A program made the position numbers and the translations under genes. The notes below the pieces were generated by a model. That model saw only the letters and a program-made list of their open reading frames with translations. It ran no database searches and was not told the DNA's origin. Positions 1 to 64,000 of a stretch of DNA of 64,000 nucleotides are shown here, piece by piece (position 1 is the first letter of the stretch; the number at the start of each line of letters is the position of its first letter). The stretch covers positions 372,001-436,000 of the forward strand of contig JANJGN010000323.1 of the NCBI GenBank assembly GCA_026770705.1. Reading direction: 5' to 3'. This stretch comes from Isurus oxyrinchus (Eukaryota).

Positions 1-745
1 CGGAGACAGAAAGAAAGAGTGAATGTGTGAGAGAGAGAGAGACAATGTGAGTGTGAGACAGTGAGAGTGTGTATGTTTGAGAGAGAGAGAAGGATAAAGA
101 GAAAGAGAAAATGTGTGTGAGAGAGCATGAGAGAGGTAGAGTGTGTGTGCATGAGAGAGGGAGGTAGCTTGTGTGTGTGAGAGAGAGAGTGTGTGTGAGA
201 GAAAGAGAATATCTGTGTGAGAGTGAGAGAGAGTTTATGTGTGAGAGAGAAAGGTAGAGAGAGAATGTGTGTGTGAGATAGTGTGTGTGCGAAAGAGAGA
301 ATGTGTCTGTGAGAGAGTTTGAGTATGTGAGAGAGTGTGTGTTTGAGATAGGGAGTGTGGGTGTGTTTAAGAGAGTGAACGAATGAAAATGTGTGTATGT
401 GTGTGTGTGTGTGTGAGAGAGAGGGTGTGTGTGTTTGAGAAAGGGAGTGTGCGAGAGAGAGGTGGTGTGCGTGTCTGAGAGACAGGGAGATTGTGCATTT
501 GAGAGAGGGAGTGAGAGAGAACGTTTATGTGTGAGAGAGAGTTTGTATGTGTATGTGCGTGTGTGTGCATGTCTGTGTGTGTGTGAGTTAGTGTGTGTGT
601 GTGTTTGTCTGTGTGTGTGTACGTGTGTATATGTGAGTGCGTGCGTGTATATGTGCCTGTATGTGTGTGTGAGTTTGTGTGTGAGCGTGTGTGTGTCTGT
701 GTGTGTGAGTGCGTGCGTGAGTGTTTGTGTGTGTGTGCGTGTGCA
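1..745. repeat. Compound (GA)n/(GT)n microsatellite
   Basis: Low-complexity dinucleotide tract; duplicated at ~50178-50621. Confidence 0.95.
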
Positions 746-1239
746 TTCTGACTGAGTCGAGTTCACAGTTATACACATTGCTAGGGACCACTTTTCCGCC
801 TCTCTGTGAGACTGTGTGTATCTGACAGCAGGTCAGGCAGAAATAGTCCAGAATGCGCTGTGGTTTTGTAGCATTGAAACAACGACATGAACTAAATGAG
901 TGCTGCACCAAATAAAGACATGGAGTTACCACACCAAAAAACCACGTGACTTCCCCAGTTTCACATCTCCCTCAAACACAGAAAAACTGGGTTAACACTG
1001 ACCCTCCTCCCAGAGCCAGTTCACCTCGTGTCCGATGCAGTCAGGAGAGGAAGATCATCTCTCCTCCGATCCTGCTAAACTGAACATTTCCAGACTTAGA
1101 TCAGCTCCCTGAAGTGTCTCCAGTTAGTCATTCATCTGACAGGATTGACTCTACAACCCTGGGGACTCATTCTCCTGTAAGTAAAACACTTGCTGCTCCT
1201 GTCAAATCTCTTCTGTACAGCATGGTCTCTGGATGTCCC

Positions 1240-1500
1240 AGAACACTTTACAGTTGAGTTCACCCTTTTTTCGAAGTGTGGTTACTGTTGTAATGTAGGA
1301 AACGCAGCAGCCAATTAGCGCACAGCAAGCTCCCACAAACAGCAATGTGATCATCTGTTTTTGGTGATGTTGGTTGAGGGATAAATATTGGTCCCAGGAC
1401 ACCGGGGAGATCTCCCCCCTGCTCTTCCTCCAAATAGTGGTTGTGGGATCTTTCACACCCGCCCGAGAGGGCAGACGGGGGACTCGGTTTAGTGTCTAAT
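1240..1500 (-). mobile_element. Deu-domain SINE fragment (SacSINE1/AmnSINE-like)
   Basis: Reverse complement of the core seen at 55205-55590 (ttgctgtttgtgggagcttgctgtgc…atttatccctcaac); second copy at ~51300-51565. Family name from recollection. Confidence 0.65.
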
Positions 1501-2264
1501 ATTGGACTAATCTCCAGGCGAGGTTGGCTGGATGGATTATTGACAAGGTCCATTCACCCTGTAAAGAGTTTCTCTGGTTTGAAATAACCGATCAAACATC
1601 GAGTTCTGTGTCTAAACCTTGTGTTGAAAAGATACCTTTCCAGCTCTTCACCTGCCATTAGCTTGTTGAGTCTTCACATGCTCCGTCTGTCCGTGACCAA
1701 CCCCTCTTAGCTCATCCTTTCCTTGTCGTACATCGAGCTGTTCATCCTGACGGGTTCCCTCCTTCCCAGTAACACTCCATCTCCGACATCAAACTAACTC
1801 CCAACACATTGATGAATTGTATGGATTCCAGCGTCAGTTGGTTCTGTCTGAGGCTGTTTCTCTGATCAGGGACCGAGCTGTTCTGAACGGACATTGTGTT
1901 CAGCAGTTCTTATTGCAGATCAGGCTGTTCAACCAATGCTGCTGTTCACTGAGGTGACTCCGATTCTACATTCACACATTAATGATCTCATGTCCAGCAG
2001 CAAACATCTGAATGAAGCCAGGTTCAAGAAAAAACCCAGCTGCTTGATCCGACAGTTATCTGTTCAGGCATGGCCCCTTGTTCCAAATAACAAACATTAT
2101 TTAAAAATAGTCATCACATGAGCCTGGTTAACAAGGAAATGAAACCATGAACAATTTGCAGTAAAGTGAAACATACAAGACTAATCTATTTATATTGAGC
2201 TGATGATATAGAATTTTACACGAGGCATGTTGCTGATTTCAAACATCATCTGAATTACGGCAGT

Positions 2265-2425
2265 TCTGACAGTGCAGCACGCCCTCAGTACTGACCCTCT
2301 GACAGTGCAGCACTTCCTCAGTACTGACCCTTTGACAGTGCAGCACTCCCCCAGTACTGACCCACTGACAGTGCAGCACTCCCCCAGTACTGACCCACTG
2401 ACAGTGCAGCACTCCCTTGGTACTG
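2265..2425 (+). repeat. 33-bp minisatellite (short array)
   Basis: Units of cagtgcagcactccctcagtactgaccctctga. Confidence 0.9.
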
Positions 2426-2739
2426 AATCCAGAGATACAAGGAAGAGACTGAAGAGCTGACGATTCAGCTGAATTAAAAAACAGAGGCAGTTACAGAATC
2501 ACAACAAGTTTACAGAGCAGAAGGAGGCTATTCAGCCCCTCGAGCCTGTTGCACAGGAGAGGCCATTCAGCCCCCTCGAGCCTGTTACACAGGAACAGGA
2601 AGAGGCAATTCAACCACATTCTTGATACCAAAGGGGTTACCAGTTTGCTTACGGTGGAAGACAAAGAGTTGGTTTCTCAAATTCACACAAACCAACTCAC
2701 ATTTTGACTCACAGAGACACATTCACCCTTTCTAATTAA

Positions 2740-2832
2740 ATACACAGAGGGAGGAGCACAGGAAGAGGTCATTCAGCCCAAGCAGAGCGTGTGGGCAGTT
2801 CCTCCCCAGGCGAGCAGTCGGACAGGTCCTGG
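2740..2832 (+). other. Gene A putative non-coding exon 1
   Basis: Block conserved upstream of A, B and C ending in CTGG|gtaagt donor; 5' start approximate. Confidence 0.55.
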
Positions 2833-3265
2833 GTAAGTAACGGAACGATTGGAATTCACTTCCACCACCAACACCGTCCTTTGTTGATGTTGTGACTTTA
2901 TAAAGACAGATTCCAATGATTGATGCCTTTGAAAGATTTCTACTGATTATTGAGATCTGGGTGTGAGGCTCAAGTCTGTTGTACAGAACATCTTTCTTGC
3001 TCAAGTGATGAGGAAAATGGGATGCCCTGAGCTGGTGAAAGGTGCTATAGAAATGCAAGCCCTTCATTGTTTTTCTTTCTTAAAGCCTTGTAACTCTCTG
3101 CAGAACACCTATCATCCCACAGAGAATCAAATTAGTCTGTGAAGTCATTGTCTAAAAGGAGTTCTGATCTCTTGAGATCTGTTGGTCAAGAGGTGAGGTC
3201 TTATTAACTCCTTTCTCTTTCTGAGTTTGAGAGTGAGAAGTGGATGGAATATCTGGGAGTGGACA

Positions 3266-3305
3266 ATGATCGGGAAATCTTACTTCCTCCTGACACTTCT
3301 CCAAA
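3266..3305 (+). pseudogene. Gene A leader exon (MIGKSYFLLTLLQ)
   Basis: ATG plus hydrophobic leader, phase-1 donor A|gtaata; paralogous to 20871-20910 and 29887-29926. Confidence 0.75.
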
Positions 3306-4480
3306 GTAATATCATCATCAGATTTAATGTTAATAATCTCTGTAAAGGATCATTCTTATTGAGCTGTGATTGGGAACCGATTCAGCAGTGACCCTGTGCA
3401 CAAACTCATACCAAGTCCCATTCACCCATCACCCCTGTGCTCACTGATATACACTGATTCTCTGTCTGACAGCAGAATTGGAAGTGATCAGAGATCTCAG
3501 AGAGTTGTAGGGACTGGAGGACGTTACAAATTTAAGCAGAATTGTAGCAGCGAGAGCAGAATCTTAAAATTCAGGTGCTATCGGTTGTTGGTCAGTGAGC
3601 GATGGGGAGTGATGGGTTGAGTAGAGAAGCAAAGATAAAAACTGGGGGATGAAGTCTATCCTGCTGCGAGGTCTCCGATAGCAATGGCCTGAAATTTGTG
3701 TCCTTTGCTGCCTTTATTCAAAATTTCCATGAAGACAGCACAGCAGCTCCTAGAATAGACAGGCTGTTCAGTGTCACACTTCCTGTCCATTCTCACCATG
3801 CTAGATACTTCAATAAGGGAGCAAGATAACTGAAAGAGAGAAGGAAGGTAAAGCTGTCCGTGTGTAAAACTGTCAAATATTCTGAGTTATCATGATTGTC
3901 TCTGATCTGCTGCAGAGTTTAAATTTCACAGAATCTGAACACTTTGCAGCTCAGAGAGAGACCATTGACTCACTGCCTGAAAGGGCGGTGGAAGCAGATT
4001 CAACAGGAACTTTCAGATGGGGAACTGGATAAATACTTGAAGGGAAATTTGCAGGGATGTGTGAAAGGTGCTGGAGAGGAATTGGGAAAGAGCCAGCACA
4101 TGCACGATGGGTCAAATGAGCTCCTCCTGTGTTGTATCATTCAACAATCAGACAATTTAAGACCCTTGTCAGCAAATCTTCAGAATCCTGCTGAATCACA
4201 GATGTTTCAGAAGGACAGGGAACAAAAAGTTTCTGGTATCAGCGTTTCATGTGGGGCCCAGTTCAGTTTGAACAAATAAACAACACCATCTTTGAAAGTC
4301 ATGAACCCAACACAGCGGCACCTCCGACACATGCAGAGCTCAGGCTAGAGGCGCTTTGTTAGTGTGTTTCACAGTGTCTGCTGGAGTAGGGTCAGTGCTG
4401 AGCTTGGGGACAAGTCAGTCTACAATGCTGCATCGGAATCAACAATGCAACAATATGGGGTTTGGATCAGAAATAATCCA

Positions 4481-4752
4481 TTAGACAATGAGGATCCAAA
4501 GAGATTCCTTAGACAATGAGGATCCAAAGAGATTCCTTAGACAATGAGGATCCAAAGAGATTCCTCAGACAATGAGGATCCAAAGAGATTCCTCAGACAA
4601 TGAGTGTCCAAAGAGATTCCTTAGACAATGATGGTCCAAAGAGATTCCTTAGACAATGAGGGTCCAAAATGATTCCTCAAACAATAAGGATCCAAAGAGA
4701 TTCCTCAGACAATGAGGATCCAAAGAGATTCCTTAGACAATGAAGATACAAA
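4481..4752 (+). repeat. 28-bp minisatellite, ~9.5 copies
   Basis: ttagacaatgaggatccaaagagattcc repeated head-to-tail. Confidence 0.95.
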
Positions 4753-4961
4753 GTGCACCAATCAGATTGAACCAGATTAGCCAATCAGCTGTGTTGAAGA
4801 GCAGACAGGAATGTTAGGCCAATTAGTGATTCATGACGGTGATAATGGGGGGAGTTGTGAGGGCTCCTAATCCATTGTCCTGTCTTGTAAATCAGCACTG
4901 AATGGATCTCAATTGGTGGGTCTTGTAGAGTCTGTGTTGGGTGGAAGACTGGCTTCACTAA

Positions 4962-5247
4962 GGGGAAGCGGTAGCAGAGAGTATTGTCACTGGGCTAGTA
5001 TTCCAGAGGCCCAGGTTGATGCTCTGGGGCCCTGGGTGTGAATCCTATCACAGCAGATGAATGGGATTAAAAAGCCTGGTTCACTGATCACCTATAGGGA
5101 AGGAAATCTCCACCCTTACCCAGTCTGGCCTACATGTCACTCCAAATCCACAGCAATACAATTGATTCTTAAATGCCTCTGATGGACATGGGATGGGTAA
5201 TACATGCTGGGCACATCCCATGAACGGATAATTTGAAAAACACATGA
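4962..5247 (+). mobile_element. SINE-like insertion flanked by ~40-bp direct repeats
   Basis: Absent from the paralogous introns of B and C; flanks 4922-4961 and 5248-5287; LINE-like tail cacatcccatgaa. Confidence 0.6.
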
Positions 5248-5503
5248 CTTGGAGACACTGTGTTGGGTGGAAGACTGGCTTCACTAAACAGGGTCCTGAG
5301 GACCATGAGCCAATGTAGAATGAACTTGTCCACTCCTGTGTCCAGGATTCTCTTCCATCCATTGTGAAACCTTGGCAGATCCCTGTTTGTCCTGTAGATG
5401 GTCCACACTGCAGCCACTGTGCCCCAGTGATGGAGGGGGTGGATACCGAGTCTAGTGGATCTACAAACCATCCAGAGTTAAATATTGATATTTCTCTCCC
5501 CAG

Positions 5504-5872
5504 TTGGACTGTCACAAGAGTGGAAAGGTGACACTCCACGAGAGGTGACAGCGCAGGAAGATTCGTGTGTACAGATTCCATGTCATTACAGTTATCCATC
5601 ACATTTGGAAAGCCGACCATGAGTCGGAGTCTGGTTTAATAACGAGAATCAGATTCCTGGATCTCCCATTGCCTTTCACTCCAAGGACCACAGTCACGAG
5701 TTACCACGGTTCCACCATCGGACCCGGCTGTCTGGAGACCTGAAAGATGGCGACTGTTCCCTGATTATAAACAACATCAGACGGGAAGATGCAGGACCTT
5801 ATTTTTTCAGGATAGAATTTGACAGCAGAAATAGATACAGCTACTATCCTGTAACCCAGCTTCACATTTCTG
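5504..5872 (+). pseudogene. Gene A Siglec V-set exon with premature stop
   Basis: cag|...G|gtaagt, 369 nt; QEWKGDTP...SCVQIPC...GDCSL...YFFRIEFDSRNRYSYYP; TGA at 5620-5622. Confidence 0.9.
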
Positions 5873-6272
5873 GTAAGTGCTGTGTTATAATTACTCAACA
5901 ATTCACATTCAACACTCAATGGGAAATAACACAAACTGTGACGTTTACATATTAACACAAAACACAGCTTATTATAACACACTGTCTGATTTTCAATAAC
6001 CTGCTGATAGCTTCCAGTTCAGTCCTAAAGCAACCTCTATTACTCACTTTAATATCAATGATTAAATATATTGACTGTGTCCATCAAAGTTATCAGGTTA
6101 TCCACTCTCATCGATCTCTCTAATCCTGTTTAAAATAATTTCCTGATCATTGTAATCTCTCAGTTCTGATATCATCCTTGTAAAAGTGCTTTCTCTTGTG
6201 GGACTGTGATTTCTATTTGAACTGATGCTTCACGTTATATTTCTCTAAAAGGATCCATTTTCTGTCTGTTAG

Positions 6273-6569
6273 ATTTCACAGATAAACCCATGATATTCCC
6301 TGCTGAAATTATTGCAGGAAAGCGTGTGGATGTAAGCTGCACCTTCAACACAACGTGCAATGGAACAGCAGCACCTGTCTTAACCTGGGACACTCCCACT
6401 GACGTACCTGGATCAGTCTCAAACACTGTAACTCAGCATGGTGTCACTCTGACCTATACTTCTGTTCTGACCCTGATCCCATCACTCAAACACCACGGAC
6501 ACACTCTCAGCTGCAGAGTGAGATATCCATCTGTTTCATCGGAGCGGACCCTCGTACTAACTGTACAAG
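6273..6569 (+). pseudogene. Gene A Siglec domain-2 (C2-set) exon
   Basis: ttag|...G|gtaagt, 297 nt; DFTDKPMIFP...SCTFNTTC...SVLTLIPSLKHHGHTLSCRV. Confidence 0.9.
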
Positions 6570-6774
6570 GTAAGTATGGACATCCTTCATTATACATTCG
6601 CTGGAACAGTCTAGATTATGCACAGCAGGATCCCTTAGAAAGGTATTCTGATGAGAACCAGATTATCTGTAGTTTAGGGAAAAACACTGACCAGAAAACA
6701 GTCAATGACAGTTTCTGAACATTAACACTGGAGCTTTTTTTTCCAGCCAAGAAGCTGACAGAGCAGAGCATCAC

Positions 6775-7480
6775 TCACAATATACTAACCCCCTGACAGT
6801 GCAGCACTCCCTCAGTACTGACCGCCTGACAGTGCAGCACTCCCTCAGTACTGACCGCCTGACAGTGCAGCACTCCCTCAGTGCTGATCCTCCAACAGTG
6901 CAGCAATCCCTCAGTACTGACCCTCCAACAGTGCAGAACTCCCTCAGCACTGACCCTCTGACAGTGTAGCACTCCCTCAGTACTGACCCTCTGACAGTGC
7001 AGCACTCCCTCAGTACTGACCTGCTGAAATTGCAGCTCTCCCTCAGTACTGACCCTCTGACATTGCAGCACTCCCTCAGTACTGACCCTCCAATAATGAA
7101 ACAATCCCTCAGTACTGACTCTCCAACAGTGCAGCACTCCTTCACTGCTGACCCTCCAACTCTGCAGTGCTCCCTCAGGACTGAAAATCCAACATTTCAT
7201 ATCTCCCTCCTGACCGACCCTCTGAAAATACAGCAGATCCTCGGTCGAGACTTTCAAACAGTGCAGCACTTCCACAGTACTGAATCTCCCCCCCACCCAC
7301 AGTGCAGCACTTCCAAAGTACTGAACCTCTGACAGTGCAGCACTCCCTCAGTACTGACCCTCCCACCTGCAGCACTCCCTCAGTACTGACCCTCCCACCT
7401 GCAGCACTCCCTCAGTACTGACCCTCCCACATGCAGCACTCCCTCAGTACTGACCCTTTGACAGTGCTGCACTACCTCAC
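6775..7480 (+). repeat. 33-bp minisatellite array
   Basis: Degenerate tandem units. Confidence 0.9.
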
Positions 7481-7714
7481 TATTGGCTTTAAACTAAATA
7501 GAGTGTGGGGCGAATGTTTCTGGAGAGGGTATATGTACAGTTACAAACCAAAAGGATTTATTAGCATTGCAGGATAGCTGTTTTGGCAATGATACCCAGT
7601 GTGTGACAGGAAGGGACACAGTGTCCAAACATAAAAATACATCAGCAAATAGTGTCAGAGGTGGGGAAATGATAAAAAGACAAAATTAATGGCTCTTTAC
7701 TTAAATGCACATAG

Positions 7715-8370
7715 TATTTGGAATGCTGACCTTTATTTCAAAGGGAATGGAGTATAAAAATAGGGAAGCCTTGCTAAAACTATACAAGGCACTAGTTAGA
7801 CCACACCTAGAATACTGTGAGCAGTTTTGGTTCCCTTATCTAAGGAAAGATGTACTGGCATTGGAGGCAGTCCAGAGAAGGTTCACTAGGTTGATCCCAG
7901 TAATGGAGGGATTTTCATATGAGGAGAGGTTGAGTAGGATGGGCCTGTACTCATTGGAGTTTAGGAGAATGAGAGGTGACCTTATTGAAACATATAAGAT
8001 TCTTAGGCACTTGACAGGGTAGATGCTGAGAGGTTGTTTCCCCTTGTGGGAGAGTATAGGACCAGAGGGCATAATCTCAGAGTAAGGGGTCACCCATTTA
8101 AGACAGAGATGAGGAGCTTCTTCTCTCAGAGGGTAGTGAATGTGTGGAATTATTTACTACAGAGAGCTGCAGAGGCTGGGTCATTAATTATATTCAAGGC
8201 TGAGATACACAGTTTTTTAATCAGTCAGGGAATCAAAGGCTATGGGGAAAAGGCAGGAAAGTGGAGTTGAGGATTGTCAGATCAGACATGGTGTCATTGA
8301 ATGGCGGAGCAGAGTTGATTGGCCGAATGGCCTCCTTCTGCTCTGACGTCTTGTGGTCTTATGGTCTTAT
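7715..8370 (+). mobile_element. CR1-clade LINE 3' end (HER1-like)
   Basis: LYKALVRPHLEYC…QRRFTRLIP…YEERL…RRMRGDLIETYKI, 3' UTR and (tcttatgg)n tail. Confidence 0.9.
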
Positions 8371-11300
8371 CACCCTCCAACAGTGCAGATCTCCCTAATT
8401 ACTGATCCTCCGACAGTGCAGCACTCCCTCAGTACTGACCCTCCGACAGTGCAGCACTCCCTCAGTACTGACCCTCCGACAGAGCAGCACTCTTCCAGTA
8501 CTGACCCTCCGACAATGCAGCACTCCCTCAGTACTGAAACTCTGACAGTGCAGAGCTCCCTAAGTACTGACCCTCCAACAGTGCAGCACTGCCTCAATAC
8601 TGACCCTCCAACAGTGCAGCACTGCCTCAATACTGACCCTCCAACAGTGCAGCACTCCCTCAGTGCTGACCCTCCGACAGTGCAGCACTCCCTCAGTACT
8701 GACCCTCCGATAGTGCAGCAGTCCCTCACTACTGACCCTCCGTCAGAGCAGAGCTCCTAATTACTGACCCTCCAACAGTGCAGCACTCCCTCAGTACTGA
8801 CCCTCCAACAGTGCAGAACTCCCTAATTACTGACCCTCCAAAAGTGCAGCCCTCCCTCAGTACTGACCCTCCAACAGTGCAGCACTCACTCAGTACTGAC
8901 CCTCTGACAGTGCAGCGCTCCCTCAGTACTGACCCTCCAACAGTGCAGCACTCCCTCAGTACTGACCCTCCGACAGTGCAGCACTCCCTCAGTACTGACC
9001 CTCCAACAGTGCAGCACTCCCTCACTGCTGACCCTCTACCGTGCAGCACTCCCTAAATACTGACACTCTGACAGTGCAGCACTCCCTCAGTATTGACCCT
9101 CCGACAGTGCAGAGCTCCCTAATTACTGACCCACCGACAGTGCAGCACTCCCTCAGTACTGACCCTCCGACAGTGCAGTATTCTTTCAGTTCTGACCCTC
9201 CGACAGTGCAGCACTCCCTCAGTACTGACCATCCAACAGTGCAGAGCTCCCTAATTACTGACCCTCCGACAGTGCAGCACTCCCTCAGTACTGACCCTCC
9301 GACAGTGCAGCACTCCCTCAGTACTGACTCTCCCGCAGTGCAGCACTCCCTCAGTACTGACCCTCCAACAGTGCAGAGCTCCCTAATTACTGACCCTCCG
9401 ACAGTGCAGCACTCTCTCAGTACTGACCCTCCGACAGTGCAGCACACCCTCAGTACTGAACCTCCGACAGTGCAGAGCTCACTAAATACTGACCCTCCCA
9501 CAGTGCAACACTCCCTCAGTACTGATCCTCCGACAGTGCAGCACTCCCTCAGTACTGATCCTCCGACAGTTCAACACTCCCTCAGTACTGTCCCACCGAC
9601 AGTGCAGCTCTCCCTCAATACTGACCCTCCGACAGTGCACCACTCCATCAGTACTGAACCTTCAACAGTGCAGCACTCCCTCAGTACTGATCCTCCAACA
9701 GTGCAGCACTCCATCAGTACTGATTCTCCGACAGTGAAGTACTCGCTCAGTACTGACTATGTGGCAGTGAAGCTTTTACAGTACCCACCCACCATCAGTA
9801 CAGCAGGTCCTCAGTACTCACCCTCCAACAGGGCAGCACTCCCTCACTACTGACCCTCCGTCAGAGCAGAGCTCCTAATTACTGACCCTCCAACAGTGCA
9901 GCACTCCCTCAGTACTGACCATCCAACAGTGCAGCACTCACTCAGTACTGACCCTCTGACAGTGCAGAGCTCCCTCAGTACTGACCCTCCAACAGTGCAG
10001 CACTCCCTCAGTACTGACCCTCCGACAGTGCAGCACTCCCTCAGTACTGACCCTCCAACAGTGCAGCACTCCCTCACTACTGACCCTCTGACCGTGCAGC
10101 ACTCCCTAAATACTGACACTCTGACAGTGCAGCACTCCCTCAGTATTGACCCTCCGACAGTGCAGCGCTCCCTAATTACTGACCCTCCGACAGTGCAGAG
10201 CTCCCTAATTACTGACCCTCCGACAGTGCAGCACTCCCTCAGTACTTTCCTCCGACAGTGCAGCACTCCCTCAGTACTGACCCTCCGACAGTGCAGCACT
10301 CCCTCAGTACTGACCCTCCAACAGTGCAGAGCTCCCTAATTACTGACCCTCCGACAGTGCAGCACCCTCTCAGTACTGACCCTCCGACAGTGCAGCACAC
10401 CCTCAGTACTGAACCTCCGACAGTGCAGAGCTCACTAAATACTGACCCTCCCACAGTGCAGCACTCCCTCAGTACTGACCCTCCGACAGTGCAGCACTCC
10501 CTCAGTACTGATCCTCCGACAGTGCAACACTCCCTCAGTACTGTCCCACCGACAGTGCAGCACTCCCTCAGTACTGATCCTCCGACAGTGCAACACTCCC
10601 TCAGTACTGTCCCACCGACAGTGCAGCACTCCCTCAGTACTGATCCTCCGACAGTGCAAGACTCCCTCAGTACTGCCCCACCGACAGTGCCGCTCTCCCT
10701 CAGTACTGACCCATCGACAGTGCAGCACTCCCTCAGTACTGATCCTCCGACAGTGCAACACTCCCTCAGTACTGTCCCACCAACAGTGCAGCACTCCCTC
10801 AGTACTGATCCTCCGACAGTTCAACACTCCCTCAGTACTGTCCCACCGACAGTGCAGCTCTCCCTCAATACTGACCCTCCGACAGTGCACCACTCCATCA
10901 GTACTGAACCTTCAACAGTGCAGCACTCCCTCAGTATTGATCCTCCAACAGTGCAGCACTCCCTCAGTACTGATCCTCCAACAGTGCAGCACTCCCTCAG
11001 TGCTGACCCTCCGACAGTGAAGTCCTCGCTCAGTACTGACCCTCTGACAGTGCAGCATTCCCTCAGTACTGACCCTCCAACAGTGCAGAGCTCCCTAATT
11101 ACTGACCCTCCAACAGTGCAGCACTTCCTCAGTACTGACCCTCCAACTGTGCAGAGATCCCTAATTACTGACGCTCCGACAATGCAGCACTCTTCCAGTA
11201 CTGACCCTCCGACAGTGCAGCATTCCCTAAGTACTGACCCTCCAACAGTGCAGCACTGCCTCAATACTGACCCTCCAACAGTGCAGCACTCCCTCAGTGC

Positions 11301-11470
11301 TGACCCTCCAACAGTGAAGTACTCGCTCAGTACTGACTATGCGGCAGTGAAGCTTTCACAGTACCCACCCACCATCAGTACAGCAGGTCCTCAGTACTCA
11401 CCCTCCAACAGTGCAGCACTCCCTCAGTACTGACCCTCCAACAGTGCAGCACTCCCTCAGTACTGAACTG
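8371..11470 (+). repeat. 33-bp minisatellite array (~3.1 kb) with higher-order duplication
   Basis: About 90 units; the variant block gactat-gcagtgaagcttt…cagcaggtcc recurs at ~9755 and ~11335. Confidence 0.95.
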
Positions 11471-11570
11471 AAGAGTCTGCCTGAATTATGTGCTTTGTGG
11501 TGAAGGATTGATATTACACCTTTAACATTGTCAGGGTCTCTGAAAGTAACTGATCTTTATTTGTTTTTAG

Positions 11571-11849
11571 ATGCACCACAGAATCTCTCAATTACTTTTC
11601 ATGATATGATTAACGCTTCATCGATCAATATAATTGAGAATTCTGCAGTGATAATCTGCTCTGTCGAGAGCTTCCCAGCTTCTAACCTGACGTGGCGACA
11701 TCTTAATGTCCCAATGAACAGAACAAGTTCCAACAATGAGCTGTGGTTGGTGATTCCTCACGTTACATCCAGGGACACTGGAGACTATCAGTGTGTGGCA
11801 GATAATGAACATGGAGCAGTGGAGGGATTCATAACCATCACTGTAGAAC
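11571..11849 (+). pseudogene. Gene A stalk Ig repeat exon 1
   Basis: tttag|...C|gtgagt, 279 nt (one codon shorter than the C copies); APQNLSI...CSVESFPASNLTW...DTGDYQCVADNEHG. Confidence 0.85.
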
Positions 11850-12013
11850 GTGAGTTAACACAAATTGCAATAACACTCCTCTCACATGCAGACGCACACA
11901 CACACACATAGACATACACATGCACACACACTCACTCATGAACAGATGTATACAAACAGGCACACGCACACATGCGCAAACACATACACACACACACACG
12001 CACAAACAAACAC

Positions 12014-12156
12014 NNNNNNNNNNNNNNNNNNNNNNNNNNNNNNNNNNNNNNNNNNNNNNNNNNNNNNNNNNNNNNNNNNNNNNNNNNNNNNNNNNNNNNN
12101 NNNNNNNNNNNNNNNNNNNNNNNNNNNNNNNNNNNNNNNNNNNNNNNNNNNNNNNN
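12014..12156. other. Assembly gap (further gaps at 34513-34661, 46941-47102, 48010-48182, 50622-50831)
   Basis: N runs, at or next to CA/GT microsatellite positions. Confidence 0.99.
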
Positions 12157-12573
12157 CTCTCAGGGCTGCACTGGAGTCTCGGTATCAGCCCTGATTCTGT
12201 GTTGAAGGAAGGTAAACTCCAGATCAACAAGACCCTGAATTGGATGAGCAACCTCCTGAACAGTGAATTTTATATTTACCCCTCAGTGCTCCATCAATCA
12301 AATACAATTCATTGCCTGTCAAGCCCTTGGCGAATTCCTGAGGATGTGAATGGAACTTTCTTTCATTCTAGATTGACAGCACCTCAACTGGTGGGGGAAT
12401 GCAACTGCAGTGTGACAGTTTACATAGGCAGTGTCCATTATAAATGTGACAGAGGAACTTATTCGGAGGAAAGGTGCCTGGAAATGCATTCAGACATCAG
12501 ATAAAAAGAGATGATACATGGAGTCTTGCTGTGCACTGTGTTTGCTCACTCTAAAATCTTTATATGTTTATAG

Positions 12574-12855
12574 GCGCACCACAGAATCTCTCAATTACTT
12601 CTCTTGATATGATTAACACTTCATCGATCAATATAATTGAGGGGAATTCTGCAGTGATAATCTGCTCTGTCGAGAGCTTCCCAGCTTCTAACCTGACGTG
12701 GCGACATCTTAATGTCCCAATGAACAGAACAAGTTCCAACAATGAGCTGTGGTTGGTGATTCCTCATGTTATATCCAGGGACACTGGAGACTATCAGTGT
12801 GTGGCAGAGAATGAACATGGAGCAGTGGAGGGGTTCATAACCATCACTGTGGAAC
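12574..12855 (+). pseudogene. Gene A stalk Ig repeat exon 2 with destroyed donor
   Basis: 282 nt; donor reads C|attagt instead of C|gtgagt, so read-through hits TAG at 12858-12860. Confidence 0.85.
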
Positions 12856-12879
12856 ATTAGTTACACAGAATTCAACATT

Positions 12880-13930
12880 CTGTTTTTATTAGCTCATGGG
12901 ATGTGGGTAGTGTTGACAAGACCAGAAATCATTGCCCATCTGTAACTGCCCCTTGAGAAGGTGGTGGTGAGCTGCCTTCTTTAACCACTGCAGTCCATGT
13001 GGTGTACGCACACCCACAGTGCTGTTAGGGTGGGAGTTCCAGGATTTTGACCCAACGACGGTGAAGGAACGGCCGATATAGTTCCAAGTCCCAGGGCAGA
13101 CCACCACCTCATGTTCACCTCCAAGTCACACACCACACTGACTAGGAACTGTCTCGGTGGAAGAGGTTAAGGGTTTGGAAGGTGCTGTCGAAGGAGCCTT
13201 TGTGAGTTGCTGCAGTGCATCTTGTAGATGGTGCACACTGCTGCCACTGTGTGCCAGTGGTGGAGGGTATGAATGTTTATGCTGGTGGCTGGGCTGTCGA
13301 TCAAACAAGCTGCTCCTGGATGGTGTCGAGCTTCTTGAGTGTTGTTGGAGCTGCACTCATCCAGCCAAGTGGAGATTATTCCATCAGACTCCTGACTTGT
13401 ACCTTGTCGATGGTGGACAGGCTTTGGGGAGTCAGGAGGTGAGTTATTCACCGCAGAGTTCCCAGCCTCTTACCCGCATTTGTAGCCACATTATTTCCTG
13501 TTGCCGGGCTGTTGCCAGGGCCAATAGCCTTTGCTGTATCCAGTATCATCAGCTGATTCCTGATGTCACGTGGAGTCAATCGAATTGTCTGAAAGCTGAC
13601 ATCTGTGATGCTGGGACCCTCTGGAGGAGGCCGAGATGGAGCATCCACTCAGCACTTCTGGCTGAACATGGTTGCCAATGCTTCAGCCTTGTCGTTTGCA
13701 CTGATGTGCTGAGCTCCCCCATCATTAAGGATGGGGATATTTGTGGAACATCCTCCTCCTGTTAGATCTTTAATTGTCCATCACCATTCATGACTGGATG
13801 TGGCAGGACTGCAGAGCTTAGATCTGACCCGTTGGTTGTGGGATCGCTTTGCTCTGTCTATAGCATGTTGTTTCCGCTGTTTGGTGTGTATGTAGTCCTG
13901 TGTGTCACCTCAGCAGCTTGGCACCTCTGT
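12880..13930 (-). mobile_element. Degenerate CR1/L2-type LINE fragment with internal deletions
   Basis: Reverse complement matches 58474-58790, 60240-60430 and 45080-45660. Confidence 0.8.
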
Positions 13931-14119
13931 TATATGTGAATCCTCCTTATAGAAACCTGCATGTACATGGATATTATCAATAAATATTACATAGATAAAT
14001 GTTATTTGTATAGACCTTTCATGCATAGACAATATCACTTCACAAGTTCAGAATTACTACATGTACATAGGGAACCATTCTCAAACTGTACCGGAGTCAT
14101 TCATTGGCTGATTTTACAG

Positions 14120-14216
14120 GACGAGATTCCAATGAATGGAAAGCAGGATTGCTTGGAGCTGGAATCTGTTTGAGTGTTGGACTGAGTGGATTCTTCATCT
14201 TCAAGTGTGTGAGAAA
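14120..14216 (+). pseudogene. Gene A transmembrane exon (uncharged core)
   Basis: tttacag|...AA|gtaagt, 97 nt; RDSNEWKAGLLGAGICLSVGLSGFFIFKCVRK; same length as and homologous to the C TM exon 41319-41415. Confidence 0.8.
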
Positions 14217-14524
14217 GTAAGTGTGAAGCTTTAATTGGTTGTTTTTGAACATGTTTTCTTCAACCTTCTCTCCTTATAGAAAGAACTTGCATTTCTATAG
14301 CACCTTTCACAACCCAAAACCCTTCACAACCCCTGAGGAGCTTTGATGTTCACTCATTGTTTAACATCTCATCCAACACTCAATGTTTCACAACTCAGTC
14401 CTGTAACTGGCAGTGTTGACCTGGACCATAAAATACCTTGTGACTTCCTGAGGATGTGAAAGGGGATATATAAATGAAGACATTTCTTTTGTTAGTGAAT
14501 GCAATCTCTTTCCATTTTCAGTGT

Positions 14525-14695
14525 CTAACTCACTCTCTCTCTTACCTCCACTAATACTCTCCTTCTCATTCTCTCTCTCTCTCATTCGCTCTCTCTCCAA
14601 TCTCCACTAATGCTCTCCTTCTCATTCTCTCTCTCTCTCATTCACTCTCTCTCCAATCTCCACTAATGCTCTCCTTCTCATTCTTTCTCTCGTCC
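14525..14695 (+). repeat. CT-rich ~55-bp tandem repeat x3
   Basis: ctccactaatgctctccttctcattct… repeated. Confidence 0.8.
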
Positions 14696-14849
14696 TCTTA
14701 CACGTTGTTCAGTCTCTCACATTTTTAAGGAGCGCTGAGCAACATCTGCTCCATCAGAAGATCCACCTCAACACCTGGAGCGAGCAGTGAATTGAAACTC
14801 GCTCAACGACTGTTCAGATTTACACAGGAATCACGACACAGAGTCAGGA

Positions 14850-15232
14850 CACAAAGGGTTAACAGTTTGCTTACAACACAACACTAAGGCCTTACGTTTC
14901 AGTGAAAGGGTTTTCACAATTGTTCCCCAATTCCTCATTTTGTCTCACAGAGACACATCAAGCCTTTCTCATTAAATACACAGAGGGAGCAGCACAGGAA
15001 GAGGTCATTCAGCCCAAGCAGAGCGTGTGGGCAGTTCCTCCCCAGGCGAGCAGTCGGACAGGTACTGGGGAAGTAACGGAACGATTGGAATTCACTTCCA
15101 CCACCAACACCGTCCTTTGTTGATGTTGTGACTTTATAAAGACAGATTCCAATGATTGATGCCTTTGAAAGATTTCTATTGATTATTGAGATCTGGGTGT
15201 GAGGCTCAAGTCTGTTGTACAGAACATCTTTC
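14850..15232 (+). promoter_or_regulatory. Orphan copy of the promoter/exon-1/intron-1 block
   Basis: Near-identical to ~2630-3000, 20218-20585 and 29296-29600; original donor gtaagt changed to gaagt; no leader or V exon follows. Confidence 0.75.
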
Positions 15233-15269
15233 TGGGTAAATTGTGCAGACAGGTTACACACAGTCCACG

Positions 15270-15510
15270 ATTATATTCCCTCGGGTCTAGAAGATTAAGG
15301 AGTGATCTAACTGAGGGATTCAAAATGATTAAACACTCGATAGGGTCGATAGAGAGAAGCTATTCCCACGGGTGGGGGTGGTTGGTGGGGGTCGGGTGGA
15401 GTCCAGAACAAGGGGGCTGGAACTTCAGATTGGAGCCAGGCCGTTCAGGGGTGATGTCAGGAAGCACATCTTCACACAAAGGGGAGTGGAAATCTGGAAC
15501 TCTCTCCCCA
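15270..15510 (+). mobile_element. CR1 LINE 3' fragment
   Basis: RRLRSDLTEGFKMI…; RKHIFTQRGVEIWNSLP. Confidence 0.75.
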
Positions 15511-15579
15511 ATAATCAAACCCAACACCGAATACACATCATGTTGATTGTCACTCTGTCCATTTCCATCTCTATTACAG

Positions 15580-15684
15580 AAGAGAGGCGAGGGGAAAGCA
15601 GGAATCAAATCGAACCACCGTGTTGATGAATATCGAGGTCCTGTTTATGAAAACTGTGAGCGTGGTTGGGCTTTGAGGAATCAG
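15580..15684 (+). CDS. Putative cytoplasmic exon with YENC motif
   Basis: Pyrimidine tract + tacag|, CAG|gtgagt, 105 nt phase 0-0: KRGEGKAGIKSNHRVDEYRGPVYENCERGWALRNQ. Confidence 0.6.
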
Positions 15685-15829
15685 GTGAGTCACACACCAC
15701 AGGATCCCCAGCCTCTCAGCTGCTCCAGTAGCCTGGTTATTGATATGGCTGCTCCAGTCCTGCATCTGCAATGTTTTATACAGTCACTCCCAAACCCAAC
15801 CAAACTCACACCCAACACCGTTCAGAAGC

Positions 15830-16482
15830 AATAATCAAATCCCGTTCAGTATCAATAATCAAACCCCGTTCAGTATCAATAATCAAACCCCATTCAGAAT
15901 CAATAATCAAACCCCGATCAGAATCAATAATCAAACACTGTTCAGAATCAATAATCAAACCCCGTTCAGTATCAATAATCAAACCCCGTTCAGAATCAAT
16001 AATCAAACCCCGTTCAGAATCAATAATCAAACACTGTTCAGAATCAATAATCAATCCCCGTTCAGAATCAATAATCAAACCCCGTTCAGTATCAATAATC
16101 AAACCCCGTTCAGAATCAATAATCAAACACCGTTCTGTATCAATAATCAAATCCCGTTCAGAATCAATAATCAAAACCCATTCAGTTTCAATAATCAAAC
16201 CCCATTCAGTATCAATAATCAAACCCCGTTCAGAATCAATTATCAAACCCTGTTCAGTTTCAATAATCAAACCCCGTTCAGAATCAATAATCAAACCCCG
16301 TTCAGAATCAATTATCAAAACCTGTTCAGAATCAATAATCAAACTCCGTTCAGAATCAATAATCAAACTCCGTTCAGAATCAATAATCAAACCCCGTTCA
16401 GAATCAATAATCAAACTCCGTTCACTATCAATAATCAAACCCCGTTCAGAATCAATAATCAAACCCTGTTCAGTGTCAATAA
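15830..16482 (+). repeat. 24-bp minisatellite, ~27 copies
   Basis: aatcaataatcaaaccccgttcag tandem, between the two YxN exons. Confidence 0.95.
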
Positions 16483-16581
16483 TTAATGTATCTGTTGTGG
16501 GTGGAATTTTCGATTTGGATCAATAATACTAAACACTGATCACTCTGATTGTCACTCTGATCATTTCTGTTTCTATTACAG

Positions 16582-16698
16582 AAGAAAGATGAGAAGGATC
16601 TGGAAATGAAGTCTAACCACGGAGTCAATCCTGATACAGATGATGATCTTTACGCAAACTGTGAATTTGCCAAGGATTCTGTTTATGGGAATTTATAA
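16582..16698 (+). CDS. Putative terminal cytoplasmic exon with YANC and SVYGNL* motifs
   Basis: tacag| phase 0: KKDEKDLEMKSNHGVNPDTDDDLYANCEFAKDSVYGNL*; acceptor and first half are paralogous to 15580-15684. Confidence 0.65.
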   Translation, partial: KKDEKDLEMKSNHGVNPDTDDDLYANCEFAKDSVYGNL

Positions 16699-17749
16699 AC
16701 TGAGCAAGAATGAGGCACACATAGTGTGGGGAGAATACAGAACGGGAGAATCATTCAAAACTCCAATTTACCTTCCTAATATCCACAGGAACTCACTCCC
16801 AGGAAATAGATTTAAACCTCTTGTTACAATCTGATGGAATTTCTTCGGAATGATCTATCCAGGATGATTGTCTGTGGGTTTCAATTCGAACATCCTCCTT
16901 CAGAATTGTCCCTCACAGTTGGAAACATCCTTCTCTCCATTCTGATTGTAAATGTCTTTAGATATCGTTCGATGATGTACCAGGACAGAACGGACAAATT
17001 CAATCCCGTGTCCGTGATTGAGTTAATTTTCATTCTGTTATTCACCTTCCTGTCTGTCAGTGTTTACAGAATATTCATCAGCCAGTGTAGACTTCAGGAA
17101 ATGCAGGATCGGTGGATAATTGGAGCAGAGGAGATTGGCAAAATTTGCACACCATTTTGTAGTCAAATGTATTTTCAGATATATATTTGGATTTTCCACT
17201 TCATCGTTAAACAGCGAAACAAACAAGAATCTGGGAAACAGGGAAACAATTTGATTGGAGATTTGAGAAATTCTCTGCAGCTTAGAGGATAACAGATGTG
17301 CTACAGTGCCACCACTGGTAGGAGGACATCATTTCAGCGTGACATGTTTACATTCATGTTGCCAATGAACATTGAAAACTATGATGTGAAAAATTGTTTG
17401 CAGGTTTATCTTCTTCAGTATGTCATGGATGGATGAGACAGCTTTGATAACAGAATGAGATATAGCTGCAATAAACCACCATTTTAGTCTTTCACACTTG
17501 GAGAGTACAATGAGCATCCATCCTGAAGGCTGAGTGGATGGGTGGACTGTGCGATGTGTTACAGATTACAGAGACCAACATACTCGATCCTGGTTCCGCT
17601 CTGTGTTTGATGAGATACTTGATTCAAAGATTGGGAAAATAAATAATCCTCCTGCATTGATCTGTAACTGGTCATTTTCTCTGTTAATGAGGTGAGGACA
17701 GATTTGGGTTCGAGGTCCAAAATCAGACACATGCTTTGACTGCCCATTG

Positions 17750-20170
17750 AATAGGAACAGGAGGAGGCCCATTCTGTCCCCTTGAGCCAGTTACACAGGA
17801 ACAGGAGGAGGCCCATTCTATCCCTTTGAATTGTTACACAGGAACAGGAGGAGGCCCATTCACCCTCCTCGAGCCGGTTACACAGGAACAGGAGGAGGCC
17901 CATTCACCCTCCTCGAGCCTGTTACACAGGAACAGGAGGAGGCCCATTCTGTCCCCTTGAGCCTGTTACACAGGAAGAGGAGGAGGCCCATTCACCCTCC
18001 TCGAGCCTGTTACACAGGAACAGGAGGAGGCCCATTCTGTCCCCTTGAGCCTGTTACACAGGTACAGGAGACCCATTCAGCCTCCACAAGCTTGTTACAC
18101 AGGAACTTTAGGGGCTCCATTCAGCCACTCAAGCCTGTTCCACATGAACGGGAACAAAAACAAAAATAGCTGGAAAAACTCAGCAGGTCTGACAGGATCT
18201 GCGGAGAGGAACACACTTGACGTTTTGGGTCTGTATGACTCTTCATCAGAACTAAGGGAATCGAGAAATGAGGTGACGTTTTAGCTGGTAGAGGGGGGTG
18301 GGGCAGGTAGAGCTGGATTTAGGCCAGTGATAGGTGGAGGTAAAGAAGAGCTTGCCAAAGATGTGATAGACAAAAGGACAAAGGGGTGTTGACGGTGGTG
18401 ATATTATCTGAGGAATGTGCTAATGGGGACATTAAGGGTAGAAAGCAGGACGAGCAAGAGACAGATAGTCCTAGTGGGGGTGGGGTGGGGGAAAGGATTG
18501 AAATAGGCTAAAAGGTAGAGATACAACAACAGATGTAAAACATTTAAAAATAATGGAAATAGGTGGGAAAAGAAAAATATATAAATAAAATAAATATTAA
18601 AAATGATAAATTATTGGAAAAAGGGAGATTGGAAAGGGGGTGGGGATGGAGGAGAGAGTACATGATCTGAAAGTGTTGAACTCAATATTCAGTCGGGAAG
18701 GCTGTAAAGTGCCAGGTCGGAAGATGAGGTGCTGTTCCTCCAGTTTGCGTTGGGCTTCACTGGAACAATGCAGCAGGCCAAGGACGGACATGTGGACATG
18801 AGAGCAGGGTGGGGTGTTAAGATGGCAAGCGACAGGGAGGTCTGGGTCATGCTTGTGGACAGACCGAAGGTGTTCATCAGAGCGATCACCCAGTCTGTGT
18901 TTGGTCTGTCCCATGTAGAGGAGACCACATTGGGAGCAGTGAGGCAGTAGATTAAATTGAGGGAAGTGCAAGTGAAATGCTGCTCCCAATGATGCTCCTA
19001 ATGTACTCGAGCCTGGTACACAGGAACTGGGGAAGGCCAATTCAGCCCCTTTAGCCTTTTACACAGGAACAGGAGGAGGCCCACTCAGCCCCATGAGCCT
19101 GGTACACAGTGAGAGAAGGAGGCCATTCAGCCCCCCTGAGCCTGTTGCACAGGAAAAGGAGACCCATTCAGCCCCTCGAGCTTGTTACACAGGAACAGGA
19201 GGAGGTCCTATCAGCCCCTCAAGCCTGTTACACAGGAACAGGAGGAGGCCCATTCAGCCCCCTCAAGCCTGTTACACAGGAACAGGAGGAGGCCCATTCA
19301 GCCCCCTCGAGCCTGTTACACAGGAACAAGAGGAGGCCCACTCAGCCCCATGAGCCTGGTACACAGAGAGAAGGAGGCCATTCAGCCCCCCTGAGCCTGT
19401 TGCACAGGAAAAGGAGACCCATTCAGCCCCTCGAGCTTGTTACACAGGAACAGGAGGAGGCCCATTCAGCCCCTCGAGCCTGTTACACAGGAACAGGAGG
19501 AGGTCCATTCAGCCCCTCGAGCCTGTTACACAGGAACAGGAGGAAGTCATTCAGCCCCCTTGAACCTATAACACAGGAACAGGAGGAGGCCCACTCAGCC
19601 CCCTCAAGACAGTTACACAGGAACAGGAGAAGGCCATTCAGCCCTCTCAAGCCTGTTACACAGGAACAGGGGGAGGCCCATTCAGCCTCCTCAGACATGT
19701 TACATAGGAACAGTAAGAGGACATTCAATTCCTCAACCCTCTTTACTGGAGCAGTAAACACATTCAGCCTCCTTGAGCCTGTTACACAAGAACAGGAGGA
19801 GGTCCATTCAGCCCCTCAAGTCAGTGACATAGGAACAGGAGAAGTCTCATTCAGCCACACGAGCATCTTATATAAGAACATGAGGGGGCCCAAACAGCCC
19901 CTCAAGCCTCTTACACAAGAAGCGGAGTAGGAGGTTCATTCAGTCCCTCGAAGCTGTTACACAGGGACAGGAGGAGGCCCAATCAGCCACATGAGCCTGT
20001 TACACAGGGACTGGAGGAGGCCCATTCAGCCACATGAGCCTGTTACACAGGGACTGGAGGAGGCCCATTCAGCTCCCTCGAACATGTTACTCTTGAACAC
20101 GAGGAGGTGCATACAGTCCCTCAAGCCTGTTACACTGGAACAGGAGGAGGCCCAGTCAACCCCTCGAGCC
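17750..20170 (+). repeat. ~42-bp minisatellite, interrupted by a Penelope fragment
   Basis: cctgttacacaggaacaggaggaggcccattcagcccctcgag units at 17750-18150 and 19005-20170; short copy at ~2515-2610. Confidence 0.9.
18152..18990 (-). mobile_element. Penelope-like element 3' fragment (GIY-YIG endonuclease)
   Basis: CSQCGLLYMGQTKHRLGDRSDEHLRSV…PVACHLN…RKLEEQHLIFRPGTLQPSRLN. Confidence 0.85.
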
Positions 20171-20279
20171 TCTTGCATGTGAACAGTCGATGGCCCTTCA
20201 ACCACATTCTTGGTACGCAAAGGGTTAACAGTTTTCTAACTGTGTGAGGCAAAAAATTGCTTTCTAACTTGGTACCAAG

Positions 20280-20293
20280 CACTTCCTCATTTT
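20280..20293 (-). promoter_or_regulatory. PU.1/SPI-type ETS site in gene B promoter
   Basis: CACTTCCTCATTTT = AAAATGAGGAAGTG, ~50 bp upstream of putative exon 1; identical in C. Confidence 0.55.
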
Positions 20294-20334
20294 GTCTCAC
20301 AGTGACACATCCACCCTTTCTTATTAAACACACA

Positions 20335-20420
20335 GAGGGAGCAGCACAGGAAGAGGTCATTCAGCCCAAGCAGAGCGTGTGGGCAGTTCCTCCCCAGGCG
20401 AGCAGTCGGACAGGTCCTAG
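20335..20420 (+). other. Gene B putative non-coding exon 1
   Basis: Conserved block ending CTAG|gtaagt; start approximate. Confidence 0.55.
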
Positions 20421-20870
20421 GTAAGTAACGGAACGATTGGAATTCACTTCCACCACCAACACCGTCCTTTGTTGATGTTGTGACTTTATAAAGACAGATT
20501 CCAATGATTGATGCCTTTGAAAGATTTCTACTGATTATTGAGATCAGGGTGTGAGGCTCAAGTCTGTTGTACAGAACATCTTTCTAGCTCAAGGGATGAG
20601 GGAAGAGCAGGGACATGAGCTTTGGGACATCCTGAGGTGGTGAAAGGTGCTATAGAAATGCAAGTCCTTCAATGTTTGTCTTTCTTAAAGCCTTGTAACT
20701 CTCTGCAGAGCACCTATCATCCCACAGAGAATCAACTTAGTCTGTGAAGACATTGTGTAAAAGCAGTTCTGATCTCTCGAGAGCTGTCGGACAAGAGGTG
20801 AGGTCTCATTAACTCCTTTCTCTTTCACAGCTTGAGAGTGAGAAGTGGATGGAATATCTGGGAGTGGACG

Positions 20871-23800
20871 ATGATCGGGAAATCTTACTTTCTCTTGTCA
20901 CTTCTCCAAGGTAATATCATCATCAGCTCGGATAGATTTATGTTTAACAATCTTTGTAAAAGATCATTCATATCTCTTTATCTCTGTAACCTCCTGCAAC
21001 TCACCCAAACAACTTCCCAGATCTCTGTGTTACTCCAATTCCGGCCTCTTGACCATCCCCCGATTCCCATCACTCCAATACTGGCGGCCGGGCCTTCAGC
21101 TGCCTGGGGCCTGAGCTCTGGAATTCACTCCCTAAACCTCGGGGATTGAGGAGATCAGAGGGTTTCATTTTACTGAGAATCACCACGACCACATCACAGC
21201 TGCAGTGAGAATAGACAGAGAGTCCAGCCCTCGCACTTCCTGCACAGTTTCACAATAGCAACCACAATATGGAAATTTAAAAATACTGAAAGTTAAACCG
21301 AAGCCAAACCAGTCAGTGTAGAGAGATGAGATATTTACACAGTTTCCCTGTGTATCTTGTAGACACTGTGTTGGGTGGAAGACTGGCTTCACTAAACAGG
21401 GTCCTGAGGACCATGAGCCAATGTAGAATGAACTTGTCCACTCCTGTGTCCAGGATTCTCTTCCATCCATTATGAAACCTTGGGGAGATCCTTGTGTGTC
21501 CTGTAGATGGTCCACACAGCAGCCATTGTGCCCCAGTGATGGAGGGAGTGGATATCGAGTCTAGTGGATCTACAAACTATCCAGAGTTAAATATTGATAT
21601 TTCTCTCCCCAGCTGAACCCTCACAAGAGTGGAAAGGTGACACTCCACGAGAGGTTGCAGCACAGGAAGGCTCGTGTGTACAGATTCCATGTCATTACAG
21701 TTATCCATCGTGTCTGGAAAACCAACCGCGAGGTGGAGTCTGGTTTAATAATGAGAAACAGATTCCCTGGGCTCCCATTGCCTTTCACTCCAAGGATCAC
21801 AGTCACGAGTTACCACGGTTCCACCATCGGACTCGGCTGTCTGGAGACCTGAAAGATGGCGACTGTTCCCTGATTATAAACAACATCAGACGGGAAGATG
21901 CAGGACCTTATTTTTTCAGAATAGAATTTGACAATGGTCCGAGCCATAACTATTATCCTGTAACCCAGCTTCACGTTTCTGGTAAGTGCTGTGTTATAAT
22001 TACTCAACAATTCACATTCAACACTCAATGGGAAATAACACAAACTGTGATGTTTACATATTAACACAAAACACAGCTTATTATAACACACTGTCTGATT
22101 CTCAATAACCTGCTGATAGCTTCCAGTTCAGTCCTAAAGCAACCTCTAATACTCACTTTAATATCAATGATGAAAGGCATTAACTGTATTCTCAGGTTAT
22201 CCACACCCATCAATCTCTCCTGTCCTGTTTAAAAGTCTGACGTATCGATAAAAGAAAGATGTGTTTTTCTGCAGCGCAATTTACCACCTCAGGAGGATCC
22301 AAATCCCTTCACAGCCATTGAAATTATTCCTGAATTGTAGTCACAGATGTAAAACACAGCAGGCAGTTTGTGCACAGCAAGATCCAACAAACCACAAGGT
22401 GCTAAATCACCTAGATCACTGAGGAAATGAAAAGCCAGTGAACAGAAACCTCTGGTCTGATGAAGAGTCATACGGACTCGAAACGTTAACCCTGTCTTCC
22501 TCTCCACTGATACTGTCAGACCTGCTGAGTCTTTCCAGCAATTTTTGTTTTTGTTTCAGATTTCCAGCATCCGCAGTATTCTGCTTTTAACTCCAATCTC
22601 TGGTCTGAGCCTCTTCTCTCATCCAGTGTTCTCAATTTACATGTCTCGGAGTGAACGTGTATTAAGCTGAGAGACAGAAACACCAAAGTCTCAAAGCAGG
22701 AAATTCTCTCCTGATCATTGTAACCTCTCAGATCTGATATCATCCTTGTAAAAGTGCTTTCTCTTGTGGGACTGTGATTTCTATTTGAACTGATGCTTCA
22801 CGTTATATTTTTCTAAAAGGATCCATTTTCTGTCTGTTAGATTTCACAGATAAACCCACGATTTTCCCTGCTGAAATTATTGCAGGAAAGCGTGTGGATG
22901 TAAGCTGCACCATCAACACAACGTGCAATGGAACAGCAGCACCTGTCTTAACCTGGGACACTCCCACTGACGTACCTGGATCAGTCTCAAACACTGTAAC
23001 TCAGCATGGTGTCACTCTGACCTATACTTCTGTTCTGACCCTGATCCCATCACTCAAACACCACGGACACACTCTCAGCTGCAGAGTGAGATATCCATCT
23101 GTTTCATCGGAGCGGACCCTCGTACTAACTGTGCAAGGTAAGTACATACACCTTTCATGCTACATCAGCACTCCCTCAGCGCTGACCCTCTGACAGTGCA
23201 GCCCGTTCTCAGTGTCCACATTCTAAGGCCTCTCAAAGTGCTTCACAGTCGATAGAAGTTAATTGATCTTTATTTGATTATTGCTGAATGAAGAGACAAG
23301 CTGTGTAAAGTTTACATCTCGCACACACCATTCTCCATGGCAACACCTCCACCTATCAGAGACCACTTGCCAACCAATCAGCACTCTCCTCCCATTAAGT
23401 ATAAATTGTTGTTCACTTTCTGTTGGTAAACCTGCAAACGTGCTTCTTGATTCCTGCCCTGACATCTTAATGTCCAAATGAATAGAACAAGTTCCAACAA
23501 TGAGCTGTGGTTGGTGATTCCTCACGTTACATCCAGGGACACTGGAGACTATCAGTGTGTGGCAGAAAATGAACATGGAGCAGTGGAGGGGTTCATAACC
23601 GTCACTGTGGAACGTGAGTGTACACAGACTTCAACATCTGTCTCAGATTCAAACATTACACAAACACCCTCAAATATACAGAACTAAATAGACACGTGCA
23701 GACACACATGTATGAGCAATTACAAAGACACACTCACGAACAAACACACTAGCACACACTCCCCTGTGGTTTACCTGAGTACTGCACTGGAGAGTTGGCC

Positions 23801-25424
23801 AGGATTCTGGGATTTGTGTTCCCATTCATATTTATGGAAGAATATGGAAATTGCAAAGTCTATTACAGACACTCAGATGCATAGAGGCACTCACAGATAC
23901 TCTCTGCCTCTCCAACTCTCTCTCTCCCTTTAAGAAGCTTCCTGAAAGCTAACCCTTCGAACAATCACCGGTCCCAACTCCTCCTTATCTGATTCTGTGT
24001 GATTTTGTTTGTGTATCTGAGAGTAAGAGAGAGGTGGAGAGGTTTAGTTAGAGAATTCCTGCTGGTGAAAAGCTTACATCATTTACTCACCTTTCCAGTG
24101 CACATATTTCCCAGTATGTCCAATGCCCCTGTTTATAATGATGACTGCCTATGTAAACGTCACGCTGTAGTTACATTCTCCCACCAGTGGTGGCATTGTA
24201 GCACTTAATCCTTGTGTTTCCCAGCTTTTCAAGCAACTCCACTTCCCAGTTTGCTACACAAGCTGTGAGTTCATCAGAATTAAATTATTTCTCAAATGAT
24301 AGATTTGATAATTCATTTTATTGAAAACTTCCTCAGTGCCTCCTTGAAGGGTTCACACTCTCTGGGAAGCAGGAATAGGCTGGATGTTGGGGAGGTCATC
24401 TTTTCCCAGAGAGTAGGGATCCTTGAGAATGTGCTGTCAGTGGGTGTGGTAGTTCCTGTTTCTCTGTCGCCTTCAAGAGGGATCTGGAGTGGTTACTGAC
24501 TGGGGGAGAGATCATGGAAGCGGAGAATGATACAGCACAGGAGGAGGCCATTCAGCCCATTGTGCCTGTGCCAGGTCTTTCAATGTTCTATCCAATCAGA
24601 TCCACTAACCACCACTCCACTTTGCCACCATCATCCTCTTTCAAGTGTTTATCCAATTTCCCTTTTGAAAGTTCCTATTGAATCTGCTTCCAGCGCCCTT
24701 TCAGGCAGCACCTTCCAGATCACAACAACTCGCTCTGTCAAAACAAATTCTCCTCATCTCCACCTCCGGTTCGTCAATCTTGTCCCTCTGGTTACCGACC
24801 CTCCTGCCCCTTAAATACATCGATACTGTTCACTTGAACCACTCCCTGTGGGAGCGAGTTCCACATTCTCCCCTCTCTCTGGGTAAAGATTGGAACTGTT
24901 TATTAAGCGGGGGGTGTAAGTCCGTGGGGGAGTCCATCTCGATCCTGCCCGATTCGCACACACGTCTGAGATGGATTTCCACCCTGCACTAAACGTTTCC
25001 AGAATTTTCTACAGCACAATCCTGTACACAGCGATGGAGAGAAACATTGGACAGGGAGTCCAACAGCACAATGATCCATTCTCACCAATGTTCCACGCTA
25101 AGGGGAAAGTTCCGATTGTCCACTCTTAGAGTGTTTCCAATGAAAACATTCATTCCACATTGAATCCCAGTGGATGAGTCAATATTCCAGCAAATGTTGC
25201 AGTGATATGAAGCTTGATTGTTCAGCCAGAGTGAGAGATTGAAAGCGGAGAGTCAGTGATGATTTCTTTCTGTGTGTTCTCTAGACAGTGGAGGAGAGAT
25301 TCTGCACGTGATCCTGATCCTGGGAATACGAGCTGTGATATTCCTTGTGGCTGTGGTTATCACTATCGCTGGAGTCTGTGTCTGGGAGAGACAAACAGTG
25401 AAAGGAAGTCGACAGACTGTTTGA
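20871..25424 (+). CDS. Gene B: two-Ig Siglec-like activating-type receptor, ~281 aa; join(20871-20910,21613-21981,22841-23137,25285-25424)
   Basis: All four exons open and phase-1 compatible with canonical GT-AG. Essential Arg codon at 21918-21920. TM ILHVILILGIRAVIFLVAVVITIAGVCVW with Arg at 25329-25331; tail ERQTVKGSRQTV*. Confidence 0.75.
21613..21981 (+). CDS. Gene B Siglec V-set exon
   Basis: Within ORF 21594-22064; SCVQIPC, GDCSL, DAGPYFFRIE; cag| and G|gtaagt. Confidence 0.92.
22235..22700 (+). mobile_element. Composite repeat insert in the V-C2 intron (SINE + Penelope-terminal fragment), shared by B and C (31410-31880), absent in A
   Basis: Alignment by eye of the three V-C2 introns; tctgatgaagagtcatacggactcgaaacgttaac matches the Penelope terminus at ~18170-18250 in reverse. 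Confidence 0.65.
22841..23137 (+). CDS. Gene B C2-set exon
   Basis: 297 nt, open, ttag| and G|gtaagt. Confidence 0.92.
23461..23613 (+). pseudogene. 3' half of a stalk Ig exon (remnant) in gene B
   Basis: Matches ...MNRTSSNNELWLV...ITVTVE|gtgagt, but the 5' half and native acceptor are missing. Confidence 0.8.
25285..25424 (+). CDS. Gene B TM + short tail exon (TM arginine)
   Basis: ttctctag| phase 1: SGGEILHVILILGIRAVIFLVAVVITIAGVCVWERQTVKGSRQTV*; nearly identical in copy D. Confidence 0.75.
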
Positions 25425-25544
25425 AGCTTTGTACAGCAACAATCTGGTCAGTCAGTGCGGACAAATAACGTGTGATGTTGGGTTAAGTGTAATGAAACTG
25501 GTCAGTGTCCTGGTTAGAATCACCTTCGTATCAGAGAGGCATTC

Positions 25545-26140
25545 CAGCACAGTGGGAGCCCATTCAGCCCATTGAGTCCATGCTGTCTCTCTGTAGAGCA
25601 ATCCAGTCAGTCCCATTCCCCTGCTCTATCCCCGTATCCCTGTGAGTTTATTTCCCCTCAAGTGTCCATCCAATTTCCTTTTGAAATCGTTCATCGTCTC
25701 CACTTCCACCATCCTCGTAGGCAGCGAGTTCCAGCTCATTACCACTCGCTGTGTAAAAAAGTTCCTTCTCAAATCCCCCCTCTGCCCAAAACCTTCAATC
25801 TGTGTCCCCCAGTCCTTGTACCATCAGCTAATGGCAACAGCTTCTCTTTGTCTACCTGATCTAAACCCATCATCATCTTGTACACCTCGATCAGATCCCC
25901 CCTCAATCTCCTTTGCTCCAAGGAGAACAACCCCAGCTTCTCCAACCCAACCTTGTAGCTAAAATCCCTCATCCCTGGACCCATTCTGCTCAATCTCCTC
26001 CCCACCCTCTCAAGGACCCTCACTTCCTTCCCAAAATGAGGAGACCAGAACTGGACACAATACTCTAGCTGTGACCTAACCAGAGCTTTATAAATGTTCA
26101 GCGTAACCTCCCTGTGTTTGTACTCAATTCCTCGATTTAT
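25545..26140 (-). mobile_element. CR1 LINE 3' fragment
   Basis: ORF 25769-26194(-): IYKALVRSQLEYCVQFWSP…RRLRGDLIEVYK. Confidence 0.88.
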
Positions 26141-26500
26141 GAAAAGCTTATTCTTTCCATCAGCACAAACAGCAATTTCCAAGCGGACTCCCATCAGCAG
26201 ACAGAGTGCAATGAAACATCGGCATGCCTGCTTCTTAATGTACGGAGAGAAACCTGGAACGAGAGATTCTCCTTCTTCTCCTCAGCAAGCTGAAACTTTT
26301 CCTTATACCTGGTGCTCCCCAGTCCTGCTGTGTGGACACATCATAACCACGGCATTGTCTGGCTGTGTGCAGCCAACATGGTCGAATAGAAATGAACAGA
26401 AATGTGACGTTGCTAAACTCTGTTCTCTGATTGGAATGTGCTTTCTGAATGCTGCACCTTTTTCATGCTGTGATAGATTGTAAGAAGCATTTGGGTTATG

Positions 26501-26506
26501 AATAAA
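26501..26506 (+). terminator. Candidate polyadenylation signal of gene B
   Basis: AATAAA within a block (~26360-26740) homologous to the 3' UTR of gene C (43425-43590 and 45665-45860). Confidence 0.45.
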
Positions 26507-26859
26507 ATTACATTGATTAACACAAGTGATTAAAATGCTCAGGCTGTTCTGTAGATATTTATAGATTAAAATACTTATTTTGCTGCCAAATTCTTGCCTC
26601 AAAGAAAAGCTTCTTGTTGTCACATTTTCTCTATTATATAAATTCCTGTGCCCATCCTTATAATAGAAATTTCCAATGTAAACATGTCACATTGTAGTTT
26701 CACACTCCTGCCAGTGGTGGTGCCATTCCAAAGCTGTCCTGCTGCACAGACACAGTGAGAAATATTCTCGATGTGTACATGATGTTGTTGTTACACAGAC
26801 ATCAGGCGGAACCTTGGGCAGTGCCTAGAATGCACTTAGGACAGTGCAGACCATGCTCA

Positions 26860-29075
26860 GAACTGACAGTGCAGCGTTTCCTCAGTGCTGACCCTCCGTC
26901 AGTGCAGCGCTCCCTCATTACTGTCTCTCTGACAGTGCTGCACTACCTCATTATTGACCCTTTTCAAGTGCTTCACCCCGTCAGCATTGACCTTCTGACC
27001 GTGCAGGATTCCCTCATGGCTGACACTCTGACAGTGCAACACTCCCTGAATACTGACCCTCTGATACTGTACCCCTCCATCACTAATGACTTTCCAACAG
27101 TTCAGCACTCCCTCGGTACAGACCCTCTGACAGGGCAGCATTCCCTCAGTATTCAAACTCCCACTATGCAGCTGTCCCTCAGTATTCTCACCCCCACAGT
27201 GCAGCACTCCCTCAGTACTCTCCCTCCCACAGTGCAGTACTCCCTCAGTACTCACCCTCCCACAGTGCAGCACTCCCTCAGTACTCACCCTCCCACAGTG
27301 CAGCACTCCCTCAGTACTCACCCTCCCACAGTGCAGTACTCCCTCAGTACTCACCCTCCCACAGTGCAGCACTCCCTCAGTTCTCTCACTCCCACAGTGC
27401 AGCACTCCCTCAGTTCTCTCACTCCCACAGTGCAGCACTCCCTCAGTACTCCCCCTCCCACAGTGCAGCACTCCCTCAGTACTCACCCTCCCACAGTGCA
27501 GCACACCCTCAGTACTCACCCACCCACAGTGCAGCACTCCCTCAGTACTCACCCACCCACAGTGCAGCACTCCCTCAGTTCTCTCACTCCCACAGTGCAG
27601 CACTCCCTCAGTACTCACCCTCCCACAGTGCAGCACTCCCTCAGTTCTCTCACTCCCACAGTGCAGTACTCCCTCAGTACTCACCCTCCCACAGTGCAGC
27701 ACACCCTCAGTACTCACCCTCCCACAGTGCAGCACTCCATCAGTACTCATCCTCCCAAAGTGCAGCACTCCCTCAGTACTCCCCCTCCCACAGTGCAGCA
27801 CTCCCTCAGTACTCACCCTCCCACAGTGCAGCACTCCCTCAGTACTCATCCTCCCAAAGTGCAGCACTCCCTCAGTACTCACCCTCCCACAGTGCAGCAC
27901 ACCCTCAGTACTCACCCTCCCCCAGTGCAGCACTCCCTCAGTACTCACCCTCCCACAGTGCAGTACTCCCTCAGTACTCACCCTCCCACAGTGCAGCACA
28001 CCCTCAGTACTCACCCTCCCACAGTGCAGCACTCCCTCAGTACTCACCCTCCCACAGTGCAGTACTCCCTCAGTACTCACCCTCCCACAGTGCAGCACAC
28101 CCTCAGTACTCACCCTCCCACAGTGCAGCACTCCCTCAGTACTCACCCTCCCACAGTGCAGCACTCCCTCAGTACTCACCCTCCCACAGTGCAGCACTCC
28201 CTCAGTACTCACCCTCCCACAGTGCAGCACATCCTCAGTACTCACCCTCCCACAGTGCAGCACTCCCTCAGTACTCACCCTCCCACTGTGCTGTGTGAGT
28301 TGTTTCAATCAAGACTGGTGCACAAAGAGGGAGGTTTCATTGCTAAATCATTGAAATCGGTGAAAATTATTTTTAGGCTTACGAGAACAAGAATTAGTTC
28401 GTCATATCCTTTCTTTAGCAATAACACACAGTACTAGAATCTCTGTTTAAATAAATTCCAGTTAAACTTTGCCATGAAAGGATATCTTCTCACACTCCGC
28501 TCTCCCTCAGTACTAACCCTCCCACAGTCCGGCACCCCCTCAATACTGACCCTCCAACTGTGCGGAACTCACTCAGTGCAGACCCGCCGACAGTGCAGCA
28601 CTCCCTCATTACTGACCCTCCGACATTGCAGCATTCCTTCACTACTGGCCCTCTGACAGTGCAGCACTCCCACATTACTGACCCTCTGATAGTGCAGCAG
28701 ACCCTCAGTACTGACCCCACTAACAGTGCAGCACTCGCTCAGTACTGACCCTCCCACAGTGCAGCACTCTCTCAGTACTACACTCCTGACAGTGAAGCAC
28801 TCCCTTATTAATGACCCTCTTCCAGTGCAGAACTCCCACATTACTGACACTCTGACAGTGCAGCACTCCCACATTACTGTCCCTCTGACAGTGCAGCACT
28901 CCCTCAGTACTGACCCTCCGACATTGCAGCAATCCTTCACTACTGGCCCTCTGACAGTGCAGCAATCCCACATTACTGACCTTCTGATAGTGCAGCACTC
29001 ACTCAGTACTGACCCTCACACAGTGCAGCACTCCCTCAGTACTATACCCCTGACAGTGCAGCACTCCTTCAGTAA
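26860..29075 (+). repeat. 33-bp minisatellite arrays between B and C
   Basis: 26860-28290 (homogeneous 'actcaccctccca' variant) and 28495-29075. Confidence 0.95.
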
Positions 29076-29295
29076 TGATATCAGGGATTGTCAACATGTA
29101 TCATACGGCCAGAGACCTGTATTGGGAACTCTATCGCCTGCGCTTCAGCCTCTGAGATGAGGGGGAGGGGTCTAATCCCACGGAGCCAATGGAGAAGCTT
29201 GAAGACTACAGCTGCCCAAATATGAGCTGACAGTTCACACATGGTAAACGTTTTGCTGAGAGCACAAAACATCCTCGAACTTCTCACTGATTACC

Positions 29296-29309
29296 CACTT
29301 CCTCATTTT
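29296..29309 (-). promoter_or_regulatory. PU.1/SPI-type ETS site in gene C promoter
   Basis: CACTTCCTCATTTT upstream of putative exon 1. Confidence 0.55.
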
Positions 29310-29349
29310 GTCTCACAGTGACACATCCACCCTTTCTAATTAAACACAC

Positions 29350-29436
29350 AGAGGGAGCAGCACAGGAAGAGGTCATTCAGCCCAAGCAGAGCGTGTGGGC
29401 AGTTCCTCCCCAGGCGAGCAGTCGGACAGGTCCTGG
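29350..29436 (+). other. Gene C putative non-coding exon 1
   Basis: Conserved block ending CTGG|gtaagt; start approximate. Confidence 0.55.
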
Positions 29437-29886
29437 GTAAGTAACGGAACGATTGGAATTCACTTCCACCACCAACACCGTCCTTTGTTGATGTTGTGAC
29501 TTTATAAAGACAGATTCCAATGATTGATGCCTTTGAAAGATTTCTAGTGATTATTGAGATCTGGGTGTGAGACTCAAGTCTGTTGTACAGAACATCTTTC
29601 TAGCTCAAGGGATGAGGGAAGTGCAGAGACATGAGCTTTGGGACATCCTGAGGTGGTGAAAGGTGCTATAGAAATGCAAGTCCTTCCTTGTTTTTCCTTC
29701 TTAAAGCCTTGTAACTCTCTGCAGAGCACCTATCATCCCACAGAGAATCAAATTAGTCTGTGAAGACATTGTCTAAAAGCAGTTCTGATCTCTCGAGAGC
29801 TGTCGGACAAGAGGTGAAGTCTCATTAACTCCTTTCTCTTTCAGAACTTCAGAGTTAGAAGCTGAGGAAATATCTGGGAGTGGACA

Positions 29887-32800
29887 ATGATCGGGAAATC
29901 TTACTTCCTCCTGTCACTTCTCCAAGGTAATACCATTGTCAGCTCGGACAGATTTATGGTTAATAGCCTTTGTAAAAGATCATTCTTATGGAGCTGTGAT
30001 TGGGAACTGATTCAGCAGTGAGCCAGTGTACAAACTCACACCAAGTCCCATTCACCCATCACCCCTAAACTATCTGACTCCTGGTCCTACAACATCTCAA
30101 ACTTAAAATACACATCTCTTTGTTCAAATGCATCCATTGCCTCACACTGCGTCCTTATCTCTGTCACCTCCTGCAACTCTCCCAACCAACGTCCCAGATC
30201 TCTGTGTTACTCCAATTCCGGCCTCTTGACCATCCCTCGATTCCCATCACTCCAATACTGGCGGCCGGGCCTTCAGCTGCCTGGGGCCTGAGCTCTGGAA
30301 TTCATTCCCTAAACCTCGGGGATGGAGGAGCTCAGAGAGTTTCATTTTACTGAAAACCTCCACAACTACATCACAGCTGCAGTGAGAATAGACAGAGAGT
30401 CCAGCCCTCGCACTTCCTGCACAGTTTCACCATAGCAACCACAATAAGGAAGTAAAATAACTGAAAGTTAAACCGAAGCCAAAGCAGTCAGTGTAGAGAG
30501 ATGAGATGTTTACACAGTTTCCCTGTGTGTCTTGTAGACACTGTGTTGGGTAGAAGACTGGCTTCACTAAACAGGGTCCTGAGGACTATGAGCCAATGTA
30601 GAATGAACTTGTCCACTCCTGTGTCCAGGATTCTCTTCCATCCATTATGAAACCCTGGGGAGTTCCATGTGTGTCCTGTAGATGGTCCACACTGCAGCCA
30701 ATGTGCCCCAGTGATGGAGGGAGTGGATATCGAGTCTAGTGGATCTACAAACCATCCAGAGTTAAATATTGATATTTCTCTCCCCAGTTGGACTGTCACA
30801 AGAGTGGAAAGGTGACACTCCACGAGAGGTGACAGCGCAGGAAGGTTCGTGTGTACAGATTCCATGTCATTACAGTTATCCAGCACATTTGGAAAACCAA
30901 CCGCAAGGTGGAGTCTGGTTTAATAATGAGAAACAGATTCCCTGGGCTCCCATTGCCTTTCACTCCAAGGATCACAGTCACGAGTTACCACGGTTCCGCC
31001 ATCGGACCCGGCTGTCTGGAGACCTGAAAGATGACGACTGTTCCCTGATTATTAACAACATCAGACGGGAAGATGCAGGACCTTATTTTTTCAGAATACA
31101 ATTTGACAATGGTCTGAGCCATAACTATTACCCTGTAACCCGGCTTCATGTTTCTGGTAAGTGCTGTGTTATAATTACTCAACAATTCACATTCAACACT
31201 CAATGGGAAATAACACAAACTGTGATGTTTACACAATAACACAAAACACAGCTTATTATAACACATTGTCTGATTCTCAATAACCTGGTGATAGCTTCCA
31301 GTTCAGTCCTAAAGCAACCTCTAATACTCACTTTAATATCAATGATGAAAAGCATTAACTGTATTATTAGGTTATCCACTCCCATCAATCTCTCCTGTCC
31401 TGTTTAAAAGTCTGACTTATCGATAAAAGAAAGATGTGCATTTCTGCAACGCAATTTACCACCTCAGGAGGATCCAAATCCCTTCACAGCCAATGAAATT
31501 ATTCCTGAATTGTAGTCACAGATGTTAAACACAGCAGTCAGTTTGTGCACAGCAAGATCCAACAAACCACAAGGTGATAAATCACCCAGATCACTGAGGA
31601 AATGAGAAGCCAGTGAACTCAAACCTCTGGTCTGATGAAGAGTCATACGGACTCGAAACGTTAACCCTGTCTTCCTCTCCACTGATACTATCAGACCTGC
31701 TGAGTCTTTCCAGCAATTTTTGTTTTTGTTTCAGATTTCCAGCATCCGCAGTATTCTGCTTTTAACTCCAATCTCTGGTCTGAGCCTCTTCTCTCATCCA
31801 GTGTTCTCAATTCACATGTCTCGGAGTGAACGTGTATTAAGCTGAGAGACAGAAACACTACTGCCAAAGAGCAAGAAAATCTTTCCTGATCATTGTAACC
31901 TCTCAGTTCTGATATCATCCTTGTAAAAGTGCTTTCTCTTGTGGGACTGTGATTTCTATTTGAACTGATGCTTCACGTTATATTTCTCTAAAAGGATCCA
32001 TTCTCTGTCTGTTAGATTTCACAGATAAACCCACGATATTCCCTGCTGAAATTATTGCAGGAAAGCGTGTGGATGTAAGCTGCACCTTCAACACAACGTG
32101 CAATGGAACAGCAGCACCTGTCTTAACCTGGGACACTCCCACTGACGTACGTGGATCAGTCTCAAACACTGTAACTCAGCATGGTGTCACTCTGACCTAT
32201 ACTTCTGTTCTGACCCTGATCCCATCACTCAAACACCACGGACACACTCTCAGCTGCAGAGTGAGATTTCCATCTGTTTCATCGGAGCGGACCCTCGTAC
32301 TAACTGTGCAAGGTAAGAACGGACACCCTTCATTCTACATTAGCTAGAAAGCTCTACATAGTACATTGCAAGATCCCACAACTGCATTGTGTTTAGCAAC
32401 AAATCAATAGTCTTTAACTGATACAAATTCACCTTTGACACTGCAGCAGTCCCTGAATACTGATTCTCCAACACTGCAGCACTCCCTCAGTACTGAGTCT
32501 TGTTCACAATGAAATCTTTAATTGTTCTTAGATGCACCACAGAATCTCTCATTTACTTCGCTTGATATGATTAATTCTTCATCGATCAATATAATTGAGG
32601 GGTTCATAACCATCACTGTGGAATGTGAGTTAATGCAAACTTCAACATCACTCACACACACAAACACACACACATGCAGAAACATACACAATCTCAACTC
32701 ACACAAGCACACACACACACACACATGCATAGACAGACACACGTGCGCACACACACACAAACACACATGAGTGCGTGCACACACACAGATCCTTGTTTTA

Positions 32801-35398
32801 CAGAAACATACAGACACAAGCCAACAGACACAAACACACACAAAAACATGTGGGTTCCCTCTCCTCTCCCAGTGCTGCACTGGAGTCTCAGTATCAGCTC
32901 CGAATCTGTGTTGAAGGAAGGTAAACTCCAGATCATCAAGACACTGAACTGCATGGAGCAACCTCCTGAACAGAGAATTGTAGATTTACCCCTCAGTGCT
33001 CCATTGGTCAAATACAATTCATTGCCTTTGAAGCCTTTGTGGACATCCTGAGGATCTGAAAGGGAGTTTCCTGCATTCTAGATGGACACCTCCACTGGTG
33101 GGAGAATGTAACTGCAGTGTGACAGTTTACATAGGCAGTGCCCATTGTAAATGTGAAATAAGTTCTTATCCTGAGGGAATGTACCTGGAAATGCATTCAG
33201 ACATCAGATACAGAGACATGATGCATGGAGTCTTGTTGTGCACTATATTTGCTCATATTAAAATTTTTCTATGTTTATAGATGCACCACGGAATCTCTCA
33301 ATTACTTCTCTTGGTGTGATTAACGCTTCATCGATCGATGTAATTGAGGGGAATTCTGCAGTGATAATCTGCTCTGTCGAGAGCTTCCCAGCTTCTAACC
33401 TGACATGGCGACATCTTAATGTCCCAATGAACAGAACAAATTCCAACAATGAGCTGTGGTTGGTGATTCCTCACGTTACATCCAAGGACACTGGAGACTA
33501 TCAGTGTGTGGCAGAGAATGAACATGGAGCAGTGGAGGGGTTCATAACCATCACTGTGGAACGTGAGTTACTGCAAACTTCAACATCACTCACACACACA
33601 CACACACATACACACACGTGCACACACATACTCATAAACATACACACACATTCACTCATGCACAGAAATATACACAAAGACACACTCACATATGCGCAAA
33701 CACATACACACACGCACACACAGACGCATGCGTGCATACTCACACAAACACACTCACATGTGCAGAAACACAAACACAAACACATACACACACATGAGGT
33801 CCCTATCCTCTCTCAGTGCCGCACTGGAGTCTTGGTATCAGCTCTGATTCTGTGTTGAAGGAAGGTAAACTCCAGATCAGCAAGACCCTGAATTGGATGA
33901 GCAACCTCCTGAACAGAGAATTGTAGATTTATACCTCAGTGCTCCATCAATCAAATACAATTCATTGCCTGTAAATCCCTTGGCAAAATCTTGAGGATGT
34001 GAAAGTTTCTTTCATTCTAGGTGGACAGCACATCTACTGGTGGGAGAATGTAACTGTAGTTTGACTGTTTACATAGGCAGTGCCCATTATAAATTTGACA
34101 GTGGAAGTTATATGGAGGGAAGGTATCTGGAAATGCATACAGACATCAGATACAGAGAGATGATGCATGGAGTCTTGCTGTGCATGCTGCTTGCTCACAT
34201 TAAAAACTTTATTTGTTTTTAGATGCTCCACAGAATCTCTCAATTAATTCTCATGATATGATTAACGCTTCATCGATCAATATAATTGAGCGGAATTCTG
34301 CAGTGATAATCTGCTCTGTCGAGAGCTTCCCAGCTTCTAACCTGACGTGGCGACATCTTAATGTCCCAATGAACAGAACAAGTTCCAACAATGAGCTGTG
34401 GTTGGTGATTCCTCAGGTTACATCCAGGGACACTGGAGACTATCAGTGTGTGGCAGAGAATGAACATGGAGCAGTGGAGGGGTTCATAACCATCACTGTG
34501 GAACGTGAGTTANNNNNNNNNNNNNNNNNNNNNNNNNNNNNNNNNNNNNNNNNNNNNNNNNNNNNNNNNNNNNNNNNNNNNNNNNNNNNNNNNNNNNNNN
34601 NNNNNNNNNNNNNNNNNNNNNNNNNNNNNNNNNNNNNNNNNNNNNNNNNNNNNNNNNNNNNCTCTCAGTGCTGCACTGGAGTCTTGGTATCAGCTCTGAT
34701 TCTGTGTTGAAGGAAGGTGAACTCCAGATCAGCAAGACCCTGAATTGGATGAGCAACTTCCTGAACAGAGAAATGTAGTTTTACTCCTCAGTGCTCCATC
34801 AATCAAATACAATTCACGGGCTTTCAATCCCTTGGAGGCATCTTGAGAGTGTTAAAGGATGTTTGTTTCATTCTGGGTGGACAGCAACTCTGTTGGTGGG
34901 AGAATGCAACTGCAGTGTGACAGTTTACATAGGAAGTGCCCATTATAAATGTGACAGTATTTTTTCCTGAGGGAAGGTACCTGGAAATGCATTCCAATAT
35001 CAGATACAGAGACATGATGCATGGAGTCTTGCTGTGCACTATGCTTGCTCACATTAAAATCTTTATTTGTTTTTAAATGCTCCACAGAATCTCTCAATTA
35101 CTTCTCTTGATATGATTAACGCTTCATCGATCAATATAATTGAGGGGAATTCTGCAGTGATAATCTGCTCTGTCGAGAGCTTCCCAGCTTCTAACCTGAC
35201 GTGGCGACATCTTAATGTCCCAATGAACAGAACAAGTTCCAACAATGAGCTGTGGTTGGTGATTCCTCACGTTACATCCAGGGACACTGGAGACTATCAG
35301 TGTGTGGCAGAGAATGAACATGGAGCAGTGGAGGGATTCATAACCATCACTGTGGAATGTGAGTTAACGCAAACTTCAACATCACTCACATGCACACA

Positions 35399-35435
<37 letters not shown>

Positions 35436-38400
35436 ACACAGACACATGTAGGCACACACATGCATAATTATACACACACAGTCATACACGTACAAACACA
35501 TACACAGGAAAATACACACCCATCTCAAACACACACATATTCACACCCACACATAGACACACACATGCACATACTCTGACTCATGGACAGACGTAGACAC
35601 ACAGACACACGCGCATGCACACACACAGATACATGTGTGCATACACACACAAACACACTCACATGTGCAGTAACACAAACACACACATACACACGCGTGA
35701 GTTCCCTGTCCTCTCTCAGTGCTGCACTGGAGCCTTAGTATGAGTTCCGATTCTGTGTTGGAGGAAGGTAAACTCCAGATCAACAAGACCCTGAATTGGA
35801 TGAGCAACCTACTGAACAGAGAATTGTAGATTTACCCCTCAGTGCTCCATCAATCAAATACAATTCATTGCCTGTCAAGCCCTTTGCGAAATCCTGAGGA
35901 TGTGAAAGCAAGCTTCTTTCATTCTAAATGGACAACACCTCTACTGGTGGGAGAATGCAATTGCAGTGTGACAGTTTACATAGGCAGTGTCCATTAAAAA
36001 TGTGCCATAAGACCTTATCCTGAGGGAAGTTACCTGGAAATGCATTCAGACATCAGATACAGAGACATGATGCATGGCGTCTTGTGCACTATGTTGCTCA
36101 CGTTAAAATCTTTCTATATATATATAGATGCACCATTGAATCTCTCAATTAATTCTCTTGATATGATTAACGCTTCATCGATCAATATAATTGAGGGGAA
36201 TTCTGCAGTGATAATCTGCTCTGTCGAGAGCTTCCCATCTTCCAACCTGACGTGGCGACATCTTAATGTCCCAATGAACAGAACAGGTTCCAACAATGAG
36301 CTGTGGTTGGTGATTCCTCACGTTACATCCAGGGACACTGGAGACTATCAGTGTGTGGCAGAGAATGAACATGGAGCAGTGGAGGGGTTCATAACCATCA
36401 CTGTGGAACGTGAGTTAATGCCAACTCAACATCTCTCGCACACACGCACACACACACACACACACGCGCGCACATACACACACACACACACACACTCATG
36501 TGTAGACACATACATGCACATTTACACACACAGTCATACATGTGCAAAAACATACACGGAAACACACATACACTCAACTCACACGCACACACTCACACAG
36601 GCACACATATAGACATACACATGCACTCACGTTCACTCATGCACAGACGTATACACAAAGACACACAAACATATGCAAAACACATACACACACGCACACA
36701 CAGACACATGTGTGCATACACACACAAACACACTCACATGTGCAGAAACACAAACACAAACACATACACACGCATGAGGTCCCTCTCCTCTCTCAGTGCT
36801 GCACTGGAGTCTTGGTATCAGCTCCGATTCTGTGTTGAAGGAAGGTAAACTCCAGATCAACAAGACCCTGAATTGGATGAGCAACCTCCTGAACAGAGAA
36901 TTGTAGGTTTACCCCTAAGTGCTCCATCGATCAAATACAATCATTGCCTGTCAAGCCCTTGGGGACATCCTGAGGATGTGCAAGTAAGTTTCTTTCATTC
37001 TAGGTGGACAGCGCCTCCACTGGTGGGAGAATGTAACTGTAGTTTGACTGTTTACATAGGCAGTGCCCATTATAAATTTGACAGTGGAAGTTATATGGAG
37101 GGAAAGTATCTGGAAATGCATACAGATATCAGATACAGAGAGATGATGCATGGAGTCTTGCTGTGCATGCTGCTTGCTCACATTAAAAACTTTATTTGTT
37201 TTTAGATGCTCCACAGAATCTCTCAATTAATTCTCTTGATATGATTAACGCTTCATCGATCAATATAATTGAGCGGAATTCTGCAGTGATAATCTGCTCT
37301 GTCGAGAGCTTCCCAGCTTCTAACCTGACGTGGCGACATCTTAATGTCCCAATGAACAGAACAAGTTCCAACAATGAGCTGTGGTTGGTGATTCCTCATG
37401 TTACATCCAGGGACACTGGAGACTATCTGTGTGTGGCAGAGAATGAACATGGAGCAGTGGAGGGATTCATAACCATCACTGTGGAACGTGAGTTAACACA
37501 AGCTTCAACATTACTCTCACATATACACAGACACACTCATACACACACAGACACACACACACACACGTGCACACAAACAAGCAATCATGTGCAATCCCAC
37601 ATGTCCACAGGTGTGTACGCCTGCATGCTCACACACACAGAAGGAAACATACACAGAATCACACGTGTGCTTGCTCACACACACACAGACATGTGTGAGT
37701 TGTCTGTTCTCCCTGTGCTGCACTGGAGTGTTGATCCAGATTCTGCTCTGAAACACTGACGACATCAGCTGAACAAGACCCTGTATTGGACGAGCAGCCC
37801 CCTGCACAGAGAATTGTAGGTTTATCACTCAATACCCCATTATTCTAAAGCAATTCCTCCACTGTCAAATCCCTGTGAACATCCTGATGATGTGAAAGAC
37901 ATTTTCTTTTCTTCTAGCCTGACAGTGTCTCCTCTGGTGGAAGGCTGTAATTACAGCGTGACAGTTTACATATCCACATGCAGCAAGAGCTGAACAACAC
38001 TCAGCTTGGGCTGAGACAATTAATGCATCACAAGCACCAGGCAGTGATCATCTCCAACAAGAGAGAATCTAACCATCTCCCCTTGATGTTCAGTGAGTTT
38101 ACTATCACTGAATCCCCCACAATCAACATCCTGGGGGATGTTAACCAAACAACTAACTGGACCGGCCATAAATACTGTGGCTACAGGAGCCGGTCAGAGG
38201 CTGGGAATTCTGTAGGGGTGAAAAACTCACCACCACCTCCTCAAGGGCAATTAGGGATGGGTAATAAATGCTGGTCTAGATAGATACAGCCACTTCCCAT
38301 GAATGTACAAAAAGAAAAACACCGGCAGTGACCATTAGAAAAGTTGACATAGAAACTTAAAACAGGAAAGAACTCTTGAAATGCACATAGACACCAAATA

Positions 38401-38778
38401 GAGAGAGATGTATCATGGAGTCTTGCTGTGCACTGTGTTTGCTCACAATGAAACCTTTATTTGTATTTAGATGCACCACGGAACCTATCAATTACTTCAC
38501 TTGGTATGATTAACGCTTCATCGATCAATATAATTGAGGGGAATTCTGCAGAGATAATCTGCTCTGTCGAGAGCTTCCCAGCTTCTAACCTGACGTGGCG
38601 ACATCTTAATGTCCCAATGAACAGAACAAGTTCCAACAATGAGCTGTGGTTGGTGATTCCTCACGTTACATCCAGGGACACTGGAGACTATCAGTGTGAG
38701 GCAGAGAATGAACATGGAGCAGTGGAGGGGTTCATGACCATCACTGTGGAACGTGAGTTACTGCAAACTTCAACATCA

Positions 38779-38828
<50 letters not shown>

Positions 38829-41800
38829 TAGGCACACACATGCACACTTATACACACAGTCATACACGTGCAAACACATACAGAGGAATATATATACACA
38901 ACTCACACACACACACACACATTCATGCCCACACATAGACACACACATGCACATTCACTCACTCTTGGACAGGCGTAGACACACAGACATGCGTGCATGC
39001 GCACGCACAGATACATGTGTGCATACACACACAAGCACACTCACTTGTGCAGAAACACAAACACTCACACACTCTCACACATACACAAATATGAGTTCCC
39101 TCTCCCCTCTCAGGGTGCACTGGAGTCTCGGTATCAGCTCTGATTCTGTGTTGAAGGAAGGTAAACTCCAGATCAACAAGTCCCTGAACTGGAGGAGCAA
39201 CCTCCTGAACAGAGAATTGTAGATTTACCCCTCAGTGCTCCATCAATCAAACATTGCCTGTCAAGCCCTTGGCGAAATCCTGAGAATATGAAAGCAAGCT
39301 TCTTTCATTCTAGATTGACAACACCTCTACTGGTGGGAGAATGCAATTGCAGTGTGACAGTTTACATAGGCAGTGTCCATTAAAAATGTGGCATAAGACC
39401 TTATCTTGAGGGAAGTTACCTGAAAATGCATTCAGACATCAGATACAGAGACATGATGCATGGAGTCTTGCTGTGCACCATGTTTGCTCACGTTAAAATC
39501 TTTATATGTTTTTAGATGCACCACGGAATCTCTCAATCAATTCTCTTGATATGATTAATGCTTCATCGATCAATATAATTGAGGGGAATTCTGCAGTGAT
39601 AATCTGCTCTGTCGAGAGCTTCCCAGCTTCTAACCTGACGTGGCGACATCTTAATATCCCAATGAACAGAACAAGTTCCAACAATGAGCTGTGGTTGGTG
39701 ATTCCTCACGTTACATCCAGGGACACTGGAGACTATCAGTGTGTGGCAGAGAATGAACATGGAGCAGTGGAGGGGTCCATAACCATCACTGTGGAACGTG
39801 AGTTACTGCAAACTTCAACATCACTCACACACACATACATACACACACATACACACACACACGCACACACATACACATAAACAGGTGCACGTAAACATGC
39901 GTTCATATTTAATCCCATGTCTGCACAGGTGTGCACGCCTTTATGCTCACACACAGAAGCATACATACAGAATCACACGTGTGCTTGCTCACACACACAC
40001 AGACATGTGTGAGTTGTCTGTTCTCCCTGTGCTGCACTGGAGTGTTGCTCCAGATTCTGCTCTGAAACACTGACGACATCAGCTGAACAAGACCCTGTAT
40101 TGGACGAGCAGCCCCCTGCACAGAGAATTGTAGGTTTATCACTCAATACCCCATTATTCTAAAGCAATTCCTCCACTGTCAAATCCCTGTGAACATCCTG
40201 ATGATGTGAAAGACATTTTCTTTTCTTCTAGCCTGACAGTGTCTCCTCTGGTGGAAGGCTGTAATTACAGCGTGACAGTTTACATATCCACACACAGCAA
40301 GAGTTGAATAACACTCAGTTGGGCTGAGAAATGACAATTAATGTTCATGCCACACAAGTACCAGGGAGAGCTGTTCCTTGTATTGACCCTTGGGATTGTT
40401 AATCCCAACCTGATAGGGCAGAGGGGGCCCAGGTTGTGACTATCAGTGTGTGGCAGAGAATGAACATGGAGCAGTGGAGGGGTTCATAACCATCACTGTG
40501 GAATGTGAGTGTGGAGATACATTTGTTTGTTTGTTGTCTCCGTGGTCTCCGTGGAGCCATTGGGATCGTGTTGTTTTTAATCCAGTTTTCTTCAATCCTC
40601 GCTCAGTCCACGTTATCCACACATCCAATTTTTCCTCTCCCTTTCTGTTTTTGCTCTCAGTTTCTCCTTCAATGGTTGTGAGGACAAGGCTGTCAGGTCT
40701 TCGTTTCCAATCTCCATACTTGACGACCTTTCTCTCTCTAACTGTCCTGAACAACCCTTTTAATTGCTGAACATCTCCTCTTGATCTAAGCCACTCATTG
40801 GTCTTGGTTACATGGATTACTTTGAAATGCAACACTTGTATTCATAAATTGCTTAGAAATGACTAAACATTCAACAGCCAATGAAGCATTATCGAAGTAA
40901 GCTCACTGTTGTAAAGGAGGAAACACAGGTACTGATTTGTACACAGCAAGATCCCACAAACCACCGTGTCTTAATGACCTGATCGGCGATTATTTCAATG
41001 AGGTTGGTTGTTACATGTGTAGAGACTACATACCCTTTAGGGAGGGAAGCATGTCTCGATGTGGATGTGACTCCAGTCTCAGACACCAACATGGTTAACT
41101 CACACCTGCCCTCTGAACTGGTCTCCCAGTTTGGGACAAACCAGTGGTTCAGGAGGAAGACCTCCCACCACCTTCTCAAGGGAAACTAGGGATGGACAAT
41201 AAATGTCAGCATTGCCCGAGAATGAGTATTTAAACACTGAGTGAGTGTATCGCTTCTCGAGATACATCGGAGCATCATTGTAAATCTGTAGTGCAGTAAT
41301 TAATGGCTGTTTTTACAGGTAGAGACTCCAGTAAAGGGACAGTAGGATTGTTCACGGCTGGGATCATGTTGAGTGTTTTCCTGGCTGGAATCTTCATCTT
41401 CATCTGTGTGAGAAAGTAAGTGGGAAGATTTAACTTGATTTTAATATAAACATTTGCTTCAATGTTCTTTCCTGAAGTCGGTGATTGTTTCCCTTGTGTT
41501 AAGCGCCAGATGCCTCTCCGTAACTGGTCTCTTTATCCGTTATGATCCAGACAGTGTTTTTCATTGCCCGTTATCCAGATGAATAATAATCAGTTGCTGT
41601 GATCTGGAAGGTGCTGCCTGAAAGAGCGGTGGAAGCAGGTTCAGTAGGAACTTTCAAAAGGGAAATTGGATAAATACTTGAAGGGGGAACATTTGAAGGG
41701 CTATGGGGGGAAGAGCAGGGGTGGAGGGGGGGTCAAAGATATGGCGTGTTATTATAATGATATTATACCTTAGGCTTATTTACTGTATAAGACAGAAAAC

Positions 41801-43397
41801 ACCAAACACTCATAGGGGATTTGGTGAGAATGTTAATGATTTGTTTATCAGGACTCAGCAGGAGAACAGTTATACATACGGAGAAAGCTTGAAGGCATCA
41901 GAGCTGTGAGTGTGTGCTCTGCTCAAAGCAAAAGTCAAACTGAGATTGGATCACATGACACACTTCCATTATAGTGATGTCACGCTGATACCCCTTATTG
42001 GAACAAGAGACAGTCCAGTCATTGGTGTAAGTTACAGTGTGCTCTGTGTCTGTGCTGCACTGACTCTTTGCTATATGATAACCACAGTGTGATATTGTGT
42101 TATTGCAGGAGAAAGACAGCGATGGAGGAGAGAGTTTCAGGGACCAATTACATTGCATTGACCCTCAGGTCACTCTCTGTGAAGCACCAGGTACAGGAGC
42201 TGTTTACACTCACTCCAAAGCTTCAACCTCAGTGTGTAGACAACACGTATACCAGATTCTCAGCCGGGTTACACACAGATATCGCCCTGTGAAGTGAGCA
42301 ATGGCTCAGTGGTCAGCACTGTCTCTCGCTCCCTGCCTCTGTCTCCCTCCATCACTCGCTCTTTGACCAGAAACCTGAACACAATAATGACAAGGCACCT
42401 GATGTCAGTAGTGAGGGAGTGCTGCACTGTCAGAGGGTCAGTAGTGAGGGAGTGCTGCACTGTCGGAGTGTCAGTACTGAGGGAGTGCTGCACTGTCGGA
42501 GGGTCAGTACTGAGGGTGTGTTGCACTGTCAGAGGATCAGTACTGAGGGAGTGCTGCACTGTCAGAGGGTCAGTACTGAGGGAGTGCTACACTGTCAGAG
42601 GGTCAGTATTGAGGGAGTGCTGCACCGTCAGAGGATCAGTACTGAGGGAGTGCTGCACTGTCAGAGGGTCAGTATTGAGGGAGTGCTGCACTGTCAGAGG
42701 GTCAGTATTGAGGGAGTGCTGCACTGTCAGAATGTCAGTACTGAGGGAATGCTGCACTGTCAGAGGGTCAGCATTGAGGGAGTGCTGCACTGTCAGAGGG
42801 TCAGTACTGAGGGAGTGCTTCACTGACAGAGGGTCAGTACTGAGGGAGTGCTGCACTGTCAGAGGGTCAGCACTGAGGGAGTGCTGCATTGTCAGAGGGT
42901 CAGTACTGAGGGAGTGCTGCACTGTCTGATGGTCAGTATTGAGGGAGTGCTGCACTGTTGGAGTGTGATAGAGATTAAATTATAAAGAGAGAGAGAAAGC
43001 GAGAGAGAAAGAGAGACAGAGAAAGAGAGTGAAAAAAAGGCTTAAACCCACTGAGACACGACTGACACTAATGAGGCTGCACAATAATTTAACCCTATCA
43101 GTGCCAGTAAATGATGTGAGGATGTCTTCTGTTTCCATTTCTCTGTAGGATGAACAGAACTTGCTGATTACTGAGCCCCGGGAAACAACCAGAGACACAA
43201 CTAGTGAGGGGGAGACCCCAGCTCCCCGGGATCTCTCTGAAGGTCCAGTGGGAGGCGATGTTGGACATGGGAACCCCGACAATACCGCCGACCTTCTCTA
43301 CGCCAACATCAACTTTTCAAAGCTGCCCGGCGGTGACAGGACTGTGCACAGGAGCGAGGACACGGAATACGCACAGATCAGGTTCCAGAAAAACTGA
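29887..43397 (+). CDS. Gene C: long Siglec-like inhibitory-type receptor, ~972 aa; join(29887-29926,30788-31156,32016-32312,32532-32624,33281-33562,34223-34504,36128-36409,37206-37487,38471-38752,39516-39797,41319-41415,42109-42190,43149-43397)
   Basis: Exons sum to 2919 nt, open, with consistent phases. V + C2 + mini-exon + 6 intact Ig repeats + TM + tail with TNYIAL, LLYANI and TEYAQI. The exact repeat set spliced in is inferred. Confidence 0.8.
30788..31156 (+). CDS. Gene C Siglec V-set exon
   Basis: Within ORF 30769-31239; essential Arg codon 31093-31095 (YFFRIQ). Confidence 0.92.
32016..32312 (+). CDS. Gene C C2-set exon
   Basis: 297 nt, open, canonical splice sites. Confidence 0.92.
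32532..32624 (+). CDS. Gene C internally deleted stalk mini-exon (31 codons)
   Basis: APQNLSFTSLDMINSSSINIIEGFITITVE; both splice sites intact; 189 nt missing relative to the 282-nt repeat. Confidence 0.65.
33281..33562 (+). CDS. Gene C stalk Ig repeat 1
   Basis: 282 nt, phase 1-1, atag| and C|gtgagt. Confidence 0.85.
34223..34504 (+). CDS. Gene C stalk Ig repeat 2
   Basis: 282 nt, phase 1-1, canonical sites. Confidence 0.85.
35077..35358 (+). pseudogene. Gene C stalk Ig repeat 3 with dead acceptor
   Basis: Open 282-nt repeat, but the acceptor reads tttttaa|ATG instead of tttttag|ATG. Confidence 0.75.
36128..36409 (+). CDS. Gene C stalk Ig repeat 4
   Basis: 282 nt, phase 1-1; acceptor tatatag has a weak pyrimidine tract. 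Confidence 0.75.
37206..37487 (+). CDS. Gene C stalk Ig repeat 5
   Basis: 282 nt, phase 1-1, canonical sites. Confidence 0.85.
37975..38320 (+). mobile_element. CR1/L2-type LINE fragment in a stalk intron
   Basis: MQQELNN…SNKRESNHLPLMF…ITESPTINILG; truncated copy at ~40290-40365. Confidence 0.7.
38471..38752 (+). CDS. Gene C stalk Ig repeat 6
   Basis: 282 nt, phase 1-1, canonical sites. Confidence 0.85.
39516..39797 (+). CDS. Gene C stalk Ig repeat 7
   Basis: 282 nt, phase 1-1, canonical sites. Confidence 0.85.
40438..40504 (+). pseudogene. 3' remnant of a further stalk Ig repeat
   Basis: DYQCVAENEHGAVEGFITITVE|gtgagt with no native acceptor. Confidence 0.75.
40530..40820 (-). mobile_element. 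RTE-clade LINE 3' fragment
   Basis: KYGDWKRRPDSLVLTTIEGETESKNRKG resembles the RTE ORF C-terminus (YFGH..RR..SL….IEG…GKR.RG). Confidence 0.55.
41319..41415 (+). CDS. Gene C transmembrane exon (uncharged)
   Basis: tttacag|; RDSSKGTVGLFTAGIMLSVFLAGIFIFICVRK; AA|gtaagt phase 2. Confidence 0.88.
42109..42190 (+). CDS. Gene C cytoplasmic exon 1 (TNYIAL)
   Basis: ttgcag| phase 2 to CAG|gtacag phase 0; bridges the TM and terminal exon phases exactly. Confidence 0.7.
42400..42962 (-). repeat. 33-bp minisatellite (reverse orientation) in the last intron of C
   Basis: Units of gagggagtgctgcactgtcagagggtcagtact. Confidence 0.95.
43149..43397 (+). CDS. Gene C terminal exon with ITIM-like LLYANI and ITSM TEYAQI
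   Basis: ctgtag| phase 0; ORF 43161-43397; motifs at 43293-43310 and 43362-43379. Confidence 0.88.
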   Translation, partial: DEQNLLITEPRETTRDTTSEGETPAPRDLSEGPVGGDVGHGNPDNTADLLYANINFSKLPGGDRTVHRSEDTEYAQIRFQKN

Positions 43398-43590
43398 GTG
43401 TGAAACAGGGAGCGGGGCTGTGGGGTGTGTGCAGCCAACATGGCCAAATAGTAATGAACACAAATATGATGTTGCTGAACTTATTTTTTATCAATTCTGA
43501 CTGAACTGTCTGAATGCTGCACCTTTTTCCATGCTGTAAAAGATTGTGAGAAGCTTATGAATTATGTATAATTTAACATCTGTTAATACA

Positions 43591-45661
43591 AGGTGAGGTG
43601 AGAGTGACTGTCTTTGACATCAAGGCTGCATTTGACCGAGTGTGGCATCTAGGAGCCCGAGCAAAACTGGAGTCAATGGGAATCAGGGGTGGTACAAAAG
43701 CATAATAATTTGCTTAATATTTTCCTGGTTTGTTGTAAACTAGGTTTATGGGTGTGAGTGTAGATGAGTCTGTCTGTGTGGCTTAATTACATCTGGAGTC
43801 AGGTAGACTGCAAGCTTGAGATTATCAAAAGAAGCTAGATGTAGAAATGTACTTGAAATGCTAATGAGAACACAGGGAGGCTGTGTTAACATGTAAGGTG
43901 TGAAGGGGTTGTTTAGATTTCAAAGGGATGTTGGTCTGTTTGGGACAAGCCCAATAAGCAAAGCTAAGGAGTTTTTTTTTTAATTTTACCCAAACTTCAT
44001 TGACAATATTGGCAACATGAAAGTTTATATTATGGGAAAGGTACAGTTCCAAAGAATTTACACATCAAAGAGTGAGAAACATTTATAAAGGAGAATGAAA
44101 GGCTATGTTGGGGGCCATGTAAGATCTAACAGGAGTGTGTGAAACAGGCTTGAAGAAGCCTCCAGGCATTTGTGCATAAGTCTGTTATGTTCAGTAAATA
44201 AAGTTGGAGAAATCCATTTAGAATTCCAGTGTCAAGTGTGTGCTGTGTTAACTCGCTGGGTTTGTTTTTAATCTAAAATCTTATTTTGGACTGTTGCCTT
44301 AAACGGGCTCTGTAACTGGGAGTCAGGTTAATTAGGAATTTGAGAATTTATTTTAGCTGTAACTAACCGTGGTATTATGTCTGTGCTTGAAATCTTTTAT
44401 TTTGTTAATAAATATCTTAATCCAATTTTTAAAATCTCTAAAGGTTGTGGTCAACTCATTGCTCCTGAATTCAGTGCACGCTTCTTGTAATAAATACAAA
44501 TTGCAAAACTATTGTGATAGCATGACCAATTTTCCCTTGTGGATTTGGAGCACCAAGCACACATCATCTGCCATGTCATATCACAGGGAAAACTCTCCAC
44601 TCGTTGGATTCATACCAAGTACAAAGGAAGGTGGTTGTGGTTGTTGGAGGTCAGTCATCTCAGTTCCAGGACATCACCGCAGGAGTTGCTCAGTGTAGTG
44701 TCCTAGGCCCAACCATCTTCAGCTGCTTCATCAATGACATTCATTCTATCAGATGGTCAGAATTATGGATGGTCGCTGATGATTGCACAACGTTCAACAT
44801 CATTCATGACTCATCAGATGCTGAAGCAGTCCATGTCCAAATGCAGCAAGACCTGGACAATATCCAGGCTTGGCCTGACAAGTGGCAAGTAACATTCATG
44901 CCACACAAGTGCCAGGCAATGACCATCTCCAACCAGAGAGATTATATCCATCTCCCCTTAATGTCCAATAGCATCACCATTGCTGAATCCCACACTATCA
45001 ACACTCTGGGGGTTACCAATGACTAGAAACTGAACTGTACTAGCCATATAAACACTGTGACTACAAGAGCAGGCCAGAGCCTGGGAATCCTGTGGTGAGT
45101 AACTCACCTCCTGACTCCCCAAAGCCTGTCCACCAACCTCAAGGCACAGGTCAGAAGTGATGGAATACTCTCCACTTTCCTAGATGAGTGCAGCTCCAAC
45201 AACACTCAAGAAGCTCGACACCATCCAGGACAAAGCAGCCCCGCTTGATTTGCGCCCCGTCCACAAACATTCTCTCCCTCTACAACTGACGCACAGTGGC
45301 AGCAGTGTGTGTACCATCTACAAGATGCAATGCAGGGAGTCACCAAGCCTCCTTAGACAGCACCTTCCAAACACATGATCACTACCATCTCGAAGGACAA
45401 GGGCAGCAGACACATGGGAACACCACCACCTGGAAGTTCCCCTCCAAGTCACTCACCATCCTGACTTGGAAATATATCACCGTTCCTTCACTGTCGCTGG
45501 GTCAGAATCCTGCAACACCCTCCCAAACAGTTCTGTGGGTGTACCTACACCATAGGGACTGCAGCAGCTCAAGAAGACAGCTCACCCCCATATTCTCAAG
45601 GACAATTAGGGATGGGCAATAAATTCTGGCCTAGCCAGTGTCAGTGAATGAATACAAAAAA
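43591..45661 (+). mobile_element. 5'-truncated CR1/L2-type LINE inserted in the 3' UTR of C, split by a nested insert
   Basis: RT motifs DIKAAFD, GVAQCSVLGP, ADDC; pieces 43591-43689 and 44586-45661; flanks rejoin to match the B 3' region. Confidence 0.85.
43690..44585 (+). mobile_element. Solo-LTR-like insert (TG…CA, ~896 bp)
   Basis: Interrupts the LINE between aatcagggg and gggaaaactc; G-run TSD-like flanks; internal AATAAA. Confidence 0.6.
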
Positions 45662-46099
45662 GAAGCAATTAAAATGCTCTGACATTTCTGTACATTTTTA
45701 TCAAATTAAATACGTACTGTAGTGAATAATTCCATTCTCCAAGGCACCACTTCCTGTTGTCACATGTCCTTCTGATTATTTAAATTCCTGTGTCATTGGT
45801 AATGGAACATTCCCATGTAAACATGTCACACTGTAATTACAGCCTCCTACCAGTGGTGGTGCTTTAGTGTCCTAGTTTTGCTTCTCAGAGACTGGAGGAG
45901 CTGGAAACGTTGTGTTTACAATATAAGTAACACTCAGGAGTGACCAGGGGGATTCTTTTGGCCAAGTTTACGATGTTGCTAAGATACAATGGCCCCGTGG
46001 GATTTTTCCTACTGCGTTTACAAGGTTGAATTGAAGAGAGTTTTGAAGTGTCTGGCACAGTTTTATTAAGATCCCCTCACAACCAATCTGGTGTCACTG

Positions 46100-46285
46100 A
46101 GTTCAGTTCTGGGTCCAGCAGCTTAGGAAGGATATATTGTCCTTGGAGGGGGTGCTGTGCAGAGTCACCAGAACGATCCCGGGTCTGAAAGGGTTAAATC
46201 CCGAGGACAGGTTGCACAGACCAGGCTTGTGTTCCCTCGAGTCTCGAAGATTAAGGGGTGATCTAATCGAGGGGTTTAAGATGAG
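46100..46285 (+). mobile_element. CR1 LINE fragment
   Basis: LEGVLCRVTRTIPGLKGL…RRLRGDLIEGFKM. Confidence 0.75.
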
Positions 46286-47220
46286 CCGTCTCTGTGACCT
46301 TCTTCAACCCTGTGAGTCAGCAATGACAACATGAGTTGATGTTAGCCTGATATGTAGTGCATGGAGGGATATTACTCTCCAGGGTGTGTGTGCATCACAG
46401 TGCTCATTCACATGTGTTCCATGTGCACCTACATCAGCTGTGTAGACATACAAGCCTCAATGCTGCATCCGGGGAATGTGCCATGTCTCACACCTTAGCT
46501 GCAGCACGACCCTTCCCTTGGAGCTCTGTGTGCTCGAGACATATTTTGTTATTTTTTCCTGCCGTCTCTGTGTCCCCCGACCCGGGAGTGAAAATCCGGC
46601 CTTAACTTCCACTTTCTAGTGTCTGAGACAAGAGGCAATGAGTGAGTGGGCTGACGGTCAGGATTAATGCTGTTAATCTGTGTTTGAGGGGCTGTGAATT
46701 CTCGGGGGACTAGTTACTCTCTGAGCTGCAGCTTCCAATTCCTTATTTGATGCCGTGCATGTGGGGTTGGAAGATTCTTTTTAAAACCACAGGCAGTTCA
46801 CAGAAACCCACAGGAAACCCACAGAGAGACAGTCACTGGGAAAGTCACTCACTCCTTGTGGTTTCACCTTTTAACCACATCCTGTCTGTGTGGCTTAAAT
46901 GTTAAACACAGCGGCCAGACTCAGGGAGGTTTCACTCTGTNNNNNNNNNNNNNNNNNNNNNNNNNNNNNNNNNNNNNNNNNNNNNNNNNNNNNNNNNNNN
47001 NNNNNNNNNNNNNNNNNNNNNNNNNNNNNNNNNNNNNNNNNNNNNNNNNNNNNNNNNNNNNNNNNNNNNNNNNNNNNNNNNNNNNNNNNNNNNNNNNNNN
47101 NNCAGACAGACACAAACACACTCACATTCACACACACACACACACATTCACTCACACACTCACTCACACACACAAACACACACACAAAGACAATATCCCA
47201 ACGACAACAAACTGCGATTA

Positions 47221-48269
47221 AGAGCTTCCTACAACTTAACTAACAGACCAAAGACGTATTGAACTGTCTAAAAGTGATCTGTTTATCAAAGAAATACAAG
47301 ATTGTACACAGATCAAAAATGGCTGACACAAGTCACCTGATTGCTGATACTGTGAAGTTGATCACTTCTCTGGAAAGGTTCAAATGAATTGCACTGCAGA
47401 CCTGTTGCATGGAAGTTCATGCCTGGGGTGTGTCAGGGTTCACTTCAAACAGGGACACTCTTAAAAGGAAGGCATTAAAATGTAAAGTGCTGGACTTTGA
47501 TCAGCTGTAGTTCAATCAAAACAGTGGGAACTGCTCACCAAGCGGATAATCATCAGCCATTCAAAACCCCCTGTGGAGGATACAATACCCCCATCTCCTG
47601 TTGATTTATATCTTGAAATGCATCAAAGGTTTCAGAGATGCAAAGATAAAAAAATGGGAATACTTGGTCTATAACAATGAATGCAAAACATGCTGATCGA
47701 ATTGACTTCAGGGATATACAGACAGGAGTTTAACAAATGGTTCTGCCAAGCAGATATAAGAGAAAGGAGGGGAAAAAGAAATATGGCAGTCTTCCACAAA
47801 CACTGCTGGAAAAGAGCAGAAATGATTTCTCCCTCTCTCTCTCTCTGTCTGAAGCTAACAGAATGTCTTCAACAATGTGCAAGTCTGAGCCAGATAAAAT
47901 ACAGGAATCTACAGAAAACCAACTAATTTAAAACAGCTTCAAACTTCACAGCCTACGCTGTAGTACAAGCAAACGACTCTTTTAATTTTTTATTGGACTC
48001 TATAATTATNNNNNNNNNNNNNNNNNNNNNNNNNNNNNNNNNNNNNNNNNNNNNNNNNNNNNNNNNNNNNNNNNNNNNNNNNNNNNNNNNNNNNNNNNNN
48101 NNNNNNNNNNNNNNNNNNNNNNNNNNNNNNNNNNNNNNNNNNNNNNNNNNNNNNNNNNNNNNNNNNNNNNNNNNNNNNNNNNGTGTGCATTTGTCTGTGT
48201 GTCCATGTGAGCCTGTCTGTGTGTATGTGTCTGTGTGTGTATGCCTGTGCACCTATCTGTGTGTACGTG

Positions 48270-48306
<37 letters not shown>

Positions 48307-49500
48307 TTGTGTGTGTGTTTTGTCCCATTTTAATTATTTTTCCTCCAGTTAGGTAACTAATAAACTTACTCTTTCCTTGACTCCACCAAACATGGTTTAA
48401 TTGGTTCATTCTTAACAATCAAAGAGACTTGTTTTGGAAATCGTATTTCGGGGAAAATATATTTTAAACCCTTTTTTTCAACCAACCATAATTACCTCTT
48501 AAATATCTTAATCTCATTACTACTGAATTCAAAGCCCACATCTCAAAACATACAAGTTGGAAATTGGTTGTGACAGTTGTTTCAAGTTTCCCTCCAGGAT
48601 TTGAACAGCTCAGCATTAACCATCTGTTATGTCATAACAGAGCTTCCTTCAACTTAACCAATGAGCCAAAATCGTATTGAACTGTTTAAAGGAGACCTGT
48701 TTTTCAATAGTACAAGATTAGGCACTGATCAAAAATGGCTGTCACGAGTCACCTGATTGCTGATACTGCAAACTTGATCACTTCTCTGGAAAGCTTCAAA
48801 TGAATTGCACTACAGACATGTTGCATGAAAGTTCTCACTGAAGTGTGTCAGGGTCCACTTGAAACAGGGTCTCCCTTAAAAATGCAAAGCGTTGGACTTT
48901 GATCACTGTAGGTCTATCAAGGTAATGGGAACTGCTCACCATGCAGATATTCATCAATCATTCAACACCTCTTGTGGAGGATGAAATGTCTCCATCTCCT
49001 GTTGATTTATATCTTGAAAAGCATCAAATGTTTCAGAGATACAAAGATCAAAAATGGGATTACTTGGTCTGCGACAATGAATGCAAGACATGCTGATCGA
49101 ATTCCCTTTTGGGAATATACAGACAGGAGTTTAACAACAGGTTCTGTCAAGCAGATATAAGAGAAAGTAGGAGGAAAAAGAAAGATGGCAGTCACTCAAA
49201 AACACTGCTGGAAAAGAGCAGAAATTCTCTCTCTCTCTCTCTCTCTCTTTCTGAAGCTAACAGCGCATCTTCAACAAAGTGCAAATCTGAATCAAATCAC
49301 CACAAGGATGCCACAGGAAACCAATCAACCTTGAACAGCTGCAACCTTCAACAATCTACACCTCAAAGACAAGCAAAGGTGTTAACCATATATTCTTTTA
49401 ATTTTTTATTGGACTCTAACTTTTTAATTATGACATGTGTGTCTGTGTGAACGTGTGTGAATGTGTGTGTGTGTACCTGTGTGCATGTGTATTGTTGCAT
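47221..49500 (+). repeat. Tandem diverged duplication (47221-48638 / 48639-~49500), LTR-like
   Basis: Both copies start agagcttcct.caacttaac and are colinear for ~800 bp; the end of copy 1 (…catctgttatgtcataaca) resembles the end of the 43690-44585 insert. Confidence 0.6.
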
Positions 49501-49679
49501 CTTTATTATAAATGTTATTTAAAAATAGTGATCACACAAGCCTAGTTTCTAAGGAAATGAAACTGCAAACAATTTACAGTAAAGTGAAACGTACAGGAAT
49601 AATCTATTTTGAGCTGATGATATATAATTATACATGATGCATCTTGCTAATTTCAAACATCATCTGAAATATGGTAGGT

Positions 49680-50105
49680 CTGACAGAGCAGCATTTTCTC
49701 AGTGCTCAGCCTCTGACAGTGCAGCACTCACTCAGCACTGACCATCTGACAGTGCAGCGCTCCCTCAGTACTGATCCTCTGACAGTGCAGCACTCCCTCA
49801 GTACTGACCATCTGACAGTGCAGCGCTCCCTCAGTACTGACCCTCTGACAGTGCAGCATTCCCTCAGCACTCACCCTCCGACAGTGCAGCACTCCCTCAT
49901 CACTGACCCTCTGGCAGTGCAGCACTCCCTCAGTGCTCACCGTCTGACAGTGCAGCACTCCCTCAGTGCTCACCCTCTGACAGTGCAGCACTCCCTCAGC
50001 ACTGACCCTCTGGGAGTGCAGCACTCCCTCAGTACTGACTCTCCGACAGTGCAGCACTCCCTCAGTACTGACCTTCCAACAGTGCAGCACTCCCTCAGCA
50101 CTCCC
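49680..50105 (+). repeat. 33-bp minisatellite array
   Basis: Tandem units. Confidence 0.9.
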
Positions 50106-50177
50106 TCACTAGGGAGAGTCCGTCTGCATTTTGAGCTGAAACCTTGACATGTCTCAAAACACCAACCTTCCATCTCG

Positions 50178-51557
50178 GAGAGAGAGAGTGCGTTTGTGTG
50201 TGAGAGAGAGAGACAATGTATGTGTGAGAGACTGAGTGTGTATGTGTGAGAGAGCAAAAGAGAGTTAGAGTGTGTGTGCATGAGAGAGGGAGGTAGCTTG
50301 TGTGTGTGAGAGAGAGTGTGTGTGAGAGAAAGAAAATGTCTATGTGAGAGTGAGAGAGAGTATACGTGTGAGAGAGAAAGAGAGAGAATGTATGTGTGAG
50401 ATAGTGTGCGTGCAAAAGAGAGTGTGTGTCTGTGAGAGAGTGTTTGTGTATGTGAGAGTGTGTGTGTGAGATTATGTGTGTGTGTGTGTGTGTGTGTTTG
50501 AGAGAGAGGGAGATTGTGCGTTTGAGAGAGGGAGTGAGAGAGAACATGTGTGTGAGAGAGAGAGTGTGTGTGTGTATGTGTGTGTGTGAAAGAGAAAGTG
50601 TTTGTGCAAAAGAGTGTGTGTNNNNNNNNNNNNNNNNNNNNNNNNNNNNNNNNNNNNNNNNNNNNNNNNNNNNNNNNNNNNNNNNNNNNNNNNNNNNNNN
50701 NNNNNNNNNNNNNNNNNNNNNNNNNNNNNNNNNNNNNNNNNNNNNNNNNNNNNNNNNNNNNNNNNNNNNNNNNNNNNNNNNNNNNNNNNNNNNNNNNNNN
50801 NNNNNNNNNNNNNNNNNNNNNNNNNNNNNNNACAGTTACACACGTTGCTAGGGACCACTTTTCCGCCTCTCTGTCAGACTGTGTGTATCTGACAGCAGGT
50901 CAGGCAGAAATAGTCCAGAATGCGCTGTGGTTTTGTAGCATTGAAACAACGACAGGAACTAAATGAGTGCTGCACCAAATAAAGACATGGAGTTACCACA
51001 CCAAAAAACCACGTGACTTCCCCAGTTTCACATCTCCCTCAAACACAGAAAAACTGGGTTAACACTGACCCTCCTCCCAGAGCTAGTTCACCTCGTGTCC
51101 GATGCAGTCAGGAGAGGAAGATCATCTCTCCTCCGATCCTGGTAAACTGAACATTTCCAGAATTAGATCAGCTCCCTGAAGTGTCTCCAGTTAGTCATTC
51201 ATCTGACAGGATTGACTCTACAACCTTGGGAACTCATTCTCCTGTAAGTAAAACACTTGCTGCTCCTGTCAAATCTCTTCTGTATAGCATGATCTCTGGA
51301 TGTCCCAGAACACTTTACAAGTGAGTGCACCCTTTTTTCGAAGTGTGGTTACTGTTGTAATGTAGGAAATGCAGCAGCCAATTAGCGCACAGCAAGCTCC
51401 CACAAACAGCAATGTGATCATCTGTTTTTAGTGATGTTGGTTGAGGGATAAATATTGGTGCCAGGACACCGGGGAGATCTCCCCCCTGCTCTTCCTCCAA
51501 ATAGTGGCTGTGGGATCTTTCACACCCGCCCGAGAGGGCAGACGGGGGACTCAGTTT
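50178..51557 (+). repeat. Direct segmental duplicate of 1-~1492
   Basis: 50832-51557 differs from 765-1492 only by scattered substitutions. Confidence 0.9.
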
Positions 51558-51884
51558 AATGTCTCATTCAACATTGTTGTGCTCCCTCAGTACTAACCCT
51601 TTGACACTGCAGCACTCCCTTAGTATTAACCCTTCGATAGTGCTGCGCTCCCTCAGTACTGTCCCTCCGTCAGTGCAGCTCTATTTCAGTACTAACCCTT
51701 CGACACAGCAGCACTCCCTCAGTACTGACCTCCGACAGTATAGCACTCCCTCAGTACTGTCCCTCCAATAGTGCAACGCTTCCACACTACTGACCCTCTG
51801 AGAGTGCAGCACTCCCTCAGCACGGAGCGTTGATCTACATTATGGGACTGAATTCCCTGGAGTGAGACTCAGACCAGTGATTTA

Positions 51885-52850
51885 GGTAGGGTTGTGGGGG
51901 CTGGAGGAGGTTACAGTGATAGGGAGGGCTGTAGAGGCTGTAGGAGGTTACAGAGAAAGGGAGGGTTGTAAGGGCTGTAGGAAGTTACAGAGATAGGGAG
52001 GGTTGTAGAGGCTGTAGGAGGTTACAGAGATAGGGAGGGTTGTAGGGGCTGTAGGAGGTTACAGAGATAGGGAGGTGAGTAGGGGCTGTAGGAGGTTAAA
52101 GAGATGGGGGGGTTGTGGGGGCTGGAGGAGGTTACAGAGGTAGGGAGGGTTGTAGAGGCTGGAGGAGGTTACCAAAATAGATACTGTTGTAGGGGCCACA
52201 GTAGGTTACAGAGATAGGGAGAGTTATAGTGTGGAGAGGACGTTATAGAGTTCATGAGCATTGTAGGGGCTGGAGGATGTTACAGTGATTCTGAGGGTCG
52301 TGGGGCCTGGAGGAGGTTACAGAGATAGGGAGGGTTGTAGAGTCTGGAGGAGGTTACAGAGATAGGGAAGGTTGTAGGGTCTGGAGCAGGTTACAGAGAT
52401 AGGGAGGGTTGTAGGGTCTAGAGGAGGTTACAGTGATCATGAGGGTTGTGGGGCCTGGGGGAGGTTACAGAGATAGGGAGGTTTATAGGGGCTGGAGGAG
52501 GTTACAGAGATAGGGAGGGTTGTAGGGGCTGGAGGAGTTTACGGAGATAGGGAGTGTTGTAGGGGCTGGAGGAGGTTACAGAGATAGGGAGGGTTGTAGG
52601 GGCTGGAGGAGGTTACAGAGATAGGGAGGGTTGTAGGGGCTGGAGGAGGTAACAGAGATAGGGACAGTTGTAGGGGCTGGAGGAAGTTACAGAGATGGGG
52701 ATTGTTGTAGGGGCTGGAGGAGGTCACAGATATAGGGAGGGTTGTAGCGGCTGGAGGAGGTTACAGAGATAGGGAGAGTTGTAGGGGCTGGAGGAGTTTA
52801 CAGAGATAGGGAGGGTTGTATGGGCTGGAGGAGGTTACAGAGATAGGGAG
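51885..52850 (+). repeat. 37-bp G-rich minisatellite
   Basis: ggaggaggttacagagatagggagggttgtaggggct, ~26 units. Confidence 0.95.
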
Positions 52851-54874
52851 TCGCTGAGGAGGGATTGAAAACAAGAATGAGAATTTCAGGACAAGCTTGC
52901 CCACAATAGGAGGGAGAGGTCCCAGACTGGTGGTTGGATGCCTGGGTTAAAGGCGGTCATTCCCTATAAGGAGGGTGTTGTTGAACTGGCCAGAAAGGAC
53001 CGAGACTGTGCCTGTGGCGACGGTTAGGTCAGCAGTGCATACTCAAGTGAGAACCCTTAACCAGCTGATCTTTCAGACAATGATACTGTGAGCACATTGT
53101 CATGTCAAGTCAGCTGTCATGCACAAATTACCTTTACTCACTTTCATAGGCACCACAGCCAAATGCCCCAGAGGCACCAGGAGCCAGCCCCTCCTCTCCA
53201 GCCCTTCAGCATCTGAGATGAGGAGCATGAGGACACCACCATTGAAGACCCATCACAGCACTCACCCACACCCTCCACCAGCACAGAGACACACATCTCG
53301 GTGGTACCTAGATTTAGAGCAGGCTCATGTTCACAATCTGGTAAGCACAGCACAGAACCTGGGTCCATGGCAGGCAGAGGCAGGGCACCAGCATTCAGAG
53401 GACTGCTGGAGGCCAGGATTCTGCTGAGTTCCAGTCAGATGATAAGCCTGCAGACTTGGTCCTTGTTCAAATGTTGGAGCTGTTGCGACAGACACGGGAA
53501 TATCAGGCAGGGTTGTCAGCTGCATTCTGCAGATTGCAACACATGACAGAGGAGTCTGTCCATGTTCAGCCAGTGTAATAGTGCCGGCGCACTGAGTTCA
53601 ACACTGGTCGGATGGCGGCCGCCATGGAGATCTTGGTCCAGGACATAGGCCCTGCACTGCTCCAGGAGTTGTACTCCATCACTGTAGGCATTGGTGGCAT
53701 CCATCAGTGGCTATGCGAGAAGGGGCTAGGGGACTTTGATCTCACTCCAGCTGTTCCTTCTCCTCAAGGATTCAGCTAGGCGCCCTCAGGCATCCATAGG
53801 CAGGAGGACCAGCAGCTGAACAGCCCATGGTCATTCACCTGTGTGACTCCTGTGTGAGAGAGAGGGAGAGATACAGAGTGGGAGAAGGAGACAGGGGAGT
53901 GAGAGGGAGAGAGACAGGAAAAGGGAGAGAGGAGAGAAAGATTGGGAGAGAGGGCAATTGAGAGGAAGAGTAGGAGAGAGAGAGACAGGGAGAGGAGGAG
54001 TGGATGAGAGGAAGAGAGAGAGAGATATGGAGCAGGAGAACACCTCCTCCGGTCCCGATGTTCCTCCAAAATCTCTGACATTACTGCATCTCCCGGGTCC
54101 CCCTGATTCCCATCGCTCCACCATTGGTGGCCGTGCGTTCAGCTGCCTGGGGCCCTGAGCTCCGGAATACCCTCCCTTAACCTCTCTGCCTCTCTCTCTC
54201 TCTCTCCTTTAAGACGTTCCTTAAAAACTGACATCTTTGACCAAGCTTTTGGTCACCTATCCCTAATATCTCCATATGTGACTCAGTGTTATACTTCTCT
54301 CTGATTTACGCTCCGGTAATGTGGGCTGGGACATTTTGCAATGTCAGAGGCGCTGTGTAAATGCAAGTTGTGAGTGTTATGTGGAAGGGAGACCCCAGGC
54401 GGCAGTCAGTGCCAGAGACTGGAGTCATTGTGTGCAGACCATATCTAATCCCTCCGAATGCACAATCGGTTTGACTGTCAGCCAAAGCATTTTTGATATT
54501 TGATCCTTCTACCTGTTTATAACCAGGCCTACATCAAACACCGAGAGGCTGGTTAATCAACAGACACCTTAGAGGATCGAGTGAAAGACAAAGAGGACTT
54601 GCATTTCTCTAGCGCCTTCCAACACATCAGGACGTCCCAAAGTGTTTCGCAGACAATCAAGTGCTTTTTTCTTTCATGTGAGGTCACTGATGTAATGTGG
54701 GAAAAGAATCATCCATTGGCGCACAGTAAGATCCCACAGACAGCAGCATGATAATGACCAGCGCGCTCCCAGTACTTGCACTGCAAGTGTCAGTTCAGGG
54801 TGTCTGCTCGATTCTCTGCGACTCTCAGCTCTGAGTTAAAAGGACCACCAGGCGTAATTGAGGAATGACCGAGC

Positions 54875-55590
54875 TATCGGAGGGTCAGTATTGAGGGTGT
54901 GCTGCATTGTCAGAGGGTCAGTACTGAGGGAGTGCTGCATTGTCAGAGGGTTAGTACTGAGGGAGTGCTGCATTGTCAGAGGGTCAGTCTTGAGGGAGTG
55001 TTGCACTGTCGAAGGGTCAGTACCGGCGGGGAGATGCACAGTCGGAGGGTCAGTACTGAGGGAGTGTTGCATTGTCAGAGGGTCAGTCTTGAGGGAGTGC
55101 TGCACTGTTGGAGGGTCAGTACTGAGGATGTGCTGCATTGTCAGAGTCAGTACTGAGGGAGTGCTGCACAGTCGGAGGGTCAGTACTGAGGGGGTGCTGC
55201 ACTGTTGAAGGCGCTGTCTTTCAGATGAGACATTAAACTGGGGCAACCAATCTGCCCTCTCAGGTGGATATAGAGGATTCCATGGCCACAATTTAAATGA
55301 AGTGCGTCAGGAGTTGGGGGGTATGTGTGGAGGGGGTGGTGGGGGCTGGATGGGTGGAGTTATGTCCACTTTCCTGCGGCAAACATTTATCCCTCAACTG
55401 ACATTGGTAAAAAACTGAAAATCGGGGCCATTATCACATTTCTGTTTGTGGGATCTTGCTGTGCGTGAATTGCCTGCTGCGTTTCCTACATTACAGCGGT
55501 GAGCTCACTTCAGAAAAAGTCCTTCCATCAGCTGTTGAACATTTTGGGCCATCCTGAGGTGGGGAAAGGTGCTAGAGAAATGCGCCATCC
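54875..55590 (+). mobile_element. Deu-domain SINE whose 5' portion is expanded into the 33-bp array
   Basis: Array 54875-55205 runs directly into gcgctgtctttcagatgagacattaaac…ctgccctctcaggtgga…tttgtgggatcttgctgtgc. Confidence 0.7.
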
Positions 55591-56139
55591 TCCTTCCAAT
55601 GACGCGCCTGATTGAAATGATGCCAGAGTCAAAGGGAGGCGGTGCCTTCTTTCTTTCCGGAATGTTCTCACCTATTGTCCTCCTGCTTTTCCAGGGCTCC
55701 TTGCTGCAGCGCCAGAACAGAATGAGCAGACAGCAGCTCTGCAGATTCTGCTGTAACTGCTGTAATTGGAGAGAATCAAATGAGACTTGTGGTATCTGCT
55801 GTAGATATTAGACCCTGGCCTCATTCACGCAAGGTCATCCTGCACCATGCCACAGCCTCTCCCCTCCTTATCTACTGCTTAGCAATCTATTTCACACAGG
55901 CCCTGTTCATTAATTCCAACTGAAACTTTACCTGCGTTTTACAGCAGGGAAAGAAGCCATTTGGCCCATCTGCTCCATGCTGGTGTTTCTGCTCCACACG
56001 AGTCTCCGCCCACCCCTTCTCCATCTCACCCCATCACCATATCCTTCTATTCATTTCTCCCTCGTGTGTTTATCCAGCTTCCCCTTAAATACATCGACAC
56101 TATTCACCTCACGTGACTGTGTTTGTGTCTGTCTTTATG

Positions 56140-56630
56140 AGCGTGTGTGTGTGTGTGTGTGTGACTGTCAATATGTGTGTGTCAATGTGAATGAGTGAGT
56201 GTGTCAGTGTGTCTGTGTGGGTGTGTGTGACTGTCAGTGTGTGTCAATGTGAATGAGTGAGTGTGTCAGTGTGTCTGTGTGGGTGTGTGTTACTGTGTCA
56301 GTGTGTGTCAATGTGAATGAGTGAGTGTGTCAGTGTGTCTGTGTGGGTGTGTGTGACTGTGTCAGTGTGTGTCAATGTGAATGAGTGAGTGTGTCAGTGT
56401 GTCTGTGTGGGTGTGTGTGACTGTGTCAGTGTGTGTCAATGTGAATGAGTGAGTGTGTCAGTGTGTCTGTGTGGGTGTGTGTGACTGTGTCAGTGTGTGT
56501 CAATGTGAATGAGTGAGTGTGTCAGTGTGTCTGTGTGGGTGTGTGTGACTGTCAGTGCGTGTCAATGTGAATGAGTCAGTGTGTCAGTGTGTCTGTGTGG
56601 GTGTGGGTGTGTGAGTGTGCAAGTGAATGT
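56140..56630 (+). repeat. ~64-bp GT-rich tandem repeat
   Basis: gactgtgtcagtgtgtgtcaatgtgaatgagtgagtgtgtcagtgtgtctgtgtgggtgtgtgt, ~7 copies. Confidence 0.9.
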
Positions 56631-58473
56631 GTGAGGAATCTTATGACTAAGTCATTTGAATGGATGTTACTGGGGTTAATCATAGTTAAAATTCAGAGAG
56701 ATGTAAAGCGGGCTGCTGATTTTGCTGCTTTATGCTCCCGGGCACAGATTCACCCTGACAATGTGTTCATGATTCACCATCATCTTGTCGGGACTTTAAT
56801 TGTAAAGATGATGATTTGTTAAAAAAAATGAATAAACAACTTTTGTCTTCGCAAAGTGTCTGGCTTGGTATTTCAGGCTACTTGTCTCCCCCTCACCCTC
56901 CCCCCCCACCATGCCCCCCACACCAGGGAACAATTGTCCCCCCTTCCTCTGAAGTTCGGGGTAAAGATCAGCTTTGTTCAATGCAAGCTGTTCCGACATC
57001 GAGAACGTTGTTACAAATATCTCACAAAGGGCACACGCCATGATAGCCCACTTTCAACAGATTTTACCAGTTGACCAGGTTGAAAACCTTTTCATAAACC
57101 ACAACGTAGGTATTCAATTCTTGCTGCTGTTTGCTTAATGCTCTCATAACTGCTATAACCTCTCTAGTTCCACTACATAACAACACAAACATAAATAAAC
57201 AGAAGCAGGAGTAGGCCTTTTGGCCCCCCAAGCCTGCTTGTCCATTCAATTTGAACCTGGCTCCTGCTGAAAGTTATTTAAGTTGAAGCGATAAAGCCAT
57301 CAGGTGCAGGGATTAAAATGTAAGCAAAGGAAAAATAATACTTAGAGATGAGAGTTAAAATCAGTTTCTGTCAAGTATCATAGTGAGGCCCATTGCTCTG
57401 GATTCCTTCTTTCCAGAGTGAAGGGTTTGAAACTAGGAGTCACATTCAGCAGCTGCATTGTCTTCTCTAGTCGACTGTTTGGAGGTTGCCTGTAGATGTG
57501 AATCAGCAGGTCAGCAGCTTTGAGGAGTGAGTGAAGGTCCCTTTTATTTACAGGATCTGCCACAGGATGTGCAGGAATATTCCTGCTGAATCCCCCATCC
57601 TTGTATTCATGAAGGTTTTGAAACTGGAAGTCATATTCAGCAGCTGCAATGGCCTTTGTAGTCAACTGTCTGGAGGTTGCCTGTACAGGTGGACTCGGCA
57701 TGTCAACAGCTTTGTTGGGCGGGGGACACGGGTAGTGAAGGTCCCTTTTCTTTAAAGGCTCTGCCAGTGCAAAACTTGATGATCCTGGGTCAAAATCATG
57801 TAACTCCCTCCCCAAAAGCACTGTGGGTGTGACCTATGGAGGGTCCTTGGCTTCGACAAGCAGCCTACCAGCTCTGCTCTCAATTCCTCTTCACACTTGC
57901 TTCCTTCCTCCTCTGGTCTTTACTTTGTTATAGTGTTAGTGTCCGCTCTGCCTTTTTTGTTGCTTTCCCAATTCTTCCCACCAACTCTCTCTGGCTTGAT
58001 CCTTCTCTGTGCTCATCTCATTGGTTTGAGTTTCTATCCGTTCATTGACCTGGTGTAATCTGAAACTGGTGCAATCAGGTAGGGGTGGGGGGGTTGGCGC
58101 TGGCCGTGGGTGGTGATACACGGCTACCTTTTTACCAAAATTCTTTCACGGGATGTGGACAGCGTTTGTTACCTGTTCCTGACTGAGCCCTGGAGAAGGG
58201 GGTGCTGAGCTGCCTTTTCGAAGTGCTGCAGTTCGCCTGGTTTGACTGGTCTGCGGCGGGTTTTGATATAACTCAGTGGCTTGCTCGGCCATTTCAGGGG
58301 CCAGTTAAGAGTCAACCACATTGCTGTGGGTCAGCAGTCACACGTAGGCCAGAATGGGTAAGGACGGCAGGTTTCCTTCCCCAAAGGGCATTAGTGACCC
58401 AGATGGGTTTTTGCAACAATTGGCCTTAGTTTCATGGTCACCATTACTGAGACTAGCTTCGCATTCCAGATGT

Positions 58474-60435
58474 CACATCCAGTCGTGGACAATTAAACAA
58501 CTCACTGTAGGAGGAGGCTCCACAAATATCCCCATCCTCAATGATGGAGGAGCCCAGCACACCAGTGCAAAAGACAAGACTGAAGCATGCACAACAATCT
58601 TCAGCCAGAAGTGCTGAGTGGCTGATCCATCTTGGCCTCCTCCTGAGGTCCCCAGCATCACAGATGCCAATCTTTAGCCAATTCGATTAATTCCACGTGA
58701 TATCAAGGAAGGGCTGAAGGCACTGGATATTGCAAATGCTCCAGACCCTGACATTATTCCGGCAATAGTACTGAAGACTTGTGCTCCAGAACTTGCTGCG
58801 CCCCTAGCCAAGCTTTTCTGGAATTTTCTAGTACAGCTGCAACACTGGCAACTACCCGGCTATGGGGTACGTCCTGTACACAAAAAGCAGGACAAATCCA
58901 ACCCAGCCAATTCCCCAGCAGTCTATTCTTGATCATTACTAAAGTGATGGAAGGGGTCATCAACAGCGCTTGCAAGCAGCACCTGCTTACCAAGAACCTG
59001 CTCACTGACGCTCAGTTTGTGTTCCACCAGGATCATTCAGCTCCTGGCCTCATTACAGCCTTGGTTCAAACATGCACAAATGAGCTGAACTCCAGAGGTG
59101 AGGTGAGAGTGACTGCCCTTGACATCAAGGCAGCATTTGACTGAGTGTGGCAAAACAAGGAGCCCGAGCAAAACTGGAGTCAATGGGAATCGGGGGAAAA
59201 CTCTCCGCTGCTTGGAGTCATACCCAGCACAAAGGACGATGGTTGTGATTGTTGGGGGTCAATCATCTCAGTTCCAGGACATCACTGCAGGAGTTACTCA
59301 GGGTAGTGTCCTAGTCTCAAACATCTTCAACTGCTTCATCAATGTCCTTCCTTCCATCATAAGGTCAGAAGTGGGGATGTTTGCTGATGTTTGCACAATG
59401 TTCAGCACCATTCACGGCTCCTCAGATACTGAAGCAAGTTATGTCCAAATGCAGCAAGACCTGGACAACATCCAGGCTTGGGCTGACAGGTGACAAGTAA
59501 CATTCATGCCACACAAGTACCAGGCAATGACCAGCTCCAACAAGAGAGAATCTAACTGAAGGCGCAGAAAATTTGGATTTATTTTAAAGAGCCAGCCAGG
59601 ACCAGCAGCTAGGGCGCCAAAGCATACACATCCTTACGTGAAAGCTAAAAACCTGTACAAAGGGCTCAGCTGTAAATTTGCAATGAGGAAATGGGAGACA
59701 CACACACAAGGACACTGGGTGACTCAATCAAGAAATGGGGAAGGTTATTTCACACCGTCCGATGGCCTTGAACCACATCCAGTCAGCCTCCGGAAACCTT
59801 TTGTATTGAACAAACATAGATTCTTTGCTGTCTCCAAAGGACAATAGCCAGTCTCTGCCCTGTAATTACTGTACAAGAACACAATTATCAGCCCACCGGA
59901 GGGTCATTGTGCTGTGGCCTTTGTCTAACTAATACCATTACCTTGTAACTGAGAGTAAAAAATATATAAACTGTGCTCATTTGAACCTCGGTGGAGAAGC
60001 GCCTGGACTGCCCAGCGTTTGCTCCCCACATGCGTAATAAAGGAACCACTTGAATATTGCATCTGGAGTCCGAGTGTTGACATTTTGTACCAGAATATCC
60101 CACAGACCATTCATAACCATCGCCCCTTGGCATTCAATGGCATTACCATCACTGAATCCCCCAATATCAACATGCTGGGAGTTACCATTGAGCAGAAACT
60201 GAACTGGACCAGCCATTTAAACACTGTGGCTGCAAGAGCAGGTCAGAGGCTGGGAACCCTGCAGACAGTAACTCACCTCCTGACTCCCCAAAGCCTGTCC
60301 ACCATCTACAACGCACAAGTCAGGAGTGTGATGGAATACTCTCCACATGCCTGGATGAGTGCAGCTCCAACAACACTCAAGAAGCTTGACACCATCCAGG
60401 ACAAAGCAGCCCGATTGATTGGCTCCCCTTCCACA
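58474..60435 (+). mobile_element. CR1/L2-type LINE ORF2 (RT) fragment split by a solo LTR
   Basis: ALDIKAAFD, GVTQGSVL, MFADVC, QKLNWTSHLNTVAARAGQRLG; frameshifts and stops. Confidence 0.88.
59557..60113 (+). mobile_element. Solo LTR (557 bp)
   Basis: TGAA…TTCA termini; 4-bp TSD TAAC at 59553-59556 and 60114-60117; TATA-like tatataaa ~59963; AATAAA 60036-60041. Confidence 0.85.
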
Positions 60436-60600
60436 GAGCTAGATAGATTCTTGATTAACAATGGGGTGAAAGGTCATTGGGGGTAGGCAGGAATGTGAGG
60501 TTGAGGTGACAATCAGATCAGCCATGATCTTACTGAATGGCGGAGCAGGTTCGAGGGACTGAGTGACCTACTCCTGATCCTAACTCAGATATCCATATGT
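60436..60600 (+). mobile_element. CR1 LINE 3' tail fragment
   Basis: gatagattcttgat…agatcagccatgatcttactgaatggcggagcagg, homologous to 8200-8345. Confidence 0.7.
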
Positions 60601-61488
60601 TCTCAAAGGCAAATGGAGATGGGCAACAAATACTGGCCTAGTCAGCGACACCAACATCCCTGAAATGAATAAGAAAAAAATGTATCAATCAATTAAATTT
60701 ATTGATTAATCGAATCTAAATTCCTCCAGCTGCCGTGGTGGGACTTGAACCCGTACCTCCAAAGCATTCACCTGGGCCTCTGGATCACTGGCCTAGTGCC
60801 ATTCCCATTGTGCGACTGTCTGCTATCATCATGGCTCTTTCACATCGATGTGGAAGTCCTGATAACAGAAGCATTGGACGAGGTACAGAAAGGTGTCAGA
60901 TCAGGAGCTCCATGGCTCAACATGAACGGATAATAAAGATAAATGAACATAAACCTTCCAGTCGCTAATTAGGGAGTCACTGTGGAGCCCATGAGTCCCT
61001 CGCAGCGCTATTGCAACCTTCTGGATCCCCAGTAGGGGACTCGGGGTGCAGCTGTGTCTTCCTCATCATTTGGAAAAGCCGGAATTGTTCGGGTGCCCCT
61101 TCAAACAGGCCGAAGATGCAGTGGGTGATGTCTCCCACAGGCCCTGGGAGACCTCCCCTGCCAATTTGTTTTGTAGCTTATTCTTCAACTGCGACATTGG
61201 ATCAGCTTGAAAAAGGGTGGGTCTGAGGCAATACCACCAGGTAAGCTTCTATCCCCTCCCACTTCACCCCCCCCCCCCACCCCCGTAACCATCACAGTCC
61301 CTCCCATCGTGCTGGAGGAGCATAATGTGCATGGACTCAATGGGCTGAATGGGCTCCCACTGTGCTGGAATGCCTCTCTGATACGAAGGTGATTCTAACC
61401 AGGACACTGACCAGTTTCATTACAACTTAACCCAACATCACACGTTATTTGTCCGCACTGACTGACCAGATTGTTGCTGTACAAAGCT

Positions 61489-64000
61489 TCAAACAGTCTG
61501 TCGACTTGCTTTCACTGTTTGTCTCTCCCAGACACAGACTCCAGCGATAGTGATAACCACAGCCACAAGGAATATCACAGCTCGTATTCCCAGGATCAGG
61601 ATCACGTGCAGAATCTCTCCTCCACTGTCTAGAGAACACACAGAAAGAAATCATCACTGACTCTCCGCTTTCAATCTCTCACTCTGGCTGAACAATCAAG
61701 CTTCATATCACTGCAACATTTGCTGTAATATTGACCCATCCACTGGGATTCAATGTGGAATGAATGTTTTCATTGTAAACACTCTAAGAGTGGACAATCG
61801 GAACTTTCCCCTTAGCGTGGAACATTGGTGAGAATGGATCATTGTGCTGTTGGACTCCCTGTCCAATGTTTCTCCCAATCGTTGTGTACAGGATTGTGCT
61901 GTAGAAAATTCTGGAAACGTTTAGTGCAGGGTGGAAATCCATCTCGGACGCGTGTACGAATCGGGCAGGATCGAGATGGACTCCCCCACGGACTTACAGG
62001 CCTCACTTAATAAACAGTTCCAATCTTTACCCAGAGAGAGGGGAGAATGTGGAACTCGCTCCCACAGGGAGTGGTTGAGGTGAACAGTATCAATGTACTT
62101 AAGGGGCAGGAGGCTCGGTAACCAGAGGGACACAGATTGACGAACCGGAGGGGGAGATGAGGAGAATTTGTTTTGACAGAGCGAGTTGTTGTGATCTGGA
62201 AGGTGCTGCCTGAAAGGGCGGTGGAAGCAGATTCAATAGGAACTTTCAAAAGGGAAATTGGATAAATACTTAAAGGAGGAAGATGGTGGCAAATTGGAAT
62301 GGTGGTTATTGGATCTGATTGGATAGAACATTGAAAGACCTGGCACAGGCACAATGGACTGAATGGCCTCCTCCTGTGCTGTATCATTCTCCGTTTCCAT
62401 GATCTCTCCCCCAGTCAGTAACGACTCCAGATCCCTCTTGAAGGCGACAGAGAATCAGCAACCACCACACCCACTGACAGCACATTCCTGAGGATCACTA
62501 CTCTTTGGGAAAAGATGAACTCCCCAACATCCAGCCTATTCCTGCTTCCCAGAGAGTGTAAACCCTTCAGGGAGGCACTGAGGAAGTTTTCAATAAAATG
62601 ACATCAAATCTACCGTTTGAGAAATAATTGAATTCCAATGAACTCACAGCTTGTGGAGCAAACTGGGAAGTGGAGTTGCTTGAAAAGCTGGGAAACACAA
62701 GGATTAAGTGCTACAATGCCACCACTGGTAGGAGAATGTAACTACAGCGTGATGTTTACATAGGCAATTCCCATTATGAACAAGGACATTGGACATCATG
62801 TGAAATATGGGCACTGGAAAGGTGAGAACATGATGTAAGCTTTTCACCAACAGGAATTCTCCTCCTAAACCTCTCCACCTCTCTCTTACTCTCAAATACA
62901 CAAAGAAAATCACACAAATCAGATAAGGAGGATTTGGGACCGGTGATTGTTCGAAGGGTGAGCTTTCAGGAAGCTTCTTAAAGGGAGAGAGAGAGTTGGA
63001 GAGGCAGAGAGTATCTGTGAGTGTCTCTATGCATCTGACTGTCTGTAATAGACTTTGTAATTTCCATATTCTTGCATAAATATGAATGGGAACACAAATC
63101 CCAGAATTCAGGCCAACTCTCCAGGGCAGTACTGAGGGAGGTCAGGTCGCCCACAGGGGAGTGTGTGTTAGTGTGTTTGTGTGTGAGTGTGTCTTTCTGT
63201 GTGGTCATATATGTGTGTCTGCATGTGTCTACTTAGATGTGTATGTTTGAGGGTGTTTGTGTCGTGTTCGAATCTGCGAGAGATGTTGAAGTCTGTGTAC
63301 ACTCACGTTCCACAGTGATGGTTATGAATCCCTCCACTGCTCCATGTTCATTCTCTGCCACACAATGATGTCTCCAGTGTCCCTGGATGTAATGTGAGGA
63401 ATCACCAACCACAGCTCATTGTTGGAAGTTGTTCTGTTCATTGGGACATTAAGATGTCAGGGCAGGAATCAAGAAGCCCGTTCACAGGATTACCAACAGA
63501 AAGTGAACAACAATTTATACTTAATGGGAAGAGAGTGCTGATTGGTTGACAAGTGGTCTCTGATAGGTGGAGGTGTTGCCATGGAGAATGGTGTGTGCGA
63601 GATGTAAAGTTTAGACAGCTTGTCTCTTCATTCAGCAATAATCAAATAAAGATCAATTAACTTCTATCGACTTTGAAGCACTTAGAGAGGCCTTAGAATG
63701 TGGATACTGAGAATGGGCTGCACTGTCAGAGGGTCAGTGCTGAGGGAGTGCTGATGTAGCATGAAAGGTGTATGTAATTACCTTGCACAGTTAGTACGAG
63801 GGTCCGCTCCGATGAAACAGATGGATATCTCACTCTGCAGCTGAGAGTGTGTCCGTGGTGTTTGAGTGATGGGATCAGGGTCAGAACAGAAGTATAGGTC
63901 AGAGTGACACCATGCTGAGTTACAGTGTATGAGACTGATCCAGGGACGTCAGTGGGAGTGTCCCAGGTTAAGACAGGTGCTGCTGTTCCATTGCACGTTG
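61489..64000 (-). CDS. Gene D (partial): inverted paralog of gene B; C2 exon >64000-63782, TM/tail exon 61628-61489
   Basis: Reverse complement matches 22920-25583. C2 exon open (…TCNGTAAPVLTW…LVLTVQ, G|gtaatt); TM Arg codon at 61582-61584; tail KASRQTV*. The 5' exons lie outside the window. Confidence 0.75.
63307..63458 (-). pseudogene. Stalk Ig half-exon remnant in gene D
   Basis: Same 5' truncation as in B plus a 1-nt deletion (GAGACATCA vs GAGACTATCA). Confidence 0.8.

Follow-up and report, generated by a model that had tools for sequence, protein, structure and literature searches.

Organisation of the locus

The window analysed here is a stretch of 64,000 nucleotides from Isurus oxyrinchus. 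It is interrupted by five runs of N and contains only repeats and members of a single gene family, referred to as A, B, C and D. Large open reading frames over 33-nt minisatellites (e.g. 26755-28437) were rejected as genes, being repeat artefacts. Genes B and C, which are the focus of this analysis, lie on the same strand, 9 kb apart.

Gene B (20280-25424, forward strand) consists of a leader, a V-set exon, a C2-set exon and one exon for transmembrane helix and tail, with exons and splice sites read directly from the DNA. Its exon 1 (20280-20420) is non-coding and ends in the donor TAG/GTAAGT; in family members that have the other type of tail, the homologous exon codes for cytoplasmic sequence. 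Further homologues of this exon lie in gene C (29296-29436), in copy A (about 2690-2830) and in a solitary copy at 14928-15233. The leader exon (20831-20910) has its ATG at 20871 (MIGKSYFLLSLLQ) and a phase 1 donor, and the same leader is present in the RefSeq shark models P0151, P0156 and P0158. The V-set exon (21613-21981) is Siglec-type, with the YFFR arginine, cysteines 21, 26 and 84, and an extra cysteine in PSCLEN that would be unpaired in B. Its best database matches are the second V domains of V-V receptors, with 98% identity to V2 of Carcharodon P0155. The C2-set exon (22841-23137; Pfam C2-set_2, 2.7e-9) follows, its acceptor placed at 22841 by RNA-like contigs, 9 nt upstream of an alternative AG. 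Downstream lies the remnant of an Ig exon (23461-23620; alignment A1 and blastn), of which only the 3' half is left, without an acceptor. The last exon (25285-25424) reads DSGGEILHVILILGIRAVIFLVAVVITIAGVCVW-ERQTVKGSRQTV-stop, with the TGA at 25422-25424. As the first-pass annotation had described, its helix contains a buried arginine (ILILGIRAV) and is followed by a tail of 12 residues without tyrosine. All coding exons of B are open and every splice site is canonical. Letters private to B are an A at 22912, the V start CTGAACCC, and TCGTGTCTGG at 21709-21718.

Gene C (29296-43397, forward strand) begins with the counterpart of B exon 1, followed by the leader coding sequence (29887-29926), a V-set exon (30788-31156) and a C2-set exon (32016-32312). 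It continues with a tandem array of Ig exons (32532-39797; Pfam Ig_3/I-set), which opens with an in-frame remnant of 93 nt (32532-32624). Seven tandem Ig exons of 282 nt, phase 1-1, are assembled (33281-33562, 34223-34504, 35077-35358, 36128-36409, 37206-37487, 38471-38752 and 39516-39797), along with two exon remnants. The acceptor of the exon at 35077-35358 is broken (AA). In the predicted product, V and C2 would thus be followed by as many as six or seven Ig domains that are almost identical to one another. One of the N runs (34513-34661) begins 8 nt past the donor (GTGAGTTA) of the exon at 34223-34504. Beyond it, positions 34662-35076 form a conserved intron segment of 415 nt that is found upstream of every Ig exon and matches its counterparts (33810-34221, 36790-37204 and others) at 84-87%. 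It follows that the gap sits in an intronic CA-microsatellite and that no reading frame crosses it. It may hide repeat units, and in so repetitive an array the number and order of units are uncertain.

The 3' end of gene C is of a different kind from that of B. Its transmembrane exon (41319-41415; TVGLFTAGIMLSVFLAGIFIFICV) encodes an uncharged helix, ends in phase 2 and is 87% identical to that of Carcharodon P0151. The first cytoplasmic exon (42109-42190) contains TNYIAL, in which related species have D instead of Y. The second and last (43149-43397) encodes the ITIM LLYANI and the ITSM TEYAQI before the stop. Direct reading of the exons thus bears out the earlier description of C as having an uncharged helix and an ITIM plus ITSM tail. 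The junctions proposed at the same time (23137>25285 in B and 41415>42109>43149 in C) are all flanked by canonical GT..AG in the genomic sequence.

The two other copies are incomplete or damaged. Copy A (3266-16700, forward strand) is a paralogue of the C type that looks dead. Its parts are a leader (3266-3305), V (5504-5872), C2 (6273-6569), Ig exons at 11571-11849 and 12574-12855, an uncharged transmembrane exon (14120-14216), a tail-exon copy within 14928-15233 and a last exon (about 16581-16700) with DLYANC and SVYGNL. An in-frame TGA in V, a broken donor (AT) in the second Ig exon and a 1-nt insertion at the donor of the tail exon rule it out as a working third partner. Copy D (61489-64000, reverse strand) is a second gene of the B type, inverted and truncated by the window end. 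It comprises a partial C2 exon (64000-63782), an Ig remnant (63458-63258) and the coding part of an Arg-transmembrane exon (61628-61489).

Duplication of the receptor head

Positions 20280-23169 of B and 29296-32344 of C are continuously homologous, introns included, at 92-99% identity (95% overall across 2.9 kb). This shared segment spans exon 1, leader, V and C2, and the homology is a real duplication, far above chance. The leader, V and C2 exons had earlier been called near-identical, with roughly 12 of 123 residues differing in V and 3 of 99 in C2. Recounting gives the same figure for V, in which 22 of 366 nucleotides differ, changing 11 residues plus the split first codon (12/123; 90% amino acid identity), and 3 of 98 for C2 (97%).

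Identity is fairly even over exons and introns. Differences cluster at the V start and at 21709-21718, a hint of short conversion tracts, for which no donor copy was found. Positive selection on the V exon is unsupported, dN/dS between B and C being 0.32.

A Siglec-type domain and its likely ligand

The V domain shared by B and C is Siglec-type by sequence and predicted fold. In similarity and fold searches, for which single exons or database proteins served as queries, all 18 of the best phmmer matches in the PDB were Siglecs (E 8.6e-15 to 7e-9), among them Siglec-5, -8, -7, MAG, CD33, Siglec-10, sialoadhesin and Siglec-15. Scores for Siglec-5, -7 and -8 were about equal to those for MAG. The V exon of B also matched Pfam V-set (3.5e-11) and Ig_CD22 (4.6e-9, above its cutoff). 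Supporting this, an AF2 model of the domain (pLDDT 89.7) returned Siglec V domains as every listed Foldseek match down to rank 47, with TM scores of 0.80-0.88. The Siglec cysteine pattern is present as well at the sequence level, with C-x4-C in strand B, DCSL and an extra cysteine in C2 (VSCTxNTTCNG, LSCRV) that would form the interdomain bond; C21, C26 and C84 of the V domain show no variation in alignment A2.

Siglecs have an essential arginine on strand F in a (Y/F)FFR context. YFFRIE of B aligns to YFFRVE of Siglec-5 and YFFRLE of Siglec-8, and B has GPYFFRIE where C has GPYFFRIQ. Both genes have thus kept GPYFFRI with the arginine of the sialic-acid-binding type, as the first-pass annotation had stated, and both may be predicted to bind sialic acid. 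On the preferred reading, B and C would share one ligand, which is probably a sialylated glycan gripped by the arginine of YFFR.

The most serious alternative concerns this ligand only and is compatible with paired signalling. B and C could have the Siglec fold without being sialic-acid lectins, and recognise a protein or another glycan. Some Siglec relatives are indeed non-binding or arginine-independent. In strand G, where Siglecs have an aromatic residue that contacts sialic acid, both genes have His (SHNY) aligned with Tyr of Siglec-5 (KYSY), so that the predicted pocket departs somewhat from the canonical one; Tyr or Phe stands at this position in many of the shark paralogues. Rapid expansion, exon shuffling and stacked V domains are, moreover, typical of receptors chasing variable ligands, and sialic-acid binding by B and C is a prediction from sequence. 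Against this, both genes retain the YFFR arginine together with the residues around it. In alignment A2, R102 is nearly invariant. By sequence as by fold, the top matches are Siglec V domains with bound ligand. A ligand other than sialic acid is accordingly the less likely option, though one to be taken seriously, and a sialylated glycan is retained as the probable ligand.

Transcript evidence

Transcribed copies of the B type were sought in contigs from sequencing runs labelled 'RNA?', whose RNA nature is a guess. The joints 21981>22841 and 23137>25285, both with GT..AG ends, are present in contigs from four runs, which belong to four studies and cover two organisms. Three of these runs show coverage in the exon bins and almost none in most of the non-repeat intron bins. 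Exon 1 is joined to the leader (20418>20830/20832) in contigs of runs X1 and X5. In X1, contigs also show another V exon preceding a B-type V start.

Splicing of C2 to the Arg-transmembrane exon therefore exists for the B type as a class, within which gene B is indistinct from its paralogues. Every RNA-like contig has T at 22912, where B has A, and in those of the transmembrane exon 3 of about 150 letters are not those of B. B's own joint of leader to V was not found among these contigs, in which the leader is followed by a C-type V start. Instead of B, the source of the contigs may be D, some other paralogue or a different species. The junction 23137>25285, which the first-pass annotation had singled out for a search in RNA, is thus found in four runs, in contigs that are not provably B's.

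These observations also feed a further alternative, that segmental duplication left B as a silent or decaying by-product, a C-type 5' end fused to a B/D-type 3' end, and that the transcripts come from D or from other family members. The mismatches at 22912 and in the transmembrane exon, and the lack of any contig joining B's leader to its CTGAACCC V start, count in favour of this reading. B also harbours a dead half Ig exon, and its neighbour A is clearly pseudogenised, so gene death is common in the region. However, B's coding exons are all open with canonical splice sites, its V exon has the dN/dS of 0.32 relative to C, and its transmembrane exon matches that of D at 162 of 163 nucleotides, compared with 88-97% for most of the shared intron. 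The mismatches may be explained if the sampled organisms were other individuals or species. On balance, a silent B appears improbable.

Relatives in sharks and rays

RefSeq models from many sharks and rays are built from the same modules and carry automatic names such as 'myeloid cell surface antigen CD33-like' or 'sialic acid-binding Ig-like lectin 12/13/14'. Examples from Carcharodon carcharias include XP_041037177 and models P0154, P0155 and P0157. The transmembrane exon of B is 96% identical to P0154 and P0155, and the transmembrane helix and tail of C are 72-87% identical to P0151 and P0002. None of these relatives is identical to B or C, as would fit further paralogues or a closely related lamniform species, and several are N-terminally incomplete. 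Stacked V domains and amplified Ig exons both occur in the family.

The core of the Arg-transmembrane cassette, ILILGIRA with its arginine, is invariant over three shark orders (Carcharodon, Scyliorhinus and Chiloscyllium models). In a model from the stingray Hypanus, a similar helix with Arg is followed by a short tail, likely the counterpart of the shark cassette. Skate models have a different short-tail helix without a buried charge.

In a V-domain tree, B and C fall in a clade of 48 rows in which all nameable members are shark or ray, a grouping that rests on the 30 of 150 representative matches with known names and on 92 matches from a word search. Deeper nodes are weak, and the tree contains no curated reference Siglecs. 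The 92 relatives from the word search are elasmobranch without exception. Chimaeras contributed no homologue to the relatives found, which is not proof of absence. Sharks and rays both have the tail pattern of C, which is similar to ITIM..TEYxEI tails in proteins of turtle, medaka and bowfin (BLASTP against P0107, E 0.008). Since this tail is common to bony-vertebrate Siglec-like proteins, not every module is independent. The earlier suggestion that this lineage has its own, probably independently evolved, paired system is thus supported by the elasmobranch V clade and relatives, but does not extend to every module.

The region is likely part of a large, elasmobranch-specific cluster of Siglec-type immunoglobulin superfamily genes made from interchangeable exon modules, the paired B and C receptors included. 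New pairs would arise by tandem duplication and exon shuffling. The earlier reading of B and C as a pair survives in their adjacency, their ectodomain exons of about 95% identity and their two kinds of back end, but has to be set in a large modular family rather than in one isolated pair.

Proposed paired signalling

An activating/inhibitory reading of B and C is supported, with ligand, adaptor and phosphatase coupling proposed by analogy from the motif logic established for mammalian paired receptors. Tyrosine-phosphorylated C would recruit SHP-type phosphatases and dampen the cell. Through its membrane arginine, B would pair with an ITAM adaptor of acidic type, similar to DAP12 or FcR-gamma, and activate the cell. 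A ligand mimic exploiting C would then also trigger B. Receptors coupled to DAP12 or FcR-gamma have, as a rule, a basic transmembrane residue and a short tail. Nothing usable came from a search for DAP12 of cartilaginous fish.

The short Arg form could instead be a decoy or ligand sink, the partner of another membrane protein, or a protein retained within the cell. Adaptor coupling of B is putative, its tail has no motif, and the skate short-tail helix is uncharged, so short forms need not all signal. Nevertheless, the ILILGIRA core and its arginine are invariant in three shark orders, the transmembrane exon is better conserved than its intron, as expected of a helix packing on a partner chain, and a basic helix with a short tail is typical of adaptor-coupled receptors. 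A non-activating B is therefore considered quite unlikely, and an activating B remains the preferred reading.

It is hardly credible that the near-identity of B and C stems from faulty assembly, either of haplotypes retained as duplicates or of repeats wrongly joined: the five N runs and the repetitive Ig array of uncertain unit number and order would allow it, but B and C are about 5% divergent all along their shared part and unrelated in their 3' halves, copies A and D are independent instances, and the same architectures are annotated in assemblies of several other species. The first-pass annotation had also raised the possibility that B is an assembly chimera. This is rejected, as the inverted copy D repeats the layout of C2, intron and near-identical transmembrane exon, and RefSeq models of Carcharodon, Scyliorhinus and Chiloscyllium share the LTVQ/DSGGE...ILILGIRA junction and cassette.

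Comparison with known systems

The layout of the primate pairs SIGLEC5/SIGLEC14 and SIGLEC11/SIGLEC16, to which B and C had been likened from the outset, recurs here. B and C are neighbours whose V and C2 exons are nearly identical; C has an ITIM and a membrane-distal ITSM-like motif, and B has a basic transmembrane residue and a very short tail. Unlike the primate pairs, the V domains of B and C belong to a clade with only sharks and rays among its named members. Their identity runs evenly through introns (about 95%) and looks like duplication, not a sharply bounded conversion tract. The shark activating cassette is old and widely reused, in several shark orders and probably rays, rather than being a recent derivative of its partner. 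The inhibitory partner C, in addition, bears a tandem array of Ig exons; comparable arrays occur in the shark models P0017 and P0023.

With mammalian CD33-related Siglecs the shark genes share a V-C2 head with YFFR and matches to Siglec-5, -7, -8 and CD33, although their V domains match MAG and sialoadhesin about equally well. The tail of C likewise has an ITIM, about 20 residues and then TEYxEI (LLYANINF...TEYAQIRF), and the genes are clustered and fast-evolving, with pseudogenes. Stacked V domains and amplified Ig exons set the shark family apart.

Paired Siglecs have been taken as a recent primate answer to sialic-acid-cloaked pathogens. In the literature, such pairs are presented as a defence against pathogens exploiting the inhibitory member (PMC4042635, PMC5701461, PMC13358205). 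Fish genomes have been stated to lack CD33-related Siglecs (PMC7226832), in a paper in which the words 'cartilaginous' and 'shark' are absent. The present analysis raises the possibility, put forward tentatively and at somewhat less than even confidence, that paired Siglec-type receptors are old, elasmobranch-wide and modular, with one conserved Arg-transmembrane exon and two ITIM-tail cassettes entering again and again into new combinations with V, C2 and Ig exons that duplicate fast. The CD33-type tail may then predate the split between cartilaginous and bony vertebrates, and CD33-related-type Siglecs and the paired strategy may have appeared near the origin of jawed vertebrates, rather than being a tetrapod or mammalian innovation. 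If true, this would push the paired-receptor strategy back to cartilaginous fishes, provide an independent natural experiment on what keeps an activating receptor matched to its inhibitory partner, and offer concrete candidate innate receptors to shark immunology.

The first-pass annotation knew of no description of such a system. None was found in the literature on Siglecs and paired receptors of sharks and cartilaginous fish, in which the whale-shark genome paper merely lists Siglecs among gnathostome gene families, nor was any published analysis of the RefSeq shark and ray predictions. The gene models themselves are already in RefSeq, unnoticed, so the gain lies in interpretation and experiment rather than in gene discovery.

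Beyond Siglecs, B and C resemble the KIR, LILR, PILR, CEACAM1/3 and Xenopus CEACAM pairs, in which a common ectodomain is joined to either an ITIM tail or a charged transmembrane helix with a short tail (PMC5112662, PMC3210942). Unlike in KIR, LILR and CEACAM, the ligand-binding domain of B and C is of the Siglec type.

Paired architecture

Genes B (20280-25424, + strand) and C (29296-43397, +) join near-identical Siglec-like heads to different back ends, an arginine-bearing transmembrane (TM) segment with a short tail in B versus an ITIM and ITSM tail in C, which bears out the paired activating/inhibitory layout proposed in the first-pass annotation. Read from sequence, gene B comprises a non-coding exon 1 ending at 20420 (CCTAG, then GTAAGT), a phase 1 leader exon (20831-20910, ATG at 20871) encoding MIGKSYFLLSLLQ, a V-set exon (21613-21981), a C2 exon (22841-23137) and a last exon (25285-25424) reading DSGGE-ILHVILILGIRAVIFLVAVVITIAGVCVW-ERQTVKGSRQTV-stop. 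This exon matches its earlier description exactly: the helix is hydrophobic and 29 residues long, with the arginine eleven residues in, and the tail is 12 residues long and without tyrosine. Comparison with the Ig exons of gene C also reveals an Ig-exon remnant in gene B, of which only the 3' half is present (23461-23620, +).

Gene C has leader (29887-29926), V (30788-31156), C2 (32016-32312) and uncharged TM (41319-41415) exons, together with two cytoplasmic exons, the first (42109-42190) containing TNYIAL and the second (43149-43397) containing LLYANI (a canonical ITIM), TEYAQI (a canonical ITSM) and the stop. The uncharged helix and ITIM/ITSM tail previously assigned to this gene are thus present, and every junction named for B and C is canonical GT..AG.

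The shared heads reflect duplication. B 20280-23169 corresponds to C 29296-32344 at 92-99% identity, in introns as well as exons, and the similarity ends 32 nt past the C2 donor. The V exons differ at 22 of 366 nt, which changes 11 amino acids and also the split first codon (12/123), and the C2 domains differ by three amino acids; this recount returned the figures originally reported. Both genes retain GPYFFRI, with an arginine of the sialic-acid-binding type. The V differences bunch at the start of the exon (four of the first eight nt) and at 21709-21718 (five of ten nt), which suggests short conversion tracts at these two spots of gene B. This V also starts with AEPSQ and carries an extra cysteine (PSCLEN, 21709-21718), which would be unpaired because the domain directly follows the leader. 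In Scyliorhinus, Carcharodon, Cetorhinus and Mustelus models, V domains with the extra cysteine stand behind another V, and several share the AEPSQ start.

An out-of-frame upstream ATG (MEYLGVDDD...) lies 19 nt 5' of the gene B leader ATG (20852-20873) and is also found in copy A, a C-type paralogue, and in gene C. Position -3 is T for the upstream ATG but A for the leader ATG, which makes leaky scanning to the latter plausible. Models from Scyliorhinus and Chiloscyllium have a counterpart, MKYLE.TM, that shares the reading frame of the leader.

Siglec-type head and elasmobranch lineage

The top matches of the gene B V exon in a PDB sequence search were Siglecs only, led by Siglec-5 (8.6e-15) and followed by Siglec-8, Siglec-7, MAG, CD33, Siglec-10, sialoadhesin and Siglec-15. 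Its YFFRIE aligns with the arginine-bearing YFFRVE of Siglec-5. Pfam assigns V-set and CD22-type first Ig domains to the first exon, C2-set_2 to the second and Ig_3/I-set to the repeated exon. Modelled with AlphaFold (pLDDT 89.7), the V exon retrieved exclusively Siglec V domains among the Foldseek matches listed down to rank 47 (TM 0.80-0.88), and aligning 24 family members showed no variation in the three Siglec-typical V cysteines. An unusual pocket residue, His (SHNY), occupies the position of the Siglec-5 Tyr (KYSY) in both B and C.

A HMMER scan with the same exon (E at or below 0.001) matched 1255 proteins. The best matches are RefSeq predictions from sharks (Scyliorhinus, Carcharodon, Cetorhinus, Chiloscyllium, Hemiscyllium, Mustelus, Heptranchias) and rays (Pristis, Hypanus, Mobula, Rhinoraja, Hemitrygon, Narcine, Leucoraja), automatically named CD33-like, Siglec-5/8/11/12/13/14/15 or MAG-like. 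A FastTree phylogeny built from 249 V domains places B and C in a 48-row clade in which every member of the named sample is elasmobranch, with tetrapod and ray-finned-fish Siglec-like proteins outside. When a B-type protein of Carcharodon served as query in a word-based search, all 92 matches were likewise from sharks or rays, and the proposal that this lineage has its own receptors is therefore supported.

Both back ends are conserved. The second V of the Carcharodon model P0155 is 98% identical to the V of gene B, and the TM segments of P0155 and another database model, P0154, are 96% identical to gene B's. Carcharodon P0151 and Cetorhinus P0002 are 72-87% identical to the gene C TM and tail. 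These matches place the source among lamniform sharks or their close relatives. In models from Carcharodon, two Scyliorhinus species and Chiloscyllium, V-C2, V-V-C2 and V-C2-Ig(n) ectodomains carry the Arg-TM cassette, whose ILILGIRA core does not vary; the Arg helix of a Hypanus model is recognisably similar and is again followed by a short tail. The gene C tail type (LxYAxIxF...TEYAxIRFQ) is also found in rays, and similar tails occur in turtle, medaka and bowfin and in the database protein P0107 (BLASTP E 0.008). TNYIAL, by comparison with TRDIAL or TSDIAL in the Carcharodon and Cetorhinus relatives, is an extra tyrosine motif private to the gene C copy. The skate proteins P0214, P0221, P0222 and P0223 have a different short-tail cassette (RGSERSWKCIVALIVLAVIF...CCRNK), whose helix lacks a buried charge and which is thus a third kind of back end.

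Expression, putative function and prior descriptions

Logan contigs from four runs (four studies, two coded organisms), taken as RNA by guess only, were mapped on 20280-25700. The joints 21981>22841 and 23137>25285, with GT..AG ends, appeared in all four; in three, exon bins were covered and most non-repeat intron bins were near zero, as expected of RNA. Contigs with an exon 1-leader joint, and with a joint between the leader and a V exon, were also present. The short-form splice is therefore real as a class, and the predicted junction 23137>25285 holds for B-type transcripts but is not pinned to gene B, because every contig has T at 22912 (A in gene B), the TM contigs differ from gene B at ~3/150 letters and the leader>V contigs have a C-type V start. 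In one sequencing run, X1, another V exon precedes a B-type V start. The contigs may derive from gene B, copy D (a second B-type gene), other paralogues or related species.

The paired-receptor interpretation is supported for architecture, class expression and lineage specificity; function is putative. By the logic of such pairs, B and C would bind the same, probably sialylated, ligand; C would inhibit by recruiting SHP to its ITIM and ITSM, and B would activate via an acidic ITAM adaptor paired with its membrane arginine.

Published work on paired Siglecs concerns primates (PMC4042635, PMC5701461, PMC13358205). Fish genomes are said to lack CD33-related Siglecs (PMC7226832), in a paper on fish Siglecs whose wording includes neither 'cartilaginous' nor 'shark'. 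Searches of the available papers turned up no description of elasmobranch Siglecs; the gene models are already in RefSeq under automatic names.

The Ig array and other copies

Between its C2 and TM exons, gene C as assembled has seven 282-nt Ig exons of phase 1-1, in a tandem array interrupted by an N gap. They differ pairwise by 4-14 nt (only 4 between 34223 and 37206), and one (35077-35358) has a dead acceptor. Two remnants, one in-frame 93-nt and one 3', flank the array in register. Its units (32532-40510) span ~0.85-1.27 kb, each with an exon, a CA-microsatellite and a conserved 415-nt block; multi-copy Ig arrays also occur in the related shark models P0017 and P0023.

The N run 34513-34661 starts eight letters past the donor of Ig exon 34223-34504 and is followed by the start of the 415-nt intron block found 5' of every array Ig exon. 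Flanked in this way, the gap falls within the intronic CA-microsatellite and is crossed by no reading frame. A second N run, 12014-12156, ends at the exactly homologous position, with CTCTCAGTGCTGCACTGG, the start of the conserved block, next in both, so the two runs stand in place of one and the same CA-rich microsatellite.

The C-like copy A (3266 to about 16700, +) is dead, with an in-frame TGA in V and broken splice sites (an AT donor on one Ig exon, a 1-nt insertion at a tail-exon donor). Its inhibitory tail is of a second kind, DLYANC...SVYGNL. Copy D, inverted at the right window edge (64000-61329, -), matches B 22919-25583 at 94.8% identity; its partial C2 exon is open, and its Arg-TM exon is identical to B's at 162 of 163 nt. 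In 100-nt windows, the intron shared by B and D is mostly 88-97% identical, whereas the TM exon and flanks reach 99-100%.

Exon 1 of B (20334-20420) and C (29350-29436), like sequence upstream of A (about 2740-2830), duplicates a coding exon that specifies part of the cytoplasmic tail in family members of the other tail type; translated, it reads GSSTGRGHSAQAERVGSSSPGEQSDRS, which matches RSSTGRSHSVQAERVGSYSAGEQSDWSW in the Carcharodon P0016 tail. The tail region of A holds one more copy (14928-15233). In RNA-like contigs, exon 1 is spliced to the leader exon. There are two explanations: recruitment of a tail exon to serve as a 5' UTR exon, or transcripts that read through from one tandem gene into the next.

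Much of the space between receptor genes is occupied by 33-nt minisatellite arrays (6771-11433, 26755-29160, 42269-42955, 49671-50147, 54836-55291) with long spurious ORFs on both strands, one frame translating into a repeated peptide. Retrotransposon fragments lie at 44604-45023 and 59119-59490, and also at 7705-8019, 25772-26194 (-) and 60019-60483; two match the Pfam reverse transcriptase just under cutoff, and the others, without a Pfam match, share a ...LEYC.QFW... motif.
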